The translations under genes were made by a program, and so were the position numbers. 64,000 nt of DNA from Anaeromyxobacter sp. (GTDB lineage Bacteria > Myxococcota > Myxococcia > Myxococcales > Anaeromyxobacteraceae). The stretch is from the NCBI GenBank assembly GCA_035627135.1, contig DASPMI010000193.1, positions 1,708-65,707 of the forward strand, written 5' to 3'. Every line of letters begins with the position of its first letter. Within the stretch, counting starts at the first letter, position 1. The notes beneath the pieces were generated by a model. The model was not told the origin of the DNA. It ran no database searches and saw only the letters and a list, made by a program, of their open reading frames with translations. Shown in pieces: positions 1 to 64,000 of the stretch.

Positions 1-1
1 G

Positions 2-346
2 AAGGACCCGAAGCAGGAGTACAAGAAGGAAGGCTACGCGATGTTCGTCCAGATGACCTGGCGCGTGAAGAGCGCGGTCATCGGGAACCTGCTCCGGCTC
101 CAGCTCGTCCGTCAGGAGTCGGCGGAGGAGATCGAGGCGAAGCGCCTCGCGATGCAGCGCCGCGCGATGGCGATGGCGCGCGCGAGCCACGCCGAGGCCG
201 GCGCGGGGGCGGACGGCGAGGCCAAGAAGCCGAAGCAGGAGACGGTCGTCCGCACGCAGCCCAAGGTCGGCCGGAACGACCCGTGCCCGTGCGGCTCGGG
301 CAAGAAGTACAAGAAGTGCCACGGGGCGACGGAGACGGCGGCGTAG
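2..346 (+). CDS. secA: Preprotein translocase SecA, C-terminal part (5' truncated by window)
   Basis: [11 protein letters not shown] motif and terminal SEC-C zinc motif [20 protein letters not shown]. Confidence 0.97.
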
Positions 347-918
347 GGGCGTTGCTCTCGTCAGTCGTGTCTTGGCGTGTTGGCGTCCGTTCGTCGGATC
401 CTTTCGTCGCGTTGGTGTCCGTACGCCTCGCCTGGGGGCGCGTTGCCGTGGGCGGCCGCCGGGGCCTGCCGGGCTCGCCGACCAGGTAGAATGCTCGGCG
501 CGCAGGCTGATCGGATGCCGCGCGCGGAGGACGCACGGCGCGTTCGTGCGCTCGGGGCAAACTCGGTCGGCCATATCGCGCTGCGCGCGATGGCCGACCT
601 CGGACATGCCCCTCGCGCCCGGTGGGGCCACGCCGCGCGCGTTCCTTGCTCGTTCCGTGCGGCGCCTGCGCCGATGGTCGGCTCGCTCCGGCAGGCCCCG
701 CCGTCCGCCTGGGGGCGTTGCTTGTGGCGGCTCGGCTGCAGGAACGAGAGGGGCGCTGTCCGTGATCGCGCCATGGCCGAGCGCGCCATAGCCGAGCCCT
801 CCCCTCAGCACCGTCGCCCCTCCCCTCGGGACGACCGCCCATCACTCCCGCGAGGCGTGCGGCCTCCGCCCCGGATTCGCGTACGTGCCAGGCGGGCGTC
901 GGCTGTTGGCTCGAGCGG

Positions 919-2106
919 CTAGAACGCCTCGAGGACGAGCAGATAGAACTGCACCCCGAAGCGGCTCGCCGCGACGTCCATCCGGACGTTGGCGCCCTCG
1001 TCGGTGAGCCGGTACCGGAGCCCGAGGCCGCCGGCGAGCTTGGGGTCGTCGAGCCGGAGCGCGCCGATCCGCGGGGCGACGTCGCCGACCGCGCCGAACG
1101 CGACGCCGGAGATCCGCCGCCAGATCGGCGCGCGCAGCTCGGACTGGAGCGTCCAGCCGACCTCGTCGCGGTAGCGGCCCTCGCGGATCCCGCGGAGCAT
1201 GCGGGTGGAGCCGAGCCGCGGGAGGAGCGTGAAGGGGGCCTCGCCGGAGACCGCCTCGGCGTAGCCGTGGAGCCCGAGCACGAGGCCGCCCGGGAGCGGC
1301 GCGAAGTGGCGGAGCTCCAGGACGCCGCGGCCGTAGGCGCCGGTCCGCGACAGCGCCGCCGGCGCGTACACGTACCAGACCTGCGCCATCGACCCGCGCC
1401 GGGGCCAGAACGTCCCCTCGCGCGTGTCCCAGGTGAGCCCGAGCCCGGCCGCCGCGCCCGCGGAGCCGTCCGCGCCGGTGACTCCGCCCGCGGCGAGCGC
1501 GCCGTCCGGCGCGACCTCGTCGATCTCCTCGGCGCGGAGCTCGAGCCGCGGCCCGGCGCGGAGGCGGGCCCACCCGAGGACCGGCACCTCCGCCGAGGCG
1601 ACGAGGTCGAGCGTACGGCGCCGGAACTTCTCGCGCGCGCCCGAGCGCGTGTCCGGGCCGATGCCGTAGAAGCGATCCGGGTACGACACGGCGCGCGCCC
1701 GCGCCCCCAGCACGGCGCCCCCGGGGCGCGCGTAGTCGGCGGCGAGGTCCAGGAGGCCCTGGCCCTCGGTCGTGTAGAGCGCGGTGGCGAAGAGGCTCGC
1801 CGGGCGCGGCGCGCCTTCCACCGGCAGGTGCAGGCCCGCCGAGGCGCCCCCGCCGAGCCCGGTCTCGGGCAGGTACGAGACCACGGGGATGAGGAACCAC
1901 CGGCGGCGCGCGGCGTCCGGCGCCGGCAGGGGGACGGGCGCGGGCGCCGGATTCGGAGGGGTGGTGACCGCGGCCGGGACCGCCTCCACCGCGCCGGACG
2001 GGGAGACCGCGGGCGGCGGGGGCGACGTGGCGGAGCTGACGTCGGCGCTCGCCGTCCGCGCGGCGACCAGGAGGGAGACGAGGGAGATGAGGGCGGCGCG
2101 CCGCAT
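919..2106 (-). CDS. Omp85/BamA-TamA family outer-membrane beta-barrel, no obvious POTRA domains
   Basis: Signal peptide, Pro-rich linker, alternating beta strands, RGIREGRY loop motif, C-terminal Phe. Confidence 0.8.
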   Translation of the reverse strand: MRRAALISLVSLLVAARTASADVSSATSPPPPAVSPSGAVEAVPAAVTTPPNPAPAPVPLPAPDAARRRWFLIPVVSYLPETGLGGGASAGLHLPVEGAPRPASLFATALYTTEGQGLLDLAADYARPGGAVLGARARAVSYPDRFYGIGPDTRSGAREKFRRRTLDLVASAEVPVLGWARLRAGPRLELRAEEIDEVAPDGALAAGGVTGADGSAGAAAGLGLTWDTREGTFWPRRGSMAQVWYVYAPAALSRTGAYGRGVLELRHFAPLPGGLVLGLHGYAEAVSGEAPFTLLPRLGSTRMLRGIREGRYRDEVGWTLQSELRAPIWRRISGVAFGAVGDVAPRIGALRLDDPKLAGGLGLRYRLTDEGANVRMDVAASRFGVQFYLLVLEAF

Positions 2107-2203
2107 GGGTCCGGCGCAGCGTACCGGTCCGGCGGTCGCGGGGCCAGCCGTACAAGGGTGGGCAGGTGACGCCGCTGTGCGCCGGTGCTAGGTCTCCCCT
2201 CGC

Positions 2204-3142
2204 GTGCAGACGCCCGAGCCGTTCGACCTGCTCCTCACCGTCGAGAGCCACGGCTGGTACGACCTCCCGCCGTGGCGCTGGGACCGCGCCCAGCGGCGGC
2301 TGGGGAGACCGCTGCGGCTCGCCTCCGGCCGCGCCGTGTTCGCCGAGGTCGGCCAGGCGGACCGCGGGCTCGCGTTCCGGGCCGTCGCCGAGGGGCGGCT
2401 CTCGGCCGCCGAGGCCCGCGAGGCGCGGGACGCGATGGCGGCCTGCCTCGCGCTCGACGAGGACCTGGCGCCCTTCCGCGCCCGCGTCGAGGCGCTCGAG
2501 GCGGTGCGGGCGTCGGGTAAGGGCAAGGACCTGCCGGATCTGCGCTGGGCGGTCGCGAGCGGTGCGGGGCGGCTGCTCCGCTCCCCGACGGTCTTCGAGG
2601 ACGCGGTGAAGACCCTCTGCACCACGAACTGCACCTGGGCGGTGACGCGGGGGATGGTCGGGCGCCTCTGCGCCGAGCTCGGCGCGCCCGCGCCGCTCGA
2701 GACCCGGACGTTCCCCACGCCCGCGGCGATGGCGTCGCGCGACGCGCGCTTCTACCGCGAGGTGATCCGGACCGGGTACCGGGCGCCGTTCTTCGTCGCC
2801 CTCGCCCGCGGGGTGGCGGAGGGCCGGATCGACCTCGAGCGGCTGCGCACGCCGGCCCACCCGGCGGAGGACGTCGACGCCGTCGCCCGCGAGATCCGCG
2901 CGCTCGACGGGTTCGGCCCCTACGCGACCGAGCACCTGCTGCGGCTGCTCGGCCGCCACGGGCACCTCGCGCTCGACTCGTGGAACCGGAAGAAGCTCGC
3001 GCAGCTCCGCGGGAAGCGCCGGCCGCCCAGCGATCGCACCCTGCGGCGCTGGTACGCCCGGTACGGGGAGTGGGCCGGGCTCGCGATGTGGCTCGAGGTG
3101 ACGGCCGACTGGCACGCGGGCGAGCTGCCCGGGTGGCCGTGA
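2204..3142 (+). CDS. HhH-GPD DNA glycosylase (AlkA/OGG-like)
   Basis: FEDAVKTLCTTNC, HhH LDGFGPYATE, conserved Asp in LALDSW. Confidence 0.85.
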   Translation: MQTPEPFDLLLTVESHGWYDLPPWRWDRAQRRLGRPLRLASGRAVFAEVGQADRGLAFRAVAEGRLSAAEAREARDAMAACLALDEDLAPFRARVEALEAVRASGKGKDLPDLRWAVASGAGRLLRSPTVFEDAVKTLCTTNCTWAVTRGMVGRLCAELGAPAPLETRTFPTPAAMASRDARFYREVIRTGYRAPFFVALARGVAEGRIDLERLRTPAHPAEDVDAVAREIRALDGFGPYATEHLLRLLGRHGHLALDSWNRKKLAQLRGKRRPPSDRTLRRWYARYGEWAGLAMWLEVTADWHAGELPGWP

Positions 3143-3143
3143 A

Positions 3144-3226
3144 CAGGCTTCAGGGGTCAGGCTTCAGGTCAGGAACGACGGCGTGTGCTTTTCCTGTAGC
3201 CTGTAGCCCGTAGGCTGGAGCCCAGG
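3144..3226. repeat. Family A heptamer-armed palindromic REP-like element
   Basis: Left arm caggcttcaggggtcaggcttcagg, right arm cctgtagcctgtagcccgtagg. Confidence 0.8.
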
Positions 3227-3240
3227 ATCGGGAGGAAACG

Positions 3241-3486
3241 ATGAAAGCGGCGTTCGTGCTCGTGAAGTGCGAGCTGGGCAAGCTCGAAACGGTGGCCAAC
3301 GCGATCATGGAGATCGAGGGCGTGTCGGAGGTCCACTCGATCACCGGGCCGTGGGATCTCCTGGTGAAGCTGTACGCGCCCGATCACGACGCCTTCGGAG
3401 ATCTCATCCCCGACAAGCTCCAGAAGATCGAGGGGATCCGCGACACCGAGACGCTGCTCGCGTTCCGCGCGTTCAAACCCACCTGA
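3241..3486 (+). CDS. Stand-alone Lrp/AsnC ligand-binding (RAM) domain protein
   Basis: 81 aa, EVHSITGPWDLLVKL and IEGIRDTET motifs, no HTH; SD GGAGG upstream. Confidence 0.88.
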   Translation: MKAAFVLVKCELGKLETVANAIMEIEGVSEVHSITGPWDLLVKLYAPDHDAFGDLIPDKLQKIEGIRDTETLLAFRAFKPT

Positions 3487-3523
3487 AGGTGCGACGTCAT
3501 TCGCCTGAGGTCTGAGGCCTGCT

Positions 3524-4657
3524 CTACGGCGTCCCCGCCTGCTTCTCCGGCCGCGGCTCCGGCGCGGCGGGGGGCAGCGCCGCCGCCGCGGCGGGCGAGA
3601 CGGGGGAGAGCTCCTCGGGCGGCCCGAACTCCCGCCGGTACATGTGCGCGACCGTCACGAGGAACGTGAGCACGAGCGGACCGAGCACGAGGCCGATGCC
3701 GCCGAACGCTGCGAGGCCGCCGAGCAGGGCGAAGAAGAGCAGCCCGCCGTGCAGCGCCATGCCGCCGCGGAGCAGGTAGGGCCGGGCGACGTTGTCGACG
3801 AGCGACACGATCACGATGCCCCACGCGATGAGGAAGACGCCGGCGATCGGGTGGCCGGTCGCGAGGAGCAGGAGGCCGACCGTCACCACCACGAAGGAGC
3901 CGCCGACGGCGGGCACGAGCGCGACGATGAAGGTCGCCAGCGTGAGGAAGAACAGGTTCGGCGCGCGCGCGATGACGTAGCCCACCACGCCCGCCCCGGT
4001 CTGGATGGCGGCCGTGGCGAGGCTCGCGAGGAGCACGGAGACGCTCGTGCGCCGGAACTCGTCGAGGAGCTTGCGGAGCTGGCCGGGGCGGAGCGGCACG
4101 TGGGCGTCGATCCAGTCCACGAGGCGCGAGCCGTCGGTGAGGAAGAAGAAGAGGGCGATGAGGAAGAGGACCGCCCGGAAGATCGCCGCGCCCGTGGCCA
4201 CGAGGAACCCGCCCACGGCCTGCGCCGCCTCGCCGCCGCCCGCGCCCGCGAGCTGCCGGAGCGACCGCTGCGGATCGGGGATCGCCGCGACGAGGCGGCG
4301 GGCCAGCTCCTCGATGGGATCGGGGAGCCGCCGGACGAGCCCGGCGAACCCCTCGCTCGCGAGCGCCTTCCGGAACCACTCGATCCCCTCCAGGACCTCC
4401 GTGACGATCGCGGCGCTCAGCCCGCCGAGCGGGAGGACGACCGCGAGCAGCACGCCGAGCGTGATCACCAGGGCCGCGAGCTTCCGGCGGCCGCGGAGCA
4501 GGCCCGTGAGGCGATCGAACGGCGTCTGGAGCGCCGCCGCGAACACGGCGGCGAGCGTGAGCGGGACCCAGAACGGGAGGATGAGCCACGCCGCGAGGGC
4601 GATGGCCGCGATGAGCAGGAAGACGAGCAGGCGCTGGGCGTGGACCTCGGAGGCCAT
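3524..4657 (-). CDS. AI-2E family transporter
   Basis: Multi-TM; LFFFLTDG, DNVARPYL and GGIGLVLGP motifs. Confidence 0.9.
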   Translation of the reverse strand: MASEVHAQRLLVFLLIAAIALAAWLILPFWVPLTLAAVFAAALQTPFDRLTGLLRGRRKLAALVITLGVLLAVVLPLGGLSAAIVTEVLEGIEWFRKALASEGFAGLVRRLPDPIEELARRLVAAIPDPQRSLRQLAGAGGGEAAQAVGGFLVATGAAIFRAVLFLIALFFFLTDGSRLVDWIDAHVPLRPGQLRKLLDEFRRTSVSVLLASLATAAIQTGAGVVGYVIARAPNLFFLTLATFIVALVPAVGGSFVVVTVGLLLLATGHPIAGVFLIAWGIVIVSLVDNVARPYLLRGGMALHGGLLFFALLGGLAAFGGIGLVLGPLVLTFLVTVAHMYRREFGPPEELSPVSPAAAAALPPAAPEPRPEKQAGTP

Positions 4658-4670
4658 CGGGATCTCCCAC

Positions 4671-5378
4671 TCAAAAGTTCGAGTACACCCGCTCCTTCGG
4701 CACGCCGGCCTCCGCGAGCGTCCGCCGCACGTCGTCGACCATCGCCGTCATCCCGGACACGAACGCGCAGGTCTCGCCGGGGGCCGAGCCGCCGAACGCC
4801 AGCGTGCGCGCCACCTCCTGGACGCGCCCGCGGACCCCTTCCCAGGCGTCGTCCGCCTGGGACGGGCAGAGCACGACCCGCACGCCGGCGCGCTCCCAGG
4901 CGAGGTACTCGCCGCGGTACGCGAACTCGGCGCCGTGCCGCTGGCCGTAGAAGAGCGTGAGCCGGTTCACCCGCTGGCGCTCGCGCACGAGGTGCTGGAT
5001 GACGGCGCGGATCGGCGCGACGCCGGAGCCGGCGGCGAACAGCAGCACGTCGCGGCCGAGCGCGGCCTCCACAGGGAAGCCGTTCCCGAACGGCTCGGTG
5101 AGCTCGAGCGCGCCGCCGGGGGCCGCGTCGGCGATCACCGCGTCGGCGACCTTGCCGCCGCGCTTCACGAGGAGCTCGGCGACGCCCGCCGGGTCGGGCG
5201 CGCTGGCGAGGGCGAAGAACCCCTCGCCCGGGCGCGTCCGGATCTTCACCACCTGGCCCGGCTGCACGTGGGCGCGCGCCAGCGGCGCGGGGAGCGCGAG
5301 GCGAATGCCCCGGAACGCGGCCGTCTCGTCCCAGGCCCCGAGGACCGGCACGGCGTGATGGACGGTCGGCCCGAGCAT
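4671..5378 (-). CDS. FAD/NAD(P)-binding oxidoreductase (FNR-like)
   Basis: PGQVV, PFGNGF, AAGSGVAP, LFYGQR motifs, terminal NF. Confidence 0.85.
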   Translation of the reverse strand: MLGPTVHHAVPVLGAWDETAAFRGIRLALPAPLARAHVQPGQVVKIRTRPGEGFFALASAPDPAGVAELLVKRGGKVADAVIADAAPGGALELTEPFGNGFPVEAALGRDVLLFAAGSGVAPIRAVIQHLVRERQRVNRLTLFYGQRHGAEFAYRGEYLAWERAGVRVVLCPSQADDAWEGVRGRVQEVARTLAFGGSAPGETCAFVSGMTAMVDDVRRTLAEAGVPKERVYSNF

Positions 5379-5454
5379 GGGAGAGATGTAACGCAGAGAC
5401 GAGTCGGGCGAAACAGGTCGGCTCGCCCGCGCAGGCCGCCGCCGTCCGCTCCGC

Positions 5455-5982
5455 TCAGTACTTCAGGAGTGAGTGCACCCGCTCCGGGCCGAGCCGCTTC
5501 GCGCCGTCGAGGAAGCCGAGCTCCACGAGGAACGAGAAGCCGACGAGCGTCCCGCCCTGCCGCGAGACGAGGCGGCCCGTGGCGTCGGCGGTGCCGCCGG
5601 TGGCGAGCACGTCGTCCACCACCAGCACCCGATCGCCGGGTTGCACCGCGTCGACGTGCAGCTCGAGCGCGTTCTCGCCGTACTCGAGGGCGTAGACCTC
5701 GCGGATGACGTGCCACGGGAGCTTCCCGGGCTTGCGCACGACGGTGACGCCGGAGCCGAGCGCGTACGCGAGCGGCGCGGCGAAGAGGAAGCCGCGCGAC
5801 TCGATGCCGACCACGCGATCGATCTGCTCGCCGCGCCAGCGCGCCGCGAACGCGTCCACCACCTGCCGGAACAGCGCCGCGTCGGCGAGGACGGGCGTGA
5901 TGTCCTTGAACACGATGCCCCGCTGCGGGAAGTCCGGGACGTCCCGGACGCGGGCGCGGACGGCGTCCATGGGGTCGGTCAT
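5455..5982 (-). CDS. apt: Adenine phosphoribosyltransferase
   Basis: [26 protein letters not shown] motif [11 protein letters not shown]. Confidence 0.97.
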
Positions 5983-6020
5983 GTGGAAAACCCTATCACG
6001 TCCGATCGGGGGCGCGGATG

Positions 6021-6794
6021 CTACCGAAGGTAGAGGAGCGGGTCCCTCGGCTTCACCCCCTGGCGGACCTCGAAGTGGAGGTGCGGGCCCGTCGTCCGTC
6101 CCGTCTGGCCGACCTTCGCGACCGGCTCACCCTGCCGCACGCGCGCGCCCTCTCGCACCAGGATCTGCGAGTTGTGCGCGTACACGGTCACGAGGCCCCC
6201 GTCGTGGCGGAGGATGACGACCTTGCCGTAGCCGCTCTGAACGCCGACGAAGACGACCTCGCCATCCGCGGCCGCCGTCACCTGCGTGCCGTGCGGCGCG
6301 GCGATGTCGATGCCGTCGTGGTTGCGCGCCCCGCGCTTCCCGTAGCGGCCGTAGAGCACGCCCTTGAGCGGCCAGGCGAACGGGGCGGCCGAGGGCGCCG
6401 TCCGCACCGCCGCGGGATCGACGCGCGGCGCGGCGGGCGCGGGCGGGGCGGGCGCCGGGTCGGGGGAGCCGCCGAACCCCGGCGCCGGCTCCACGTCGAG
6501 CACCCGCGTCGCCCCGGGGACGAAGAGCTCCTGGCCGACGGCGAGCGTGCGCGGATCCTCGATGCCGTTGGTCCGCAGGAGATCGTCCGGCTCGAGCCCG
6601 TACGCCTTCGCGATCCGGTAGACGTTCTGCCCAGGCTGCACCACGTGGACGACGCCCGCGACGTCGGTGCCCTCGGGGATGGAGAGGGGCGGGCGCGGCG
6701 GCGCGGTCGCGCCGGCGCGCGGGCCGGCGCCGTCGTCCGTGGCGCAGGCGCAGAGCGCGGCCAGGGCGAGCGCGAGCCCGGGCCGGCTGGTCAC
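6021..6794 (-). CDS. nlpD: LysM + M23 peptidase lipoprotein (NlpD-like)
   Basis: Lipobox LCAC, Lys[19 protein letters not shown]23 HDGIDI and HLHFEVR; GTG start overlaps surE stop. Confidence 0.88.
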
Positions 6795-7564
6795 GGGCTC
6801 CGTTCCTTCTCGTACCCCGGGACCGCGAGATCCTGCAGCCGCGCGAGCGCGGGGTCGTGGGTGGGATCGAGGTGGAGCGGGGTCACCGCGGCGAGGCCCG
6901 CCTTCACGGCGTTGCAGTCCGAGCCCGGGATGTCCTCGTTGCGCGCGCCGCCCTCGCCGCCGATCCAGTAGTACTTGCGGCCGCGCGGGTCCGTCTTCTC
7001 CACGACCTCGTTGCCGTACGTGCGCCGGCCGAGCCGCGTGACCGTGAAGCCGCGCACGGGCCCGGGCGGCACGTTCACGTTGAGGAGCAGCGGCGCGGGG
7101 CTCGCGCCGTTCGCGGGCGGCACCATCATGCGCCGCACGAGGGCGGCGGCGAACCGGGCCGCGTGCTCGAAGTCGTGGGGCGGCGACGCGGCCAGCGAGA
7201 TCGCCGCCGCGGGGACGCCGAGGAGCGCGCCCTCGATCGCGGCCGCGACCGTGCCCGAGTAGTGGACGTCGTTCCCGAGGTTCGGGCCGTGGTTGATCCC
7301 CGACACCACGACGTCGGGGCGGGCGTGCTTGAGGACGAGGCAGATGCCCATGTACACGGCGTCGGTGGGCGTCCCGTCCACGGCGTACCACCGCGGCTGC
7401 ACCTCGGCCATCCGGAGCGGCCGGTGCAGCGAGATCGCGTGGGACGACGCCGACTGCTCGCGGTCCGGCGCGACCACCCACACCTCGTCCCCGGAGAAGG
7501 CCGCCGCGAGCGCGCGCAGGCCAGCGGCGTGCACGCCGTCGTCGTTCGAGAGGAGGACTCGCAC
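6791..7564 (-). CDS. surE: 5'/3'-nucleotidase SurE
   Basis: LLSNDDG, DGTPTD, SGINHGPNLG, YSGTVAAA motifs; GTG start at 7564. Confidence 0.96.
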   Translation of the reverse strand: MRVLLSNDDGVHAAGLRALAAAFSGDEVWVVAPDREQSASSHAISLHRPLRMAEVQPRWYAVDGTPTDAVYMGICLVLKHARPDVVVSGINHGPNLGNDVHYSGTVAAAIEGALLGVPAAAISLAASPPHDFEHAARFAAALVRRMMVPPANGASPAPLLLNVNVPPGPVRGFTVTRLGRRTYGNEVVEKTDPRGRKYYWIGGEGGARNEDIPGSDCNAVKAGLAAVTPLHLDPTHDPALARLQDLAVPGYEKERSP

Positions 7565-7650
7565 GGCGCAGAATGTACCAACCGGTGCCGCGTGCCGCCA
7601 GGAAGGCGGTCGAGGAGACGGCAGGCGGCGGCGACCGCGCCGAGCAGGAG

Positions 7651-7684
7651 GCCTGGAGCCCGGAGCCCGAAGCCTGTAGCCTGG
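7651..7684. repeat. Family A half-element
   Basis: Tandem 7-mers gcctggagcccggagcccgaagcctgtagcctgg. Confidence 0.7.
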
Positions 7685-7691
7685 CGACCAC

Positions 7692-9455
7692 GTGACGGGA
7701 CCAGGGGACACGCAGGGCGGCGGGCTGGCCTCGGAGCGGGCCGCGCGCCGCGAGGCGGAGCGGCTGGCGGCCCGGCTCGGGCGGCTGCAGGCCGTCACGG
7801 CCGCCCTGTCGCGCGCCCGCACGCCGGACGAGGTGGCCGAGGCGGCGCTCTCGACGGGCCTGTCCGCGCTCGGAGCGCACTCCGGCGTGCTCCTGGTGCA
7901 GGGCGCCCTCGGGACGGCGCTGGAGGTCCTGCGGGCCAAGGGCATCGACGATCCGGCCCTGCACCGCTGCCTCGCCGCCGGCGGCCGCTCGCCGGCCGAG
8001 GAGGCCTGGAAGTCGGGGGAGCCGCTCTACCTCGCGGAGCCGGACGCGATCGACGCCGACTTCCCGGCGTTCGCGGCGGCGCTCGGGGAGGTGCCCTGGC
8101 GCGCGTTCGCGGCGCTGCCGCTCGCCGCCGAGGGCCGGGTGCTCGGGATGCTCCTCCTCGGGTTCGACGAGGCGCGGCCCTTCGGCGAGGACGAGCGGGC
8201 GCTGGCGGGCGCGGTGGCGGGCCTCTGCGCGCAGGCGCTCGACCGGGCGCGGCTCTTCGTGGCGGAGCGCGTCTCGCGCGCCGAGGCGGTCGCGGCGCAG
8301 CGGCGGCTCGCGTTCCTCGACTCCCTCTCCGCGGTCGTCACCGACACGCTCGATCCGGGCGAGATGGCGACGCGCGTGGTCGCGCTCGCGGTGCCCGCGC
8401 TCGGCGACTGGGCGGCCGTGTTCACCGTGGGAGAAGACGGCGCCGTGGCGCGCGCGGCGGCGTCCGGGCCGGAGGCGCTCGCGGAGCGCGCCGGGTCCCT
8501 CCTCGCCGGCGAGCTGCGCCCGCGGCTCGAGGCCGTGGCGCAGGGCGGGGCGCCGGCCGTGGTCGAGGCCGAGCCAGGCGACCCCCGCGCGCCGCTCGTC
8601 GCGGCGCTCGTCCACCTCGGGGCCCGGGGCCAGGGCTTCGGCGCGCTCGTGGTCGCGTCCGCCGACCCGGTCCAGAGGTACGGCCCGCAGGACGTCGCGC
8701 TCCTCTCCGACGTCGCCCGGCGCACGGCGCTCGGGCTCGAGCACGCGCGCCTGTACCACGCCGCGCAGCTCGCCGCCCAGGCGCGCGAGGACTTCATGCA
8801 GGTCGCCTCGCACGAGCTGCAGGGCCCGGTGGCGAGCTTCCGGCTCGGGGTGGAGCTCCTCGCGCGCGAGCTCGCCCGCGGGAGCCGCGACCGCGTGGAC
8901 GAGCGGCTCCGGGTCCTCATGCGCCAGGCCGAGCGCCTCGGACGGATCTCGAGCGCCCTCCTCGACGTGACCCGCATCACCGCCGGGCGGCTCACGCTGC
9001 TGCGCCACGAGGTGGACCTCGCGGCGCTCGCCCGCGAGGTGGTGGCGCGCCACGAGGACGAGGCGCAGGCCGCCGGCGCCCCGGTCGCGGTGGAGGCCGC
9101 GGGGCCGGTGCCGTGCCAGGCGGACCCGGACCGCGTCGAGCAGGTCGTCTCCAACCTGCTCTCGAACGCGCTCAAGTACGGCCGGGGGTCGCCGGTGCAC
9201 GTGCGCGTCCGGGCCGACGAGGGGTACGCGGTGCTCGAGGTGCAGGACGGCGGCATCGGGATCCCGCCCGAGCAGCAGGCGCGCATCTTCGGGCGGTTCG
9301 AGCGCGCCGTCCCGCCCCGGAGCTACGGGGGCCTGGGGCTCGGGCTCTGGATCGTGCGCAGCTTCGTCGAGGCGCACGGCGGGCAGATCGCCGTCCGGAG
9401 CGCGGCCGGCGAGGGATCGACCTTCACGGTCCGGCTCCCGCTCGCCGGCGGTTGA
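7692..9455 (+). CDS. Sensor histidine kinase with two GAF domains
   Basis: Two GAF-like segments; H-box SHELQGP, NALKY, DGGIG, GLGLGL. Confidence 0.92.
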   Translation: MTGPGDTQGGGLASERAARREAERLAARLGRLQAVTAALSRARTPDEVAEAALSTGLSALGAHSGVLLVQGALGTALEVLRAKGIDDPALHRCLAAGGRSPAEEAWKSGEPLYLAEPDAIDADFPAFAAALGEVPWRAFAALPLAAEGRVLGMLLLGFDEARPFGEDERALAGAVAGLCAQALDRARLFVAERVSRAEAVAAQRRLAFLDSLSAVVTDTLDPGEMATRVVALAVPALGDWAAVFTVGEDGAVARAAASGPEALAERAGSLLAGELRPRLEAVAQGGAPAVVEAEPGDPRAPLVAALVHLGARGQGFGALVVASADPVQRYGPQDVALLSDVARRTALGLEHARLYHAAQLAAQAREDFMQVASHELQGPVASFRLGVELLARELARGSRDRVDERLRVLMRQAERLGRISSALLDVTRITAGRLTLLRHEVDLAALAREVVARHEDEAQAAGAPVAVEAAGPVPCQADPDRVEQVVSNLLSNALKYGRGSPVHVRVRADEGYAVLEVQDGGIGIPPEQQARIFGRFERAVPPRSYGGLGLGLWIVRSFVEAHGGQIAVRSAAGEGSTFTVRLPLAGG

Positions 9456-9467
9456 TACACTCGCGGC

Positions 9468-9944
9468 ATGGCGCTCACGATCCGTTCCCCCGCCTTCGCG
9501 GACGGCGGCGCGATGCCGAAGCCGTTCACCTGCGAGGGTTCCAACCGCTCGCCGCCGCTCGCGTTCGCCGGCGCGCCGGCGGGCGCGAGGAGCCTCGCGC
9601 TCGTCGTCGACGATCCCGACGCCCCCGACCCGGCGGCGCCGAGGACGGTCTTCGTCCACTGGGTGCTGCACGATCTGCCGCCGGGCACGCCGGGGCTCGC
9701 CGAGGCGGTGCGGCCGGAGGATCTCCCGCCGGGCACGCAGCAGGGGACGAACGACTACGGGGCGACCGGCTGGAGAGGTCCGTGCCCACCGATCGGCCGC
9801 CATCGGTACTTCTTCAAGCTGTACGCGCTCGACGCCGCGCTCGGCCCGCTCGCCGATCGCACCAAGGCCGGCCTGCTCGCCGCGATGAAGGGGCATGTGC
9901 TCGCGGAGGCGCAGCTCGTCGGGACCTACGAGAAGAAGGGATAG
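9468..9944 (+). CDS. YbhB/YbcL (PEBP) family protein
   Basis: DDPDAP, FVHWV, GPCPPIGRHRYFFKLYALD. Confidence 0.94.
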   Translation: MALTIRSPAFADGGAMPKPFTCEGSNRSPPLAFAGAPAGARSLALVVDDPDAPDPAAPRTVFVHWVLHDLPPGTPGLAEAVRPEDLPPGTQQGTNDYGATGWRGPCPPIGRHRYFFKLYALDAALGPLADRTKAGLLAAMKGHVLAEAQLVGTYEKKG

Positions 9945-10030
9945 CGCCCGCTCGGCCGCCTGCTGACCAGGCTCCACCGCGAGTGTAGAACGGCCGTGCG
10001 ACCCCGCGCCGGACGTGGGGGCGTGCTTCC

Positions 10031-11485
10031 GTGCCCCACCTCCGCCGCCTCTCGTCCCTGTTCCTGCACAGCCTCGCGCTGCTCGCCGCCGCCCCGGCCG
10101 CGGGGCTGCAGGCCGCCGCGCCGCTCGCCGGCGGCGGCCGCGCGCGCGGTCCGATGAGCCGGCTGCGCCGCTCGCTACGGGCCGCGACGGCCGAGGGGAT
10201 CGCGGCGGAGCTCGTCAACGCCTGCGCCGGCCCGACGATCCTGGCCGGCTGGGCGCTCCACCTCGGCGCGACGCCGCTCGAGGTGGGCGCGCTCGCCGCG
10301 ATCCCGCAGCTCGCGCAGCTCGTGCAGCTCCCGTCGGCGTGGGTGACGGCGGCGTTCGGGCGGCGGCGCGTCGCCATCGCCGCGGTCGCGCTCTCCCGCC
10401 AGGCGCTCCTGCCGCTCGCGGTCGCGCCGCTCCTCGGCGCCGGGGCCGAGGGCGGGCGCGTGCTCCTCCTCGCGGTCTCGGCCGCCTCCGCCGTCCTCGG
10501 GGTGCTCGGCAACAACGCCTGGACCGCGTGGATGGGCGAGCTCGTCCCCGAGGGGCTGCGGGGCCGCTACTTCGGGCGGCGGACCGCGCTCTGCACCTTC
10601 GGCGGCACGATCGCCGGCGTCGGCGTCGCGCGGCTCCTCGACGTCGCGGCCGCGCGCGGCGCGGCGGATCTGGCGCTCGCCGCGATGGCCGGCGCCGCTT
10701 GCCTGTTCGGGGCGGTGACCACGATCCTCATGTGCCGGCAGCACGACGTCGGCGGAAGCGCAGCGCTGCCGGCGCTCGCGGCGACGCTGCGGCCGCTCCA
10801 GGACCGCGGCGCCCGCGCGCTGCTCCGCTACCAGCTCGCCTGGAACGCGTCCGTCGCGGTGGGCGGGAGCTTCTTCACCTTCCACCTGCTCCACAACCTC
10901 CGCGTCGGGTTCACCGTCGTGGCCCTCCACGGCGCGGTCGCGGCCGCGACCCGCATCCTGGCGGCGCCGCTCTGGGGGCGCGCGATCGATCGGTTCGGCG
11001 CGCGCCCGGTGCTCGCCGCCTGCTCGTTCTCCGCGGCGACGCTCCCGCTCGTGTGGCTCGCGACGTCGCCGGACCTCGTGTGGCCGATCTACGTCGACGG
11101 GGTTATCAGCGGCGTCGCCTGGAGCGGCCACGGGCTCGCGAGCTTCGCGCTGCCGCTCTCGGTGGGCCCGCGGCGCGACCGGCCGTTCTACCTCGCGACC
11201 TTCGCGATGGTGGGCGGCGCGGCGTACGCGGCGGCGACCTGGGCGGGCGGGAGCCTCGCCGCGGCGCTCCCGCACGCCGTGGCCACGCTCGGCGCCCGCG
11301 GCGGCCACGGCCTCGAGGCGGTCTTCGCGCTCTCGGCGGCGGGCCGCTTCGCGAGCGCCTTCCTCGCGCTCCGGATCCGCGAGGAGGGCGCGCGCTCGCT
11401 CGGCGAGCTCCACCGCGCCGCGACCGGCGCGGCGCTCGGCGCGCTGGCCGAGGCGCGCGTGCGGGTGCGGCTCGGTCGTCCCTGA
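10031..11485 (+). CDS. MFS transporter (start uncertain)
   Basis: About 12 TM helices; WMGELVP..RGRYFGRR and WGRAIDRFGARPV motifs. Confidence 0.85.
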   Translation: MPHLRRLSSLFLHSLALLAAAPAAGLQAAAPLAGGGRARGPMSRLRRSLRAATAEGIAAELVNACAGPTILAGWALHLGATPLEVGALAAIPQLAQLVQLPSAWVTAAFGRRRVAIAAVALSRQALLPLAVAPLLGAGAEGGRVLLLAVSAASAVLGVLGNNAWTAWMGELVPEGLRGRYFGRRTALCTFGGTIAGVGVARLLDVAAARGAADLALAAMAGAACLFGAVTTILMCRQHDVGGSAALPALAATLRPLQDRGARALLRYQLAWNASVAVGGSFFTFHLLHNLRVGFTVVALHGAVAAATRILAAPLWGRAIDRFGARPVLAACSFSAATLPLVWLATSPDLVWPIYVDGVISGVAWSGHGLASFALPLSVGPRRDRPFYLATFAMVGGAAYAAATWAGGSLAAALPHAVATLGARGGHGLEAVFALSAAGRFASAFLALRIREEGARSLGELHRAATGAALGALAEARVRVRLGRP

Positions 11486-11495
11486 CGCCGGCGGA

Positions 11496-11990
11496 TCACT
11501 GCCGCCAGGTGTCCCACGCGCCCAGGGCGTCGGTCCCGAGCCCCTTCACGATCCGTACGTGCTCGACGTCCATCCACTCGTCCGTGGACATCCGGATGGC
11601 GTCCTCGTGCGTGCCGCCGCGCATGACGAGCCACGGCTCGCGCGCCAGCTCCTCGTCGACGAAGATCGGCAGGCCGAAGAGGCCGAGCGGGGGCTCGGCC
11701 CCTGGCTCGCACGGCTGGAACCGGGGGGCGAACTCGTCCTCGGGGGCGAGATCCGCGCTGATGGCCCCGGTGGCGAGCGCGAGCGCGCCGAGGTCGACCT
11801 TGCGGTCCGCCGCCACCACCGCGAGGACCAGCTCGCCGTCCAGGCTCACCACGACGGTCTTCGCGACCCGCATGCCGCTCACGTGCTCGGCGGCAGCGAG
11901 GCGCTGGGCGGGCACCGCGCGGGCGTGCGCCGTGTGCTCGTACGCGGGGTGATGCTGCTTCAGGTATTGATCGACGCGCTGCGGGATCAT
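11496..11990 (-). CDS. YbaK/ProX-type aminoacyl-tRNA deacylase family protein
   Basis: AKTVV lysine, CEPGAEPPLG, GGTHEDAIRM; ATG 11990 with SD GGAGG. Confidence 0.88.
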   Translation of the reverse strand: MIPQRVDQYLKQHHPAYEHTAHARAVPAQRLAAAEHVSGMRVAKTVVVSLDGELVLAVVAADRKVDLGALALATGAISADLAPEDEFAPRFQPCEPGAEPPLGLFGLPIFVDEELAREPWLVMRGGTHEDAIRMSTDEWMDVEHVRIVKGLGTDALGAWDTWRQ

Positions 11991-12213
11991 GACCGCCTCC
12001 GCAAAGGGGTTCACCCCCGCACTAATCATCGCGGCCGCGATGAGCGAGGGGGTGTCATCACACGGGGGCTGCGCCCCCGCCCCACCCGGCAGAGCCGGCG
12101 GGGCCCCACCCCTGCTACGCGGGGCCCTGTGCCGTGCTCGCCGCTTCGCGGCCGCGCGCGGCTGCTCCGCGGGGGAGGGGCTGGGCCCCTCCCCCAGCTT
12201 CGCTGGGCCTCCT

Positions 12214-13131
12214 CTACCCTTCGACGGGCGGGGTGGAGGCGTCGGCGTTCGGCGGCGCCGCACCCGCGCGGACCGCGCGCAGCGAGTCCCACGAGTACAG
12301 CGCGAGCGCGCCCCAGATGAAGGCGAACGCGACGGCGTGCGCGGTCGTGAACTCCTCGCGGTACACGAGCACCGCGAGCAGGAACTGCAGCGTCGGCGTG
12401 ACGTACTGGAGGAGCCCCACCGTCGAGAGGGGGAGGCTCCGGACGCCGAGGGCGAACCAGACGAGCGGGATGGCGGTGACGGGACCGGCGGCGACGAGGA
12501 GGAGGCTCGTACCTGCGCCCGCGCCGAAGGCGCCCGCGCCGTCCGCCGCGAGGACGCCGACCCACCCCAGCGCGAACGGGGCGAGGAGCGCGGTCTCGGC
12601 GAGCAGCCCGCCGACGGGGTCCACGCCGGCGCGCTTCCGGACGAGGCCGTAGAGGCCGAACGTGAGCGCGAGCGTCAGCGGGAGCCACGGGAGCTCGCCC
12701 CGGTCGACGACCAGCACGCCGACGCCCACGGCCGCGAGGACGATCGCCAGCGTCTGGACCCGCCGCAGCCGCTCGCGCAGGAACACCACGCCGAGGAGCA
12801 CGCTCACGAGCGGGTTCACGTAGTAGCCCAGGCTCGCCTGGAGGACGCGCCCTGCCTGGACCGCCCAGATGTACGTGCCCCAGTTTGCGGCGATGAGCAG
12901 CGCGCTCGCCGCGACGAGGTGGCGCTTGCGGGGACCGAGGGCCTCCCGCGCCGTGGCCCAGCGGCCGAGCAGCGGGGTGGCCACCGAGAGCAGGACCACC
13001 GACCACACCACCCGATGTGCGAGGACCTCGAGCGCGGGGACGTGCGCGAGCGCCTTGAAGTAGATCGGGAAGAACCCCCAGAAGCCGTAGGCGAGCAGGG
13101 CGGAACCGAGGCCGCGGGAGCGCGAGGACAC
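12214..13131 (-). CDS. rarD: EamA family transporter RarD
   Basis: WGFFPIY, EVLAHRVVWS, ASLGYYVNPL, GLLQYVTP; GTG 13131 preferred over ATG 13143. Confidence 0.93.
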   Translation of the reverse strand: MSSRSRGLGSALLAYGFWGFFPIYFKALAHVPALEVLAHRVVWSVVLLSVATPLLGRWATAREALGPRKRHLVAASALLIAANWGTYIWAVQAGRVLQASLGYYVNPLVSVLLGVVFLRERLRRVQTLAIVLAAVGVGVLVVDRGELPWLPLTLALTFGLYGLVRKRAGVDPVGGLLAETALLAPFALGWVGVLAADGAGAFGAGAGTSLLLVAAGPVTAIPLVWFALGVRSLPLSTVGLLQYVTPTLQFLLAVLVYREEFTTAHAVAFAFIWGALALYSWDSLRAVRAGAAPPNADASTPPVEG

Positions 13132-13167
13132 GGGGCGCACCATACCCCTGCGAGGCGGTTGCGCAAT

Positions 13168-13244
13168 GGGGCGTCGGGCCTCAGGCCTCGGGCCTCGGGC
13201 GGGCGAGTCCTTCCTGAGGCCTGAAGCCCGAAGCCCGAGGCCCC
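13168..13244. repeat. Family A REP-like element
   Basis: (ggcctcr)n left arm, (cctgagg/cctgaag/cccgaag)n right arm. Confidence 0.8.
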
Positions 13245-13283
13245 ACGGGAACGCGCGGTCTATTCTCGAGTGGCGAGGATCCC

Positions 13284-13736
13284 ATGCCCAAGGCGGACTG
13301 GAAGACCATCTGCTGCCCGATCGACTTCTCGGACGCGTCGCGCGCCGCCATGGAGGTGGCGGCCGATCTCGCGGCCCGGACCGGCGCGTCGCTGACGCTG
13401 CTCCACGCCTACCCCGTACCCGGCTACACGTTCCCGGACGGCTCGGTCGTCGCGAGCGCGCGCATGCTCCAGGAGCTCGCCGATCAGTCGGCGAAGCACC
13501 TCGCCGAGTGGAAGAGCCAGGCCGAGGCGCTCGGTGTACGGACCGTGAACGCCGAGACGGTGGTGGGCGAGCCCGCGGCGGAGATCGTCGCCTGGGCGCG
13601 CGAGCGGAAGACCGACCTGCTCGTGCTCGGGACGCACGGGCGGACCGGCCTCGAGCACGCGCTCATGGGATCGGTGGCGGAGAAGGTGGTCCGGCGGGCG
13701 CGGTGCCCGGTGCTGACGGTCCATCCCGGCTCGTGA
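13284..13736 (+). CDS. Universal stress protein
   Basis: ICCPIDFSDAS, DLLVLGTHGRTG, GSVAEKVVRRARCPVLTV. Confidence 0.95.
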   Translation: MPKADWKTICCPIDFSDASRAAMEVAADLAARTGASLTLLHAYPVPGYTFPDGSVVASARMLQELADQSAKHLAEWKSQAEALGVRTVNAETVVGEPAAEIVAWARERKTDLLVLGTHGRTGLEHALMGSVAEKVVRRARCPVLTVHPGS

Positions 13737-14226
13737 ACCCGCGCGTCGGGTCCGGCGCCGAGGCCGGTCCGTCCCCGAACCGCGCGGCGATCCGCGCCCG
13801 CCGGTGATCGAAGATCCGCCCGAGCGCGCGGCGCACGAACAGCGCGTGCGCGAGCGCTCCGAGCGGGCCGAGCGGGAGCTCGTACTCGACCCGGTCCGAG
13901 ACGCGCGTCCCGCCGGGCGCGTCCTCGAACACGTGGGTGTGGCGCCACAGCCGGTACGGGCCCGAGAGCTGGACGTCGACGAAGCGTACGCCGGGCTCCC
14001 AGGCCTCGAACCGCGTGCGCCAGCGGAACCCGACGCCGTACAGGGAGAGCCTGTAGTCGATGAGCGCGCCGGGGGCCATGGGGATGGGCCCGGGAGTGGT
14101 GACCCGGAAGCGCAGGAACTGCGGGGTGATCGCCTCGAGGTTGAACGCGTCGCCGAAGAACGCGAAGACCTCGGCCCGCGGGGCCGGGACGAGCTGCGAA
14201 CGTTCGAGGACGTGGCGGCGCGCCAT
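13663..14226 (-). CDS. SRPBCC family protein
   Basis: NLEAITP, FVDVQLSGPYRLWRHTHVF motifs; 3' end overlaps the USP gene. Confidence 0.88.
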   Translation of the reverse strand: MARRHVLERSQLVPAPRAEVFAFFGDAFNLEAITPQFLRFRVTTPGPIPMAPGALIDYRLSLYGVGFRWRTRFEAWEPGVRFVDVQLSGPYRLWRHTHVFEDAPGGTRVSDRVEYELPLGPLGALAHALFVRRALGRIFDHRRARIAARFGDGPASAPDPTRGFTSRDGPSAPGTAPAGPPSPPPIP

Positions 14227-14365
14227 CGCGGCGATGTAGCGGGGGAGGGGGCCGCGCGCCGCGCGGTTTGGCTGGCGGTGAGGCCCGTTCGAGGGTAGGA
14301 AGCGGCAGCCGGCGCGGCCGGGACGCGTTTGCGCGGCGCGGGCCGCGCATCGGGGAGGAGACGAC

Positions 14366-15352
14366 ATGGCGAACCTCACGACGAGCTTCATGGGCCTCAC
14401 CCTGCCGACGCCGCTCGTCCTCGGGAGCTCGGCGCTCTCGAACCGGCTCGAGAACCTCCAGGCCGCCGAGAGCCACGGCGCGGGCGCGGTGGTGCTCCGG
14501 TCGCTGTTCGAGGAGCAGATCGAGGCCGCCGACAGCGCGCTGCAGGACGAGCTCTCGCGCGGCGCCGAGGCGAGCGCCGAGGCCCGCACGTTCTTCCCGC
14601 CGCAGCGGGTCGGGCCGCACGACTACCTCGAGTTCCTCTCGAACGCGAAGAAGGCGCTCCGGATCCCGGTGATCGCGAGCCTCAACTGCGTCGCCCCGGG
14701 GAGCTGGACCGAGTACGCGAAGGAGATCGAGTCCGCCGGCGCCGACGCGCTCGAGGTGAACGTCTACGCCGTCGAGGCCGATCCGGCCCGGAGCGGCGCC
14801 GACGTCGAGAAGCGCTACCTCGAGGCCGTCGCCGAGGTGAAGGGCTCGGTCCGGATCCCGGTCGCGGTGAAGCTCTCGCCGTACTTCAGCTCGCTCGCGA
14901 ACTTCGTCTCGAAGCTCGACAGCCTCGGCGTGAACGGGCTCGTCCTCTTCAACCGGTTCCTCCAGCCCGACATCTCGCTCGACCGGATGGCGGCGACGCC
15001 GAGCATGACGCTGTCGTCGCCCGCCGAGGCGCTGGTGCCGCTCCGCTGGATCGGGATCCTCCACGGGCGCACCCGCGCGCAGCTCGCGGCGTCGACCGGC
15101 ATCTACGACGCCGCGGGCGTCGTGAAGCAGCTTCTCGCCGGCGCGCAGGTCGTGCAGCTCGCGTCGGCCCTCGTCAAGAACGGCATCCCGCACCTCGGCA
15201 AGGTGGCGGCGGGCCTGGACGACTGGCTGGAGAGCCGCGGCGCCGACGGCGTGGACGAGATCCGCGGCTCCCTCTCGCAGCGGGAGATCCAGGACCCGGC
15301 GACGTTCGAGCGCGCGCAGTACGTGCACTTGATCCTGAGCCAGAATATCTGA
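14366..15352 (+). CDS. Dihydroorotate dehydrogenase-like flavoprotein
   Basis: GAGAVVLRSLFEEQI, PVAVKLSPYF, LFNRFLQPDI, FERAQY. Confidence 0.88.
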   Translation: MANLTTSFMGLTLPTPLVLGSSALSNRLENLQAAESHGAGAVVLRSLFEEQIEAADSALQDELSRGAEASAEARTFFPPQRVGPHDYLEFLSNAKKALRIPVIASLNCVAPGSWTEYAKEIESAGADALEVNVYAVEADPARSGADVEKRYLEAVAEVKGSVRIPVAVKLSPYFSSLANFVSKLDSLGVNGLVLFNRFLQPDISLDRMAATPSMTLSSPAEALVPLRWIGILHGRTRAQLAASTGIYDAAGVVKQLLAGAQVVQLASALVKNGIPHLGKVAAGLDDWLESRGADGVDEIRGSLSQREIQDPATFERAQYVHLILSQNI

Positions 15353-15368
15353 CCTCGGTCGAGGTCCG

Positions 15369-15433
15369 AGGCTCCAGGCTTCAGGCTTCAGGAAAGACTT
15401 CGGCGTCGTTCCTGTAGCCCGTAGCCTGTAGCC
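15369..15433. repeat. Family A REP-like element
   Basis: ggctccaggcttcaggcttcagg ... cctgtagcccgtagcctgtagcc. Confidence 0.85.
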
Positions 15434-15479
15434 GCCCCCCGCGTTTCTGTTCTCAGACGGCGCCGCGGCTGCTAGACCA

Positions 15480-16166
15480 TTGCCTCCAGCCATGGAACGG
15501 CCGCGCCCCGCCCTGCCCGAGGAGCCTGCTCCGCCGCAGCCCGGCGCGCAGCGGCACGGCCCGCGCCACTCGCTCGGCCAGAGCTTCGGCTGGGCGTGGG
15601 CGGGCCTCGCGGGCGCGGCGGTGCGCGAGCGCAACATGCGGATCCACCTCGCGCTCGGGATCCTCGCGAGCGCCGCGGCGAGCCTCCTCCCCGTCGCCGG
15701 CGGCGAGCGGGCGCTGCTCCTCCTGGCGGTCGCGCTCGTGGTCGCCGGCGAGGCGGCCAACTCCGCGCTCGAGGCCGTCGTGGATCTCGTCTCGCCCCAC
15801 TGGAACGTGCGCGCGCGCGTGGCGAAGGACGCGGCGGCGGGCGCCGTGCTCGCGCTCGCCGGCGGGAGCGTGGTCATCCTCGTCGCGATCGCCCTGCCCG
15901 CGCTCCACCGCGTCGACGCGTGGGCGAGGCTCGGCGCGGGCGCCGCCGGCGCGGTCCTGGCCGCGGGCGCGGCGTGGTTCCTTCCGCGGCACGGCCGCCG
16001 GCCGCCGGCCGTGGACCACGCCGTCCTCGCGGTGGGGCTCTCCGGGCTCGCGCTCGTCGCCTGGGCCGCCGACGGGATCGCGGGCGTCGCCGCTGCCGCG
16101 CTCCTGCTCGCGGTCGCGGCCGGGGGCGCGGTGCGGCGGCGGAGGGACAGCGAGCGGGGGACCTGA
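15480..16166 (+). CDS. Diacylglycerol/undecaprenol kinase (DgkA family) with extra C-terminal TM helices
   Basis: ERNMRIH, EAANSALEAVVDL, AKDAAAGAVL; start may be ATG 15492. Confidence 0.85.
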   Translation: MPPAMERPRPALPEEPAPPQPGAQRHGPRHSLGQSFGWAWAGLAGAAVRERNMRIHLALGILASAAASLLPVAGGERALLLLAVALVVAGEAANSALEAVVDLVSPHWNVRARVAKDAAAGAVLALAGGSVVILVAIALPALHRVDAWARLGAGAAGAVLAAGAAWFLPRHGRRPPAVDHAVLAVGLSGLALVAWAADGIAGVAAAALLLAVAAGGAVRRRRDSERGT

Positions 16167-16205
16167 AGCGCCCCGAACGGGCGTTTCGGGCCCGTGGGGG
16201 AAGGT

Positions 16206-16220
16206 TTAGACGCAGTCTAA
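16206..16220. promoter_or_regulatory. Palindromic operator TTAGAC-GCA-GTCTAA (PerR/Fur-like candidate)
   Basis: Perfect 6-3-6 inverted repeat about 32 nt upstream of ATG 16253. Confidence 0.6.
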
Positions 16221-16252
16221 GCGCGGGACGAACACCCAGGAGCCTCTCCTCC

Positions 16253-17683
16253 ATGAGCACCCCCGAATCGCCGTCCGACAAGCGCATCTCGTACCTGCCC
16301 ACCCCCGGGCTCTCCTACGATCCGTCGGAGCCGAAGTACTGGGACCGGGCGGCGCTGGACGGCGAGGTCCAGCGCGCGTTCGAGATCTGTCACGGCTGCC
16401 GGATGTGCTTCAAGTACTGCGAGACCTTCCCCTCGCTCTTCTCGCTCATCGACGACACGCACGACGGCGACGTCCGCAAGCTCACCGCCGCGGAGACCGC
16501 GGGCGTCATGGACACGTGCTTCCAGTGCAAGCTGTGCGAGGTCCAGTGCCCGTACACGCCGCGCGACGGCCACGAGTTCCAGCTCGACTTCCCGAAGCTC
16601 GTCCACCGGTACCGCGGCGTCACGCGCAAGGGCACCCGGCGCTCGCTCCGCCAGCGCGTGCTCAACGACCCCGACGCGAGCGGGAAGATGGCGCGGATGT
16701 CGGCGGGGCTCGCCAACGTGATGAACCGGAGCCGGACCTTCCGCGTCCTCCTCGAGAAGACCGCCGGCGTGCACCGGGACAAGCTCCTGCCCGACTTCGC
16801 CTCGCAGGCGTTCGACGACTGGGCGGCGAAGCACGGCTACGTGAAGCCGGAGCCCGGCGGGGAGGCGGTGCTCTTCCAGACCTGCTACGTGCAGCACAAC
16901 GAGACGCAGATCGGCAAGGACGCGCTCGAGGTGCTGCAGCGCTGCGGGGTGGACGTACGGGTCGTGAAGGGGCTCGCCTGCTGCGGCATGCCCGCGTGGG
17001 AGCACGGCGACCTCGAGGCGGTGCGAGCGCAGGCGCACCGCGACCTCGACCTGCTCTCCCCGTACGTCGAGCGCGGGGCGAAGGTGCTGGTCGTGAACCC
17101 CACCTGCTCGATGATGATGCGGCGCGAGTGGCCGCACCTGCTCGAGGGCGAGGACCGCGCACGCGCCGAGAAGCTCGCCGCGGCGGTGATGGACGTCTCC
17201 GAGTTCCTCTGGTCGATCCGGAACGAGCCCCGGTTCGACGCCGGGTTCAAGTCGGCGCCAGCCGGCGGCAAGGTCGCCTACCACGCCCCCTGCCACCTGC
17301 GGGCGCAGGGCGTCGGGTTCAAGGGGCGCGACCTCGTCCGCCGGGTCCCCGGCGTCACCATCGCCGGCTCGGTCATCGAGTGCTGCGGCCACGACGGCAC
17401 GTACGCCATGACCGTCGAGGGCTTCGCGCCGTCGATCCGCGTCGGCGGCAAGGCGTTCGAGGGCATGAAGGCGGCCGAGGCCGACGTGTGGGTCACCGAC
17501 TGCCCGCTCGCCGCGCTCCAGTTCCAGCAGCACGCGGGCAAGAAGCCGATCCACCCGATGACGTTCCTCGCCCGCGCGTACCGGGAGGACGGGTTCGGGC
17601 GGCCTGGGCCCGAGGGCCTGCCGGGCTCGGGCTCGGGCGCGGGCTCGAGCACGGGAACAGCGAAGAAGGAGGACGGGACGTGA
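16253..17683 (+). CDS. Fe-S oxidoreductase with two 4Fe-4S motifs and CCG domains (GlpC/HdrD-like)
   Basis: CHGCRMCFKYC, CFQCKLCEVQCP, ACCG, ECCG, TDCP. Confidence 0.9.
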   Translation: MSTPESPSDKRISYLPTPGLSYDPSEPKYWDRAALDGEVQRAFEICHGCRMCFKYCETFPSLFSLIDDTHDGDVRKLTAAETAGVMDTCFQCKLCEVQCPYTPRDGHEFQLDFPKLVHRYRGVTRKGTRRSLRQRVLNDPDASGKMARMSAGLANVMNRSRTFRVLLEKTAGVHRDKLLPDFASQAFDDWAAKHGYVKPEPGGEAVLFQTCYVQHNETQIGKDALEVLQRCGVDVRVVKGLACCGMPAWEHGDLEAVRAQAHRDLDLLSPYVERGAKVLVVNPTCSMMMRREWPHLLEGEDRARAEKLAAAVMDVSEFLWSIRNEPRFDAGFKSAPAGGKVAYHAPCHLRAQGVGFKGRDLVRRVPGVTIAGSVIECCGHDGTYAMTVEGFAPSIRVGGKAFEGMKAAEADVWVTDCPLAALQFQQHAGKKPIHPMTFLARAYREDGFGRPGPEGLPGSGSGAGSSTGTAKKEDGT

Positions 17684-18240
17684 GGCACGTGCGCCGCGAG
17701 GAGATCCTGCCCCTGGACGTCTACGAGCGGTCCCGCGACGAGATCCGCCGCGGCATCATGGAGGCGAAGCGGCTCCGGCGCGTGACCGCCGGTGGCGTGC
17801 TCACGTTCCTGTTCGAGAACACCGCCACGATGCGCTACCAGGTCCAGGAGATGTGCCGGGCCGAAGGGCTCCGGCGCGAGGAGGAGATCGCCCACGAGCT
17901 CGAGACGTACAACGAGCTCCTGGGTGGGAAGGGCGAGCTCGGCGTCTCGCTCCTCATCGAGGAGGCCGACCCCGCGGAGCGCGATCGGAAGCTGCGGGCG
18001 TGGCTCGACCTGCCCCGTCATCTGTACGTGAAGCTCGAGGACGGCGAGAAGGTCCGGCCCCGGTACGACGAGCGGCAGGTCGGCGAGGACCGCCTCTCCT
18101 CGGTGCAGTACCTCAAGTTCGACGTCCGCGGGCGCGTGCCCGTGGCGGTGGGCTCCGACCTGCCCGCGCTCTCCGTGGAGAGTCCCCTGGATCCGGCACA
18201 GCGCGAGGCGCTCGCGCAGGATCTCCGATCGGACTCCTGA
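17680..18240 (+). CDS. DUF3501 family protein
   Basis: FLFENTATMRYQVQEM, ELETYNELL, RLSSVQYLKF; GTGA overlap with upstream gene. Confidence 0.9.
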   Translation: MRHVRREEILPLDVYERSRDEIRRGIMEAKRLRRVTAGGVLTFLFENTATMRYQVQEMCRAEGLRREEEIAHELETYNELLGGKGELGVSLLIEEADPAERDRKLRAWLDLPRHLYVKLEDGEKVRPRYDERQVGEDRLSSVQYLKFDVRGRVPVAVGSDLPALSVESPLDPAQREALAQDLRSDS

Positions 18241-18512
18241 CCACCCGGCCTTCGCGGCGCTCGCGCCGAGGGGTGAACGGGGAGGTTCACCGGCAGCCTA
18301 TGTGGGGCGAACCGGTCCGTTCGCCCGTCGCTATCGTGCGGAAGCGCAGGGCGATCTGGCGCCAGGAGGCGAGCAGGCGTCGGCCCGCCGCTGGACCCGC
18401 GTCCGCTGCGGTGGCAGGATGCGCACATCGACTCAGTCTTGCAGCCGCAAGACCACCGGGCAGGGCGGCGGGGGGTTCCTGTCCCCGGCGTGCGTGTCGC
18501 GCGGAGGCGCGA

Positions 18513-19367
18513 ATGACAGTGGGCGTGGGCTCCGGCAATTTGCACTCCGTGCCCCTCGAGGCCCAGGAACCGTCCGCCGACTCCGCGCCGAGCGATCTCG
18601 CGCCGGCGTCGTTCGATCTGTTCGCGGGCCACGATCGCCAGCCGATCCCCGGCCGGCTCGATCTGAACGAGGTCCGGCGGCTGCTCGACGAGGGCCGGTT
18701 CTGGACCGAGTACCAGCCGCTCGTCCACGCCCGCACCGGGAAGACCTCGGCGTTCGAGGCGCTGGCGCGCTTCTCCCACCGGGACGGCAGGCCCGTGGCC
18801 CCGGCGCGCGTCTTCTCGCTCCTCCACGCCGACCCCGGGCTGCTCGTCCGCGCGGAGCTCACCCTCAAGCTCCAGCAGGTCGAGCACGCGCCGCGCGCCC
18901 CGCTGTTCGTGAACCTCGACCCGGACTCCTGGACGCGCGCGGGCGATCGGAACCGGAACCCCTTCATGGCGCTCTTCGCCTCGGCCGGCGTCCGCGTCGT
19001 CGTGGAGGTGACCGAGGCGCTCGCCACCGCCGACGTGGTCCGCTCGCAGCAGATGATCTCCGCGCTCCGGTCCCGCCGGATCTCGTTCGCCCTCGACGAC
19101 ATCGGCACGGCCAACGGGCTCATCTCGTTCGAGGCCATCGCGGACGCCGAGGTCCTCAAGTTCGACCGGACCCTCATCCCGCGCCTGCGCCACCCGCGCT
19201 GCCGCGCCCTGGTGAGCGCCCTCATCCACATGGCGCAGGAGACCGGCGCGCGGACGGTGCTCGAGGGCGTGGAGACCACCGGCGACTTCGTGGTCGCCCG
19301 GGACCTCGGGATCGACATGGTGCAGGGGTATCTGTTCCGCGATCGGGCTCGGGTGGCCGGTCGGTGA
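18513..19367 (+). CDS. Stand-alone EAL-domain c-di-GMP phosphodiesterase
   Basis: YQP, EAL, FVNL, EVTE, LDDIGT, KFD, EGVET, QGYLF all present. Confidence 0.9.
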   Translation: MTVGVGSGNLHSVPLEAQEPSADSAPSDLAPASFDLFAGHDRQPIPGRLDLNEVRRLLDEGRFWTEYQPLVHARTGKTSAFEALARFSHRDGRPVAPARVFSLLHADPGLLVRAELTLKLQQVEHAPRAPLFVNLDPDSWTRAGDRNRNPFMALFASAGVRVVVEVTEALATADVVRSQQMISALRSRRISFALDDIGTANGLISFEAIADAEVLKFDRTLIPRLRHPRCRALVSALIHMAQETGARTVLEGVETTGDFVVARDLGIDMVQGYLFRDRARVAGR

Positions 19368-19373
19368 TTCCCC

Positions 19374-19450
19374 CAGGGCTGCAGGCGCCGGGGCTTCAGG
19401 AACCGCGCCCGGGGCTCTTCCCGTAGGCTGCAGCCCGTAGCCCGTAGCCT
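19374..19450. repeat. Family A REP-like element
   Basis: gggctgcagg..ggcttcagg ... cccgtaggctgcagcccgtagcccgtagcc. Confidence 0.78.
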
Positions 19451-19491
19451 CCCTGTAGACGCTCGTCCGCGCCAGCGGTACACCGAGGCCC

Positions 19492-20334
19492 ATGCCCCTC
19501 GCGCTGATCCCCTCGTTCCAGCTCCCCAGCCTCGAGCTCGGCCCGATCACGATCCAGTCGTTCGGCGTGCTCACCGCGCTCGGCGTGCTCACCGCGGTCT
19601 GGCTCTCGGGCCGGGCCGCGCGCCAGCTGGGCAAGGACCCGCAGGTGATCGTCGACTTCTCGGTGGTCGGGATCCTGGCCGGCGTCCTCGTGGGCCACCT
19701 CGTCCACGCGGGCTTCTACCACCCCGAGGAAGGCCGCGAGGCGCTCGGCCTCATCGGGAAGTGCCTCTCCGGCGAGGGGTGCAGCGACGTGGGCGGCGCG
19801 TTCAAGGTGTGGGAGGGGCTCTCCTCCATGGGCGGCCTCGTCGGCGGCATCGCCGCCGCCGCGATCTGGTTCCGCCGCAAGAAGATCCCCTTCGCCGACT
19901 ACTCCGACGCGTTCGCGCTGGGGATCGCGCCGGGGTGGGGCGTGGCGCGGGTCGGCTGCTTCACGGTCCACGACCACCCCGGCGTCCGCTCGGACTTCTT
20001 CCTGGCCGTGAAGATGAACGGCGTGCCCCGCCACGACCTCGGGCTGTACGAAGCCATCCTCCTGTTCGCCCTCGCCGCGCTCCTGTGGACCCTGCACCGG
20101 CGCGACCTGCTGCGTGGACGGCTGCTCGCGCTCCTGGCCGTGCTCTACGGCGTCGCCCGGTTCTTCCTCGACTTCCTCCGCGCGCGCCCCGGTGACGTGG
20201 GGTACGCGGACGGTCGCGTGTTCGGGCTCACGGCTGCGCAGTACATCGTCATCGTGCTCGCGGCGTACGGCGCCTGGCGGCTCTCGCGCCCCCGCCCTCC
20301 CGGCAGGCAGGCGGGGCAGGGCAAGGCGGCCTGA
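19492..20334 (+). CDS. lgt: Prolipoprotein diacylglyceryl transferase family protein
   Basis: GLSSMGG, ARVGCF..HDHPG, RHDLGLYE, RFFLDFLR. Confidence 0.88.
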   Translation: MPLALIPSFQLPSLELGPITIQSFGVLTALGVLTAVWLSGRAARQLGKDPQVIVDFSVVGILAGVLVGHLVHAGFYHPEEGREALGLIGKCLSGEGCSDVGGAFKVWEGLSSMGGLVGGIAAAAIWFRRKKIPFADYSDAFALGIAPGWGVARVGCFTVHDHPGVRSDFFLAVKMNGVPRHDLGLYEAILLFALAALLWTLHRRDLLRGRLLALLAVLYGVARFFLDFLRARPGDVGYADGRVFGLTAAQYIVIVLAAYGAWRLSRPRPPGRQAGQGKAA

Positions 20335-20402
20335 GGGGCGCCGAGGGGACGGCCGCCGCTGGGGCGGGGCGGCACGCCCCGTCGCCGATGTAGAATGCCC
20401 CG

Positions 20403-22331
20403 ATGCCCGTCGCGCCCGGCCGAGAGCTCGCCCGCAGGGACGCCCTGGCGCGCACCCGCGCCCCCGAGCCGTCCGGGGGGGACGAGGTCGCGGCGCTCGA
20501 GGCGCGGCTCCGCGGCGTCCTCGACGAGGTCACCGCGCTCGACGTCGAGATCGAGAAGCTCTCGGCCGCGCTCGCCGACTTCTCCCGCGCCTGGGAGCAC
20601 CAGCTCGGCCGGGCGTTCGCCGAGCGCGCCGTGGCCGAGCGGCTCGTGCGCCGCCTCACCGGGCTCGAGGACGCGCTGTTCGAGGAGTCGAACCGCGTCC
20701 GCGCGGCGGAGCCGCAGCCGCGCCGGCGGCGGGCGCAGCGGCGGACGCGGCACGCCTCGGCGGCCCGGCGCGCGCGCGCCGCGTGGGATCCGGCGCCGGA
20801 GCCTCACGACGGCTGGCCGGAGGCGGGCGGACCCGATCCGGGAACGGCCGAGGCCGCGCAGGCCGCGCCGGAGCCGGAGGTCGAGGCGCGGGAGGTGTCG
20901 CTCAAGCGCACGTACCGGCGCCTCGCCCGGCTCCTCCACCCCGACCTCGCGCAGGACGACGGCGAGCGGGCCCGGCTCTCCGACCTCATGGCGCGGGTGA
21001 ACGCCGCGTACGCCCGTGGCGATCTGACGGAGCTCTCCGTGCTCTCGGAGCGCCTCGGCGCGGGCGAGCCGCTCGGCGAGCTCACCGACGACGAGCGGCG
21101 GGCGCACCTCCAGGCCCGCGTCGCGAACCTCGAGCGGATCGCGGCCTCGCTCCGGCGCGAGCGCGACCGGCTCCTCCGGAGCGACACCGAGCGGCTGCGG
21201 ACGGAGTCCGCGCGCCGCGCCGAGGCGGGCGGCGATCTCGTCGAGGAGACGCGGGTCGAGCTCGCCGAGGAGACCGCGGCGGCGTACGGCGACGCGCTCG
21301 CCCGGCTCGAGCGGCTCGGCAAGGCCGCGCGCGAGCTGGCGCGCGCGAGGAAGGCACGGATGCGAGAGCTCGAGAAGAGGGGACCGACCGGCGCGAAGCG
21401 CGCCTTCGATCCGCTGGCCGAGAGCGAGCTGGTCCGCCGCGGCGCGGCGCGGCTCGAGGAGCGCCGGGCCACCGCCGCCGCGCGGGAGCTGGCCCGCGCC
21501 CTCGAGGACCAGGCCCGCGCCGCCCTGTGGGAGGTGGCGCTCACCTGCCTCGCGTTCTTCGCAGAGGCGGCCGGCACCCGGCCGCCCGACGTGCTGGCGA
21601 CGGCCGAGGGCTGGACCGCGGTCTGGGACGCGGTGCGGGCGGAGTGGCCGGGCGCGCCCGAGCTGCCGCGGGCGCTCGCGCGGCTCCCGCGGCACCTCAC
21701 CCTGGGCGCGCGGCAGGACGGCGACGAGGTCCTCGCGGGCATGCAGCTCGCGTCCGCCGACCTCGCGGCGGGCGTCCAGATGGCGCTCGATCGCCCGGCC
21801 GTCGCGCGGGTCGGCGCCGCGGTGCTGGCGGCGCTGGGGCCCGTCGAGACCTGCCCGGCGTGCCGCGCGGCGGGGCCCGCGCGGCACCTGCACCGGACCC
21901 GCGGCCTCGACACGCTGCACGGGCTCGTGTGCGCCGCGTGCGGCGCCGTGCTCCGCAGCTACTGGCGGTACGGCGAGGTGGACGGGCTGGAGGCGCTCGC
22001 GCCGCACGCGCTCCGGCTCGGGCTCGTCGCGGAGGTGACCGCGGCGCTCGCCGGGACGACGCTCGGCTTCCAGCTGCTCCCGGCCGAGGCAGAGGCGCTC
22101 ACCGCGGAGAAGCTGCGCCGGCGCTTCGCGGACCTCTACCTCACGCCCTACGACGTCGCCCTCGCGCCGGCGGCGGTGCAGGTGCTCGGCGAGGAGGGCC
22201 CGCTCGGCCCGGGCGCCCGCCTGGAGGGGCGCGGCCGCCTCGAGCTCGCGCCCGCGCCCGACGCCGGCGTGACCGGCCCGGAGCTCCTCGAGCTCCTGCG
22301 CGCGCGCATCGAACGGCGGTTCCGGCCATGA
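20403..22331 (+). CDS. Coiled-coil / J-domain-like (HPD) / zinc-ribbon protein
   Basis: LKRTYRRLARLLHPDL..VNAAY, CPAC and CAAC pair. Confidence 0.75.
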   Translation: MPVAPGRELARRDALARTRAPEPSGGDEVAALEARLRGVLDEVTALDVEIEKLSAALADFSRAWEHQLGRAFAERAVAERLVRRLTGLEDALFEESNRVRAAEPQPRRRRAQRRTRHASAARRARAAWDPAPEPHDGWPEAGGPDPGTAEAAQAAPEPEVEAREVSLKRTYRRLARLLHPDLAQDDGERARLSDLMARVNAAYARGDLTELSVLSERLGAGEPLGELTDDERRAHLQARVANLERIAASLRRERDRLLRSDTERLRTESARRAEAGGDLVEETRVELAEETAAAYGDALARLERLGKAARELARARKARMRELEKRGPTGAKRAFDPLAESELVRRGAARLEERRATAAARELARALEDQARAALWEVALTCLAFFAEAAGTRPPDVLATAEGWTAVWDAVRAEWPGAPELPRALARLPRHLTLGARQDGDEVLAGMQLASADLAAGVQMALDRPAVARVGAAVLAALGPVETCPACRAAGPARHLHRTRGLDTLHGLVCAACGAVLRSYWRYGEVDGLEALAPHALRLGLVAEVTAALAGTTLGFQLLPAEAEALTAEKLRRRFADLYLTPYDVALAPAAVQVLGEEGPLGPGARLEGRGRLELAPAPDAGVTGPELLELLRARIERRFRP

Positions 22332-22693
22332 GCCAGGCGCCAGACATCGAGATCCTCCTCCTCGAGGACGACGCGGCCATCCTGGAGGGGCTCGTGGAGT
22401 GCCTGGAGCTGGCGGGCCATCGGGTCCACGCGGTCTCCGACGGGGCCGAGGCCCTGGGGTGGCTCGCGGCCGGAAACCGGCCCCGCCTGGTCGTGCTCGA
22501 CCTCGTGATGCCGCGCATGGGCGGCGAGGAGTTCCTCCGCGAGTTCCGCGCCCAACCCGGCGCACGCGTCCCCGTGGTGCTCATGACCGCGGCCTCGCCC
22601 GGGAGCGTGGAGCTTCCGCAGGTGGACGCGTTCCTCGCGAAGCCCTTCGAGCTCGACGAGTTCCTTCGCGCCGTCCAGCGGTTCTTGCGGTGA
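22328..22693 (+). CDS. Single-domain response regulator
   Basis: LEDD, LDLVMP, AKPF; ATGA overlap with upstream gene. Confidence 0.92.
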   Translation: MSQAPDIEILLLEDDAAILEGLVECLELAGHRVHAVSDGAEALGWLAAGNRPRLVVLDLVMPRMGGEEFLREFRAQPGARVPVVLMTAASPGSVELPQVDAFLAKPFELDEFLRAVQRFLR

Positions 22694-22700
22694 GGGCCCA

Positions 22701-22767
22701 TGAACGAGCCCGCTCCCGCGCGCGAGGCCGGTTTCCCCGCGGGCTCGGGCTCGGGCACGTTCACGGG
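22701..22767. repeat. Family B palindromic repeat
   Basis: tgaacgagcccgctcccg ... cgggctcgggctcgggcacgttca; 18 bp identical to 59859-59876. Confidence 0.8.
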
Positions 22768-22822
22768 TGTCCCCCCGGGTAGCCCATTTGCGTCCCCCCT
22801 CCAGCCGAGATAAACCGACCCC

Positions 22823-23833
22823 GTGCGCGTTCTCGTGACGGGTGGAACCGGCTTCATCGGCGGCGCCGTGGTGCGCGAGCTCGCCGGGCGCGGGCACGCG
22901 GTCCGGGTCCTCTGCCGGCCGACGAGCGTCGCGGAGCGGGCGGCCCAGGCCGGGGCGGAGGTGGTCCGGGGCGAGCTGACGGACGCGGCCGCGGTCCGGG
23001 CGGCGCTCTCCGGCTGCGACGCGGTGATGCACGTGGCCGGCCGGGTCCTGGTCCGCCCTGGCGTCGAGTCCGAGCTCCGGATCGCCAACGTGGACGCCGT
23101 CGAGGTCGTGCTGAGCGCGGCGCTCGCCGCCGGTATCTCGCGCGCCGTGTTCACCTCGTCCACCGCCGTCCTGGGCGGCGCCCGCACACCCGCCGTGCTG
23201 GACGAGCGCAGCGCCGGCAACGCCGAGTCGCTCGGCATCGCCTACTTCACGAGCAAGCTGGAGGGCGAGCGCCACGCCCTGGCGCTCGCCGGGCGCGGCC
23301 TGCCGCTCGTCGTGCTGCGCCCGTCGTTCGTGCTCGGGCCGGGGGACGTCCACGGCTCCTCCGCGGCCACCGTCGTCGCCCTGGCCCGCCGCCACATCCC
23401 GGGCTACGTCGAGGGCGGCGCCTCGTTCTGCGACGTGCGGGACGTCGCGCGCGCGCACGTGGAGGCGCTCGAGCGCGGCCGGGCGGGCGAGATCTACACG
23501 CTCGGCGGCCACAACCTCACGACCACCGAGATGGTGACCCGCGTGTGCGAGCTCTCCGGCGCACAGGTCCCGCGCAAGCTGCCCTTCTCGGCGGCCATGG
23601 CCATCGCCGCGGCCGAGGAGATCACCGCGGGGCTCCAGAAGCGCCAGCCCTCGATCACCCGCGACCTCGTGCGGGCGTCCGCCCTGTACACCTTCGCCTC
23701 CTCCGACAAGGCGCGGGCGGAGCTCGCCTACGCCATCCGCCCGTTCGACGAGATGGTGATCGACACGCTCCGCTGGGCGATCGCGAACGGGAAGCTCCGC
23801 GCGGACACGGAAGCGCTGAAGGCGCTGGGCTGA
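22823..23833 (+). CDS. NAD-dependent epimerase/dehydratase (HpnA/DFR-like)
   Basis: TGGTGFIG, YFTSK, DVRDVARAH. Confidence 0.9.
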   Translation: MRVLVTGGTGFIGGAVVRELAGRGHAVRVLCRPTSVAERAAQAGAEVVRGELTDAAAVRAALSGCDAVMHVAGRVLVRPGVESELRIANVDAVEVVLSAALAAGISRAVFTSSTAVLGGARTPAVLDERSAGNAESLGIAYFTSKLEGERHALALAGRGLPLVVLRPSFVLGPGDVHGSSAATVVALARRHIPGYVEGGASFCDVRDVARAHVEALERGRAGEIYTLGGHNLTTTEMVTRVCELSGAQVPRKLPFSAAMAIAAAEEITAGLQKRQPSITRDLVRASALYTFASSDKARAELAYAIRPFDEMVIDTLRWAIANGKLRADTEALKALG

Positions 23834-23922
23834 CGGGGCCGGGCCCGGCGAGTCCGCCGGGGCCGAGGACGCCCCGCCGGCGCCGGCGCGCTCCGGCCCA
23901 GCAGCGCCGGACCTGCGCTCGC

Positions 23923-25236
23923 TCACGCCTGCGCCGGGACGGCCTCCGGCGGCCGGATCCGCACCCGCCGCACGACCCGCGCCGACGCCTCCATCACCTC
24001 GACGACCGTGCCGTCCGCGAGGCGGAGCCGGGTGCCGCGCTCGGGCACGGCGCCCGCGAGGCTCACGCACAGGCCCGCCACCGTGGTGTAGTCCTCGCCC
24101 TCGGGCAGGCCGAGGCCGAGCGCCCGGTTGGCGTCGCGCACCGGGACGTCGCCGCGCACGATCGCGGTGCCCGACGGCTCGCGCCGGATCGCGTCGAGCG
24201 GCTCCTCGGCCTCGCCCAGGATGTCGCCGACGAGCTCCTCGACGAGGTCCTCGAGCGTCAGCATGCCCGAGACGCCGCCGTGCTCGTCGACGACGATCGC
24301 GAGCTGCTGGCGGTCGCGCTGCATGTCCCGCAGCACCTGCACCGCGCGGGCGGTCTCCGGCACGAAGCGGACCGGGCGGAGGAGGTCGGGCAGGACGAGG
24401 AGGTGGCGGTCCCACGCCATGGCCGCGAGGTCCTTCGCCATCACGTAACCGACGATCTCGTCGAGCGTGCCGTCGTAGACGGGCATGCGCGAGCGCCCCT
24501 CCTCGAGCAGCAGGCGCTTCAGGTCCTCCTGCGGCGCGTCGAGCGGCAGGGCGACGATCCTGTTCCGGGGCACCATCACGTCGGCGGCGGTGAGGTCGCG
24601 GAAGGCGAGCGCGCGCGAGGCGATCTCCGCGGTGGGCGGGTCGATCGAGCCCGACTTGCCCGCCTCCTCGACGAGCTGCTCGAGCTCCTCGGCCGAGAGC
24701 CGGGTCTCGGTGAACGTGGTCCTGTCGCCGAACGGGCGGAGCACCACGTTCGAGCTGCGGGTGAGGAACCAGATGAGCGGCCGCACGAGGCGGGAGAGCA
24801 GCAGGAGCGGCGCGGAGACGAGGAGCGCGTACCGCTCGGCGCCGCGCAGCGCGAGCGACTTGGGGACGAGCTCGCCCAGGACCAGCGAGAGGTAGGAGAC
24901 GAGCGCGACGACGAGGGTGAACGCGATGGTGTCGGCCCATCGATCGAGGCCCGGGATGGCCGCCACCACCGGGGAGAGGCGCCTCGCGAGCTCTGCGCCG
25001 CCGAACGCGGCGGCGGTGGCGCCGACGACCGAGATGCCGGTCTGCACGGTGGCGATGAACGGCTCCGGCTGGTCGCGCAGCTCCCGCAACGCCCGCGCGC
25101 CCCGCCGCCCCTCCTCGACGAGCTGCGCGATCCGGCTCCGGCGGAGCGAGATCACCGCGATCTCGGCGCCGGAGAACACCCCGTTCGCGAGGACGAGGGC
25201 GAGGACGACGAGCAGCTCGAACAGGACGTCTGGCAT
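23923..25236 (-). CDS. Hemolysin family CNNM/CBS/CorC protein
   Basis: NGVFSGAEIA, GELVPKSLA, VMVPR, RSRMPVY, VDEHGG. Confidence 0.93.
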   Translation of the reverse strand: MPDVLFELLVVLALVLANGVFSGAEIAVISLRRSRIAQLVEEGRRGARALRELRDQPEPFIATVQTGISVVGATAAAFGGAELARRLSPVVAAIPGLDRWADTIAFTLVVALVSYLSLVLGELVPKSLALRGAERYALLVSAPLLLLSRLVRPLIWFLTRSSNVVLRPFGDRTTFTETRLSAEELEQLVEEAGKSGSIDPPTAEIASRALAFRDLTAADVMVPRNRIVALPLDAPQEDLKRLLLEEGRSRMPVYDGTLDEIVGYVMAKDLAAMAWDRHLLVLPDLLRPVRFVPETARAVQVLRDMQRDRQQLAIVVDEHGGVSGMLTLEDLVEELVGDILGEAEEPLDAIRREPSGTAIVRGDVPVRDANRALGLGLPEGEDYTTVAGLCVSLAGAVPERGTRLRLADGTVVEVMEASARVVRRVRIRPPEAVPAQA

Positions 25237-25395
25237 GCGCTTTCCTGGGGATGAGCCTGCGTCCGCCCGTGCGTCGGGGCTCGCCGCCGGCGCGGGATCG
25301 TTCACCTCGGCCCCGACCGGAGACTCCCACCGTCGCCCCCCGAGGTCTACTTCACACCCGGCCTGGAGGCTGCACGCCCTGCCCGGGGATCCACC

Positions 25396-26520
25396 ATGTC
25401 ATTCGAGCCGACCGGAAGACCGGCGGACCTGGAGCTCGCTGGTCCGGAGAGGAGCCCGGCGGGCCGGCTCCGCGCGCTCCTCCCCTGGGCGATCCTCGCG
25501 CCGTCGCGGCACAACACGCAGCCATGGCTCTTCGAGATCGAGGGTGACGAGCTGCGCCTGTACGCGGACCCGTCCCGCGCGCTGCCGGCGACCGATCCCG
25601 ACGGGCGCGAGCTGCTCATGTCCTGCGGCGCGGCGCTCGCCAACGTCGTCGTCGCGGCCGGGCACTTCGGGTGGGCGACGTCCGTCGAGATCGCGCCCGG
25701 CCACCGGCGCGACGGGCTCGTCGCGCGGGTCCAGCTCGAGGAGCGCCGGTCGATCCGGCCGGACGTCGAGGAGCTGTTCCAGGCGATCCCGCGCCGGCGG
25801 ACGAACCGCCTGCCGCTCGACGGGCGTGAGCCCCCGGAGGGCCTCGTCGCCCAGCTCGTCCGCGAGGCGCGCCGGGAGGGCGTGGCCGTCCGGCCGGTGG
25901 AGGACCACCAGCGTGCGCTCGTGGCCGAGCTCGTGAGTGAGGGCGACCGCATCCAGTGGTCCAACCCGCGCTGGCGGGCGGAGCTCGCGTCGTGGACGCA
26001 CAGCAGCGCGAGCCCTCGCAGGGACGGGATGCCGGCGGCGGCGCAGGGGCTCTCGGATCTCGCCGCGCTCCTCCAGCCGATCCTGTTCCGGTTCCGCAAC
26101 CCGGCGCGGATCGAGGCGGAGCGGGACCGCCGACGCGCGCGCACGACGCGTGCGCTGCTCGTGTTCTCGACGCGCCGCGACGGGAAGGAGGAGTGGGTCG
26201 CCGCCGGCGAGGCGCTCCAGCGCGTGCTGCTCCGCGCCACCGCCGCGGGCCTCACGGCCTCGTACCTGAACCAGGCCATCGAGGTCCCGGAGCTGCGCGC
26301 GCGCCTCCGGGACGCGATCGGGGAGGCCGGCCTTCCCCAGATCATGATCCGGCTCGGGTACGGGCTCGAGGCGCCGCCCACCCCGCGCAGGGAGCTCGAG
26401 GACGTCCTGCGCAGGTACCACCCGCGCGCCAGGCGCACGCAGTCGCTGGCCTTGCGGGGGCGCCTGGATCTCCAAGCGCTGCTCGGGAACGGCGACTTCC
26501 ACGCGTCCGGTCCGGGCTGA
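25396..26520 (+). CDS. Acg-type nitroreductase family protein
   Basis: APSRHNTQPW, SCGAAL, RRRTNR, GEALQRVLLRAT, QIMIRLGY. Confidence 0.9.
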   Translation: MSFEPTGRPADLELAGPERSPAGRLRALLPWAILAPSRHNTQPWLFEIEGDELRLYADPSRALPATDPDGRELLMSCGAALANVVVAAGHFGWATSVEIAPGHRRDGLVARVQLEERRSIRPDVEELFQAIPRRRTNRLPLDGREPPEGLVAQLVREARREGVAVRPVEDHQRALVAELVSEGDRIQWSNPRWRAELASWTHSSASPRRDGMPAAAQGLSDLAALLQPILFRFRNPARIEAERDRRRARTTRALLVFSTRRDGKEEWVAAGEALQRVLLRATAAGLTASYLNQAIEVPELRARLRDAIGEAGLPQIMIRLGYGLEAPPTPRRELEDVLRRYHPRARRTQSLALRGRLDLQALLGNGDFHASGPG

Positions 26521-26610
26521 CCTCCCGGCGGAGGCTGCCGGGCTATCGCTCGACGATTGGCGCACGGTAGGATTGTCCTCCCGTCGCAGCGGAGGACCCG
26601 GGAGGAGCCA

Positions 26611-27021
26611 ATGTCGGAGCGGCAATGGCCGAGGCAGCGCCGGTTCACCCGGATCCCGTTCCACGTCCCGGCGTACTTCGAGGCGAACGGGGAGCGGCTC
26701 CCCTGCTCGCTCGTGAACGTCTCGCTGAAGGGCGCGCTCGTCGAGCTCTCGTCGGGGGTCGCGCCGGCGAAGGGGAGCACGTGCGCGGTGACGATCGACC
26801 TCGACCCCGCCGGCGGCGCGCGCATCCGGATGGACGGCGACGTCGCCCACCAGCGCGGGAACCAGATCGGCGTCCGCTGCGACGAGCTCGACCTCGAATC
26901 GATGCAGCACCTCCGCCGGATCCTCGAGGTCAACGTCGGGGACGAGTCGCTGGTGCTCCGCGAGCTCGGCGAGCTCGTGGCCGAGCGGGAGTGGGAGGCC
27001 GCGGAGGCGGGGAAGCGGTGA
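26611..27021 (+). CDS. PilZ domain protein
   Basis: RxxxR (RRFTR) and NxSxxG (NVSLKG) motifs; SD GGAGG. Confidence 0.88.
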   Translation: MSERQWPRQRRFTRIPFHVPAYFEANGERLPCSLVNVSLKGALVELSSGVAPAKGSTCAVTIDLDPAGGARIRMDGDVAHQRGNQIGVRCDELDLESMQHLRRILEVNVGDESLVLRELGELVAEREWEAAEAGKR

Positions 27022-27109
27022 GGGGGCACGGGGTGCACCAGTAGAAGAGTCGGGTGCGGGACCGGGAGCGGGTTCGGGGGCGGGGACGGGAACGGCTCCG
27101 GGAGCCGGG

Positions 27110-28246
27110 TCACGGGGGCGCGCCGAGCGTCAGCCGGAGGAGCCGGACGATCTCGGCCGCGCGCGCTTCATGGAGCGGATCCTCGCGGTCGCGCGCCCGC
27201 GGGTGCGCGGGGCGGGTCTCGAGCACGTCGGTGACGCGCAGACCTGCCTTCGCGGCGAGGGCCGCGAGGTGCCCCGCGGGCCGCAGCCCGAGCCGCTCGG
27301 CGAGATCCGAGATCACGATCCACGCCTCGCCCCCGGGGCCGAGCGCCGAAGGGAGGCCGGCGACGAGGCGCGCGAGGAAGGCGCCGCCAGGATCGTAGAC
27401 CGCGCGGTCGAGCGGTCCGAACGCGTCGGCGGGCAGCCAGGGCGGGTTGCAGACGACGAGGTCGGCGGCCTCGCCGGGGAAGAGGTCGGCGGCGCAGACC
27501 TCGACGGCCGCCTCGAGGCCGAGGCGGGCGGCGTTCTCGCGGGCGCAGGCCACGGCGCGCGGCTCGAGGTCGGTTGCGAGCACGCGCGCGCCCCGGCGCG
27601 CGAGGACGAACGCGAGGACGCCGGTCCCGGTCCCGAGGTCGAGCGCGCGCTTTCCCGCGACGGGCCAGCGCTCCGCGGCGCGCGCGACCAGGTCGACGTA
27701 CTCGCCGCGGATGGGCGCGAAGACCCCGTGGTGCGGGTGGACGCGCGCGCCGAGCGCGGGCACGTGGACGCCGCGCCGCCGCCACTCGTGCGCGCCGACC
27801 ATGCCGAGGAGGTCGCGGAGCGGGAGCGCGCCGGCGCCGGTCGCCGGCCCGAGGGCCTCCTCGCACGCGGCGCGGACGTCCGGAGCCCGGGCGAGCTCGA
27901 CGGCGTAGCCGACGCCGATGGGCACCGCCAGGCGCGCGAGGACCTCGTGCTCGAGGCGGGCCGACTCGCGAGAGGCGAGGAAGAGCCGCGTGAGCGCACT
28001 GGCGCCTGCGCCGGACGCGACGTCACGCGCCGTCGCGCGAGCGCGCCGCGACCCGGACGGGTGCGGTCGGAGCCTTCGACCCATCCCCGCGAGGAGCTGT
28101 CGCGCTCCGTGATAGCTGCCCCGGTACAGGAGCCCGTGGCGCCTGCGGGCGAGCTCCAGCGCCGCCTCCGCTCGGGTCTGGTCGCCGACCTCGTGCCAGC
28201 AGCCGGGAGCAGGCCTGTCCGGGGCGAGCCATCGCGGAACTGGCAC
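27110..28246 (-). CDS. Class I SAM-dependent methyltransferase (MTS/HemK-like; start uncertain)
   Basis: LDLGTGTG, VCNPPW, GVFAPIRGEY. Confidence 0.85.
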   Translation of the reverse strand: MPVPRWLAPDRPAPGCWHEVGDQTRAEAALELARRRHGLLYRGSYHGARQLLAGMGRRLRPHPSGSRRARATARDVASGAGASALTRLFLASRESARLEHEVLARLAVPIGVGYAVELARAPDVRAACEEALGPATGAGALPLRDLLGMVGAHEWRRRGVHVPALGARVHPHHGVFAPIRGEYVDLVARAAERWPVAGKRALDLGTGTGVLAFVLARRGARVLATDLEPRAVACARENAARLGLEAAVEVCAADLFPGEAADLVVCNPPWLPADAFGPLDRAVYDPGGAFLARLVAGLPSALGPGGEAWIVISDLAERLGLRPAGHLAALAAKAGLRVTDVLETRPAHPRARDREDPLHEARAAEIVRLLRLTLGAPP

Positions 28247-28290
28247 GGAATCCCTGACCTGGCCGGCTGGCCCGTTAAATATCGTTCCGC

Positions 28291-31137
28291 ATGTCATCCC
28301 GGACGGATCTCCCCGCGATTCCCAGCGTCGGCAACCTCGCGTTCGTCGAGAATCTCTACTACGCCTGGCTGGAGGATCCCTCCTCGGTCGACGAGGCGTG
28401 GGCGCGGTACTTCCAGGGGTTGCCAGGGACCCCGGGCGCGTCGCCTCCCCCGGCCGGCTTCGCCCCCCGCCGGCCGAACGGCGCCGCCGTGCACGCCGCC
28501 CCGGCGCGGCCCACGGCGGACGCCGCGTTCCAGTCCAAGGTGGACGCGATGGTGCAGGCGTACCGCGAGTTCGGCCACCTGCGCGCGCGCCTCGATCCGC
28601 TGGAGCTCATCCGGCCGTCCGAGCCGTTCTCGCTCGCGGCCTTCGGCCTCTCCGAGGCGGACCTTGAGCGGCCCACCGCCGACCCCGACGGTCGCGGCGA
28701 CCGGACGCTCCGCGAGCTCGTCGCGCGCCTGGAGGAGACCTACTGCCGGACGCTCGGCGTCGAGCTCCAGCACATCAACGACCGCGACCTCCGGACGTGG
28801 CTGCAGCAGCGGATGGAGCGCACGCGCAACCGCCTGACGCTCGCGCCCGAGGTGAAGAAGAAGCTCCTCGGCAAGATCGTCGAGGCGGAGCTCCTCGAGC
28901 AGTTCCTCGGCACGCGGTTCCTCGGCGCGAAGCGGTTCAGCGCCGAGGGCGGCGAGGGGTTCATCGCGCTGCTCGAGTTCCTGCTCGACCTGGCGATGGG
29001 GTACGGGGTGCGGAACGTCGTCATCGGCATGGCGCACCGCGGGCGGCTCAACGTGCTCGCGAACATCGTGGGGAAGCCGCTCCAGGACATCTTCGCCGAG
29101 TTCCGCGACACCGGGATCGCCGGCGCGGGCGGCGGCGACGTGAAGTACCACCTCGGCCACTCGACCGACCGGATCACGCCGGACGGCATCAAGTTCCACG
29201 TCTCGCTCTCGTTCAACCCGAGCCACCTCGAGTGGATCAACACCGTCGTCCAGGGGCGCATCCGCGCGACGCAGGACCGCTACCGTGACTACGACCGGCT
29301 GCGCTCGATGCCCGTGCTCGTCCACGGCGACGCGGCGTTCGCCGGCCAGGGGATCGTGGCCGAGGCCCTCAACATGTCGCAGCTCGAGGCCAACCACGTC
29401 GGGGGCACGATCCACGTCATCGTCAACAACCAGGTCGGCTTCACCACCGCGCCCCGCGACGCCCGCTCGACGACGTACTGCACCGGCCCGGCCCGGATGC
29501 TCCAGGTCCCCATCTTCCACGTGAACGGCGAGGACATGGAGGCGGTGGCCCAGGCGGTGCTGCTCGCCACCGACTTCCGCCAGCGGTTCCACCGGGACGT
29601 CGTCATCGACCTGTGGGTGTACCGCCGGCACGGGCACAACGAGGGCGACGAGCCGTCGTTCACGCAGCCCGTGATGTACCGGGCGATCCAGCGCAAGCCG
29701 ACGCTCCGGCAGACCTACGCGGAGGCGCTCGTGCGCGAGGGCGTCCTGACGCCGGCCGAGGTCGAGGCGATCGCCGGCGGGTACCGCGCCAAGCTCGAGG
29801 AGGCGTTCCAGGCCTCGGCCCGGATCGCCGCCCGCCCGCTGCCCTCGAGCCTGGACGGCGTGTGGAAGGGCTACCTCGGCGGCCCGATCACCGATGGTGA
29901 ACCCGTCACGGCCGTCCCCGAGGACCGGCTGAAGAGCGCGGCCCTCGCGCTCTCGCAGGTGCCCCAGGGCTTCCACGTCCACCCGAAGCTGGTCAAGGTG
30001 CTCGAGGCGCGCGCCGAGATGGGCCGCGGAGAGCGCCCGCTCGACTGGGGCGCCGCCGAGGCGCTCGCCTTCGCGACGCTCGCGCTCGAGGGGACGCGCG
30101 TCCGCCTCGTCGGCCAGGACAGCCGCCGCGGCACGTTCAGCCACCGGCACGCGGTGCTCTACGATCACGAGACCGGCGTCCCGTACACGCCGCTCGCGCA
30201 CCTGCGCGAGGGGCAGGGCCCGGTCGAGATCCGCGACAGCCTGCTCTCGGAGGCGGCCGCGCTGGGGTTCGAGTACGGCTACAGCCTCGACATGCCCGAG
30301 GGGCTGACGATCTGGGAGGCGCAGTTCGGGGACTTCGTGAACGGCGCCCAGGTCCTCATCGACCAGTTTCTCTCCTCGGCGGAGGCGAAGTGGCGGCGGC
30401 TCTCGGGGCTGGTGCTGCTCCTGCCGCACGGGATGGAGGGGCAGGGCCCGGAGCACTCCTCGGCGCGCCTCGAGCGGTTCCTCGAGCTCTCGGTCGACGA
30501 CAACTGGCGGGTGGTGAACCTGACGACGCCCGCGCAGTTCTTCCACGCGCTCCGTCGCCAGGTCCTCTCGCGCTACCGGAAGCCGCTGGTCGTGATGGCG
30601 CCGAAGAGCCTCCTCCGCCATCAGGCCGCCGTCTCGCCGCTCCGGGACCTCGCCGAGGGCGCCTTCCGCCCCGTGTTCCCCGACGCGCACGCCGACCCCG
30701 CCAAGGTCACCCGCGCCGTCCTCTGCTCCGGCAAGCTCTACTACGATCTCGTGGCCGCCCGGCAGGCCGCGCGCGCGGACCACGTCGCGATCGTGCGCGT
30801 GGAGGAGCTCTACCCGGTGCACGCCGAGGAGATCCGCGGGGCGCTCGCCCCCTACCGCCCCGGGCTCGAGCTCGTCTGGGCGCAGGAGGAGCCGGCCAAC
30901 ATGGGCGCGTGGGACTACGTCGCGGGCCACCTCTCGCCGCGCCTGCCGCGGCCGCTCGAGCTCGTCGCGCGCCCCGCCTCCGCCAGCCCCGCCGTCGGCT
31001 CCGCGAGCCGCCACAAGCTCGAGCAGGAGCAGCTCGTGCGGGAAGCCCTGGGAGAGCCCGTCCCGCGCCTCGAGCGCGCCGAGCCGCGCGCAGCCGCTCC
31101 GGCGGGGGCGCAGCCCTCGCCCAACGCCGCCCACTGA
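28291..31137 (+). CDS. sucA: 2-oxoglutarate dehydrogenase E1
   Basis: GMAHRGRLN, DVKYHLG, HGDAAF, WEAQFGDF, GPEHSSAR. Confidence 0.98.
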   Translation: MSSRTDLPAIPSVGNLAFVENLYYAWLEDPSSVDEAWARYFQGLPGTPGASPPPAGFAPRRPNGAAVHAAPARPTADAAFQSKVDAMVQAYREFGHLRARLDPLELIRPSEPFSLAAFGLSEADLERPTADPDGRGDRTLRELVARLEETYCRTLGVELQHINDRDLRTWLQQRMERTRNRLTLAPEVKKKLLGKIVEAELLEQFLGTRFLGAKRFSAEGGEGFIALLEFLLDLAMGYGVRNVVIGMAHRGRLNVLANIVGKPLQDIFAEFRDTGIAGAGGGDVKYHLGHSTDRITPDGIKFHVSLSFNPSHLEWINTVVQGRIRATQDRYRDYDRLRSMPVLVHGDAAFAGQGIVAEALNMSQLEANHVGGTIHVIVNNQVGFTTAPRDARSTTYCTGPARMLQVPIFHVNGEDMEAVAQAVLLATDFRQRFHRDVVIDLWVYRRHGHNEGDEPSFTQPVMYRAIQRKPTLRQTYAEALVREGVLTPAEVEAIAGGYRAKLEEAFQASARIAARPLPSSLDGVWKGYLGGPITDGEPVTAVPEDRLKSAALALSQVPQGFHVHPKLVKVLEARAEMGRGERPLDWGAAEALAFATLALEGTRVRLVGQDSRRGTFSHRHAVLYDHETGVPYTPLAHLREGQGPVEIRDSLLSEAAALGFEYGYSLDMPEGLTIWEAQFGDFVNGAQVLIDQFLSSAEAKWRRLSGLVLLLPHGMEGQGPEHSSARLERFLELSVDDNWRVVNLTTPAQFFHALRRQVLSRYRKPLVVMAPKSLLRHQAAVSPLRDLAEGAFRPVFPDAHADPAKVTRAVLCSGKLYYDLVAARQAARADHVAIVRVEELYPVHAEEIRGALAPYRPGLELVWAQEEPANMGAWDYVAGHLSPRLPRPLELVARPASASPAVGSASRHKLEQEQLVREALGEPVPRLERAEPRAAAPAGAQPSPNAAH

Positions 31138-31155
31138 CCCCAGGAGCCGTCCTCC

Positions 31156-32493
31156 ATGCCCGTCCAGCTCAAGGTCCCGTCCCTCGGAGAGTCCGTCACG
31201 CAGGCCACCGTCGGCGCCTGGCTCAAGAAGGAGGGCGAACCCGTCCAGGTGGACGAGCCGCTCGTCGAGGTCGAGAGCGAGAAGGCGACCGTCGCGGTCC
31301 CCGCGCCCGCCGCGGGGATCCTCCGCAAGGTGCTCCGGGCGACCGGCGACACGGTCAACGTGGGCGACGTCATCGCCGAGGTGGAGGAGGGCGCCGCCGC
31401 CCAGTCCACCGCGACGTCGCCGTTCGGCTCCGGCCCGATGCCCGGCGGCGTGGTGCCGGTCGCACGCAGCGTGAACGGTTCGGCGGCGCAGGCCGCCGGT
31501 GCGTCTGCGCCCGCGGCCGCGCCCGCGCCCACGCCCACGCCGCGGGCGGAGCCGCGCCCCTCCCCCGGCCTCGTCGCCGCTCCGGAGCCAGCGCCCGTCC
31601 CTGCGGTCCGGGCGTCCCCGAGCGCCCGCCGGCTGATGGCGGAGCAGGGCGTACGCGCCGAGGAGGTGGCGCGCGTCGCGGCGGCCGGGCAAGTGCGGAA
31701 GGAGGACGTGGAGCGGGTCCTCGGCGCGCGGGACGGCGGAGCGCAACCGCTCGCGGCCGTGCCGGCGGCGCAGCCGGCGCCCGAGGCCGGCCCGCGCGAG
31801 CGCGTCGTCCCGATGACCACCCTCCGGCGCACGGTCGCCCGGCGCCTCGTCGAGGCGCAGCACACCGCCGCGATCCTCACGACCTTCAACGAGGTGGACA
31901 TGTCGCGCGTGCTCGCCCTGCGCGAGAAGCACGGCGAGGTGTTCCTGGCGCGCCATGGCGTGAAGCTCGGCTTCATGTCGTTCTTCGTGAAGGCGGCCGT
32001 GGACGCGCTGCGGGCCTTCCCCGCCGTGAACGCCGAGATCCGGGGCGAGAGCATCGTCTACAAGGACCACTACGACGTCGGCGTCGCCGTCGGCGGCGGC
32101 AAGGGCCTCGTCGTGCCCGTGGTCCGCGACGCGGACGCGCTGTCGTTCGCGGAGATCGAGAAGACGGTCGGCGAGCTCGCGAAGAAGGCGCGCGACAACA
32201 AGCTCGGCCCCGCAGACCTCGCCGGCGGAACCTTCACGATCTCGAACGGCGGCGTCTACGGCTCGCTCCTGTCGACGCCGATCCTGAACCCGCCGCAGTC
32301 CGGCATCCTCGGCCTGCACAAGATCGAGAAGCGGCCGGTCGTGGGCGAGGGCGACGCCGTCGTCGTCCGGCCCATGATGTACGTCGCGCTCTCGTACGAC
32401 CACCGGATCATCGACGGCCGCGAGGCGGTCTCGTTCCTCGTGAAGGTGAAGGAGGGGATCGAGGATCCGGAGCGGCTACTGCTCGAGGTGTGA
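31156..32493 (+). CDS. sucB: Dihydrolipoamide succinyltransferase E2
   Basis: Lipoyl [22 protein letters not shown]. Confidence 0.97.
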
Positions 32494-32737
32494 CGCAGCG
32501 TGAGCGGGCCCCCGGGCCCATCGTCAGGGATCTGGCGTCGCGGCTCCGCCGCGCCGCATGGCGCCGGTCGCGCGCTGTGGGTGGATCGCGCAGGCGGTCC
32601 GTCGCCGCGCGACGCCTTTGACGTTCGGTCGGGGCGCTGCTCCGCTACCATCCTCCAAGCGACGACCTCGGCGCGCGGCCCACTCCCGGCCGCCGCGGGA
32701 GGCGCAGCCGTGCCGCGTCGTCGCCCCGGAGGTCTCC

Positions 32738-33475
32738 ATGGGCAAGAGGCTCGTGTCGTTCTTCGACGAGGCGTATCGGATCGGCGGCCTCCCGGCGCGC
32801 GTGGCGCTGGCGAAGCACACCGCCACCACTCCCGCGACGGCCGAGGCGGCGGAGGACGCGCCGGCCCTGATCGCGCGGTTCGAGAAGGCCGTTGCCACGC
32901 TCCGCGTCGAGTTCCGTGACGCCGCCCACGCCCCGGCGGCGCGCGCGCCGCTGGCCGACGACCCGCGCCGCGCGCAGCAGCTCGCCGGCCTCCTCTCGGC
33001 GCTCAGCGCCCGACAGGCGACTTTCCTCGACGACCCGTCGCGGACCGCGCGCGAGATCGTCGAGACCGCCGCCCAGGGGCTCCAGGTCGCTCGCGCCAGC
33101 GTCTGGCTCTACGACTCCACGCGCACAGCGATCGAGTGCCTCGATCTCTTCGAGCGGCCGGCGAACAAGCACAGCAGCGGCCTGCGCCTCACGTCGAAGG
33201 ACTTCCCGGTCTACTTCCGCGTGCTCGAGGTGGCGCGCGCCATCGACGCCGACGACGCCCACACCGACGTGCGCACCTCGTGCTTCTCGGAGCCGTACCT
33301 GAAGCCGCTCGGCATCAACTCGATGCTCGACATCCCGATCTGGGCCCACGACCGGATGATGGGTGTGCTCTGCCACGAGCACATCGGGCCCAAGCGCCGC
33401 TGGCTGGCGGCCGAGGCCGACTTCGGCGTCGCGCTCGCGAAGCTGCTCTCCGAGGCGCTCGAGCGGAACGGGTAG
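32738..33475 (+). CDS. GAF domain protein with short N-terminal helical domain
   Basis: RASVW, CLDLF, YLKPLGINSMLDIPI, VLCHEH. Confidence 0.82.
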   Translation: MGKRLVSFFDEAYRIGGLPARVALAKHTATTPATAEAAEDAPALIARFEKAVATLRVEFRDAAHAPAARAPLADDPRRAQQLAGLLSALSARQATFLDDPSRTAREIVETAAQGLQVARASVWLYDSTRTAIECLDLFERPANKHSSGLRLTSKDFPVYFRVLEVARAIDADDAHTDVRTSCFSEPYLKPLGINSMLDIPIWAHDRMMGVLCHEHIGPKRRWLAAEADFGVALAKLLSEALERNG

Positions 33476-33530
33476 CGCCGGGCGGCGCATGCGCTGCCGG
33501 CGCGCCGGCAACGCTCGCGCCCGCCCCGCG

Positions 33531-34961
33531 TCAGTCCCGCAGCGTCGTCCGGACGTGGATGGTGTTGGTCGTCACCCCGTGCGTCATCGAGATGCCGGCC
33601 GTGTACACCACCACGTCGCCCGCCTTGACGAGGCCGCGCTCGACGAGCAGCGCCTCCATCATCGGGAAGACGCGGCCGGGCGGCAGGCTCTCCTCGAGCA
33701 GGATCGCGTAGGCCCCCCGGACGAGGCTCATCCGGCGGACGCTGTCGAGCCGGGTCGAGAACATGTGGACCGGGATCTGCGGCCGCTGCGCGGTGAGCCG
33801 GATGGCGGCGTTGCCCGTGTCGGAGAGGCAGGCGAGGGCCTTCGCGCCCATCTGCTCGGCGAAGTCGCGGGCCGCCTTGCCGAGGGCCATGCCGAGCTTC
33901 CCCGACGAGCTGTCGAGGATCTGCCAGTCGTCGAAGTTGGAGAAGACGGGGAGCTGCTCCGCCTGCTCGACGATCTCGGCCATGGTCCGCACCGCCTCGA
34001 CCGGGAACTTCCCGGTCGAGGTCTCGCCGGAGAGCATGACCGCGTCGGTGCCGTCGAAGACCGCGTTGGCGACGTCGGAGGCCTCGGCGCGCGTCGGGCG
34101 GGGGCTCACGATCATCGACTCGAGCATCTGGGTGGCGGTGACCACCGGGATCCCGTGGCGGAGCGCCTCGCGGATGATCCGCTTCTGCACCCCGGGGACC
34201 TGCTCGATGCCCATCTCCACGCCGAGGTCGCCGCGGGCCACCATCACCGCGTCGGCGGCGCGGAGGATCGCCTCGAGATCCTCGACGGCCTCCGGCTTCT
34301 CGATCTTCGCGATGACCTGGACCGGCCGGGTCTGCTCGTCGACGAGGTCCTTGAGCTGGAACACGTCGCGCGCCGACCGCACGAACGAGAGCGCCAGGAA
34401 GTCGACGCCCTGCGCGATCGCGAACCGCGCGTCGGCGACGTCCTTCTCCGTCATCGCGCGGACGTCGAGCTTCACGAACGGGAGGTTGATGCCGCGCCGG
34501 TCCTTGAGCTCGCCGCCGTGGACGACCGAGCAGACGAGCTCGGAGGCGTCCTTGCGGACGACCCGGAGCTCGAGGAGCCCGTCGTTCATGAGGATGCGGT
34601 CGCCGACGGCGCTGTCGCGCACGAGCGGCGCGAACTTCGTGGTGATGAGGCCGGGCCCGCCATCGCCCTCGCCGAGGACGATGCGGACCTCGGCGCCGCG
34701 GGTGAGCTGGATGGAGCCGCCGGGGAACCCGTTGGTCCGGATCTTCGGTCCCTGGAGATCCGCGATGACCGCGATCTCGCGGCCGAGCTTCCGCGCCTCG
34801 GCGCGGACCGTCGCGATGCCCCGCGCGTGCTCCTCGTGGGTGCCGTGCGAGAAGTTGAAGCGGGCGACGTCCATGCCCGCGAGGAGGAGCTCGCGCACGG
34901 TCTCGGGTGCGCTCGTCGCGGGGCCGATGGTGCAGATGATCTTCGTCTTGCGCGTGGTCAG
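33531..34961 (-). CDS. pyk: Pyruvate kinase (start CTG 34961 or GTG 34997)
   Basis: KTKIICTIGP, ARFNFSHG, DLQGPKIR, VARGDLG, TQMLESM, VMLSGET. Confidence 0.97.
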   Translation of the reverse strand: MTTRKTKIICTIGPATSAPETVRELLLAGMDVARFNFSHGTHEEHARGIATVRAEARKLGREIAVIADLQGPKIRTNGFPGGSIQLTRGAEVRIVLGEGDGGPGLITTKFAPLVRDSAVGDRILMNDGLLELRVVRKDASELVCSVVHGGELKDRRGINLPFVKLDVRAMTEKDVADARFAIAQGVDFLALSFVRSARDVFQLKDLVDEQTRPVQVIAKIEKPEAVEDLEAILRAADAVMVARGDLGVEMGIEQVPGVQKRIIREALRHGIPVVTATQMLESMIVSPRPTRAEASDVANAVFDGTDAVMLSGETSTGKFPVEAVRTMAEIVEQAEQLPVFSNFDDWQILDSSSGKLGMALGKAARDFAEQMGAKALACLSDTGNAAIRLTAQRPQIPVHMFSTRLDSVRRMSLVRGAYAILLEESLPPGRVFPMMEALLVERGLVKAGDVVVYTAGISMTHGVTTNTIHVRTTLRD

Positions 34962-35066
34962 GGCGTCTCCTCCGGCTGCGTCGGGCGAATCGTACACCAG
35001 GGCGTCGCCCCGAAAGATCCGCCCGGGCGTCGCAGCGACGTGCGAGAACGCGCGGAGGAGGTCTCC

Positions 35067-35480
35067 ATGCGACGCATGACCCACCTGCGGCCGCTCGCCT
35101 CGATCGCGGCCGCCGCGCTGCTCGCCTTCCCGGCGGGCGCCTGCCGGAAGGAGCCGGAGCGCCGCGTCGATCCGTCCGCCCCGCGGTACACCGTCCGCGG
35201 CGAGGTGGTGCAGGTGGACGACACCGCCTCCGGGCGCTCGCTGCTCGTGCGCCACGAGGCCATCCCCGAGTTCGTGGATTCGAGCGGCGCGCGGGTCGGG
35301 ATGCAGGCGATGATCATGCCCTTCCAGGTCGGACGCGGCGTCGAGGGCGCGGAGGTGAAGCCGGGCGACCGGGTCCGCCTGAAGTTCGCGGTCGACTGGA
35401 AGGTGCACACGATGGAGGTCGAGGAGATCGAGCGGCTGCCGGCGGACACCGCCCTCGTGTTCGAGAAGAAGGAGCGGTGA
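35067..35480 (+). CDS. CusF-like copper-binding lipoprotein
   Basis: Lipobox AGAC; HEAIP ... MQAMIMPF metal ligands. Confidence 0.8.
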   Translation: MRRMTHLRPLASIAAAALLAFPAGACRKEPERRVDPSAPRYTVRGEVVQVDDTASGRSLLVRHEAIPEFVDSSGARVGMQAMIMPFQVGRGVEGAEVKPGDRVRLKFAVDWKVHTMEVEEIERLPADTALVFEKKER

Positions 35481-36064
35481 CGCGCGGCCGCGGCAGCCCT
35501 CCCGCGGACGAGCCGGCGCGGAAGCGCCGCGCCGCGCCGGGCTGGGGCGGCGCGCGCGTGCTCGCGATCGGTCACTCGACGCGGCCGATCGAGGAGCTCC
35601 TCGGGCTCCTCCAGGGGGCCGGCGTCCGCACGCTCGCCGACATCCGGACCGTGCCGCGCTCCCGCAAGAACCCGCAGTTCGAGGGTCGCGCGCTCGCGCG
35701 CTCGCTCGCGCGCGCGGGGATCGCCTACGCGTGGCTCCCGCGGCTCGGCGGCCTGCGGCGGCCGCGCAAGGACTCGCCGAACGCCGGGTGGCGCAACACC
35801 AGCTTCCGCGGCTACGCGGATCACATGGCGACGGCGGAGTTCGCCGAGGGCCTGCGCGAGCTGTCCGCGCTCGCGCGCGAAGGGCCGGTCGCGGTGATGT
35901 GCGCCGAGGCCGTGCCGTGGCGGTGCCACCGGTCGCTGCTCGCGGACGCGCTCCTCGCGCGCGGGGTGGGCGTGGAGCACATCACCGGGCCGGGAAAGAC
36001 GCGGCCCCACCGGCTGACGCCGTTCGCGAGGATCGAGGGACGGAGCGTCACCTATCCGGAGTGA
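35477..36064 (+). CDS. DUF488 family protein
   Basis: IGHSTR, DIRTVPRSR, MCAEAVPWRCHR. Confidence 0.92.
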   Translation: MTRGRGSPPADEPARKRRAAPGWGGARVLAIGHSTRPIEELLGLLQGAGVRTLADIRTVPRSRKNPQFEGRALARSLARAGIAYAWLPRLGGLRRPRKDSPNAGWRNTSFRGYADHMATAEFAEGLRELSALAREGPVAVMCAEAVPWRCHRSLLADALLARGVGVEHITGPGKTRPHRLTPFARIEGRSVTYPE

Positions 36065-36067
36065 CGA

Positions 36068-37320
36068 CCGACCCAGAGGTCCGGCGCTGCGGCGCTGGAC
36101 GGTCGTCCGGCGCGGGCTGAAACCGACTAGAGGCTACGTCCAAGTCGCGGTCGAGCGGCGGAATCGGCCCAGGTGGGGCAATCGTAGGCCTGCGTCGCGA
36201 CCATCGAGCCGTCGTGTGCAGGTCACCGCGGGGTGCCTGTGGGATCCGAGACGAGCTTGGGCCTTCGAGGGAGCACTCGCGGACGAGAACGCCGTCTGCG
36301 TCGGCGTGATCATCAGCTGCTCGCGCACGAGACCCCGAACCTCACGCGCATCAGGTAGGTGCCGAGCGGGAAGACGGCCTTCCGTTCGCCGCAGCAATAA
36401 CTCTCGAGGGCGGTTCGGTAGCGCTCGAGGAAACGGGCGAGCCGCTCGAGGGCGTCGATGCGCTTCTGCGGGTCGCGCGCGGCGATCCTCGGATTGAGGC
36501 GGCGTCGGGGTTCACGAGTCGCCGGGCGGTCCGTGTGCTTCTGCTTCATCACGCGGCGCGCGCCCACGACGGCCACGCCGCGCGCCTCACGTCGGGCTGC
36601 AGCCTCCTCCTCGAGCTCGGTGACGCGGGCGACGACCTTCGCCCTGAACGCGTCGACCGACTCGAAGCCGGGCGGAGCCGAGAACACGAGCTCTGCGCCC
36701 TCACGCATCGAGCCGTCCTCCGCGAAGTAGTGGCCCGGGCACTCGATTCGCTCGCCGGGCCCGCCGATCGAACGCGGGTCCGACCAGATCCCGGGCCACT
36801 GACGGCCGTGCTCGACGAGGTCTGCGCTCGCCGGGTTCGCGAGCGTGTAGGCGACCTTCTCCACGACATCGTCGGGCGTGACGAGGACGACGGCGCTGTA
36901 GCTGCCCGGTGCCCAGAAGTTCTCCCAGCGTCCGTGGAGCGCGTTCAGGGCTTTCGCGACCACGCCATCGAGGAGCTGACCGAACGCCGGGAGGTTCGCG
37001 CGGCAATCGGTGACGACCAGGTGGTAGTGGTTGCTCATGACGCAGACGGCGTGAACGAGGATGCCGTGGCGAGCCGCCGCGACCGCGAGCACGAACTTGA
37101 ACACGAGGTTCGTGAGCACCGAGGGCTTGAGGAGGAACTCGCGCTGGGAGCATCGGCGTGAGACGAGGTACGTCGTGCCTCTGGCGATCCGTCGAGGTGC
37201 GGTCACGGGAGCTGCCGTCGCAGGACGTGTGCCAACGCAACCGTCCCAAAGCTCAGGAGAGGACCCCCAGTGATCGTCCGCGCCGCGACCCCCAGTCCGC
37301 CCGGCGGACCTCTGGGTCGG
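36068..37320. mobile_element. RAYT-containing element bounded by perfect 16-bp inverted repeats
   Basis: ccgacccagaggtccg (36068-36083) is the exact reverse complement of cggacctctgggtcgg (37305-37320). Confidence 0.75.
36313..37206 (-). CDS. REP-associated tyrosine transposase (HUH/Y1, RAYT-like)
   Basis: TYLVSRRC, MSNHYHLVV (HUH), VAYTLANP (catalytic Tyr); GTG start. Confidence 0.9.
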   Translation of the reverse strand: MTAPRRIARGTTYLVSRRCSQREFLLKPSVLTNLVFKFVLAVAAARHGILVHAVCVMSNHYHLVVTDCRANLPAFGQLLDGVVAKALNALHGRWENFWAPGSYSAVVLVTPDDVVEKVAYTLANPASADLVEHGRQWPGIWSDPRSIGGPGERIECPGHYFAEDGSMREGAELVFSAPPGFESVDAFRAKVVARVTELEEEAAARREARGVAVVGARRVMKQKHTDRPATREPRRRLNPRIAARDPQKRIDALERLARFLERYRTALESYCCGERKAVFPLGTYLMRVRFGVSCASS

Positions 37321-37348
37321 ACGCCGCCTTGAGCGGGGCGCGTCGCTG

Positions 37349-38140
37349 GTGTACGAGAGGCAGGTGAAGAACGCCGACCGCTGGGAGCCGAGCAAGTACC
37401 GCCTGCGGCGCGGAAAGCTGGAGGCCTCCCGGGATCGCGGCGAGGTCTCCGTGGGCTCCCGGCTCATCGCCGACGCCATCGCCGCTCAGTACGGGACCAA
37501 GCTCCCCCGGTACGCGCGGGGCCGCCTCGTCGATCTCGGCTGCGGGAAGGTGCCGCTGTACGAGGCCTACCGGGACCTCGTCACCGAGGTCGTCTGCGTG
37601 GACTGGGCGAACACCCCGCACCAGAGCCCGTTCCTCGACCGGACGGTCGATCTCGACGGACCGCTGCCCTGGGACGCCGAGCGGTTCGACACCGCGATCC
37701 TCTCCGACGTCCTCGAGCACGTGCAGCGCCCCGAGCACCTGCTGCAGGAGGTGGCGCGGATCCTCTCGCCGGGCGGCCGGCTCCTCCTGAACGTCCCGTT
37801 CCTGTACGCCATCCACGAGGCCCCGCACGACTACTACCGGTACACGGAGTTCGCGCTCCGTCGAATGGTCGAGCTCTGCGGTCTCCGCCTCGTGGAGCTG
37901 GAGGCGCTCGGCGGCGGCGCGCAGGTCCTCGCCGATCTCACGGCGAAGCTCCTCCTGCGCTTCGGGCTCCTGGGGCGACCAGTGGCCGCGTTCGTCCAGT
38001 GGTACGCCGGCATGCTCCTGCGGACCCGGCGCGGCCGCCGGCGCGCGGCGCGATCCGCCCGCAGGTTCCCCCTCGGCTACTTCCTGGTCGTCGAGAAGCC
38101 CGGCCCCGGGGCCGCGGAACCGTCCGCCTCGGCCGGCTGA
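37349..38140 (+). CDS. Class I SAM methyltransferase (type 11)
   Basis: VDLGCG, DVLEHV, LSPGGRLLLNVPF, HDYYRYT. Confidence 0.9.
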   Translation: MYERQVKNADRWEPSKYRLRRGKLEASRDRGEVSVGSRLIADAIAAQYGTKLPRYARGRLVDLGCGKVPLYEAYRDLVTEVVCVDWANTPHQSPFLDRTVDLDGPLPWDAERFDTAILSDVLEHVQRPEHLLQEVARILSPGGRLLLNVPFLYAIHEAPHDYYRYTEFALRRMVELCGLRLVELEALGGGAQVLADLTAKLLLRFGLLGRPVAAFVQWYAGMLLRTRRGRRRAARSARRFPLGYFLVVEKPGPGAAEPSASAG

Positions 38141-39336
38141 GCGCCCCTGGTGCGCCCCGCCGGGCCGGACGCGCCTCCGCCAGCGCCTTCGCCCGCGATC
38201 GCGGCGCGGTAGACGTCCATCAGCGCATCCCCCTGCGCGCGGAGCGAGTGGCGCGCGCGGACGTGGTGGAGGCCACGACGGGACACCGCGGCGATCTCCT
38301 CCGGCGAGGCGGTCCGCAGGCGCCGGATCGCCGCCGCGATCCCGTCCACGTCCCGCTCCTCGGCGAGGAGGAAGTGGTTCTCGGCCGGGATGCCCTCCGG
38401 GATCCCGGCGTGCCGCGTGCTCACGCACGGCAACCCGAGCGCCTGGGCCTCGAGGAGGACCATCGGCAACCCTTCGCGATCCCCGTTCTCGGCGGTGCGG
38501 CTGCACAGCAGGAACGCGTCGCTCGCCTCCATCTGCGCCCGGGCGGCGGAGTGCTCCAGCGCCCCCGTGAGGCGGACGCGGCCGTCGAGCCCGAGCTCGG
38601 CGATGCGCGCCCGGACCAGCGGCTCCAGCGGCCCGTCGCCCACGATGTCCAGCTCGACCGGGTGACCTTCCGCGGCCAGCCGCGCGAGCGCCGCCAGCGC
38701 GTCGAGGTGCCCCTTCTTGTCGACGATCCGGCCCACCGTCACGAAGCGGACGGGAGGGCGGTCGCGCTCCCGGAACGGATACGCCGACAGGTCCTTGCCG
38801 TTCGGGATCACGGAGATCCGTGCGCCGTCCAGGCCGGCGTCCTCGAGGCCGCGCCGGAGCGCCGCCGCCACGACGATCACGCGGTTGCGACCGCGGGTGA
38901 GCGCCGGGAACCACCGGCGCCGCCGCGCGTCCTGCAGCTGCTCGGAGGCGTCGTATCCGTGGAACGTCGTGACGAGCGGGATCCCGAGCTGCCGGGCGAC
39001 GGGTGCGGCCACGACGCCGACGTCGCCGTACTGCGCGTGGATCACGTCGGGCCGGAAGGATCGCGCGACCGCCGCCAGCTCGCGACGGACGCCGACCCAC
39101 GTCGTGATCAACGTGGGGTCGGGCGAGAACCACGAACCGACCCAGTCCCGCAGCTTCCCGACGGGGCCACCGCGCGGGGACACCAGCGCGAAGGGCTCGA
39201 ACGGGCGCGCGGCTGCGTTCAGCCGGCGCCGCGCAGCGACCATGACCTCGGCGCGGGTGCTGGTCTCCTGGACGACGTCGTAGATGAACGTCTCCGTCAG
39301 GCGCGAGAACTCCCAGGCGAAGTGGAGGACTCGCAT
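38077..39336 (-). CDS. GT4 glycosyltransferase (WcaL-like)
   Basis: ETFI, TTFHGYD, GRIVDKKG, EGLPMVLLEA. Confidence 0.92.
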   Translation of the reverse strand: MRVLHFAWEFSRLTETFIYDVVQETSTRAEVMVAARRRLNAAARPFEPFALVSPRGGPVGKLRDWVGSWFSPDPTLITTWVGVRRELAAVARSFRPDVIHAQYGDVGVVAAPVARQLGIPLVTTFHGYDASEQLQDARRRRWFPALTRGRNRVIVVAAALRRGLEDAGLDGARISVIPNGKDLSAYPFRERDRPPVRFVTVGRIVDKKGHLDALAALARLAAEGHPVELDIVGDGPLEPLVRARIAELGLDGRVRLTGALEHSAARAQMEASDAFLLCSRTAENGDREGLPMVLLEAQALGLPCVSTRHAGIPEGIPAENHFLLAEERDVDGIAAAIRRLRTASPEEIAAVSRRGLHHVRARHSLRAQGDALMDVYRAAIAGEGAGGGASGPAGRTRGAQPAEADGSAAPGPGFSTTRK

Positions 39337-39341
39337 CGGCG

Positions 39342-40415
39342 TCACTCTCGACGGGCCGGCGCCGGCCCCGCGTAGAACGCGCGCACTCGCTCCAGCTCCT
39401 CGGGACCGTAGAGCCGCTCGATGCGGCTGCGCGCCTCGGCTCCCACGCGCGCCCGGAGGGCGGGATCGTCGCGGAGGAGCCGGATCCGCTCCGCCGCCTG
39501 CGCGTCGTCGTCGAACACGAACCCGCTGCGGCCGTCCTCGACGAGCTCCTCCGCGTACCCGCCTGCCCGGTGGCACACGACCGGGAGCCCGGACGCCATC
39601 GCCTCGGCGACGACGCGGCCGTACGGCTCTGGCCACTCGTCGGCGGTCCGGTACACGAAGCAGTCGAGGCTCCGCAGGAAGTCCGCCGGGTCCTCGGCGC
39701 CGACGGCGAGGAGCTCGACGTTCGGCGCGCCGGCGAGCGAGCGGGCGAGGCACGTGGCGCCCATGAGCCGCACGCGGATCCCCTCGGCGCCGAGCGCGCG
39801 GAACAGGGCCGCGTCGCCGGGGCCGAACTTGATCGCCGAGTCGCGGGAGAGGCGACCCACCGTGAACTGCGCACCCGCGGGGCGGGTTGCGGGGCGGAAC
39901 CGCTCGAGGTCGATGGGCGAGAGGTGCACGACGCCGGTCATCCGCGTGGACCGCGCCACCTTGCGCGAGCAGAAGACCAGCTCCGTGGCGGGGAGCGGCC
40001 AGCCGTGGAGGCGCCGCAAGCGCTTCTGGAGTGTCGCGACGTTGAGCGTGTTGTGGATGAGGATCACGCGGCGCGGGAAGGACGCGCGGACCCACACGCC
40101 GATCGGCGACGTGCCCACGAAGACGATCGTGCCGCCGCGCGGGAAACGGCCCAGCGCAGGAACGATGCGGCGCACGCCGGCGTCGCGGTAACAGTCCGCG
40201 ACGCGCGTGGAGCTCCACACGTGCACCGTGGCCGAGCCGCGGAGCGTCGCGGCGAGCTGGAGCGTCCGCTCCTGCGATCCGCCCTTCACCTTGAAGAGCG
40301 TGACGAGGTGGATCGTGGGGAGCGGGGCCGGCGCGCCTTCGCGGGCGGCCTCGGCGGTCTCGCGGGAGCGCTCGACGCGGCGCCCCGCGTCGACCTGTGT
40401 GCGCCCGGAGTTCAT
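39342..40415 (-). CDS. GT4 glycosyltransferase
   Basis: GGSQ, EPYGRVVAEAMASGLPVV. Confidence 0.88.
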   Translation of the reverse strand: MNSGRTQVDAGRRVERSRETAEAAREGAPAPLPTIHLVTLFKVKGGSQERTLQLAATLRGSATVHVWSSTRVADCYRDAGVRRIVPALGRFPRGGTIVFVGTSPIGVWVRASFPRRVILIHNTLNVATLQKRLRRLHGWPLPATELVFCSRKVARSTRMTGVVHLSPIDLERFRPATRPAGAQFTVGRLSRDSAIKFGPGDAALFRALGAEGIRVRLMGATCLARSLAGAPNVELLAVGAEDPADFLRSLDCFVYRTADEWPEPYGRVVAEAMASGLPVVCHRAGGYAEELVEDGRSGFVFDDDAQAAERIRLLRDDPALRARVGAEARSRIERLYGPEELERVRAFYAGPAPARRE

Positions 40416-40471
40416 CGCAGGGCCCGGAACTTACTCCACGGGCTCCGGCGCAGCAAGGCGGGTGGTCGGCC

Positions 40472-42178
40472 TCAAGGGGCGAGCGTCCGCCGGAACAGCT
40501 CGATGAGCGCCGTGTTGGCGTTCGCCGGGTCGGGCGGCGTCGGGTAGTCGCCCCAGAAAATCCCGAACGCGCTCTCGTGGTACGAGTGGTACGTCCACGC
40601 GATGTCGCGGGTCGCGAGGAGGTCGAGCATGTCGCCGACCCACGCCGTCCCGCCACGCTCGAAGGCGGCGCGGATCGCGCCGAACTCGCCGAGGTAGAGC
40701 GGCACGCCGTGCGCCTCGCCCCAGGCCGCGAACCGGTCGAGCTCGGCAGCGAGGAGCGCCTTCTCGCGCCCCAGGAGCGGCGCGGAGCTCGTCAGGAAGT
40801 CGAGCCGGCCGAGCGAGGTCGAGCCGGCGCGGCTCCCCTCCGCGCGCGCCCAGTACTTGAGCTCGTAGGTGTTCCCCGTCACGACGGGGAAGAAGTACAT
40901 GTCGGCGGAGAGCGACGCGTCCGTGGTCGTCCCGGCGATCCCGACGGAGCGCGTGCCCGCGTGGCCGTCGCGCCCGGCGACGCGCGCGCCGGGGGCGCCC
41001 GGCGTCGCCACCCAGAGGCTCCACGCGGAGGGGTCCTCGACGTCGACCTTGAAGACCTGCCGCACGAGCCGGCCCTCCGGGTCGTACTCGTTCACCTCGA
41101 AGTCGTCGAAGTACACGGTCCCCGCGTTCCGCTGCGACATGAAGACCGGCCGCCCGACGTTCCAGGTCGAGTCCGTGACCGTGAAACGGACGGAGTACGC
41201 GGTCCATGGCGAGGTGCCGTCGGGGACGCGGAGCCGTCCGGCCTCTGGCGTGCCGTCCCAGCTCCAGTGCTTCCACGCGAGCGTGCTCCAGGAGACGCTG
41301 ACGGCCGACGGATCCGGGTACGTCGTCGGGACCTGGCAGCAGGTCACCCACGACGCGAGCTGGTGCGTGAACTCCATCGGCGTGTAGACGTGGAACTCGT
41401 AGAGGACGTTCGGGTCGTCCACCACGAAGAAGTTCAGATCGGCGTCGTTCGACCAGTCCGCCGCGCCGCTCCCGTCGGCGCGCCGCCCGTTGAGCCGCTC
41501 GACGGTCACGATGTGCCACGGGTCCACCAGGCGGATGGCCCGGACGATCCGGTTCGCGAGCCGCTCCCACTGCTCCTTCTCCCCGGCGACCACCGGCTCG
41601 TTCACGAGGTCGTATCCGGCGATCGTCGGCTCGCCGCGGTAGCGGCGCGCGATCGCCTTCCAGAGCGCCGTGAGGCGATCCTGGTTCCGCACGTCCGTCC
41701 AGAGCGCCGTGCCGCGGGAGAGCGACTGGAACCCGCCCTGGGGCACGTGCATGTTGAGCATGAGCCGCACGCCGTGCGCCTTCGCCCAGGCGACGTTCTG
41801 GTCGATCCACTGGAACCCGGACTCCTTGTACCGGCCCGGCGCGGAGTCGTCCTCGAAGGTCCGGTAGTTCAGGTAGAAGCGGACGAGGTTCATCCCCATG
41901 TCCGCGACGCGCTGGTAGTCGATCTCGCCGTGGTGCGCCGTCGGGAGCGGGACGTTGGACCAGACGGCGTTTCCGAACGCGACCCCGCGGAGCGCGACCG
42001 GGTTGCCGCCGTCGTCCACGATCCGCCGGCCCGAGACCCGGAGGATCCCGGCGGGGCGCGGCCCCGGATCCTCGACCGTCCCGTCGTCGGGGCCGACCCC
42101 CTGCCCGCCCGTGGCGCACGAGAGGAGGGTGGCCAGGGCAACGACGGCGACGCGGGAGGAGCTCGGCGAGGGGCGCAT
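40472..42178 (-). CDS. GH5 glycoside hydrolase lipoprotein with inserted CBM-like domain
   Basis: Lipobox LLSC, YDLVNEP acid/base, YLGEFG nucleophile, EFHVY. Confidence 0.9.
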   Translation of the reverse strand: MRPSPSSSRVAVVALATLLSCATGGQGVGPDDGTVEDPGPRPAGILRVSGRRIVDDGGNPVALRGVAFGNAVWSNVPLPTAHHGEIDYQRVADMGMNLVRFYLNYRTFEDDSAPGRYKESGFQWIDQNVAWAKAHGVRLMLNMHVPQGGFQSLSRGTALWTDVRNQDRLTALWKAIARRYRGEPTIAGYDLVNEPVVAGEKEQWERLANRIVRAIRLVDPWHIVTVERLNGRRADGSGAADWSNDADLNFFVVDDPNVLYEFHVYTPMEFTHQLASWVTCCQVPTTYPDPSAVSVSWSTLAWKHWSWDGTPEAGRLRVPDGTSPWTAYSVRFTVTDSTWNVGRPVFMSQRNAGTVYFDDFEVNEYDPEGRLVRQVFKVDVEDPSAWSLWVATPGAPGARVAGRDGHAGTRSVGIAGTTTDASLSADMYFFPVVTGNTYELKYWARAEGSRAGSTSLGRLDFLTSSAPLLGREKALLAAELDRFAAWGEAHGVPLYLGEFGAIRAAFERGGTAWVGDMLDLLATRDIAWTYHSYHESAFGIFWGDYPTPPDPANANTALIELFRRTLAP

Positions 42179-42277
42179 CCCGCCATCGTAGCCGGGCGGG
42201 CCTGTGGGTAGGGGTGAGCCTGTTCCTCGGCCGAACGACCGCCGCCTGGACCGCGCCCGTCGACGGACGCCCGTCGA

Positions 42278-43915
42278 TCAGCGCGCAGGCCGCTCCGACG
42301 GCTCGATCCGCGCGCCCGGCATGCGCGGGTCGGGCCTGCGCGCCGCCTTCGCGAACCGCGCCGCGGCGGGGCGGGCGATCTCGAACCGGGTCTCGCGGTC
42401 GAGCACGACGATCTTGCCGATCTCCTCGCGCGTCACCTCCCCGCGCCGGCAGAGGAGCGGGAGGATCCAGCGCGGGTCGGCCTTCTTCTCGCGCCCGAGC
42501 GTGAGCCGGAACCAGACGCCGTCGGCGCGCTGGTGGGCCTTGAGCTTCCGCGGCGTGCGGGCCTCGCGGACGGGCACCTCGCGCGCGGCGCGCGCGGTCT
42601 CCGGCAGCTCCTCGGGCGCGGGGCGGAGCGCCCGCTCCCGCCGGACGAGGGCCGCGGCGACGAGCAGCGGCGCGCGCGCGTCGAGGAGGCGCCGCGCCAC
42701 GGCCAGCTCCTCCTCCGTCGCCTCGCCCGCGAGCCGCGCCACCTCCTCGCCCAGCCGCTCGTCGTCCACGGCGCGGATCTCCTCCGCGCTCGGGAGCGGC
42801 GCCCACTCCGCCTGGATCCGCGCGGCGCGCAGGAGCCGCTCCAGCCGGAACCGCTCCGCCGGCGCGGCGAGCAGCACCGCGAGCCCCTTGTTGCCGGCGC
42901 GCCCGGTGCGCCCGCTCCGGTGCTGGAGCGCCTCGGGATCGCGCGGCAGGTCGGCGTGGAGGACGAGCTCGATGCCCGGGAGGTCGAGCCCGCGCGCGGC
43001 GACGTCGGTCGCGACCAGCACGCGGGCGCGGCCGTCGCGGAGCGCCTTGAGCGCCCGCAGCCGCTCCGCCTGGCCGAGCTCGCCCGAGATCGCGACCGCC
43101 TCGAAGCCGCGCTCGGCGAGGCTCGCGCCGGTGTGGTGCGCCGCCTCGCGCGTCGCCCGGAACACGAGGGCGCTCCGCGGCTCGAGCCGCCGGAGCACGT
43201 TCACGACCGCGTGCTCGCGCTCGCGCTCCGCGACCACGTGTGCACGGAACGTGATGTCGCCGTGCGCCTCCTCGGGCGGCGTCGCGGCCACGCGGGCCGG
43301 CTCGCGCGTGTAGCGGCGGGCGAGCTCGAGGATGGGCCGGGGGAGGGTGGCCGAGAAGAGGACCGTGCGGCGCTCCTCGGGCGCCGCCGCGAGGATCGCC
43401 TCGAGCTCCTCGCGGAAACCCATGTCGAGCATCTCGTCGGCCTCGTCCAGCACCACGGCGGCGGCGGCCGAGAGATCGAGGTTCCGGCGGTCGAGGTGAT
43501 CGCGCAGCCGGCCCGGCGTTCCGACGACGACGTGCGCCCCGCCGGCGAGCTGCCGCGCCTCGCGCCGCGGATCCATGCCGCCCACGCAGGCGGCGACGCG
43601 GCCCCCGGCGTCGGCGAGGAGCCACGACAGCTCGCGGTGGACCTGGAGCGCCAGCTCGCGCGTGGGCGCGACGACGAGGCCGAGCGGCGGACCGGCCGCC
43701 GGAAACCCGGCCGCGTCGCCCAGGAGCGCCTCGGCGAGCACGAGCCCGAAGGCGACCGTCTTGCCCGAGCCGGTCCGGGAGGAGACGAGGAGATCCCGCC
43801 CGCGGACCTCGGGCGCGAGCACCGCCGCCTGGACCGGGGTGGGGGTGCCGTAGCCGCGCGCCGCGAGGGCGCTCTGGAGCGCCGGGTGGGCGCCGATCGT
43901 GGAGAAGTCGCTCAC
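42278..43915 (-). CDS. DEAD-box RNA helicase with DbpA-type RNA-binding domain
   Basis: TGSGKT, PTRELA, DEAD, SAT, HRSGRTGRAG. Confidence 0.95.
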   Translation of the reverse strand: MSDFSTIGAHPALQSALAARGYGTPTPVQAAVLAPEVRGRDLLVSSRTGSGKTVAFGLVLAEALLGDAAGFPAAGPPLGLVVAPTRELALQVHRELSWLLADAGGRVAACVGGMDPRREARQLAGGAHVVVGTPGRLRDHLDRRNLDLSAAAAVVLDEADEMLDMGFREELEAILAAAPEERRTVLFSATLPRPILELARRYTREPARVAATPPEEAHGDITFRAHVVAEREREHAVVNVLRRLEPRSALVFRATREAAHHTGASLAERGFEAVAISGELGQAERLRALKALRDGRARVLVATDVAARGLDLPGIELVLHADLPRDPEALQHRSGRTGRAGNKGLAVLLAAPAERFRLERLLRAARIQAEWAPLPSAEEIRAVDDERLGEEVARLAGEATEEELAVARRLLDARAPLLVAAALVRRERALRPAPEELPETARAAREVPVREARTPRKLKAHQRADGVWFRLTLGREKKADPRWILPLLCRRGEVTREEIGKIVVLDRETRFEIARPAAARFAKAARRPDPRMPGARIEPSERPAR

Positions 43916-43964
43916 CGGCGCAATCTACCGGAGAGCCCTCGGCCGCGGCTGTCGGACCCTCCTG

Positions 43965-43981
43965 CTATACGTCCGTTCAGG
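43965..43981 (+). promoter_or_regulatory. Myxobacterial-type LexA (SOS) box overlapping a -10 element
   Basis: CTATACGTCCGTTCAGG fits the M. xanthus consensus CTRHAMRYBYGTTCAGS (recalled) at all 17 positions. Confidence 0.75.
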
Positions 43982-43999
43982 TTCGACGGAGGTCTCACG

Positions 44000-44236
44000 A
44001 TGAACGCCATGGCACGTGCCTATGACAGCGACCCCGCCCTCGCGAAGCTCCACGAGCTGACCGAGCGGATCCGCCGCCGGGCGGCCGAGGCGCGGGAGCG
44101 GGCGATGGCCCGCGAGCGGCGGCTCTCGACCGCCCGCCCGCGGGAGCTCCAGCTCACGCTCCCCCTTCCGCGACCGGCCGGAGCTGGCGGCCGGAGCGGG
44201 CCCCGCAGCGGGCCCCGGCTGCTGCGTGCGGGATGA
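44000..44236 (+). CDS. 78-aa hypothetical protein with QLTLPL motif
   Basis: SD GGAGG at 43988-43992, ATG 44000, fills the gap between helicase and DUF72 genes. Confidence 0.75.
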   Translation: MNAMARAYDSDPALAKLHELTERIRRRAAEARERAMARERRLSTARPRELQLTLPLPRPAGAGGRSGPRSGPRLLRAG

Positions 44237-44274
44237 CCCTTCCAGGGAGTCCCTCCGAGCGGTGAGCGGCAGGG

Positions 44275-45021
44275 TCACGGCGCCGGCGCCGCGAGCGAGG
44301 GTCGCTCCTCTCCGAGCGCCGCGAGCAGGTCGATCGCGTCGTGGACCGCCGCGCCGCCGAGATCGTTGTTGAAGTAGACGAAGGCGTCGCGTCCGGGCCG
44401 CGCCCAGTCGAGGAGCTCCTCGGCGATCGCGCGGAGGTACGCGGGCCCGTACCGGCCGTGGTAGTGGCCGGTCGTGCCGTGGAAGCGGACGTACCGGAAG
44501 GCTCCCGTGAGCCGCGGCGGTCGCCGCTCGACCCGATCGTGCTCGCAGAACGCGGCGCCGTGCCGATCGAGCACTGCGCAGGTCTCCTCTGCGTACCAGG
44601 CCGGATCGCGGAACTCGACGGCGTGCCGGACGGGCGGAAGGCGCGAGAGGAAGTGGTCGAGCCGCTCGAGGTCGGGGGCGAACTGGGGCGGGAGCTGCCA
44701 GAGGACGGGGCCCAGGGTCGGGCCGAGGTGCCGGACCGGCCCGAAGAACCGTTCGAGCCCCTCGCCCGCGTCGCGCAGTCGCTTCAGGTGCGTCAGGTAG
44801 CGGGAACCCTTCACCGCGAACACGAAGCCGCGGGGCACCCCCGCGCGCCAGCGCTCCGCCGCGTCGGCGGTCGGCAGCCTGTAGAACGTCGCGTTGAGCT
44901 CGACCGTGTCGAAGAACTGCGTGTACCGCGCGAGCCATGCACGGACGGGGACCCCGGGCGGGTACAGAACGCCGCGCCAGTGCCGGTACTGATACCCGCT
45001 CGTCCCCACGCGGATGGCCAT
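44275..45021 (-). CDS. DUF72 family protein
   Basis: VGTSGY, TVELNATFYR, FAVKG, LWQLPP, YVRFHG, VYFNND. Confidence 0.94.
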   Translation of the reverse strand: MAIRVGTSGYQYRHWRGVLYPPGVPVRAWLARYTQFFDTVELNATFYRLPTADAAERWRAGVPRGFVFAVKGSRYLTHLKRLRDAGEGLERFFGPVRHLGPTLGPVLWQLPPQFAPDLERLDHFLSRLPPVRHAVEFRDPAWYAEETCAVLDRHGAAFCEHDRVERRPPRLTGAFRYVRFHGTTGHYHGRYGPAYLRAIAEELLDWARPGRDAFVYFNNDLGGAAVHDAIDLLAALGEERPSLAAPAP

Positions 45022-45036
45022 CCCACGGGGAACCTC

Positions 45037-45759
45037 CTATCGCGCGCCGCGGCCCGCAACTCGGCCCGCGCTCGCGGCGGAGATCCACCGCCCGGCGAGG
45101 CGCGCCATGGCGTGCTCGCGCCGGACGAGCGGGGCGTACCCGGAGCAACGCGCCCCGGGAGGTCCCTCGGGGCAGGTCCGGCACGCGGCACGGTCGGGAC
45201 CGCGGCGCCGGTAGCGCGCGGTGCCCCAGGCCGTCGCGCCGGCTGCGAGGGCAGCCGCGCCGATCCCGGCCGCCGTGGGCGCGACGAGCGCCTGGGCCAG
45301 GGCGCCCCCGGCGACCGCGAGGGGAAGGAAGCGGGTGAGGAGCTTCGGCGTCCGGCGGGCACCGGCCGCCGCGTCGAGCTCGGCCGGCGCGTCCGGGGTC
45401 GCGAGAGGCGGGATCGCGAGCGGGACGGCGGCCGCGAGGAGCGCGGCCGCGGCGAGCCAGGCGACGCCGGGAGCGGCGGGCGAGGCGAGCCCCGCGGCGA
45501 GCCCGGTGACCGCGCCGAGAACGGTGAGCGCGCACCCCCGGCAGACGCGCGTCCGCCGCCCGAGCCGGACGACCTCCGGGCCGTACCGCGCGCAGAGCGG
45601 GTGGTGCGCCCAGCGATGGAACGCGTGCGCGCGCCGGGCGAGGCGATCGATCCGGCGCGCGAGGGGGCGTGGGATCCGGCTCAAGTCGTGCGGACGATGG
45701 CAGGGTGGGGTCCCGCGCGAACGCGCGGGCGAGGGCCGCAGCCCTCGAGAATCGATCAC
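45037..45759 (-). CDS. Cys/His-rich membrane protein of unknown function
   Basis: GTG start overlaps YbjQ stop; HHPLC..CRGC, TM helices, CRTCP..C. Confidence 0.65.
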   Translation of the reverse strand: MIDSRGLRPSPARSRGTPPCHRPHDLSRIPRPLARRIDRLARRAHAFHRWAHHPLCARYGPEVVRLGRRTRVCRGCALTVLGAVTGLAAGLASPAAPGVAWLAAAALLAAAVPLAIPPLATPDAPAELDAAAGARRTPKLLTRFLPLAVAGGALAQALVAPTAAGIGAAALAAGATAWGTARYRRRGPDRAACRTCPEGPPGARCSGYAPLVRREHAMARLAGRWISAASAGRVAGRGAR

Positions 45760-46103
45760 GCCGGCCGGATCAGGGCAGCCGTGCCGTAGGCGACGATCTC
45801 GTTCGTGTTCTGCATCAGCTCCGAGCTGTCGAACCGCATCCCGAGGATGCAGTTGCCGCCCATCTCCCGCGCGGTCGTCTCGAGCCGGTTCATGGCCTCG
45901 TTGCGCGTGGACATGGCGAGCTCGGTGAACATGGTGATCTCGCCGCCGAAGATCGTCTGGCAGCCGGCGCAGGTCGTGCCGACGATGCTGCGGCTCCGGA
46001 CCGTGATGCCCCAGCACGGGCCGATGATCCGCTCGATCACGTAGCCGGGCGGCGGGTCGAAGGTGGTCAGGATGGGGATCGCGTGGTGCTGGACCTGGGA
46101 CAT
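45756..46103 (-). CDS. YbjQ/UPF0145 family protein
   Basis: RSRS..GGEI, GMRFDSSE, AYGTA. Confidence 0.92.
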   Translation of the reverse strand: MSQVQHHAIPILTTFDPPPGYVIERIIGPCWGITVRSRSIVGTTCAGCQTIFGGEITMFTELAMSTRNEAMNRLETTAREMGGNCILGMRFDSSELMQNTNEIVAYGTAALIRPA

Positions 46104-46120
46104 GGAGGCTCCGGGAGGAA

Positions 46121-46205
46121 GGGCTACAGGCTACAGGCTCCAGGCTTCAGGGGGCGCGCCTCTCAGGGGGCCACCGCGCCCGGGTGAAGCCCGAAGCCCG
46201 AAGCC
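46121..46205. repeat. Family A REP-like element
   Basis: gggctacaggctacaggctccaggcttcagg ... tgaagcccgaagcccgaagcc. Confidence 0.85.
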
Positions 46206-46211
46206 TTGGTC

Positions 46212-47561
46212 TCACGTCTCCCGCCGGGGCGGCGGAGGCGGCGGAGGGGGCCGGGGCGGCGGTGCGTCGGGGACGGGCACGAGGCCCCGCAGGTCGCCCG
46301 CCGGCGCGTGGGTGGGCGCGATCTCCACCCGGAGCTCGTCCACGACGCCGTTCTCGAGCGAGAGCGCGCCGCGCCCGAGGAGATCCGACAGCGCGAACCG
46401 GACCGTGCCGAGATCGAACGGCGGGTCGTTCGAGCCCTCGCGCTCGGGCAGCCGGAAGACGCGGGCGGAGACCGGGCGGTCGTCGTAGGCGTTCGCGGCG
46501 ACCACGAACCGGGCGTCGAGCCGCACGAACCTGCCCGCGCGCTGCGGAAGCGTCTGCACGGAGCGGCCGTCCGGCAGGCGGACGGTCACCACGATCGGGC
46601 CCTGCGGGCCGCCGGGGCGGACCTTCACCGCCCGGAGCTCGACGGAGTAGTTGCGGAGCTGGACGCGCTCCAGCGCGTCGCGGGCGTAGCCGGTCTCGAC
46701 CGGGCTCTGCACCGCCTCGCGGTAGACGCGCTCCGCGCGGGCGAAGTCACGGCGGCCGATCGCCTCCTCGCCCTCGGCGAGGAGGCCGGCATAGCGGGCG
46801 AGCGGCGCGGCCCGCCACTGCGGGCGGATGGCGAGGGCGGCGTCGTACCGCGCCTTCGCCTCCGCGAAGCGCCGCGCCGCGAGGAGCCCGTCGCCCTCGC
46901 GCGTGATGCGCTCGGCCTCGGCGTCCTTCCAGAGCTCGTACTCCGCCTGCGCCGCCTGGAGCCGCGGGGTCAGGTTCGGGTCGAGGCGGACGGCGCGGGT
47001 GAGGAGGTCGATCGCCTGCGGGAACTGCCGCGCCGCCCGGAACCGCTCGGCGTCGGCGGCGGCCGCGCGTGTCACCACCGGGATGAACCGGCGCGCCTGG
47101 GCCTCGACGCCCGGGTCGTCGGTGACGCCGCGCGCCGACTCGACGAGCTCCATCGCGTGCGGGAGCTGCCCGCGATCGAGCTCCTCGCTCGCGCGGCGGA
47201 GCCGGAGGGAGCCCACCTCGCGCGCCGCGTCGCGCTTCACCGCGGCCATGCTCGCGTCGCCGGGGTCGAGCCCGAGCACGTAGCTCGCCTCGGCGTACGC
47301 GCACTCCCAGTCCTGCCCGACCATGCAGGCCTGGGCCGCCCGCTGCGCGCCGTCGATGGCGCGGGCGCGTGCGTCCTGCCACTTGGCCTGGACCGCCGCC
47401 TTGTCCTTCGGGTTTCGGCGGAGGGCCTCGGCGTACTCGCGCTCGGCGACCTTCCAGTTGCCGGTCAGGGCCGCCTTGTCGCCGACCTTCTCGTGGGCGA
47501 CGCAGCCCGGCATGACGATGACGAGGGAGAGGAGGGCGAGGGCGAGGGGCGATCGGCGCAC
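46212..47561 (-). CDS. TPR-like lipoprotein with C-terminal beta-sandwich domain
   Basis: SD GGAGG plus GTG 47561, lipobox MPGC, helical repeats, Pro-rich tail. Confidence 0.78.
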   Translation of the reverse strand: MRRSPLALALLSLVIVMPGCVAHEKVGDKAALTGNWKVAEREYAEALRRNPKDKAAVQAKWQDARARAIDGAQRAAQACMVGQDWECAYAEASYVLGLDPGDASMAAVKRDAAREVGSLRLRRASEELDRGQLPHAMELVESARGVTDDPGVEAQARRFIPVVTRAAAADAERFRAARQFPQAIDLLTRAVRLDPNLTPRLQAAQAEYELWKDAEAERITREGDGLLAARRFAEAKARYDAALAIRPQWRAAPLARYAGLLAEGEEAIGRRDFARAERVYREAVQSPVETGYARDALERVQLRNYSVELRAVKVRPGGPQGPIVVTVRLPDGRSVQTLPQRAGRFVRLDARFVVAANAYDDRPVSARVFRLPEREGSNDPPFDLGTVRFALSDLLGRGALSLENGVVDELRVEIAPTHAPAGDLRGLVPVPDAPPPRPPPPPPPPRRET

Positions 47562-47670
47562 GGGGTGACCTCCGAGAACGGGGACGCGGCGGCGCTGCGC
47601 GGAATTCACGGTACGGGAAGGGGAGGCGGAGGAGCAACCTGGGGGTGTGGGGGGAGGTGGGGTGGGAGGA

Positions 47671-47768
47671 AGGCTTCAGACTTCAGGTTGGCGGCCCGCT
47701 CGATGGCTCCAGCAGGACCTCGATGCGCCGCGTCCTTCCTGAAGCCCGAAGCCCGAAGCCTGAGGCCC
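47671..47768. repeat. Family A REP-like element
   Basis: ggcttcagacttcagg ... cctgaagcccgaagcccgaagcctgaggcc. Confidence 0.85.
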
Positions 47769-47781
47769 GCTTCCCGCGCGC

Positions 47782-50478
47782 TCATCCCTTCCTTCGCGCG
47801 ACCGGCGGCGCCGCGGTCCGCGGATCCTCGGGCCAGGAGTGGCGCGGATATCGCCGCGAGAGCTCCCGCCGCAGCGCGGGGTAGTGGCGATCCCAGAACC
47901 CGGCGAGATCGGTCGTCACCTGCTGGGCGCGGCCGTTGGGGGCGAGCAGGTGGAGCACGACCGGGACCCGGCCGCCGGCCAGGGTCGGCCCCTGCGCCAT
48001 GCCGAAGAAGTCCTGGAGCCGGCTCTCGAGCCAGGGCGGCTTCCCGGGCTCGTAGCGGACGCGCGCGCTCCGGCCGCCGGGCAGCGTGATCCGCTCCGGG
48101 GCGAGCCTCTCGAGCGCGGCGCGCGCCTTCGGCTCCAGGCGGGCGAGGAGGAGCGCCGGCAGGTCGGCCTCGCGCAGCTCGGCGAAGCTCCGGCGGTCCC
48201 GGGCGGCGTCCGCGAGCGCGGCGGCGAGGTCCGCCTCGGTGGGCGCGGGGATGCCGGCCTCGGGCGCGTGCTGCGCCGCGAAGGCGAGGCGCGCGAGGAG
48301 CGCGTCGAGCGCGCCCTCCTCGGCGAAGGCCCGCGCCCCGCGCGCGAGCGCCTCCTCCGCGAGCCGGGCCGCGAGCCGGTCCGGATCCGGCTTCGCCGCC
48401 CGGCCCTCCTCGAGCACGAGGTCCTCGTAGAGAAGCCGCTCCGTCGCGTCGACGCGCTCGGCCTGCGCGTTCCAGACGACCGCCTCGTCGTACCGGAGCG
48501 CGGCGGGGAAGAGGTCGAGGAGCATCTCCTGCGTGACGAGGCTCGCGAGGCGGACGCGGACCTCGGGGCCGCGCGCACCGGCGCCGCCCCCGCGCCCCGG
48601 GCCGCTCGAGGTGGACCGCTCCCCCTGCGCCTGTCGAAGGGCTCTGCGCTCCTCGGCGTCGAGCGCCACGAGCAGCGGCGCCTCGCGTACGACCGACGCC
48701 GGGTCGAGGCGCGCGCTCCCGCCGCCCACGAGGACGATCTCGTCCGACCCGGGCGCGCGCCGGCGGGCGACGCGGTCCGGGTACGCCGCGAGCGTCGCGA
48801 GGAGCAGCGCCGTCTCCGGGTCCGCGGCCGGCGGTCCGCGGGGGAGGCCGCGCGCGAGGCCGGCGAGCTGGCGGCGGGACCGCTCCACCGCCTGCGCCGC
48901 GCCCGGGGCGACGCCCATCCGCCGGAGCCGATCGGGATCGAACCGCGCCCGGCTCGCCTCCTCGAAGACGTGCGCGAGCTCGAGCAGGTCCGACGGACCG
49001 GTCGGCGGGAGCGCGGCCCCCTCCCACGCGCGCCGCTCGCGGAGGTCGCGCTCGCCGAGGATCGCCGCGAGGAGCGCGCCCTCCGCCGCGGCGCCGCGGG
49101 CGGCGGCCTCGACGACGAGCCGCGCGAGCCGCGGGTGGAGCGGCAGGTCCAGCATCCGGCGGCCCAGCGGGGTGAGCGCGCCCGCGGCGTCGAGCGCGCC
49201 GAGCCGGCGGAGGAGCCCCTCCGCCGCGGCGAGCGCCGGCGCGGGGGGAGGCTCGAGGAGCTCGAGGGCGGGGAGGGCGCCCTCGCCGAGAGCGGGCCCG
49301 CCGGCGTCCGCGGCGCCTCCCGGCGCGGCCCGCAGCCCGAGCCCGGCGAGGGCGAGCACCAGCTCGGCGAGGTCCTCGCGCTGGATCTCCGGGGCGTCGA
49401 ACGCGGGCCGGCCGTCGTGATCGTGGCGCGTGTAGAGGCGGAGCGTGCGCCCCGGGCCGGTCCGGCCGGCGCGCCCGGCCCGCTGCGCCCCCGAGGCGCG
49501 GCTCACCTTCTTCACCTCGAGCGTGGGCAGGCCGGACCAGGGCGCGTGCGAGGCGATCCGCGCGAGCCCGGAGTCCACGACCGCGGTGACGCCCTCGATC
49601 GTCACCGACGACTCCGCGACGTTGGTCGAGAGGATCACCTTGGGTGACGGTCCGGGCCGGACGGCGCGGTCCTGCTCCTCGGGCGGGAGATCGCCGTGCA
49701 GCGGGAGGAGGTCCACGCCGGCGTCGCCCGCCCACGGCCCGAGCGCCTCGCGCGCCCGGCGGATCTCCGCCGCCCCGGGGAGGAAGACGAGCACGTCCCC
49801 CGCCCGGCCCGCGCCGGCCTCGCGTGCCTCGCGGTGCAGCCGCCGCACCGCGCGCGCGACGCGCTCCTCGAGCCGCTCGTCGCGCGCGGCCTCCTCGGGC
49901 GAGAGGTGCTCGACCGCGACCTCGAAGCGGCGCCCCTCCGACCGGAGCCGCGGCGCGTCGAGGAAGCGGGCCACGGGCTCCGCGTCGAGCGTCGCGGACA
50001 TGACGACGAGCTTGAGGTCGGGCCGCGCCGTGCGCTGGAGCCGCCGGAGGAAGGCGAGGGCGAGGTCGCCGGGGAGGTGGCGCTCGTGGAACTCGTCGAG
50101 GACGACGGCGCCGACCCCCGGGAGCGTCGGCGCCGACAGCAGGCGCCGCGTGAGGAGCCCCTCGGTCACGAACCGGATCCGCGTCCGCGGCCCGGCGACC
50201 TCCTCGAACCGGACCTGCCAGCCCACGGTCTCGCCCGGCCGCTCACCCAGCTCCTGGGCCACCCGCCGGGCGGCCAGCCGAGCGGCCAGGCGCCGGGGCT
50301 CGAGCACGACCACCTCGCCGGTCCCCGCGAGCCCAGCCCCGAGGAGCGCGGGCGGGACGCGCGTCGTCTTCCCGGCGCCCGGCGGCGCCTCGATGACGAC
50401 CGAGGGTCCGGCGCGGAGCGCCGCCACGACCTCGGGCAGGAGCGCGTCGATCGGGAGCGGAGTGGGGGGCGGCGGCAC
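47782..50478 (-). CDS. hrpB: ATP-dependent helicase HrpB
   Basis: APPGAGKTT, DEFHER, MSAT, QRAGRAGR, C-terminal LQDFFG and QVTTDLAGFW. Confidence 0.96.
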   Translation of the reverse strand: MPPPPTPLPIDALLPEVVAALRAGPSVVIEAPPGAGKTTRVPPALLGAGLAGTGEVVVLEPRRLAARLAARRVAQELGERPGETVGWQVRFEEVAGPRTRIRFVTEGLLTRRLLSAPTLPGVGAVVLDEFHERHLPGDLALAFLRRLQRTARPDLKLVVMSATLDAEPVARFLDAPRLRSEGRRFEVAVEHLSPEEAARDERLEERVARAVRRLHREAREAGAGRAGDVLVFLPGAAEIRRAREALGPWAGDAGVDLLPLHGDLPPEEQDRAVRPGPSPKVILSTNVAESSVTIEGVTAVVDSGLARIASHAPWSGLPTLEVKKVSRASGAQRAGRAGRTGPGRTLRLYTRHDHDGRPAFDAPEIQREDLAELVLALAGLGLRAAPGGAADAGGPALGEGALPALELLEPPPAPALAAAEGLLRRLGALDAAGALTPLGRRMLDLPLHPRLARLVVEAAARGAAAEGALLAAILGERDLRERRAWEGAALPPTGPSDLLELAHVFEEASRARFDPDRLRRMGVAPGAAQAVERSRRQLAGLARGLPRGPPAADPETALLLATLAAYPDRVARRRAPGSDEIVLVGGGSARLDPASVVREAPLLVALDAEERRALRQAQGERSTSSGPGRGGGAGARGPEVRVRLASLVTQEMLLDLFPAALRYDEAVVWNAQAERVDATERLLYEDLVLEEGRAAKPDPDRLAARLAEEALARGARAFAEEGALDALLARLAFAAQHAPEAGIPAPTEADLAAALADAARDRRSFAELREADLPALLLARLEPKARAALERLAPERITLPGGRSARVRYEPGKPPWLESRLQDFFGMAQGPTLAGGRVPVVLHLLAPNGRAQQVTTDLAGFWDRHYPALRRELSRRYPRHSWPEDPRTAAPPVARRKG
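48616..48642. repeat. Family C REP-like motif inside hrpB
   Basis: ccccctgcgcctgtcgaagggc, near-identical to the intergenic motif at 51132-51148. Confidence 0.65.
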
Positions 50479-50664
50479 GGCGCAGTTCTAACCCGGGAAG
50501 GGGCCGACGTGGCGCGTCGGCGGGCATTTGACACCCCTCGGCCCAGCCTTACCTAGAGAACGAGGTCGCGAGCCGAGGGCAACCACCCCCGGAGCGCGGC
50601 CCCGACCGAAACCCACCAACGGCTTTCAGCGCGCGGCCCATGTCCGCGCGAGGAGGAGACGACC

Positions 50665-51093
50665 ATGTTGACGCTGTGGAGCAACCCCGCGCGGACCCTC
50701 TCCGCGCTCGACGAGCAGATGAACCGGCTGGTGAAGGGCCTCGCGTCCGAGGCTTGGAGCTACGGCCTCGCGCCCGCGGCCGACGTCGTGGAGACCGAGG
50801 GCGAGTACCGCGTGCTCGTGGACCTGCCCGGCGTGGACCCGGCGGCGATCCAGCTCCGCGTCGAGAAGGACACGCTCTCGATCCAGGCCGAGCGGAAGCA
50901 GCCCGCGACGCAGGCCGGCGAGACGGTGCACCGGAGCGAGCGCTCCTTCGGGACGTTCTACCGCTCGTTCACGCTGCCGACCGGCGTGGACGCGAGCCGC
51001 GTCGAGGCCGCGTACGACGCGGGCGTCCTCGCGGTGAAGCTGCCGAAGCGCGAGGAGGCGAAGGCGCGGACGATCCCGGTGAGCGTGAAGTAG
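50665..51093 (+). CDS. Hsp20/alpha-crystallin small heat-shock protein
   Basis: DLPGVD, ERSFGTFYRSFTLP, YDAGVLAVKLPK; SD GGAGGAG. Confidence 0.95.
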   Translation: MLTLWSNPARTLSALDEQMNRLVKGLASEAWSYGLAPAADVVETEGEYRVLVDLPGVDPAAIQLRVEKDTLSIQAERKQPATQAGETVHRSERSFGTFYRSFTLPTGVDASRVEAAYDAGVLAVKLPKREEAKARTIPVSVK

Positions 51094-51124
51094 GGACGGC
51101 CGCAGGCACGTGCGGACGAGGACG

Positions 51125-51148
51125 CCGGTCGCCCTGAGCCTGTCGAAG
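51125..51148. repeat. Family C REP-like motif (intergenic)
   Basis: ccggtcgccctgagcctgtcgaag. Confidence 0.65.
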
Positions 51149-51191
51149 TACGAGCGGAGAGTCGAGCAGCGCCGTCGCACGGGACGGAGAG

Positions 51192-51220
51192 GAGGGGCGC
51201 CCAGGGATCGGGCGCCCCTC
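51192..51220. terminator. Hairpin between convergent genes (probable terminator)
   Basis: gaggggcgccc / gggcgcccctc 11-bp stem. Confidence 0.6.
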
Positions 51221-51221
51221 T

Positions 51222-54200
51222 TCACTTCTCGGCCGCCCGCGCCTCGTGCACGGCGACGGTCGGCGCCGGCAGCGTCACCTCGACGTCCGACCCGGCGACG
51301 TCGATCCGGCGGAGCGAGACGACGCGGGCCGTCTCCCCCGGCGCGGTGGCGTCCGCCACGCACGCCGCGGTGTAGGGGCCCGGCGCGAGGCCCCGGTACA
51401 GCAGGACGCGGTCCTCGTGCGACGCCGGGGTGAGGATGCGCTGGCGGACCTGGAGGAGGTCTGCCGCGCCGCCCGCGGTGACCGCGCCGGGCACGAGCCA
51501 GGCGCCGCAGTCCTCCGGGGGCGGGACCCGGAGCGCCAGCGTCGCGCCGGTGCTCTCCCGGAACTCCACCCGGGCGGTCCCCCCCGCCTTCACGGCCGCG
51601 GGGCGCTGCGAGAGCCCCGCGTTCCCGTCGGTGACGCCGTCCTCGAGCGCGACGCTGTAGTCGCCGGGCGGGAGCCCTTCGACCGTGAACCGTCCGTCGC
51701 GGTCCGTGAGGCTCTCGCGCGAGAACGCGCCCGCGGCGGTGACGGGCACGTTGCGGACGGGCTCGTCCGCCGCGTTCCGGACGATCCCCTCGATCCGGCC
51801 GCCGGCGTCGAGGCGAACGGCGAGGTCGGTCGCGCCGCCGCCGAGCGGGACGAGCGCCGGGGCGAGCCCGTCGGCGACGACGAGCACGTCGAGCGGCGTC
51901 GCCGGGAGGCCGCCGAGCGCCACCGTGCCGTCGCGGCCGGTTCGGCCCCGGGCGTGGAGCGCCGTGATCGCCCACGGGCGATGCGGCGCGGCGGTCCCCA
52001 CCTGCACCTCCGCGGACCGGACCGGCTGCGCGGTGGCGGCGACGAGGACGGAGATCCGGACCGTGCGCCCGCGCGAGAGGCGGAGCTCGCCGACGTCGCG
52101 GTCCCGCCGGTCGTCGAGGGTGATCTCCTTCACCAGCGGCTCGTGGCCGTCCGCCTCGACGCGGAGCGTCTGCGGGCCGGCGCGCTGGATCGGGAGCGCG
52201 AACGTCCCGCCGGCGGCGCGGAAGGGCCGCCCGCTCACGGTGAAGTCGTCGAGCGGGGAGCCGTCGTGGCCGGTCACGCGACCGGTGAGCTGCGCCGTCC
52301 GCCGCATCGTCAGGACGAGGCCCGTCTCCATCGGCCGCGCCCAGCGCCCGCCCTCGGCCGCGGCGTGGTCCTCGAGCGCCCACGACAGGCGGTGCCGGCG
52401 GGGCCGCAGGTGGGGGATCTCGAACCGCCCCTCGGCGTCGGTGATCGCCAGGCCTCCGGCGCGCGAGGGCGGGCCGTCGCTCGGACCGATGGCGGCCTCA
52501 CGCACCTCGTCCACGGCCGCGACCTCGACGCCGGCCAGCGGGCGGCCCGTCCCCTCCTCCACCACCTTCCCGGCGATCGACATGCCGAGCTCGAACCGGA
52601 GCCGGAGCGCCGTCGTCACGGGCCCCTCCACCGTCTCCTCGGCGGTGACGGTCCGGAAGTAGCCCACGCCGTCCTTGGCGCGCGCGAGGCGCTGTGCCAC
52701 CACGCGGTACCGCCCGGGCGGCAGCCCGTCGAAGCGGTGCCAGCCGCTCGCGTCCGCCGCCGCCTCCTTCCGGAAGGGCTCCCCGCCCGGTGGCTGGAGG
52801 GCGACGGCGCTGAGCAGCGCCCCCGGCACGGGCGCACCGCTCTCGTCCACGACCTCCACGTCGAGCGCGCCGCCGCGGAGGAGCGTGACGGCGAGCTCCT
52901 CGGGGGCCTGGGCGTCGAACGTGGCGGGGACGAACCCGTCGGCGGCCACGGACAGGCGCCACGCGCCGGCGGCGGCGTGCTCCAGCGCGAACGCGCCCGC
53001 GCGATCCGACCGCGTCTCGACGGCCCCGCGCGCGTCCCAGTCGGCGGGCAGCGGTCCGCGGTCGCGGATCCGCCGGCCGGTGATCACGGCGTCCGCGATG
53101 GGTACGCCGTCCTCGTCCTCGACGACGCCGGCGATCCGCGCGGCGCGGAGCAGCCGGTAGGACGCGCGGACCTCGCCCCCCTGCTCGACCCGGATCGCCC
53201 GCGGGCCCGGGCGCACGAACCCGGGCGGCGGGAACAGCCAGACCGCGTACGCGTCCGCCGGCAGGCCCGAGAGCCGGAACCGGCCCTCGTCGTCGGTGAC
53301 CGCGGCCATCGCGACGAGCTCGGCCTCGAGCGCGACGCGCACCCCGGCGACGGGCGCGCCGGCGTCGTCCCGCACCTCGCCCGCGACCGCGCCGCCCGGC
53401 GCGAGCGCGATCACGAGCCCTTCCCGGTCCTCGGCGGTGAGATCGACCGTGGCGAGCCCGCCCTCGTCGCCCGAGAACGCCGCGACGGCGGTGCGCGCCG
53501 GGAGGAGCCGCTCCAGGACGAACCGGCCCTCGGCGTCGGTCGTCGTGACGGTCGGGCTGCACGCGACCTCGGCCCGCACCTCCGCCCCCGGCACCGGCGT
53601 GCCGTCGCGCTCGACCCTGCCCTCGACGCGCGCCGCGGCCGCGAGCTTCAGCTCCATGTCGCCCGATGGTGAAAGGTCCACGTCCGGGATCCGCCCCTCC
53701 GACCAGGCGAAGATCGCGTACGGCCCCTCGGGCAGCGGACCGACCAGGAAGCCGCCGTCCTCGTCCGTCCGGGCCTGGAAGAAGCGGCTGTGCGCGCGGT
53801 GGACGGCCGCGACCTGGGCGTCCTCGACGGGCACGCCCTCCTCGTCGCGCACCACCCCGCCGTACCAGACGGCCGGCGCGAGGGCGAGCTCGACGCGCTC
53901 GCCCGCCTCGACGTCGTAGGTCATCGCGACGAGGTCCCCCGCCTCGGCCCAGACCGCGTACCGGCCCGGCGCGAGCCCCGTCACGAGGAAGGTCCCGTCG
54001 TCGGACGTCGTCGCGTGGGCCACCAGCGCCGCCTCCCCGCGTCCGTCCGCGATCCGCCAGCCGGCGAGGTCCGGGACCGCCGCGCAGGGGCAATCGAAGA
54101 TCGAGCGGTCCTCCTCGTTCGGGCACCGCGCCGCGGAGAAGGAGTCGCCGTCCTCGTCCGAGGTGACGAGGATGGTCGCCCCGCGGACCGGCACGTCGCC

Positions 54201-54374
54201 GTCGAGGATCACGCCCCGGAGCGCGAGCCCGTGCGCCTTCCCCCCTCGGCCGTCCGCGCCGAACACGCCCGCGAGCGGGCCGCCGCCCGCCGCCCGCAGC
54301 CACACGGCGTACGCCAGCCCGGCGAGCACCGCCAGGCCGGCGACCCCGAGGAAGGCAACCCGCGCTCCCCGCAT
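51222..54374 (-). CDS. Carboxypeptidase-regulatory-like (repeated beta-sandwich) membrane-anchored protein
   Basis: N-terminal TM; about ten G.V.D..G.PV.GA.V...TD.EGRF repeats. Confidence 0.85.
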   Translation of the reverse strand: MRGARVAFLGVAGLAVLAGLAYAVWLRAAGGGPLAGVFGADGRGGKAHGLALRGVILDGDVPVRGATILVTSDEDGDSFSAARCPNEEDRSIFDCPCAAVPDLAGWRIADGRGEAALVAHATTSDDGTFLVTGLAPGRYAVWAEAGDLVAMTYDVEAGERVELALAPAVWYGGVVRDEEGVPVEDAQVAAVHRAHSRFFQARTDEDGGFLVGPLPEGPYAIFAWSEGRIPDVDLSPSGDMELKLAAAARVEGRVERDGTPVPGAEVRAEVACSPTVTTTDAEGRFVLERLLPARTAVAAFSGDEGGLATVDLTAEDREGLVIALAPGGAVAGEVRDDAGAPVAGVRVALEAELVAMAAVTDDEGRFRLSGLPADAYAVWLFPPPGFVRPGPRAIRVEQGGEVRASYRLLRAARIAGVVEDEDGVPIADAVITGRRIRDRGPLPADWDARGAVETRSDRAGAFALEHAAAGAWRLSVAADGFVPATFDAQAPEELAVTLLRGGALDVEVVDESGAPVPGALLSAVALQPPGGEPFRKEAAADASGWHRFDGLPPGRYRVVAQRLARAKDGVGYFRTVTAEETVEGPVTTALRLRFELGMSIAGKVVEEGTGRPLAGVEVAAVDEVREAAIGPSDGPPSRAGGLAITDAEGRFEIPHLRPRRHRLSWALEDHAAAEGGRWARPMETGLVLTMRRTAQLTGRVTGHDGSPLDDFTVSGRPFRAAGGTFALPIQRAGPQTLRVEADGHEPLVKEITLDDRRDRDVGELRLSRGRTVRISVLVAATAQPVRSAEVQVGTAAPHRPWAITALHARGRTGRDGTVALGGLPATPLDVLVVADGLAPALVPLGGGATDLAVRLDAGGRIEGIVRNAADEPVRNVPVTAAGAFSRESLTDRDGRFTVEGLPPGDYSVALEDGVTDGNAGLSQRPAAVKAGGTARVEFRESTGATLALRVPPPEDCGAWLVPGAVTAGGAADLLQVRQRILTPASHEDRVLLYRGLAPGPYTAACVADATAPGETARVVSLRRIDVAGSDVEVTLPAPTVAVHEARAAEK

Positions 54375-54425
54375 GGAGGCAGCGTACCAAACTCGGCACC
54401 AGCCTTGCGCGCGTTCGAGACAAGC

Positions 54426-54459
54426 AAAAGGGGCGCCGGGTGGAGTCCGCGGCGCCCCT
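54426..54459 (-). terminator. Intrinsic terminator downstream of clpA
   Basis: 10-bp stem aggggcgccg/cggcgcccct followed by a T-run on the minus strand. Confidence 0.75.
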
Positions 54460-54476
54460 GCTCGTCTCGATGGCCG

Positions 54477-54507
54477 GCCCGAGGCCTGAGGCCCGAAGCC
54501 TGAGGCC
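54477..54507. repeat. Family A half-element
   Basis: gcccgaggcctgaggcccgaagcctgaggcc. Confidence 0.72.
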
Positions 54508-54510
54508 TTT

Positions 54511-56805
<2,295 letters not shown>

Positions 56806-56822
56806 CGCCGCTCCGTGCTCCG

Positions 56823-57149
56823 CTACTCCGGCTCGACCGTCACGAGGAGCGGGAACTCCGCCTCCCGCGCGAGGTCCAAAGTCTTCTTCGTCTTCGTCTC
56901 CGCGATCTCCCACGGATAGATACCGGCGACGCCCACGCCGCGCATGTGAACGTGGAGCATGATGCGGTGGGCCGTCTCCGGGTCGTGGTTGAAGACCGCG
57001 ATCAGGACCTGCTCGACGAACTCCTGCGTCGTGTAGTCGTCGTTGTGGAAGAGGACCTTGTAGAGGGGAGGCCGCTTCGTCTCCCGCTCCTGGCGTGTCT
57101 TCGGGACGGCGGTCGCCGTGTCGCCCCCGGGGCGGGGTTGCTCGGCCAT
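56823..57149 (-). CDS. clpS: Clp protease adaptor ClpS
   Basis: YKVLFHNDDYTTQEFV, MLHVH, FPL. Confidence 0.97.
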   Translation of the reverse strand: MAEQPRPGGDTATAVPKTRQERETKRPPLYKVLFHNDDYTTQEFVEQVLIAVFNHDPETAHRIMLHVHMRGVGVAGIYPWEIAETKTKKTLDLAREAEFPLLVTVEPE

Positions 57150-57258
57150 GGCTCGGACCATTGTAAACGGGCGGCGGCGGAAACGCCCCGCCGTCGAGCG
57201 GAGCGAGGGAGCGGGTGGCCGGCGCGGAATCCGCCAGGGGCGCCCGGAGTTCCCGGCC

Positions 57259-59121
57259 TCACCGCAGGCGGCCGAGCAGCGCCCGCGTCGCCCCGTCTCC
57301 CGGGTCGAGGCGCAGCACGTCCTCGAGCTGCGCGCGCGCCTCGGCGGTGCGCCCCGCGCGGAGGAGCAGCTGCGCGAGCTCGCGGGCGAGCACCGCCTGC
57401 TCCGGCCGGATCCGGCGCGCCCGTTCGTACGCCCGGATCGCGCCCGGGAGATCCTGCGCCTGCGCGAGCATCCGCCCGAGGAACCGGGGCGGGTCCATCT
57501 CGTCGGGCGCGAGGCGGATCGCGTGCTCGAACGCGGCGCGCCCCGCCTCGAACTCGCCGAGCTCGCCGCGCGCGATGCCGAGGTTCACCCACGCGCGCCA
57601 GTAGCGGGGATCCACGGCGAGGACGACCTCCAGCCGCTCGATGGCCTTCCGCGGCTGGCCCATCGTCGTGTAGGCGACCGCGAGGTTGTTGTTGGGCGTG
57701 ACCTGGAGGGGCGCCTTGCGCACCTCCGACTCCCAGAACCGGACGGTGGTGGACCAGTCCTCGGTCCGCACGGCGGTGCGCGCCCAGAGGAGCGGGACCG
57801 CGAGGGCCGCGAACCCCGCGAGCACGAGCGACGCCCCGGCGCGGGCGCGCCCCTCCTCGCGCGGCGCGAAGGCGGACGAGAGGGCGCCGCCCAGGACCGC
57901 CCCCGCCGCGAGGCAGAACCCGACCGACGGCAGGTAGAGGAGCCGCTCCGCGAGGAGCACGCCGACGGGGACGAAGACGTGGAGGACGGGGAGGAGCGCG
58001 ACGAAGATCCAGATCACGCCGACCGCGACGAGCGGCGCGCGGCGCAGGAGGAGGACGCCGGCGGCGAGGACCAGGGCCCAGGCCGCCGTCGCGATCGCGA
58101 AGCCCGCGGTGGGGGCGGTGATCGTCGGGATCCGCGCGGCGTAGGCGAAGTCGCCGCCGAGGAACGCGGGCAGGGCGAGGATGCGCAGGTACTCCGCGAG
58201 CACCCGGCTCATGGTCATGAGCACGTGGGCCCGCGGCGTGCCGAGCGGGAACCAGAGCGCCACGGGCTTCACGCCCAGCGAGGGCCACCAGCTGTTCCCC
58301 GGCTCGTGCAGCGCGGCGGTGTGCCCGACGAGGTAGGGGAGGAAGGCGAGGCCGAGCGCGCACGCGACGCTCGCCGCGCGGCCGAGCGCGCGTCGCGCCT
58401 CGGGCCCCCGGAGGCCCGGCCGCGCGGGGAGGCCCGCCGCCGCGGGCAGCGCGTACGCGATGAGGAGGTAGAGCGGCGGGATCGTCACCGCGACCTCCTT
58501 CGAGAGGATGCCCAGCATGAGCACGAAGGCGGCGGCGGCGATGCCGCGCGCGCGCCGGGCGCGGAGCGCGAGGAGCAGGGCCCAGAGGGCGAAGACCGCG
58601 GAGAGCGGCTCGGTCCGGCCGAAGATCGTGACGACCGACTCGGCGTGCGAGGGGTGGACCGCGAACAGGAGGCCGGCGGCGAGCGCGATCCAGGCGGCGC
58701 GCGCGGGCGCGACGACGGCGCGGGCGAGGTGCCCGGCGAGCGCCGCGACGAGCAGGCTGGCGATCGCGTGCAGCGCGATGTTCACGAGGTGGTAGCCGAG
58801 CACCGCCTTCTGGTGGACGGCGTAGTTGAGCGCGAACGAGAGCGTGGTGAGCGGCCGGTACGGGCCGCGGACCGACGGCGGCCCCGCGTAGCCGTAGAGC
58901 TCCTGGAAGATGCGCGGGACGTTCTCGAGCTTCCAGACGAGCGGGTTGTTGATGGCCGTCCAGCCGTCGTCGAGGATCGGCGGGTTGTGGATCGAGCCGA
59001 GGTAGGGGAGGACCGCGGCGAGCGTCACCGCGTAGACGAGCAGCCAGCGCGGCGGCGAGACGGGGGGGAGCGCGGGTTCGGCCGGGGTGGACGGTGCGGG
59101 CGAGGGGAGCATCGGCGTCAT
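57259..59121 (-). CDS. TMTC-like GT-C glycosyltransferase with C-terminal TPRs
   Basis: ILDD, YRPLTTLSF, YHLVN, VHPSHAESV, SKE, AERLLYLPS, TPR tail; ATGA overlap with aat. Confidence 0.82.
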   Translation of the reverse strand: MTPMLPSPAPSTPAEPALPPVSPPRWLLVYAVTLAAVLPYLGSIHNPPILDDGWTAINNPLVWKLENVPRIFQELYGYAGPPSVRGPYRPLTTLSFALNYAVHQKAVLGYHLVNIALHAIASLLVAALAGHLARAVVAPARAAWIALAAGLLFAVHPSHAESVVTIFGRTEPLSAVFALWALLLALRARRARGIAAAAFVLMLGILSKEVAVTIPPLYLLIAYALPAAAGLPARPGLRGPEARRALGRAASVACALGLAFLPYLVGHTAALHEPGNSWWPSLGVKPVALWFPLGTPRAHVLMTMSRVLAEYLRILALPAFLGGDFAYAARIPTITAPTAGFAIATAAWALVLAAGVLLLRRAPLVAVGVIWIFVALLPVLHVFVPVGVLLAERLLYLPSVGFCLAAGAVLGGALSSAFAPREEGRARAGASLVLAGFAALAVPLLWARTAVRTEDWSTTVRFWESEVRKAPLQVTPNNNLAVAYTTMGQPRKAIERLEVVLAVDPRYWRAWVNLGIARGELGEFEAGRAAFEHAIRLAPDEMDPPRFLGRMLAQAQDLPGAIRAYERARRIRPEQAVLARELAQLLLRAGRTAEARAQLEDVLRLDPGDGATRALLGRLR

Positions 59122-59819
59122 GAGGTCGGGGCGGGCTCCTCGAGCGACCAGCGCCCGCGACGGGTCGGGGCGCGGAGCGCGCGGGCGAGCCGGTGCAGGA
59201 ACGCGGGGCGGGAGACCTCGTGCGCGCCGAACCGGACGAGGTGCTCGGTCCGCACCTGGCAATCGACGAGGCTCACGCCGCGCGCCGCGAGCCAGGCGAC
59301 GCTCCGGACGAAGGCGACCTTCGAGGCGTCGGGCCGGTCCGCGAACATGGACTCCCCGAAGAAGGCCGTCCCGAGCGACACCCCGTACAGGCCCCCCGCG
59401 AGCTCGGGGCCCTCCCAGGCCTCGAACGAGTGCGCGAACCCGAGGTCGTGGAGGCGGACGTAGGCGTCGCGCATCTCGGGGGTGATCCACGTCCCGCGCT
59501 GCCCGGGGCGGGCCCGGGAGGCGCACCGGTCGATCACCTCCGCGAACGCCTGGTCCGCCGTCACGCGGTACCGCTCCCTGCGGATCGTCCGCTGCAGGGA
59601 GCGGGGGACGTGGAGACGGGCCGGCTCGAGCACGAGCCGCGGGTCCGGCGACCACCAAAGAATGGGGCTGTCGTCGCCGTACCAGGGGAAGATCCCGGAG
59701 GCGTACGCGACGAGCAGCCGCTCCGGCGAGAGATCGCCCCCGACGGCGAGGAGCCCGTCCGGCTCGGCCCGCGCCGGGTCCGGGAAGGCGGGCTCGCGGG
59801 GCAACCGGTAGATGGGCAC
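59118..59819 (-). CDS. aat: Leucyl/phenylalanyl-tRNA--protein transferase
   Basis: GGDLSPERL, GIFPWY, WWSPDPR, GGLYGV, GESMF, DCQ. Confidence 0.97.
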   Translation of the reverse strand: MPIYRLPREPAFPDPARAEPDGLLAVGGDLSPERLLVAYASGIFPWYGDDSPILWWSPDPRLVLEPARLHVPRSLQRTIRRERYRVTADQAFAEVIDRCASRARPGQRGTWITPEMRDAYVRLHDLGFAHSFEAWEGPELAGGLYGVSLGTAFFGESMFADRPDASKVAFVRSVAWLAARGVSLVDCQVRTEHLVRFGAHEVSRPAFLHRLARALRAPTRRGRWSLEEPAPTS

Positions 59820-59854
59820 GGGGGGAATATACGGTGCTGCCGGGGGAGAGGGCT

Positions 59855-59931
59855 CCCGTGAACGAGCCCGCTCCCGAGCCCGAGCCCGAGGAGAAGCCGG
59901 GCTCGGGCGCGGGCTCGGGAGCGTTCACGGG
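59855..59931. repeat. Family B palindromic repeat
   Basis: cccgtgaacg ... cgttcacggg with (cccgag)n and (ctcggg)n arms. Confidence 0.82.
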
Positions 59932-59972
59932 GATAGCCGGCGAGTCTCCCCCCCTACACGCGGTACGTCCCG

Positions 59973-59986
59973 TTGACCCACATCAA
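59973..59986. promoter_or_regulatory. FNR/Crp-family box TTGAC-CCAC-ATCAA
   Basis: One mismatch to TTGAT-N4-ATCAA, upstream of actA. Confidence 0.65.
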
Positions 59987-60108
59987 CCCTTCAGAGACCT
60001 TCCGGTCGAGGGTTGCGCCGAACAGTTTACGCCCCGGCGCGGGCCCGGGGTCCCAGAGGACGCCGTCATCTGCCATGACGGACCGGCGGCCCCTGCGCCC
60101 GCGAACCG

Positions 60109-60759
60109 ATGAGCGCACTCTTCAGCCGGAGATCCAACGCGCTGTTCAAGGCCGTGCTGGTGCTCCTCGTGGCCGGCGCCGCGGGGACCGTCTCGGCCCT
60201 GATGATCTACTGGCGGACGCCGTACGGCACCGGCCAGCAGGAGCAGGTCGCCCAGCCGGTCCAGTTCGACCACCGGCACCACATCCAGGACGACCTCATC
60301 GACTGCCGGTACTGCCACACGACCGTGGACACGGCGCCGAGCGCCGGGATCCCGTCGACCGAGCTCTGCCTCAACTGCCACTCGCAGGTCTGGAACAAGA
60401 GCCCGCTGCTCGATCTCGTTCGCGGCTCGTACTACTCCGGCGAGCCGATCCCGTGGGTGCGGGTGCACCGGCTCCCCGACTTCGTCTACTTCAACCACGC
60501 CGTCCACGTGAACAAGGGCGTGGGCTGCGCCGAGTGCCACGGCCGCGTCGATCTGATGCCGGCGATCCAGCAGGACCAGCCGCTCACCATGGGCTGGTGC
60601 ATGGACTGCCACCGGAACCCGTTCCCGCGCCTCCGGCCGCTCGACCAGGTCACGAACATGAGCTGGCAGCCCGAGGGCGATCCCGAGGAGCTCGGCCGCC
60701 GGCTGGCGAAGCAGAACAACGTCAGAGCGCGAACGGACTGCTACACATGCCATCGCTAG
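60109..60759 (+). CDS. actA: Alternative complex III pentaheme cytochrome c
   Basis: N-terminal TM; five CxxCH motifs; WVRVHRLPDFVYFNH. Confidence 0.93.
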   Translation: MSALFSRRSNALFKAVLVLLVAGAAGTVSALMIYWRTPYGTGQQEQVAQPVQFDHRHHIQDDLIDCRYCHTTVDTAPSAGIPSTELCLNCHSQVWNKSPLLDLVRGSYYSGEPIPWVRVHRLPDFVYFNHAVHVNKGVGCAECHGRVDLMPAIQQDQPLTMGWCMDCHRNPFPRLRPLDQVTNMSWQPEGDPEELGRRLAKQNNVRARTDCYTCHR

Positions 60760-63743
60760 GCAAGCTCCCCATCTACGGTCAAAGCACGTCGATCGCCCCG
60801 CGGTGGCGCAGCCCCGGCGAGCTCGAGACCTGGCTCGCGCGCGCCGAGCAGGCCTCGGCCGAGGCCGACCCGGCGGCGAAGCGCGGCTGGGACGAGTTCC
60901 CCGAGGGCGCGGCGGAGCCGCCGCAGGGCGTGAACCGCCGCTCTTTCCTCCAGCTCATGGGGGCCGCGGCCGGGCTCGCCGGGCTCCAGGCGTGCAAGCC
61001 GCGCCGCGAGCCGCTCGTGCCGTACGTCCGCCAGGTGGCGAACGTCATCCCGAGCGTGCCGAACGCGTACGCGACCGCCTTCGCCCGCGGTGGCCTGGCG
61101 GTGGGCGCCGTCGTGACGAGCTGGGAGGGGCGCCCGACCAAGATCGAGGGCAACCCCGAGCACCCGTCGTCGCTCGGCGCCACCGACGCCACGCTCCAGG
61201 CCGAGATCCTCGACCTCTACGACCCGGAGCGGACGCGCGGGGCGGTGCGCGATCGGCGGCACCTCGGGCCGGCGGCGCTGTTCGAGGAGCTCTCCGAGCT
61301 CGCCCGCGCGCACGAGAAGGACGGCGGCGCGCGCCTCCGCTTCCTCGTCGAGCCGACCAGCTCGCCCACGCTCGAGGACCTGCGGCGGCGGATCCTGGCG
61401 CGGTTCCCGCGCGCCCGGTTCACGGCATGGTCGAGCGAGTCCGACGCGCAGGCGCGCGCCGGGGCGGCGCTCGCGTTCGGGCGCCCGCTCGAGGCGCACT
61501 GGTCCCTCCCCGAGGCGGACGTCATCCTCGCCCTCGACGCCGACCTCCTCGCCCGGGACGGCGAGCCGCTCCGGCAGTCGCGCGAGTACGCGGGGCGGCG
61601 CGTGGACGCGGCGAAGATGAACCGCCTCTACGTCGCGGAGCCGGCCTACACGGTCACGGGCGGCATGGCGGATCACCGCTTCCGGATGCGCGCCGCCGAG
61701 GTGGTCGGGTTCGCGCGCGCGGTGGCGGCGGAGCTCGCCGCGCGGCACGGCCTCGCGACGCTCGCGCCGCTCGGCGGGAACGCGCCCGCGGGGCTCGAGA
61801 AGGCCGCGGCGGCGGTCGCGAACGACCTCGCGCGGGCGCGCGGCCGATCGCTCGTCGCCGCCGGGCCGCGGCAGCCGGCGGCGGTCCACGCGCTCGCGGC
61901 GGCGCTCAACGACGCGCTCGGCAACGCCGGCGTCACCGTGCGCTACCGCGCCTCCGCGCTGCTCGATCCCGAGGCGGGGCCTGGCGACCTCGCGGCCCTC
62001 GTCAAGGAGCTCCAGGCCGGGGCGGTGGACACGCTGGTCGTCACCGCCTGGAACCCGCTCTACACCGCCCCCGCCGATCTCGACCTGCGCGCCGCCTTCG
62101 GCAAGGCGCGGGAGCGGATCGTCCTCGCGCTGCGGGCCGACGAGACCTGGGCCGCCGCGACCTGGAAGGTGGCCGCCACCCATCCGCTCGAGGCCTGGGG
62201 CGATCTGCGCGCCCGCGACGGCACGGTGTCGATCGTCCAGCCGCTCATCGCGCCGCTCCGCGAGACGATCTCGGAGGTGGAGCTCCTCGCGGCCTTCGTC
62301 GACGCGGGGGACCGGGGCGGGCACGCCCTCGTCCGCGAGGGATGGCGCGCCCGGACCGGCGACCCCGGGTTCGACCTCCGGTGGAACGGCTGGCTGGCGG
62401 CGGGCGTCGTCGCCGGCTCCGCGTTCCCCGTCGAGACGCCCGCCCTCGACGCCGGCCGGATCGCCGCCGCGCTCGGGGACGTCCGCGCGCCGGGCGGCGG
62501 CGTCGAGGTGAACTTCGCGCTCGACTACAAGGTCCGCGACGGCCGGCAGCTCGACAACGCCTGGCTGCAGGAGCTCCCGGATCCGGTGACGAAGCTCACC
62601 TGGGACAACGCCGTGCACGTCTCGCCGGCGACGGCGAAGCGCCTCGGGCTCGCGAGCAAGGACGAGGTGCAGGTCTCCGTGAACGGCCGGACGGTCCAGG
62701 GCGGCGTGCTCGTCGTCCCCGGCCACGCCGACGACGCGGTGACCCTCGCGCTCGGCTACGGCCGGAAGGTGGCCGGCCCGGTCGGCAAGGGCACCGGCTT
62801 CGACGCGTACGCGCTGCGCAGCGCCGCGGCGCCGTGGTTCACGGGCGGCGGCGAGCTCCGCAGGACCGGCAAGAAGGTCGAGCTCGTCACCACCCAGGAG
62901 CACTTCGACATGGAGGGCCGGTACATCGCGCCGGCCTACGCCGCCTCCGAGCTCGCGCACGCGCAGGAGGAGCTCGAGCACCACCGCGGCATCCCGGCGA
63001 CGATCCACGAGCCCGTGGACTACTCCAAGCAGGACTACTCCTGGGGCATGAACATCGACCTGTCGCGCTGCATCGGCTGCGGCGCGTGCACGCTGGCCTG
63101 CCAGGCCGAGAACAACATCCCCACGGTCGGCAAGGCGCAGGTGGCGAAGAGCCGCGAGATGCACTGGCTCCGCGTCGACCGGTACTTCGAGGGCAGCCTC
63201 GAGGAGCCCACCTCCGTCTCGCAGCCCCTCGGCTGCGTCCACTGCGAGACCGCGCCCTGCGAGTACGTGTGCCCGGTGAACGCCACGGTGCACTCGGAGG
63301 AAGGGCTCAACCAGATGGTCTACAACCGGTGCGTCGGGACCCGGTACTGCTCGAACAACTGCCCGTACAAGGTCCGCCGGTTCAACTGGTTCGACTTCCA
63401 CGACCGCGCGTCGCCGACGCTCAAGATGCTCCACAACCCGGACGTCACCGTCCGCGCGCGCGGCGTCATGGAGAAGTGCACCTACTGCGTGCAGCGCATC
63501 GAGCGGGCGCGGAACTATCACGGGGCGCAGGGCGGGAAGATCGGCGGCGACGAGGTCCAGTCCGCCTGCCAGCAGGCGTGCCCGACCCAGGCGATCGTCT
63601 TCGGCAACCTGAACGACCCCGAGTCCACGGTCGCCCGCCGCCACCGCGACGGCCGGCGCTTCAACCTCCTCCACGAGCTCGGCACCCGGCCGCACACCGC
63701 CTACCTCGTGCAGCTCCGCAACCCCAACCCCGAGCTGGCATGA
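60747..63743 (+). CDS. actB: Alternative complex III ActB (molybdopterin-oxidoreductase-like plus Fe-S domain)
   Basis: Tat motif NRRSFL, KIEGNPEHP, CIGCGAC, CVHCETAPC, CVGTRYC, EKCTYC. Confidence 0.93.
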   Translation: MPSLGKLPIYGQSTSIAPRWRSPGELETWLARAEQASAEADPAAKRGWDEFPEGAAEPPQGVNRRSFLQLMGAAAGLAGLQACKPRREPLVPYVRQVANVIPSVPNAYATAFARGGLAVGAVVTSWEGRPTKIEGNPEHPSSLGATDATLQAEILDLYDPERTRGAVRDRRHLGPAALFEELSELARAHEKDGGARLRFLVEPTSSPTLEDLRRRILARFPRARFTAWSSESDAQARAGAALAFGRPLEAHWSLPEADVILALDADLLARDGEPLRQSREYAGRRVDAAKMNRLYVAEPAYTVTGGMADHRFRMRAAEVVGFARAVAAELAARHGLATLAPLGGNAPAGLEKAAAAVANDLARARGRSLVAAGPRQPAAVHALAAALNDALGNAGVTVRYRASALLDPEAGPGDLAALVKELQAGAVDTLVVTAWNPLYTAPADLDLRAAFGKARERIVLALRADETWAAATWKVAATHPLEAWGDLRARDGTVSIVQPLIAPLRETISEVELLAAFVDAGDRGGHALVREGWRARTGDPGFDLRWNGWLAAGVVAGSAFPVETPALDAGRIAAALGDVRAPGGGVEVNFALDYKVRDGRQLDNAWLQELPDPVTKLTWDNAVHVSPATAKRLGLASKDEVQVSVNGRTVQGGVLVVPGHADDAVTLALGYGRKVAGPVGKGTGFDAYALRSAAAPWFTGGGELRRTGKKVELVTTQEHFDMEGRYIAPAYAASELAHAQEELEHHRGIPATIHEPVDYSKQDYSWGMNIDLSRCIGCGACTLACQAENNIPTVGKAQVAKSREMHWLRVDRYFEGSLEEPTSVSQPLGCVHCETAPCEYVCPVNATVHSEEGLNQMVYNRCVGTRYCSNNCPYKVRRFNWFDFHDRASPTLKMLHNPDVTVRARGVMEKCTYCVQRIERARNYHGAQGGKIGGDEVQSACQQACPTQAIVFGNLNDPESTVARRHRDGRRFNLLHELGTRPHTAYLVQLRNPNPELA

Positions 63744-64000
63744 GTACCGCTCCCGACAAACTCCCGGTCCCCGATCCGCTGGAGTCCACCCCGGTGCTCG
63801 TGGGGCGCCCCGACGACCGCGCCCTGACGGAGAGCCTGCTCCGGCCCATCTCCACGCCGCCGGGCAAGGGCTGGAAGGCGATGATGGGCGTCCTCGCGCT
63901 CGGCGTGGGGCTGTGGCTCGTCTGCCTGTACAAGGTGATGTTCGAGGGGATCGGCGTCTGGGGGAACAACATCCCGGTCGGCTGGGCCTACGACATCACC
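63740..64000 (+). CDS. actC: NrfD-family ActC, N-terminal part (3' truncated by window)
   Basis: ATGA overlap with actB; GIGVWGNNIPVGWAYDI. Confidence 0.88.
   Translation, partial: MSTAPDKLPVPDPLESTPVLVGRPDDRALTESLLRPISTPPGKGWKAMMGVLALGVGLWLVCLYKVMFEGIGVWGNNIPVGWAYDIT

Follow-up and report, generated by a model that had tools for sequence, protein, structure and literature searches.

A conserved -10-like hexamer beside start codons in a myxobacterial genome points to probable leaderless mRNAs for about one gene in ten

Results

TANNNT hexamers in front of nine genes

The window analysed in this study is a stretch of DNA of 64,000 nucleotides with a GC content of 74-75%, in which TANNNT occurs only 50 times, both strands counted. 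A preliminary description had reported such hexamers 6-7 nt 5' of the ATG or GTG of nine genes lacking a Shine-Dalgarno (SD) site, and all nine are present as described:

5980..5995, minus strand: apt (175 aa); TAGGGT 5990-5995, 7 nt, ATG 5982
7562..7577, minus strand: surE (257 aa); TGG-TACATT 7572-7577, 7 nt, GTG 7564
9456..9470, plus strand: ybhB-like gene; TACACT 9456-9461, 6 nt, ATG 9468
13129..13144, minus strand: rarD (305 aa); TATGGT 13139-13144, 7 nt, GTG 13131
20391..20405, plus strand: J-domain-like protein (642 aa); TAGAAT 20391-20396, 6 nt, ATG 20403
42176..42190, minus strand: GH5 cellulase-family protein (568 aa); TACGAT 42185-42190, 6 nt, ATG 42178
43913..43927, minus strand: DEAD-box RNA helicase (545 aa); TAGATT 43922-43927, 6 nt, GTG 43915
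54372..54386, minus strand: CarboxypepD_reg-repeat protein (1050 aa); TACGCT 54381-54386, 6 nt, ATG 54374
59817..59831, minus strand: aat, Leu/Phe-tRNA-protein transferase (233 aa); TATATT 59826-59831, 6 nt, GTG 59819

GGAG, GAGG or AGGA is found within the 20 nt before the start in none of the nine. Family models and congeners bear on several of these start codons. The surE product aligns 1:1 from residue 1 with the SurE equivalog models, and TA[CG]A[TC]T with TGG in front lies 6-9 nt before GTG or ATG in 18/18 congeners. The surE hexamer lies in a divergent intergenic region. Residues 5-175 of the apt product match positions 6-176 of 176 in the NCBIfam apt models, and TANNNT precedes ATG by 7-9 nt in 5/6 genomes, window included, the TA being conserved and the GG not. 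For rarD, residues 7-287 match 9-291 of the RarD models and the codon aligned with the start is GTG in the congeners, preceded by TAGGAT (7 nt), TACCCT (5 nt) or TAGAAG (6 nt); an alternative ATG at 13143 is without conservation in these genomes. In aat, TACAAT, TAGACT or TAGATT is found 6-7 nt before the aligned GTG or ATG in all four congeners with an orthologue.

The TAG of the hexamer is an in-frame stop in the gene for the J-domain-like protein, so that a longer N-terminus is impossible, and the orthologue in congener G008 keeps TAGAAT 6 nt before ATG. It is likewise an in-frame stop in the DEAD helicase gene, the product of which matches model position 1-4 from residue 2-4, and in the nearest relative, L001 (76% identity), ATG is preceded at 6 nt by TACAAG. 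A syntenic orthologue of the GH5 gene was not found in five congener blocks. The weakest of the nine sites is ybhB, where the hexamer adjoins the TGA of the upstream histidine-kinase gene. Among five congeners only G008 has TANNNT here (TATCGT, 6 nt), and a GGAGG-type SD is present instead in the other four (G001, G006, G014 and G009); because of this, and because the start lies 12 nt past the kinase stop, the leaderless status of ybhB is uncertain.

Near-matches and further sites

Five near-matches ending in C had also been listed, and all of them are found:

5376..5390, minus strand: NAD-binding oxidoreductase (235 aa); TACATC, 6 nt, ATG 5378
14224..14238, minus strand: SRPBCC/polyketide-cyclase-like protein (187 aa); TACATC, 6 nt, ATG 14226
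19479..19494, plus strand: lgt; TACACC, 7 nt, ATG 19492
22788..22825, plus strand: NAD-dependent epimerase; TTGCGT (-35), 17 bp, TAAACC, 6 nt, GTG 22823
50476..50490, minus strand: HrpB-type helicase (898 aa); TAGAAC, 6 nt, GTG 50478

The preliminary description had treated these as weaker, yet the same spacing is conserved in the orthologues compared, those of four of the five genes. Orthologues of the 5378 gene carry a full TANNNT (TAAGGT, TAGGTT) 7 nt before ATG in G008, G006 and G014, and in G001 the gene is SD-led. In lgt, GGTA.A.. is kept at the 7-nt spacing in 4/4 congeners and its last base is never T, while the epimerase in G008, G006 and G014 retains TTGCGT or TTGTCG, the 17-bp spacer, TA.ACC and the 6 nt to GTG. 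Orthologues of the HrpB-type helicase have TAGAAC, TAGAAG, TACTTG or TACAAC 6-7 nt before GTG. Pfam models match residues 5-150 of the 14226 product to positions 2-141 of 142, which supports ATG 14226, and residues 3-228 of the epimerase to positions 1-240.

The list of nine, real throughout, had overlooked sucA and clpS; a third additional hexamer is ambiguous:

28276..28293, plus strand: sucA, 2-oxoglutarate dehydrogenase E1; TAAATA (9 nt) overlapping TATCGT (5 nt), ATG 28291
57147..57165, minus strand: clpS (108 aa); TACAAT, 10 nt, ATG 57149
7677..7694, plus strand: GAF histidine kinase; TAGCCT, 9 nt, GTG 7692

In sucA, residues 13-921 match 16-917 of 919 in the family model, and in congeners it is TTAA(A/G)..A, 9-10 nt before ATG, that is conserved, and not TATCGT; downstream, sucB (ATG 31156) has AGGA. 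For clpS a leader of about 0-4 nt is predicted. In congeners TAGAAT precedes the aligned ATG by 8 nt, and the ATG within their hexamer is not in frame, which supports ATG 57149; clpA (ATG 56805), downstream, has GGAG at spacer 5. TAGCCT before the histidine kinase is ambiguous because an array of heptamer repeats has this hexamer as its last unit.

Chance expectation in the window

The hexamers had been called unlikely by chance at this GC level. The pattern TANNNT-N6-RTG occurs six times against 1.99 expected from shuffles, with at least six in 1/100 shuffles; this excess of about 3-fold is modest, and every match lies at the start of a long ORF with GC3 >= 0.92. The claim holds better when anchored to starts, since under a conservative model the probability that at least 10 of the 50 hexamers would fall 5-7 nt before any of ~52 real starts is ~8e-11. 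Stronger evidence than these window statistics comes from the positional peak across the genome and from conservation in relatives.

A genome-wide positional signal

Positional motif enrichment across the genome, which the preliminary description had named as a check, was run and gave a peak at 6-10 nt. TANNNT precedes an in-frame ATG or GTG at gene 5' ends 147, 88, 75, 88 and 44 times at 6, 7, 8, 9 and 10 nt, over a background of ~20 in the range 13-24 nt and of 4-18 in the range 0-5 nt (lowest Poisson P 1e-74), and it is ~50-fold lower at internal ATG/GTG controls. The excess amounts to ~340 of 4005 genes (8.5%), and the TA excess 12-17 nt before starts to ~640, or ~16% of genes if any TA counts; these percentages are approximate, since a crude home-made finder based on codon usage supplied the gene calls and the 5' zones. 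TA[CT]NNT alone also peaks (69, 42, 40, 39 and 24 against ~11), and TANNNC, TANNNA and TANNNG give ~2-fold peaks. TGANNT has no peak at the same positions genome-wide, nor do other 2+1-base patterns, reverse-complement and shifted ones included.

GGAG, GAGG and AGGA are absent from 121/137 TA-led genes with unambiguous starts, a subset biased towards nearby stops, and an SD-like triplet inside the hexamer occurs in only 36/234. GTG is the start codon in 93/234 TA-led genes. By operon calls that are crude, TANNNT precedes 318/2311 likely operon heads (13.8%) and 126/1446 genes closely following a same-strand gene (8.7%); for the latter, ybhB among them, the mRNA that is translated may instead be a longer operon transcript. 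SD-like tetramers also peak genome-wide, at spacers 5-8 (~600 against 200).

Sequences around the hexamer extend the resemblance to a promoter. G is found two bases before it (-14) in 64% of cases, and TTG lies upstream at spacers of 16, 17 and 18 bp in 10, 28 and 18 of 453 genes (56 in total), against ~1.3 per spacer at other spacings in these genes. G and C predominate in the 6 nt that separate hexamer and start. A scan with the E. coli promoter consensus gave no match, owing to weak -35 elements and to a GC-rich middle of the -10. By the G at -14 and the sharp placement of TTG, the hexamers resemble sigma-70 -10 boxes.

Conservation in relatives

In G006, a complete congener, TANNNT peaks with 56 observed in 422 genes, where 8.3 are expected. 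TA-led genes were also drawn from an unrelated 400-kb sample of G006; their orthologues are TANNNT-led in the present genome in 12/16 cases, compared with 1/82 controls (Fisher P = 3e-11). A. dehalogenans 2CP-C, a cultured congener, has orthologous promoters at surE, aat, rarD and clpS. The signal of aat, rarD, apt, clpS and the near-match genes is conserved in syntenic congener blocks, and three other families of the same order show TANNNT peaks, weaker ones.

Discussion

A promoter signal at the start codon is genuine, genome-wide and conserved in this lineage. Judging from the DNA, about one gene in ten probably has a -10 box 6-10 nt before its start, leading to an mRNA that begins at or next to the start codon, and we consider it likely that this entails both leaderless mRNA and leaderless translation. 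The hexamers would be the -10 elements (T-12, A-11 and usually T-7) of housekeeping sigma-70-type promoters, often accompanied by G at -14 and by a weak TTG -35 element 17+/-1 bp upstream. RNA polymerase, starting 7-10 nt past the -10 box and favouring a purine after a pyrimidine, would begin the transcript at or within ~0-4 nt of the A or G of ATG/GTG. The resulting mRNA would have no room for an SD site and would be translated by direct binding of the ribosome to the 5'-terminal start codon. The spacing is broad (6-10 nt), and thus part of the class may carry leaders of 1-4 nt, not zero.

The same sequences may be read in other ways. The hexamer could work on the RNA of a leadered transcript, either as a non-SD signal (an A/U-rich, unstructured landing site for the ribosome or S1) or through termination-reinitiation coupling. 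In a genome of 74% GC, AT-rich islands would reduce local RNA structure, the motif also precedes closely following genes (8.7% of non-heads against 13.8% of heads), and the ybhB start lies just past the kinase stop codon. However, the information resides exactly in T-12, A-11 and T-7 of a sigma-70 -10, with an uninformative, GC-rich middle, the 6 nt up to the start are not A/U-rich, G at -14 and TTG 16-18 bp upstream have no role in an RNA signal, and reverse-complement and shifted patterns are without a peak; an effect at the RNA level is unlikely. We give slightly less credit to the possibility that the -10 boxes are real and serve ordinary leaders, the wrong in-frame ATG or GTG having been chosen and the true start codons lying farther downstream. 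The random downstream starts that it supposes would give no sharp 6-nt peak relative to the chosen codons, which are kept in position in orthologues and fall genome-wide where coding potential sets in (median offset 0); surE agrees 1:1 with its family models, and apt, ybhB, rarD, the DEAD helicase and sucA do so within 1-3 residues. Spurious in-frame GTGs are nevertheless numerous in high-GC genomes, and alternative in-frame starts lie nearby in apt (ATG 5970), the 54374 gene (GTG 54329) and the HrpB-type helicase gene (50427 beside 50478).

A very improbable reading is that of a compositional or selection artefact, in which rare TA dinucleotides concentrate just outside ORFs as TAG/TAA stops of their own frame or of upstream genes. 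At 6 and 9 nt, roughly half of the hexamers do begin with an in-frame TAG or TAA, the bias of the unambiguous-start subset acts in the same direction, and the bare pattern exceeds shuffles only 3-fold in the window. Such an effect would be strongest at 0 or 3 nt, where there is no enrichment, and an enrichment of 2-4-fold is seen at 7, 8 and 10 nt, spacings that are out of frame. TA[CT]NNT gives an equal peak and TGANNT none, and neither TTG at 17 bp nor the orthologue conservation (12/16 vs 1/82) fits stop codons, so that this explanation is largely refuted.

On the preferred reading of -10 boxes at the start codon, the affected share would be ~9% of genes by TANNNT and up to ~16% with -10 variants lacking T-7, somewhat higher in operon-first genes, and most other genes would use SD sites, including those in the same operon (clpA after clpS, sucB after sucA). 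The preliminary description had spoken of a pervasive signature and of a major mode of translation, which is overstated: the counts reach ~8.5% of genes and ~14% of likely operon heads by TANNNT, or ~16% of genes by any TA, and SD-led initiation is the larger class. Its proposal that the hexamers fix several start sites is supported by surE GTG 7564 through the family models and by rarD GTG 13131 and aat GTG 59819, kept in congeners; in clpS, where the position of ATG 57149 is also kept, the hexamer helps to fix the start. The geometry is of the type that marks leaderless genes, as it had stated for Actinobacteria and Deinococcus, but that frame is incomplete, the host, represented by a MAG, being a member of the Myxococcota and very likely an Anaeromyxobacter.

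The result is a new example of a known mode of gene expression and as such of modest interest. Within the same phylum there is a single-gene precedent for leaderless (<=5 nt) transcripts from housekeeping promoters, which concerns one gene and not a genome-wide class, and has no link to the genes of the window. In Deinococcus deserti and Mycobacterium, as here, a -10 TANNNT lies at -12 to -7 with a weak or absent -35; their ATG or GTG is the first transcribed triplet according to TSS mapping and reporter assays, while in the present case such a first triplet is predicted from the DNA. Leaderless transcriptomes of Mycobacterium were reportedly mapped by experiment, by Cortes in 2013 and Shell in 2015. 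GTG starts are well represented in mycobacteria as they are here (93/234), and the present genome differs from both groups in its lower fraction, its spacing tail to 10 nt and its phylum, Myxococcota. The experimental mapping in D. deserti found 167/262 genes to be leaderless (cited in PMC6028130).

Group C of GeneMarkS-2 comprises Actinobacteria, Deinococcus-Thermus and 104/1854 Proteobacteria; in these genomes operon-first genes have a Pribnow box at 6-8 nt from their start and internal genes have SD sites at the same distance, with 25-50% of operons leaderless, 40% in M. tuberculosis (Lomsadze et al. 2018, PMC6028130). The split between a -10 box at the head and an internal SD is seen here in clpS-clpA and sucA-sucB. 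The share is different, ~14% of likely operon heads by TANNNT and perhaps ~25% with relaxed -10 variants, a comparison made between motif counts from home-made gene calls and a GeneMarkS-2 classification.

A -10 motif just before the start is an accepted signature of leaderless genes (PMC3160421, PMC6028130), and TA-led genes were reported computationally in 2011 in 8/33 delta-proteobacterial genomes, with a mean of 15.8% and a range of 5.7-20.6% of genes (Zheng et al. 2011, PMC3160421). We infer that the eight genomes may have been Myxococcales. Its TA-led genes share with ours TANNNT with an uninformative middle in high-GC genomes, a position ~10-12 nt before the start and co-existing SD-led genes, and the share found here (~9-16%) falls inside its delta-proteobacterial range (PMC3160421). 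Our study differs in dealing with an uncultured species, and adds to the description of the group given there the -35/-14 architecture, the orthologue conservation and the conserved -10 variants without T-7.

TANNNT hexamers at the start codons of the window

The G+C content is 74-75% throughout the window, and the -10-like hexamer TANNNT is scarce in it, with 50 copies on both strands of the 64 kb. The preliminary description had placed such hexamers, with no Shine-Dalgarno (SD) sequence, immediately upstream of nine genes (apt, surE, ybhB, rarD, the J-protein gene, the GH5 gene, the DEAD-box helicase gene, the 54374 gene and aat). Every one of them was located, 6 or 7 nt before the ATG or GTG, and GGAG, GAGG or AGGA occurs in the 20 nt before the start in none of the nine. 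Each of these starts opens a long reading frame with a third-position G+C of at least 0.92. The five near-matches ending in C were likewise found, before 5378 (an oxidoreductase gene), 14226, 19492 (lgt), 22823 (an epimerase gene) and 50478 (hrpB). Further sites, none of them on the list of the preliminary description, are the following:

ATG 28291, sucA: TATCGT at 5 nt, overlapping TAAATA at 9 nt
ATG 57149, clpS: TACAAT at 10 nt
ATG 2106: TACGCT at a longer spacing, 11 nt
ATG 40415: TAAGTT at a longer spacing, 12 nt

Dinucleotide shuffles predict 2.0 occurrences of the bare pattern TANNNT-N6-RTG in the window, and 6 are present, a modest excess alone, so that the weight of the evidence lies in the placement of the matches at real starts: 10 of the 50 hexamers lie 5-7 nt ahead of such a start, of which there are about 52 (P ~8e-11 under a conservative model). 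In both the clpS-clpA and the sucA-sucB operons the first gene is TA-led, that is, preceded by the hexamer, and the second carries an SD-like sequence (GGAG with a spacer of 5 for clpA, AGGA for sucB). An exact-protein look-up returned no match for Apt, and placed YbhB on one ordinary contig together with its upstream DNA. Neither Rfam nor a tRNA search matched anything in the window, and thus no known leader RNAs bear on the question.

Two of these genes belong to a group of three N-degron pathway genes lying together on the minus strand (54511-59819):

59118-59819, minus strand: aat
ATG 59121, minus strand: 620-aa gene following aat and overlapping its stop
56823-57149, minus strand: clpS
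54511-56805, minus strand: clpA

The intergenic regions also contain arrays of 3-5 tandem heptamers with a unit close to GCCYGNR (GCCTGTA, GCCCGAA, GCCTGGA), at 3144-3222, 3503-3521, 7651-7684, 13169-13243, 15369-15433, 19420-19449, 46122-46205, 47741-47769 and 54476-54508. They often come in inverted pairs with 15-30 nt between the members, which would form a long imperfect hairpin, and they have no match in Rfam. The genome has 108 strict arrays (90 of them outside called genes), and reversed-sequence controls have 45. A TAGCCT unit in such an array is itself a TANNNT hexamer and can mimic a -10 box, as before GTG 7692.

Genome-wide positional enrichment

A simple codon-usage model yielded 4005 genes, and TANNNT was counted by its distance to each in-frame ATG or GTG within the 5' zone of every gene. 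The genome-wide enrichment whose absence would have refuted the preliminary description is clear, with 147, 88, 75, 88 and 44 hexamers at 6, 7, 8, 9 and 10 nt. Further out, at 13-24 nt, the count is about 20, and closer in, at 0-5 nt, it is 4-18; at in-frame ATG/GTG codons inside genes the rate is about 50-fold lower. The excess amounts to about 340 genes (8.5%). None of the control patterns (AANNNT, TTNNNT, TNANNT, the reverse complement and others) gave a comparable peak. The hexamers often open with an in-frame TAG or TAA, and the subset of genes with unambiguous starts is biased to nearby in-frame stops of this type; for that reason the case was rested on the split between TA[CT]NNT, TA[AG]NNT and TGANNT. 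TA[CT]NNT, whose third base excludes a stop, peaks equally (69, 42, 40, 39 and 24 against about 11) and TGANNT shows no peak. A separate class corresponding to the secondary peak at 9 nt was rejected, as that peak vanishes in TA[CT]NNT.

TANNNC, TANNNA and TANNNG give approximately 2-fold peaks at 6-7 nt. In the stretch 12-17 nt before starts the TA dinucleotide alone is in excess by about 640, about 16% of genes, from which it follows that the final T is missing in about half of the elements. TA-led genes make up 318 of 2311 likely operon heads versus 126 of 1446 closely following genes.

The preliminary description regarded leaderless translation as a major mode, and here its reading has to be reduced. 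The metagenome-assembled genome (5.12 Mb, 206 contigs, G+C 73.8%, completeness 97%) was searched for a 16S gene and has none, leaving the anti-SD unreadable, and SD use was consequently judged from the spacing of GGAG/GAGG tetramers, which peak at spacers of 5-8 (about 600 versus about 200 background). In a gene subset unbiased by motif an SD-like tetramer is found in 46% versus 14% with TANNNT at 5-10 nt. The larger initiation class is SD-led and the TA-led genes are a minority mode.

Promoter architecture

Alignment of 234 genes with the hexamer at 6-7 nt reveals a G two bases upstream of it (-14) in 64% and, counted from the hexamer, enrichment of T, T and G at positions -23 to -21; the bases that separate hexamer and start are G/C-rich. 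Among the 453 genes with spacings of 5-10 nt, TTG is separated from the hexamer by 16 bp in 10, by 17 bp in 28 and by 18 bp in 18, and every other spacer accounts for about 1.3; this is the sigma-70 -35/-10 geometry. An SD-like triplet lies inside the hexamer in only 36 of the 234. A promoter/terminator scan of 4500-24000 with the E. coli consensus, too strict for this host, returned no promoters, as expected where the -10 box is GC-rich and the -35 element weak.

A C directly precedes the start codon in about two thirds of the TA-led cases, and across all classes of gene with unambiguous starts in 67%. RNA polymerase favours a pyrimidine-purine pair at -1/+1, and this C together with the A or G of the start codon provides the preferred pair. 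In E. coli the start site is chosen 7-10 nt after the -10 element, the window to which the 6-9 nt spacing range corresponds. ATG and GTG stand at 141:93 in the 234 genes, and GTG is over-represented among TA-led genes (64 of 147 at 6-nt spacing versus 215 of 813 genes without the motif, P = 5e-5).

Conservation among congeners

The genus is represented in the collection compared by at least 18 species, one with a complete genome. The surE orthologues of all 18 congeners, at 75-96% protein identity, retain TA[CG]A[TC]T, preceded by TGG, 6-9 nt before the aligned GTG or ATG within an otherwise variable intergenic region; outside the genus only 1 of 9 genomes has the motif. Syntenic blocks were compared in five congeners. 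TANNNT stands at 6-7 nt before aat in 4 of 4 congeners and at 7-9 nt before apt in 5 of 6 genomes, this one counted, with the TA conserved and the GG not. For rarD the congeners have an aligned GTG with TAGGAT, TACCCT or TAGAAG, and the alternative ATG 13143 is unconserved. The congeners carry TAGAAT at 8 nt before clpS and TAA..A at 9-10 nt before sucA.

The orthologues of the genes with C-ending hexamers carry either the near-match itself or a full TANNNT. The 5378 oxidoreductase gene is preceded in three congeners by TAAGGT or TAGGTT; lgt (19479-19494) has GGTA.A.. at 7 nt in four, the last base never being T in five genomes; the epimerase gene (22811-22825) conserves TTGCGT, 17 bp, TA.ACC and 6 nt to the GTG; and hrpB (50476-50490) has TAGAAC-like hexamers at 6-7 nt in its orthologues. 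The least secure of the nine is ybhB (9456-9470), whose start lies 12 nt after the upstream stop codon; apart from this genome a single congener (G008) has it TA-led, and four others have a GGAGG SD. Together with the reverse pattern of the 5378 oxidoreductase gene in another congener (G001), this comparison shows a predicted initiation mode that turns over between species of the genus.

An independent sample was taken from an unrelated 400 kb of the complete congener genome, with orthologues N-terminally aligned: 12 of its 16 TA-led genes have TANNNT-led orthologues here, versus 1 of 82 non-TA-led controls (Fisher P = 3e-11). Over 480 kb of the congener genome, with 422 genes, the TANNNT peak counts 56 where 8.3 would be expected. 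Per gene, the excess is 0.09-0.11 within the genus, and three other families of the order show weaker peaks (0.06, 0.07 and 0.11) in small samples of non-independent kin.

Start codons

N-termini were checked against NCBIfam equivalog models, and two starts with C-ending hexamers are supported by Pfam models.

Alignment of predicted N-termini with family models
SurE: residue 1 to model position 1 (NCBIfam)
Apt: residue 5 to position 6 (NCBIfam)
YbhB-like: residue 6 to position 4 (NCBIfam)
RarD: residue 7 to position 9 (NCBIfam)
DEAD helicase: residues 2-4 to positions 1-4 (NCBIfam)
SucA: residue 13 to position 16 (NCBIfam)
14226 start: residue 5 to position 2 (Pfam)
22823 start: residue 3 to position 1 (Pfam)

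These fits, and the start positions kept in congeners, bear out the earlier view that the geometry fixes several start sites. A longer protein is impossible for the J-protein and helicase genes, whose hexamers begin with a TAG stop in frame, and genome-wide the TA-led starts have a median offset of 0 from the onset of coding potential. In surE, rarD, aat, clpS, the DEAD helicase gene and others the start is pinned by the -10 geometry, a gain for annotation, as standard gene finders that expect an SD put starts wrongly in such genomes.

Discussion

Position, architecture and conservation mark these hexamers as conserved, probably functional sigma-70 promoters, which would be placed for leaderless or near-leaderless transcripts, and the preliminary interpretation is partly supported. 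The preliminary description had framed the signature by Actinobacteria and Deinococcus; the type of signature stands, and the host belongs to neither group. It is a member of the Myxococcota, very likely an uncultured Anaeromyxobacter, and the helicase of the window has its closest match in a 'Myxococcales bacterium' metagenome-assembled genome (76% identity), followed by Vulgatibacter (58%). A cultured congener, A. dehalogenans, exists.

The T at -7 of a -10 box is normally critical. The lgt, epimerase and hrpB genes keep TA...C/A/G at fixed spacing, and on this basis many boxes lacking that T may be functional. It is possible, if somewhat doubtful, that such boxes are widespread, that genes flip between leaderless and SD-led states among congeners, and that Myxococcota, with Anaeromyxobacter the strongest of the genomes sampled, form a third major leaderless lineage beside Actinobacteria and Deinococcus-Thermus; with the T-less boxes counted, close to a quarter of transcription units would then be leaderless.

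The literature searched holds no genome-wide experimental leaderless fraction for any myxobacterium and does not name Anaeromyxobacter in connection with leaderless or TA-led genes. A leaderless-type signal is already predicted in the phylum, and no concept is changed by the finding. Zheng et al. define TA-led genes by exactly the same signal; of their 33 delta-proteobacterial genomes 8 have such genes, which make up 15.8% of the total on average (PMC3160421). The same geometry is modelled by 'group C' of GeneMarkS-2, to which 104 of 1854 Proteobacteria belong (PMC6028130), and a leaderless pexR mRNA was proposed in myxobacteria in 2025 (PMC12754779). Beside these, the present genome adds to the examples from outside Actinobacteria and Deinococcus one that is well documented, by promoter architecture as well as by orthologue conservation.

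What the first reader, a model, noticed from the sequence alone, without database searches (positions are those of the whole stretch)
36068..37320. RAYT HUH transposase bracketed by perfect 16-bp inverted mini-hairpin repeats
Seen: the identical inverted 16-mers each contain a GACC-CAGA-GGTC hairpin. Two related GACCCCCAGT copies (37262-37271, 37287-37296) lie upstream of the gene. The unit sits cleanly between the DUF488 stop and the methyltransferase start, with no clear target duplication. The enzyme has an intact HUH and Tyr plus a long C-terminal extension ending FPLGTY. Established: Y1 enzymes act on ssDNA hairpins, not TIRs. Inference: a REPtron with its own REP class, different from the abundant A/B/C repeats in this window, or a self-mobile RAYT unit.
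Basis: partly seen in the sequence, partly recalled or inferred. Interest (0 to 1): 0.7.

Follow-up and report, generated by a model that had tools for sequence, protein, structure and literature searches.

The report
Mobile RAYT-like element with inverted ends
This is one copy of a small jumping-gene family of Anaeromyxobacter: a single RAYT-like single-strand DNA nuclease gene bounded by short inverted end motifs. It is a mobile relative of the domesticated REP-associated transposases, not a REP system.

Summary
Identical 16-mers lie inverted at 36068-36083 and 37305-37320 around a Y1/HUH gene. The real gene is 36313-37206 (minus strand), with a GTG start, and encodes 297 aa.

The unit is not a single-copy REPtron. 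The genome holds at least five copies, and similarity between them stops at the end motif. All 24 same-genus genomes searched carry 1-17 copies.

Across the family a 12-nt core, CCnGACCsrGAG, sits about 113-127 nt before the start codon and inverted about 190-280 nt after the stop. The variant of this core differs between protein clades.

The motif is not dispersed: 11-18 copies per genome, mostly beside gene copies. The nearest relative has an empty DUF488|methyltransferase junction, and other copies also vary in presence between relatives. No target duplication is seen.

The N-terminal half folds like E. coli TnpA-REP. The C-terminal ~150 aa match nothing known. A sigma-54-type promoter sits 13-14 nt before the start codon.

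Verdict: a self-mobile, TIRtron/TIRYT-like insertion sequence, a new variant of a known kind. The mechanism is inferred, not shown.

The parts
36068..36083 (+). Terminal inverted repeat on the 3' side of the gene (CCGACCCAGAGGTCCG, read inward). It contains the family core CCnGACCsrGAG.
   Evidence: Similarity among the copies in this genome ends here. The core is conserved in inverted orientation after the stop codon in 60 of 109 loci.
36084..36312 (-). Non-coding 3' spacer of 229 nt. Its length is kept (about 190-280 nt) but its sequence is poorly conserved.
   Evidence: In G008 the spacer is 62-97% identical between copies whose CDS is 99% identical.
36252..36280 (-). Conserved GCGAG..CTCG..GCTCG block inside the spacer. 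It could form alternative short stems. Function unknown.
   Evidence: Alignment of five 3' regions from this genome. Coordinates.
36313..37206 (-). Gene for a 297-aa Y1/HUH nuclease (GTG start). HUH codons are at 37021-37029, Tyr120 lies within 36832-36852, and FPLGTY is at 36355-36372.
   Evidence: AlphaFold model pLDDT 80.8. Best fold match is 4er8_A, E. coli TnpA-REP, TM 0.75 over 148 columns. Pfam Y1_Tnp scores 17.1 bits (below the 23-bit cut-off) and NCBIfam REP_Tyr_transpos 39 bits (below 80).
37220..37234 (-). Sigma-54-type -24/-12 promoter element, TGGCAC-N5-CTGC. The C of TGC lies 13 nt before the GTG, which implies a nearly leaderless mRNA.
   Evidence: GGCAYR-N4-5-TGC is present in 67 of 91 unique upstream regions at 13-14 nt from the start, against 0 of 910 control windows. 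rpoN is present in this genome.
37262..37309 (-). Subterminal block of GGAC/GTCC half-sites: palindrome GTCCGCC-G-GGCGGAC (37295-37309), GCGGCGCGGAC (37276-37286) and two ACTGGGGGTC copies (37262-37271, 37287-37296).
   Evidence: A CGGACC-N2-6-GGTCCG palindrome plus a third GCGGCGCGGACC half-site is conserved at this position across 55 non-redundant copies.
37305..37320 (-). Terminal inverted repeat on the 5' side of the gene.
   Evidence: The core sits 113-127 nt before the start codon in about 75 of 109 loci. The wrong orientation is almost never seen.

Best explanation
Window 36068-37320 is one 1,253-bp copy of an autonomous, IS-like element family that is widespread in Anaeromyxobacter.

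Shown:
- The unit carries one gene, a 297-aa enzyme. Its N-terminal half is a Y1/HUH single-strand DNA nuclease of the RAYT/TnpA-REP type.
- The unit is bounded by inverted copies of a short end motif with the family core CCnGACCsrGAG. Here the motif is extended to a perfect 16-mer.
- Whole units are present or absent at given sites in close relatives, and they carry no target-site duplication.
- The end-motif variant differs between protein clades.

Inferred:
- The enzyme recognises the end motif, probably together with the neighbouring GGAC/GTCC palindromes, on DNA made single-stranded during replication.
- It nicks through Tyr120 with the HUH-bound metal, and strand transfer moves the whole unit.
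- Because the ends are inverted, there are two options. The two ends may be cut on opposite strands. Or they may pair as a panhandle in single-stranded DNA so that both cuts fall on one strand.
- Repeated end processing would explain the tandem arrays of ends beside some copies.
- The gene is read from a sigma-54-type promoter as a nearly leaderless mRNA, so movement would depend on an enhancer-binding activator.
For: Copies in this genome: there are at least four 5' ends and five 3' ends, mostly at contig ends. Similarity between them starts and stops at the motif.

Distribution: all 24 same-genus genomes searched have 1-17 copies, against two marginal hits in 16 other genera of the order.

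Recent activity: five G008 copies are 98.9-99.7% identical in the CDS and sit in unrelated flanks.

Empty site: the joined flanks match G015:C621 contiguously at 89% identity.

Further presence/absence differences for the copies at C16, C90, C137, C150 and C154.

In G010, a 3.17-kb deletion ends flush with the element's 5' terminus.

The core motif lies at a fixed distance and orientation in 60-75 of 109 loci, with about 3 hits in the wrong orientation. End variants cluster by protein clade.

Unit length is 1241-1290 bp with no TSD in more than 30 copies.

The motif occurs only 11-18 times per genome.

Fold and catalytic residues.

These copies are the only Y1 genes in this genome.
Against: - No transposition event, circle or excision junction was observed. 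The one public run gave contigs only and showed no empty-site joint.
- The empty site is not perfectly clean. G015 has a 12-nt spacer where the window has CGA...AC.
- The copy at the same site in G010 is more diverged (CDS 78.6%) than the flanking genes (87.5-87.8%). Simple orthology does not explain it.
- Inverted ends do not fit the same-strand peel-and-paste scheme of IS200/IS605.
- The protein scores below the curated cut-offs of Pfam Y1_Tnp and NCBIfam REP_Tyr_transpos.
Confidence: 0.8

Rival explanations
1. Classical REPtron: a domesticated, single-copy RAYT that spreads its own REP/REPIN class through the genome. The 16-mers would be the flanking REPs.
For: The gene is flanked by short inverted repeats, as RAYT genes are. 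Some relatives have tandem clusters of the repeat on both sides. The best fold match is E. coli TnpA-REP.
Against: - The gene is multi-copy.
- The repeat occurs only 11-18 times per genome, mostly beside gene copies.
- There is no GTAG/GTGG tag.
- The NCBIfam RAYT model scores 39 bits against a cut-off of 80.
- Whole units are insertion-polymorphic.
Confidence: 0.05
2. A non-mobile paralogous gene family. The conserved flanks would be regulatory (an upstream activator site plus a terminator), and differences between genomes would come from deletions.
For: The 5' block holds a sigma-54-type promoter and palindromes that could be an activator site. Many copies are old and diverged, at 41-80% identity.
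Against: - Five 99%-identical copies lie in unrelated contexts in G008.
- Similarity ends exactly at the motif on both sides.
- The same motif is inverted at the far end, where no promoter is needed.
- The empty site joins the flanks within a few bases.
Confidence: 0.08
3. The inverted ends are used by a different transposase encoded elsewhere (for example a DDE enzyme), and the HUH gene is only a passenger.
For: Terminal inverted repeats are typical of DDE elements, not of Y1 elements.
Against: - No target-site duplication in more than 30 copies.
- End variants track the HUH protein clades.
- The unit has no other ORF, and the motif is not found apart from the gene in numbers.
Confidence: 0.05
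4. The two 16-mers are a chance inverted match in GC-rich DNA.
For: In window shuffles, 6 of 100 gave two or more matches at up to 2 mismatches.
Against: The match is exact. It recurs at the ends of at least four other copies in this genome and beside homologues in many genomes.
Confidence: 0.01

Closest known systems
TIRtrons / TIRYTs (TIR-associated tyrosine transposases; Di Nocera et al. 2013, PMC3733652; linked to subclass 2.1 by Quentin et al. 2018, PMC6006769)
   Same: A RAYT-like Y1 gene flanked at roughly fixed distances by inverted repeats that are unrelated to GTAG REPs. The repeats are at most moderately abundant and are sometimes clustered.
   Different: - The end core is CCnGACCsrGAG, not GGGGWSAS.
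- The C-terminal domain matches no HTH/DnaA_C family.
- This family is clearly multi-copy, with empty sites.
- It has a sigma-54-type promoter.
- Anaeromyxobacter is not mentioned in either paper.
RAYT / TnpA-REP with REPtron (E. coli, PDB 4ER8; Bertels et al. 2017, PMC5581495)
   Same: Best structural match for residues 1-150. HUH, the Tyr helix with YxxxNP, and a following WPGxWS motif are present. The flanking repeats are inverted and in places clustered.
   Different: - Not single copy and not purely vertically inherited.
- No dispersed REP/REPIN population and no GTAG tag.
- Twice the length.
- Behaves like the IS-like RAYT groups rather than the domesticated ones.
IS200/IS605 TnpA elements (IS608, ISDra2)
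   Same: Y1/HUH fold, multiple copies, no target duplication, and a palindrome just inside the left end.
   Different: - Here the ends are inverted repeats, not two same-strand subterminal hairpins.
- The right end has no conserved palindrome.
- The enzyme is 297 aa with an extra domain.
- No tnpB.
- No target tetranucleotide was identified.

Membership tests
Y1 HUH nucleases (Pfam Y1_Tnp, PF01797) | HUH metal-binding motif | tested here: met
   H60-Y-H62, invariant in 31 homologues.
Y1 HUH nucleases (Pfam Y1_Tnp, PF01797) | Single catalytic Tyr on the helix after the fourth strand | tested here: met
   Y120 in AYTLANP is invariant. It lies in helix 111-127 of the model.
Y1 HUH nucleases (Pfam Y1_Tnp, PF01797) | Score over the curated Pfam cut-off | tested here: not met
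   17.1 bits against a cut-off of 23 for the window protein. All 31 family members do hit the model, with a best E-value of 1.3e-9.
Y1 HUH nucleases (Pfam Y1_Tnp, PF01797) | Fold | tested here: met
   Foldseek: 4er8_A at TM 0.75, then ISDra2, IS608 and IS200 TnpA, all at probability 1.00.
RAYT / REPtron | One copy per REP class per genome | tested here: not met
   Nine tblastn places in this genome and 1-17 copies in relatives.
RAYT / REPtron | The flanking repeat belongs to an abundant dispersed REP/REPIN population | tested here: not met
   11-18 motif hits per genome in nine genomes, mostly beside gene copies.
RAYT / REPtron | REP made of a GTAG-type tag plus an imperfect palindrome | tested here: not met
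   The core is CCnGACCsrGAG with no GTAG. The palindrome arm is clade-specific and is broken in the G010 variant.
RAYT / REPtron | NCBIfam REP_Tyr_transpos cut-off | tested here: not met
   39.1 bits against a cut-off of 80.
TIRtron / TIRYT | RAYT-like gene flanked by inverted repeats unrelated to GTAG REPs | tested here: met
TIRtron / TIRYT | GGGGWSAS motif in the repeat (main group only) | tested here: not met
   No such motif is seen in the alignments of the ends. The paper states that other TIRs are unrelated to one another.
TIRtron / TIRYT (subclass 2.1) | C-terminal HTH domain (Bac_DnaA_C, HTH_23 or HTH_28) | tested here: not met
   No Pfam hit in the C-terminal half of any of the 31 members, even at E<=1.
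IS200/IS605 | Subterminal hairpins at both ends on one strand, with no terminal inverted repeats | tested here: not met
   Inverted termini are present. A conserved palindrome is found only inside the 5' end.
IS200/IS605 | No target-site duplication | tested here: met
IS200/IS605 | Insertion next to a specific tetra- or pentanucleotide | tested here: inconclusive
   Only a few empty sites are available, and their flanks are diverged.

The most novel reading that the evidence does not exclude
This may be an undescribed autonomous insertion-sequence family with four features:
- a Y1/HUH transposase carrying a new, conserved ~150-aa C-terminal domain;
- 12-nt inverted termini that co-evolve with the enzyme;
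- termini that can multiply into tandem arrays;
- sigma-54-dependent, nearly leaderless expression.

It would be a living intermediate between IS200-type elements and domesticated RAYT/REP systems. It could show how REP clusters start and how a Y1 enzyme handles inverted ends.
Probability: 0.4. Interest if true: 0.65.

Novelty: new variant of a known kind. Interest (0 to 1): 0.45.

Why it matters
RAYTs are the textbook case of a domesticated bacterial transposase. How they arose from mobile Y1 elements, and how REP clusters form, are still open questions.

This family offers a tractable mobile relative:
- whole units that come and go between close strains;
- end motifs that track the enzyme's phylogeny;
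- arrays of 1-10 end copies beside otherwise identical elements.

It also poses a mechanistic puzzle, because a single-tyrosine ssDNA nuclease is working with inverted ends. And it adds a sigma-54 promoter as a possible control of transposition.

On the practical side, these elements break Anaeromyxobacter assemblies. NCBI leaves them as hypothetical proteins and IMG calls them RayT.

Tried and rejected
- **Genome-wide 9-mer core counts.** Most hits are chance matches in coding DNA, so only the longer motif is informative.
- **Reads.** One soil-metagenome run is held, as contigs only. It shows contig breaks and extra depth over the HUH region but no empty-site or circle joint. Uninformative.
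- **PDB by sequence.** Only E~0.9 hits to ISDra2 TnpA. Fold search was needed.
- **C-terminal domain alone.** The model was poor (pLDDT 68, pTM 0.38) and gave no PDB match.
- **Plasmid collection.** No full-length homologue.
- **Orientation relative to replication.** The gene lies on the C-rich strand in 5 of 6 copies on contigs with clear GC skew. This is too few to claim, and a hand check of the complete genomes, assuming the origin at position 1, was mixed.
- **Pairing the broken 5' and 3' ends of the other copies through relatives.** Only a doubtful C90/C35 pairing came out.
- **Hairpin as the conserved feature.** Rejected.
- **Literature.** Nothing on this family in Anaeromyxobacter.

Full report
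**Observation.** The 16-mer CCGACCCAGAGGTCCG lies at 36068-36083. Its exact reverse complement lies at 37305-37320. No direct repeat flanks the unit.

The long ORF from ATG 37479 overruns the unit. Paralogous copies align only from a conserved GTG at 37206, which gives a 297-aa protein, P0001. FPLGTY is residues 279-284, with 13 residues after it.

**The protein.**
- Pfam Y1_Tnp scores 17.1 bits (cut-off 23), and NCBIfam REP_Tyr_transpos scores 39 bits (cut-off 80). Both are below threshold.
- H60-Y-H62, Y120 in AYTLANP, and a following WPGxWS are invariant or nearly so in 31 homologues.
- An AlphaFold model (pLDDT 80.8) matches E. coli TnpA-REP bound to a REP hairpin best (4er8_A, TM 0.75 over 148 columns). 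ISDra2, IS608 and IS200 TnpA come next.
- Residues ~150-297 match no Pfam family and no PDB fold. They hold invariant F279, P280, G282, T283, Y284, R287 and C294.
- A profile search finds 1,195 clusters (at the 50% identity level) at E<1e-30, over the full length. Named genomes are mostly Anaeromyxobacter and Anaeromyxobacteraceae. Members at 40-47% identity occur in Polyangiaceae, Haliangium and Planctomycetota MAGs.
- IMG labels relatives 'RayT'. NCBI labels one 'hypothetical protein'.

**Not single copy.** The window is C193:1708-65707 of a 5.12-Mb, 206-contig genome with 73.8% GC.
- tblastn and blastn find further copies on C150, C90, C137, C16, C35, C154 and C178, plus a fragment on C31. 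Nearly all lie at contig ends.
- The 12-mer GACCCAGAGGTC occurs 11 times, against about 1 expected from base composition (my estimate). Eight of these are the ends of gene copies, and C178 has a one-base variant.
- Alignments of four 5' ends and five 3' ends show that similarity begins and stops at the motif.
- These copies are the only Y1 genes in the genome.

**Genus-wide pattern.** All 24 same-genus genomes searched hold 1-17 copies at 41-80% identity. Sixteen other genera of the order give two marginal hits.
- In 109 full-length loci, the core G[AT]CC[CG][AG]GAG, preceded by CCn, lies 113-127 nt before the start codon in about 75. It lies inverted, mostly 190-280 nt after the stop, in 60. 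The wrong orientation appears about three times in all.
- Clades that miss this pattern have related variants at the same places.
- The bases after GAG differ by clade (GTC, TAA, TTC, AAG, ACG and others) and cluster on the protein tree. The window's clade of nine has SH-aLRT support of 99.
- Single-ended units measure 1241-1290 bp and show no target duplication.

**The hairpin.** The GGTC arm that pairs with GACC exists only in the window's clade and one other. Copies in G010 read GTCCCAGAGGTCC, which breaks the stem without compensation. The ssDNA fold is unremarkable. The conserved feature is therefore the sequence motif, not the mini-hairpin.

**Not a REP population.** The pattern CSGACCSAGAGKWM gives 11-18 hits per genome in nine genomes, four of them complete. 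The control gives 2-6. Most hits lie beside gene copies.

**Mobility.**
- The two flanks of the window copy, joined, match G015:C621 contiguously at 89% identity. There a 12-nt spacer (GGCCTGGCGTCG) stands in place of the element.
- The C16 and C90 copies are absent in G018. The C137 copy is absent in G015. The C154 copy is absent in G010 and G015. The C150 copy is absent in G010 but present in G015.
- In G008, five copies are 98.9-99.7% identical in the CDS and sit in unrelated flanks.
- In G010, an element lies at the same DUF488 site, but window 37319-40488 is missing flush with the 5' end. That copy is more diverged (CDS 78.6%) than the flanking genes (87.5-87.8%). This suggests either a separate insertion at the same site or conversion by a paralogue.

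**Inside the unit.** After the 5' motif comes a CGGACC-N2-6-GGTCCG palindrome and a third GCGGCGCGGACC half-site. Then comes GGCACG-N4-(C/T)TGC, the sigma-54 -24/-12 consensus.
- This promoter element is present in 67 of 91 unique upstream regions, against 0 of 910 control windows. The C of TGC lies 13-14 nt before the start codon.
- rpoN is present in the genome. I infer sigma-54-dependent, nearly leaderless expression.
- At the 3' end only the terminal ~17 nt are conserved.

**Mechanism.** The following is inference.
- The Y1 enzyme recognises the end motif on single-stranded DNA, nicks via Tyr120 and transfers strands, moving the unit without a staggered cut.
- Inverted ends imply either cuts on opposite strands or a panhandle between the two ends in ssDNA.
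- Tandem arrays of ends (1-7 at the 5' side, 1-10 at the 3' side) and a 5' partial duplication joined exactly at the end look like by-products of end processing.

**Comparison with known kinds.** The closest described kind is the TIRtron/TIRYT: a RAYT-like gene flanked by inverted repeats unrelated to GTAG REPs (PMC3733652; PMC6006769).
- This family differs in end motif, C-terminal domain, copy number and promoter.
- It fails the defining features of a REPtron and of IS200/IS605 (see the membership table).
- Bertels et al. already noted IS-like RAYT groups (PMC5581495).
- No paper found mentions this family in Anaeromyxobacter.

**Verdict.** The 'self-mobile unit' reading is supported, and the 'own REP class' reading and the hairpin emphasis are not. 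This is a new variant of a known kind, of moderate interest.

Noticed in passing
L021-L025 (G008 copies), the ~205 nt after the stop codon: Among copies whose CDS is 98.9-99.7% identical, the 3' spacer is only 62-97% identical. In this genome, C154 and C178 share 141 identical coding bases and then become unalignable right after the stop. The pattern is mosaic or hypervariable and is unexplained.
   Followed up: partly
L021 635-669 and 1989-2023 (G008:C13): One copy is flanked by a 35-bp direct duplication of the target, CCCTGCCCTCGCGTCGCGCCTCAAGGCCGAGGAGG. No other copy shows a duplication of 11 bp or more.
   Followed up: partly
L022, L024, L025 (G008); L010 (G006:C1:4604134-4605571): End motifs occur as tandem arrays, 1-7 copies on the 5' side and 1-10 on the 3' side. 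The numbers differ between otherwise near-identical elements.
   Followed up: partly
L025 465-676 (also in L101): A partial 5' duplication: the 5' UTR plus 26 codons of a copy is joined at ...CTTCGG|TTCCCCGACCC to the end of a complete element. This places the 5' boundary 2-4 nt outside the CC of the core.
   Followed up: partly
L002 (G010:C342) compared with window 37319-40488: G010 lacks the methyltransferase and glycosyltransferase segment (3.17 kb). The deletion edge lies exactly at the element's 5' terminus, next to the GH5 gene. The G010 end also carries a partial repeat, GGGTCTGGCTTCA, twice.
   Followed up: partly
own genome: C16, C90, C137, C35, C150, and window 36062-36083: Six of nine element ends lie within 1-11 nt of the stop codon of the neighbouring gene. 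This could reflect a target preference for gene ends or selection against disruptive insertions.
   Followed up: no
whole genome (k-mer count): Other abundant repeats are unrelated to this element: (CCCGAG)n with CCCGTGAACGAGCCCG (about 150-230 copies), a CRISPR-like repeat CGGTTCATCCCCACGCGCGTGGGGA (70 copies), and CCTTCGACAGGCTCAGGGCGAGCGG (about 45-55 copies). No classical RAYT or IS200 gene is present to account for them.
   Followed up: partly
own genome contigs C193, C90, C137, C35, C178, C154: On contigs with clear GC skew, the gene lies on the C-rich (lagging-like) strand in 5 of 6 copies. This is only a hint of orientation bias.
   Followed up: partly
window 36313-37479 (-): The mechanical ORF extends 91 codons upstream of the real GTG start, across the element end and into the methyltransferase start region. 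It would mislead gene callers.
   Followed up: yes

Follow-up and report, generated by a model that had tools for sequence, protein, structure and literature searches.

The locus described here raises a simple question: does a short open reading frame that lies just behind a LexA-like box, in the 64,000-nucleotide stretch of Anaeromyxobacter DNA that we analyzed (hereafter the window), encode a DNA damage-induced protein that binds the replication sliding clamp, DnaN? A preliminary description of the DNA had proposed that it does. The gene (P0001) runs from 44000 to 44236 on the plus strand, with its ATG at 44000 and its TGA at 44234-44236; its product is MNAMARAYDSDPALAKLHELTERIRRRAAEARERAMARERRLSTARPRELQLTLPLPRPAGAGGRSGPRSGPRLLRAG, 78 residues in translation. 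A Shine-Dalgarno sequence, GGAGG, occupies 43988-43992 of the same strand, 7 nt upstream of the ATG, and purine-rich, Shine-Dalgarno-like sequences are also found in relatives of the gene. Frame and Shine-Dalgarno sequence lie where the preliminary description had placed them, and the frame is indeed concealed, as it had said: it forms the in-frame 3' end of a 567-aa shadow ORF (42533-44236, plus strand) that is antisense to a DEAD-box helicase gene, and because it is the in-frame tail of such a long frame it is easily overlooked. The helicase, a DEAD-box RNA helicase with a DbpA C-terminal domain (42278-43915, minus strand; Pfam DEAD, Helicase_C and DbpA), is the divergent neighbor, and a DUF72 protein gene (44275-45021, minus strand; Pfam DUF72, E = 1.4e-68), which serves as a synteny marker for the locus, is the convergent one. 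Between these two the small gene is monocistronic, with no adjacent co-transcribed antitoxin or other partner.

The box, CTATACGTCCGTTCAGG (43965-43981, plus strand), agrees at 17 of 17 positions with CTRHAMRYBYGTTCAGS, the published SOS box of Myxococcus xanthus, whose LexA gel-shifts the boxes of lexA and recA2 (PMC9705874). The preliminary description had named the same consensus. None of 100 shuffles of the window contained a match to the 17-mer. When the whole assembly was scanned (5.12 Mb, 74% GC), the consensus had 2 perfect matches, and 5 sites had at most one mismatch. The organism's own lexA carries TATACCGATGTTCAG 24 nt before its start codon, and the core derived from that box, TAYAC-N4-GTTCAG, occurs at only six sites in the genome: before lexA, uvrA, three paralogs of an HNH-like gene, and the small gene. 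All six are intergenic and in the orientation box-then-gene, and by our estimate for DNA of 74% GC about 0.1 such sites would be expected by chance. In a weight matrix built from 10 sites scoring 25.1-30.9 bits, this box among them, the small-gene box scored 27.5 bits; the matrix also picked up a fourth HNH-like paralog, as well as a site of lower score upstream of recA. Judged by its letters, then, the sequence at 43965-43981 can be counted among a very few genuine LexA-type operators. Where complete genomes of the genus are without the small gene, the strict motif is essentially limited to lexA.

Two features of related promoters deserve mention. The region upstream of recA (contig C34) holds a degenerate box, GTATCCACCCGTTCAGG, of 16 bits. 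At lexA promoters of the genus (C129:19320-19366 in this genome, and L075, L077 and L080), an additional inverted half-site, CTGAAC, lies 10 nt upstream of TATAC-N4-GTTCAG and may be a second LexA contact; the small-gene operator has no such half-site.

The 5' half of the LexA box is a -10-like hexamer, TATACG (43966-43971, plus strand), preceded by TG at 43963-64 and a C. These are the letters of the extended -10 that had been claimed for the site; a sigma-70 consensus scan found no promoter at the locus, and in three box-bearing relatives the TG is not kept. Upstream lies the element TGTCGGACC (43950-43958, plus strand), for which relatives have TGTCAGAC or TTGACAGA. It always lies about 10 nt before TATAC, and it recurs at the same spacing in box-bearing relatives, in box-less relatives and in the HNH-like SOS genes; it may be a promoter element. 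The common module can be written as TGTCRGAC (or TTGACRGA), a spacer of about 10 nt, and TAnnCn; it spans 43950-43971 in the window and homologous positions in L049, L050, L053, L054, L057, L006, L019, L051 and L055, and its spacing is below that of a standard -35/-10 pair. In the box-less relatives, TAnnCT stands at the homologous position, 9 nt before the ATG. These loci appear to be leaderless (TGTCAGA-N10-TAnnCT-N9-ATG), and almost all of their proteins end in His.

A good operator does not by itself make the frame behind it a gene. The 78-aa ORF might be untranslated, either a chance open frame in DNA of 74% GC or part of a noncoding LexA-controlled RNA; spurious long ORFs are common in this genome, and this one is the tail of a 567-aa shadow frame. 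Against this, codon-level comparison of close pairs gave dN/dS values between 0.14 and 0.40 (0.26 for G000/G010, 0.35 for G000/G015, 0.14 for G008/L056 and 0.26 for L049/L054). Length, start codon and Shine-Dalgarno sequence are kept among relatives, and an invariant helix block is retained at about 40% overall identity. An Rfam search of 43700-44500 returned no family. A terminator scan of the locus found no terminator, and the predicted folding of the 3' region is not superior to that of shuffled sequence (z = 0.28). Because of the dN/dS values, a GC3 of 0.88, the existence of relatives, their calling as genes by independent gene callers in public assemblies, and the lack of an Rfam match, we conclude from this pattern of sequence evolution that the ORF is a translated gene, and we regard an untranslated ORF as very improbable.

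The relatives define a narrow family. A first search found 7 and a profile search 33, and a search of 1.84 billion representatives found 15 clusters at 50% identity; altogether the family comprises about 50 relatives of 64-108 residues. All those that could be placed in a genome belong to one genus, in which 7 of 37 genomes carry the family, as do 0 of the 214 other genomes of the order. A search across Myxococcota had been suggested; homologs do exist, confined to part of this one genus. Because the family is absent from 30 of the 37 genus genomes, its function must be dispensable. No credible match came from Pfam, NCBIfam or the PDB, whether single sequences or the family profile served as query, in keeping with the earlier remark that the protein belongs to no recognized family, and a search of the literature turned up no account of this family or of a LexA-regulated small clamp binder. 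The microprotein family is thus previously undescribed and limited to Anaeromyxobacter-like bacteria. That it is encoded by a LexA-repressed gene is a prediction that we make with considerable confidence from the operator and the coding evidence.

Because the operator lies between two divergent genes, it might mainly control the DEAD-box helicase, with the small ORF as a passenger whose SOS control is incidental. The box is 50-66 nt upstream of the helicase start codon, a minus-strand -10-like sequence, TAGATT, occurs just before that start, and the helicase adjoins the small gene in its closest relatives. It does so solely in these, however. We compared the DNA upstream of the small gene at 20 distinct loci, a sample outside which the most divergent motif-bearing members (P0041, P0036, P0019 and P0025) fall. 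The box (TATAC-N4-GTTCAG) was present in 11: G000; G010, G015, L059 and L060, where it is identical to that of the window; and L049, L050, L053, L054, L057 and G018, where it is conserved, with the variant GTTCAT in G018. It lies 16-70 nt before the start codon in these loci, which reach down to about 37% protein identity and differ in their neighbors (an MFS transporter and a SIS gene; a transposase; an AraC-type regulator). The box thus follows the small gene into helicase-free loci (L049, L053, L054 and L057), and its orientation is that seen at lexA, uvrA and the HNH-like genes. Because box and small gene stay together while the neighborhood changes, we assign the operator to the small gene and consider primary control of the helicase improbable. 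The helicase may nevertheless share the operator in the clade of the window's protein, where bidirectional repression is possible as an addition only.

DUF72 proteins are predicted endonuclease IV-like DNA-binding TIM barrels. The DUF72 gene is convergent with the small gene in G010, G015, G018, G008, L051, L056 and the contig of P0015, and such convergence is seen in many relatives, with the LexA box present or absent. The pairing may be mere inherited gene order.

The second element of the proposal is the hexapeptide QLTLPL, which is encoded at 44150-44167 (plus strand), as had been stated, and forms residues 51-56 in the tail peptide RPRELQLTLPLPRPA. The pattern QL.L.L is expected about 0.003 times per 78-aa protein of this proteome. 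A protein with Q-x-x-L-x-L at residues ~49-57 is encoded at all 11 box-bearing loci, in the variants QLTLPL, QLTLEL, QLALQL, QLTLRL, QPMLPL, QAALPL, QRELPL, QSQLPL and QSELPL, and at none of the 9 box-less ones (G008, G034, G030, L051, L055, L056, L061, L062 and L065). When proteins without DNA context are included, the tree divides into a side where all 30 sequences have the motif and a side where none of 20 does. No substitution of Q, L4 or L6 occurs among the 30, while the neighboring columns hold 5-8 different residues, and the register is kept across a 2-residue indel (QLTLPL versus QLTLQL, QLTLEL and QLTLRL). Box and motif change once in the tree, on the same weakly supported branch. We therefore rejected the 11-versus-9 pattern as an independent association: a single event on one branch is not a statistical one. 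What the sequences do show is that box and motif have been retained jointly over about 37-45% identity and that, by this reading of the tree, one lineage lost both. The two clades, one with box, motif and in many members an -AA end, the other with none of these, provide a natural contrast for dissecting function.

Co-conservation of the box with QLxLPL had been suggested as a check on the proposal. It holds for the looser form Q-x-x-L-x-L; strict QLxLPL is limited to the clade of the window's protein, and elsewhere QSELPL, QRELPL, QAELPL and QPELPL are found. Most relatives have S, R, E, A, P or G at position 2, which is aliphatic solely in the window's clade. Also conserved in the family are E3, P5 and a downstream [RP][LM]xP, none of them needed for a fit to the clamp pocket, and the flanks of the motif are rich in Arg and Pro and strongly basic.

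The rest of the protein offers one other conserved element. AlphaFold2, run on the family alignment, predicts a single helix over residues 12-45 (44033-44134, plus strand; it begins DPALAKLHELTERIRRRAAEARERA), with a mean pLDDT of 93, 97 and 87 for residue blocks 11-20, 21-30 and 31-40. The remainder of the 78 residues is predicted to be disordered (pLDDT 43-59), including residues 51-56, which have a pLDDT of about 50 and no secondary structure. A basic helical segment had been described from the letters, and this prediction, together with the protein's pI of 11.8, bears it out. The helix defines the family: across 34 sequences P12, L14, L17, E19, R23, I24, R25, R27 and A29 are invariant. In the alignment, an invariant N-terminal block, DP(A/V)LxRLHEVxERIRRRAAE, is followed by a variable Arg/Pro-rich linker and, in many members, by an acidic C-terminal tail, PRHW(A/S)DG; the HW tail has been lost from the window's clade, which ends ...LLRAG. 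Hydrophobic residues recur in the modeled helix at a spacing of 3-4, so that we read it as amphipathic, and it could form a coiled coil. The protein contains no hydrophobic stretch of membrane-spanning length.

The C termini of relatives differ between the two sides of the tree. Of the 30 motif-bearing members, 13 end in -AA (KSAA, RQAA and SRAA), like ssrA-type degrons. Of the 20 members without the motif, 19 have a terminal His that follows an acidic tail, PRHW[AS]DG...DE. Neither ending occurs in the window's clade. The -AA ends hint at controlled turnover, which would fit either kind of partner considered below.

How well does QLTLPL fit a clamp-binding motif? Canonical motifs take a pentameric form, Q-phi-x-[L/M]-[F/L], or a hexameric one, Q-phi-x-[L/M]-x-[F/L]; they are generally located in disordered termini, their flanks are mostly acidic, as a tendency and not as a strict rule, acidic or neutral flanks being favorable to docking close to the basic rim of the pocket, and replacement of Leu by Ala at position 2 costs about 40-fold in affinity (PMC11139829). 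QLTLPL fits the hexameric form at every position and lies in a predicted accessible, disordered tail; its flanks are neither acidic nor neutral. The parallel with Hda that had been drawn is sound at the level of the peptide: the motif of Escherichia coli Hda is QLSLPL and that of Caulobacter HdaA is QFKLPL, both hexamers in a disordered terminus (PMC3836487). The clamp pocket of the organism is probably conventional, as judged from its own DinB, which carries a standard QLGLF. QLxLxL alone is weak evidence, because it also occurs at the C terminus of flagellin (QLALKLLGG, contig C30), a clear false positive; such matches led us to drop the pattern as a proteome-wide detector of clamp binders. 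That survey also drew attention to a 433-aa ORF of unknown family (C198:4689-5988, minus strand) that ends ...PAQLGLKLR, which could be a true clamp-binding motif.

In the model that we propose, LexA would bind the operator at 43965-43981, which shares sequence with the -10-like TATACG and is separated by 18 nt from the start codon. DNA damage would lead to RecA-stimulated cleavage of LexA, the promoter would be freed, and the protein would be made. We infer LexA binding and damage induction from the box and its conservation, both of which are observed. The Q-x-x-L-x-L of the tail (QLTLPL) would then dock into the hydrophobic pocket of DnaN, in competition with polymerases and other clients; this step we infer solely from the resemblance of the motif. 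Occupancy of DnaN would slow or reprogram replication during repair, and the helix of residues 12-45 would supply dimerization or a second contact. As a whole, this model of a damage-induced protein whose tail occupies the DnaN pocket is one that we hold tentatively and place somewhat below even chances.

The regulatory and coding evidence applies equally to a LexA-induced microprotein whose conserved Q-x-E-L-P-L-[RP]-[LM]-x-P binds a partner other than DnaN. Such a partner might be the divisome, with the protein acting as a cytoplasmic SOS division inhibitor, or RecA or another repair protein; alternatively, the peptide might serve as a protease adaptor or degron. The family consensus differs from the canonical clamp motif in its second residue, its conservation extends past position 6, and this residue pattern (position 2, E3, P5 and [RP][LM]xP) could suit another partner; the basic flanks point the same way. 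So do the -AA ends of 13 of the 30 motif-bearing members, which, if they are degrons, suggest controlled turnover as in checkpoint proteins. Many SOS regulons hold a small lineage-specific checkpoint protein. SulA, SidA, DidA, YneA, DivS, ChiZ and DinI are all short, lineage-restricted and damage-induced, and they bind a cellular machine without catalysis; their targets are FtsZ, FtsW/N and RecA, and several are membrane-anchored. On the other side, the 78-aa protein has no transmembrane segment like those of SidA, YneA and ChiZ, profile and sequence searches found no similarity to SulA or DinI, and no other known short motif matches the peptide, whereas the clamp motif matches it in three key positions. 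We give a non-DnaN partner, the main rival reading, a probability approaching, and not reaching, one half. Identity with a SulA-, DinI-, SidA- or YneA-type protein was rejected: neither a SulA or DinI fold or profile nor any other division-inhibitor family matched the 78-aa protein, and a transmembrane helix is absent. None of the small SOS checkpoint proteins listed above is known to have a clamp-binding motif.

Should the clamp model hold, the closest functional likeness, by analogy, would be to the SOS clamp clients Pol IV, Pol II and the UmuDC checkpoint, and to the clamp toxins SocB and its pneumococcal counterpart. In E. coli, Pol IV (DinB, QLVLGL), Pol II and UmuD/UmuC are LexA-repressed. 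They dock into the beta-clamp pocket by a penta- or hexapeptide that begins with Q (PMC11139829), and overproduced UmuDC slows replication (PMC4045847). These clients are enzymes or their subunits, with folded catalytic domains, whereas the 78-aa protein consists of a helix and a tail, with no polymerase or peptidase domain. The Anaeromyxobacter genome also differs from E. coli in that its DinB gene (C153:38799-39239) is without a strong LexA box, none above 14 bits being found, so that translesion polymerases appear, from the operator scan, to be excluded from the strong-operator SOS regulon. Caulobacter SocB and the toxin of a pneumococcal toxin-antitoxin system, both small, have a single known activity, the binding of DnaN with a block of replication elongation (PMC12795458). 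They share no sequence similarity with the 78-aa protein, and they belong to toxin-antitoxin pairs in which they are neutralized by a partner or by proteolysis, whereas the small gene has a LexA operator and no adjacent partner.

Two further clamp-binding proteins invite comparison. Hda is an AAA+ protein of about 230 aa that is not under SOS control, whereas the 78-aa protein has no AAA+ domain in Pfam or NCBIfam searches, so we rejected its membership of that family; a search of the genome for Hda gave DnaA-like matches only, below the Hda cut-off. Bacillus subtilis YabA, a small regulator of replication, has a coiled-coil helix at its N terminus and binds the clamp through its C-terminal part; its C-terminal domain binds zinc, and it binds DnaA and has no LexA regulation. 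We detected no similarity of the 78-aa protein to YabA.

A more elaborate model can be drawn, which we consider unlikely in its entirety. The proteins would be lineage-specific, SOS-induced clamp plugs or adaptors, in which a dimerizing helix presents two tails to the two pockets of the DnaN ring after DNA damage; the complex would pause the replisome, exclude clients or recruit a partner of the helix, and in many members an -AA degron would limit the lifetime of the protein. The sister clade would have lost operator, motif and -AA end together, and retained the helix and the PRHW[AS]DG tail, which would serve constitutively in a function that does not involve the clamp.

The SOS regulons of Myxococcota appear to be very small, and in this Anaeromyxobacter genome strong operators are found at lexA, uvrA, the repeated HNH-like gene and the small gene. 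A dedicated 78-aa effector within so small a regulon probably has a checkpoint-type function. Binding to DnaN, if it occurs, would make this effector the first LexA-controlled protein with clamp occupancy as its sole apparent activity, and a minimal natural clamp inhibitor that could inform both the control of replication stress and the design of peptide clamp inhibitors. The narrow distribution of the family limits its general importance. The most divergent motif-bearing relative, P0041 (QPELPL), is encoded on a metagenome contig divergently to a gene for an AlkB-like 2OG-Fe(II) oxygenase, a neighbor that hints at a DNA-damage context.

Finally, the HNH-like genes form a group of their own. 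The four paralogs, each of about 560 aa with a weak C-terminal HNH match (Pfam E = 0.0049), all have a strong LexA box, identified by weight matrix or core, at C50:7726-7742 (minus strand), C60:4176-4192 (minus), C201:22469-22485 (plus) and C163:4036-4052 (minus). The box directly abuts an apparently leaderless ATG in the paralogs of C50, C60 and C201. Similar promoter modules had prompted a comparison with the small protein; by eye, their N termini have no similarity to it, and we discarded that connection. They are reminiscent of the SOS-induced REP13E12/HNH repeat genes of mycobacteria. The promoter module of these paralogs is also present at a 499-aa gene in genome G020.
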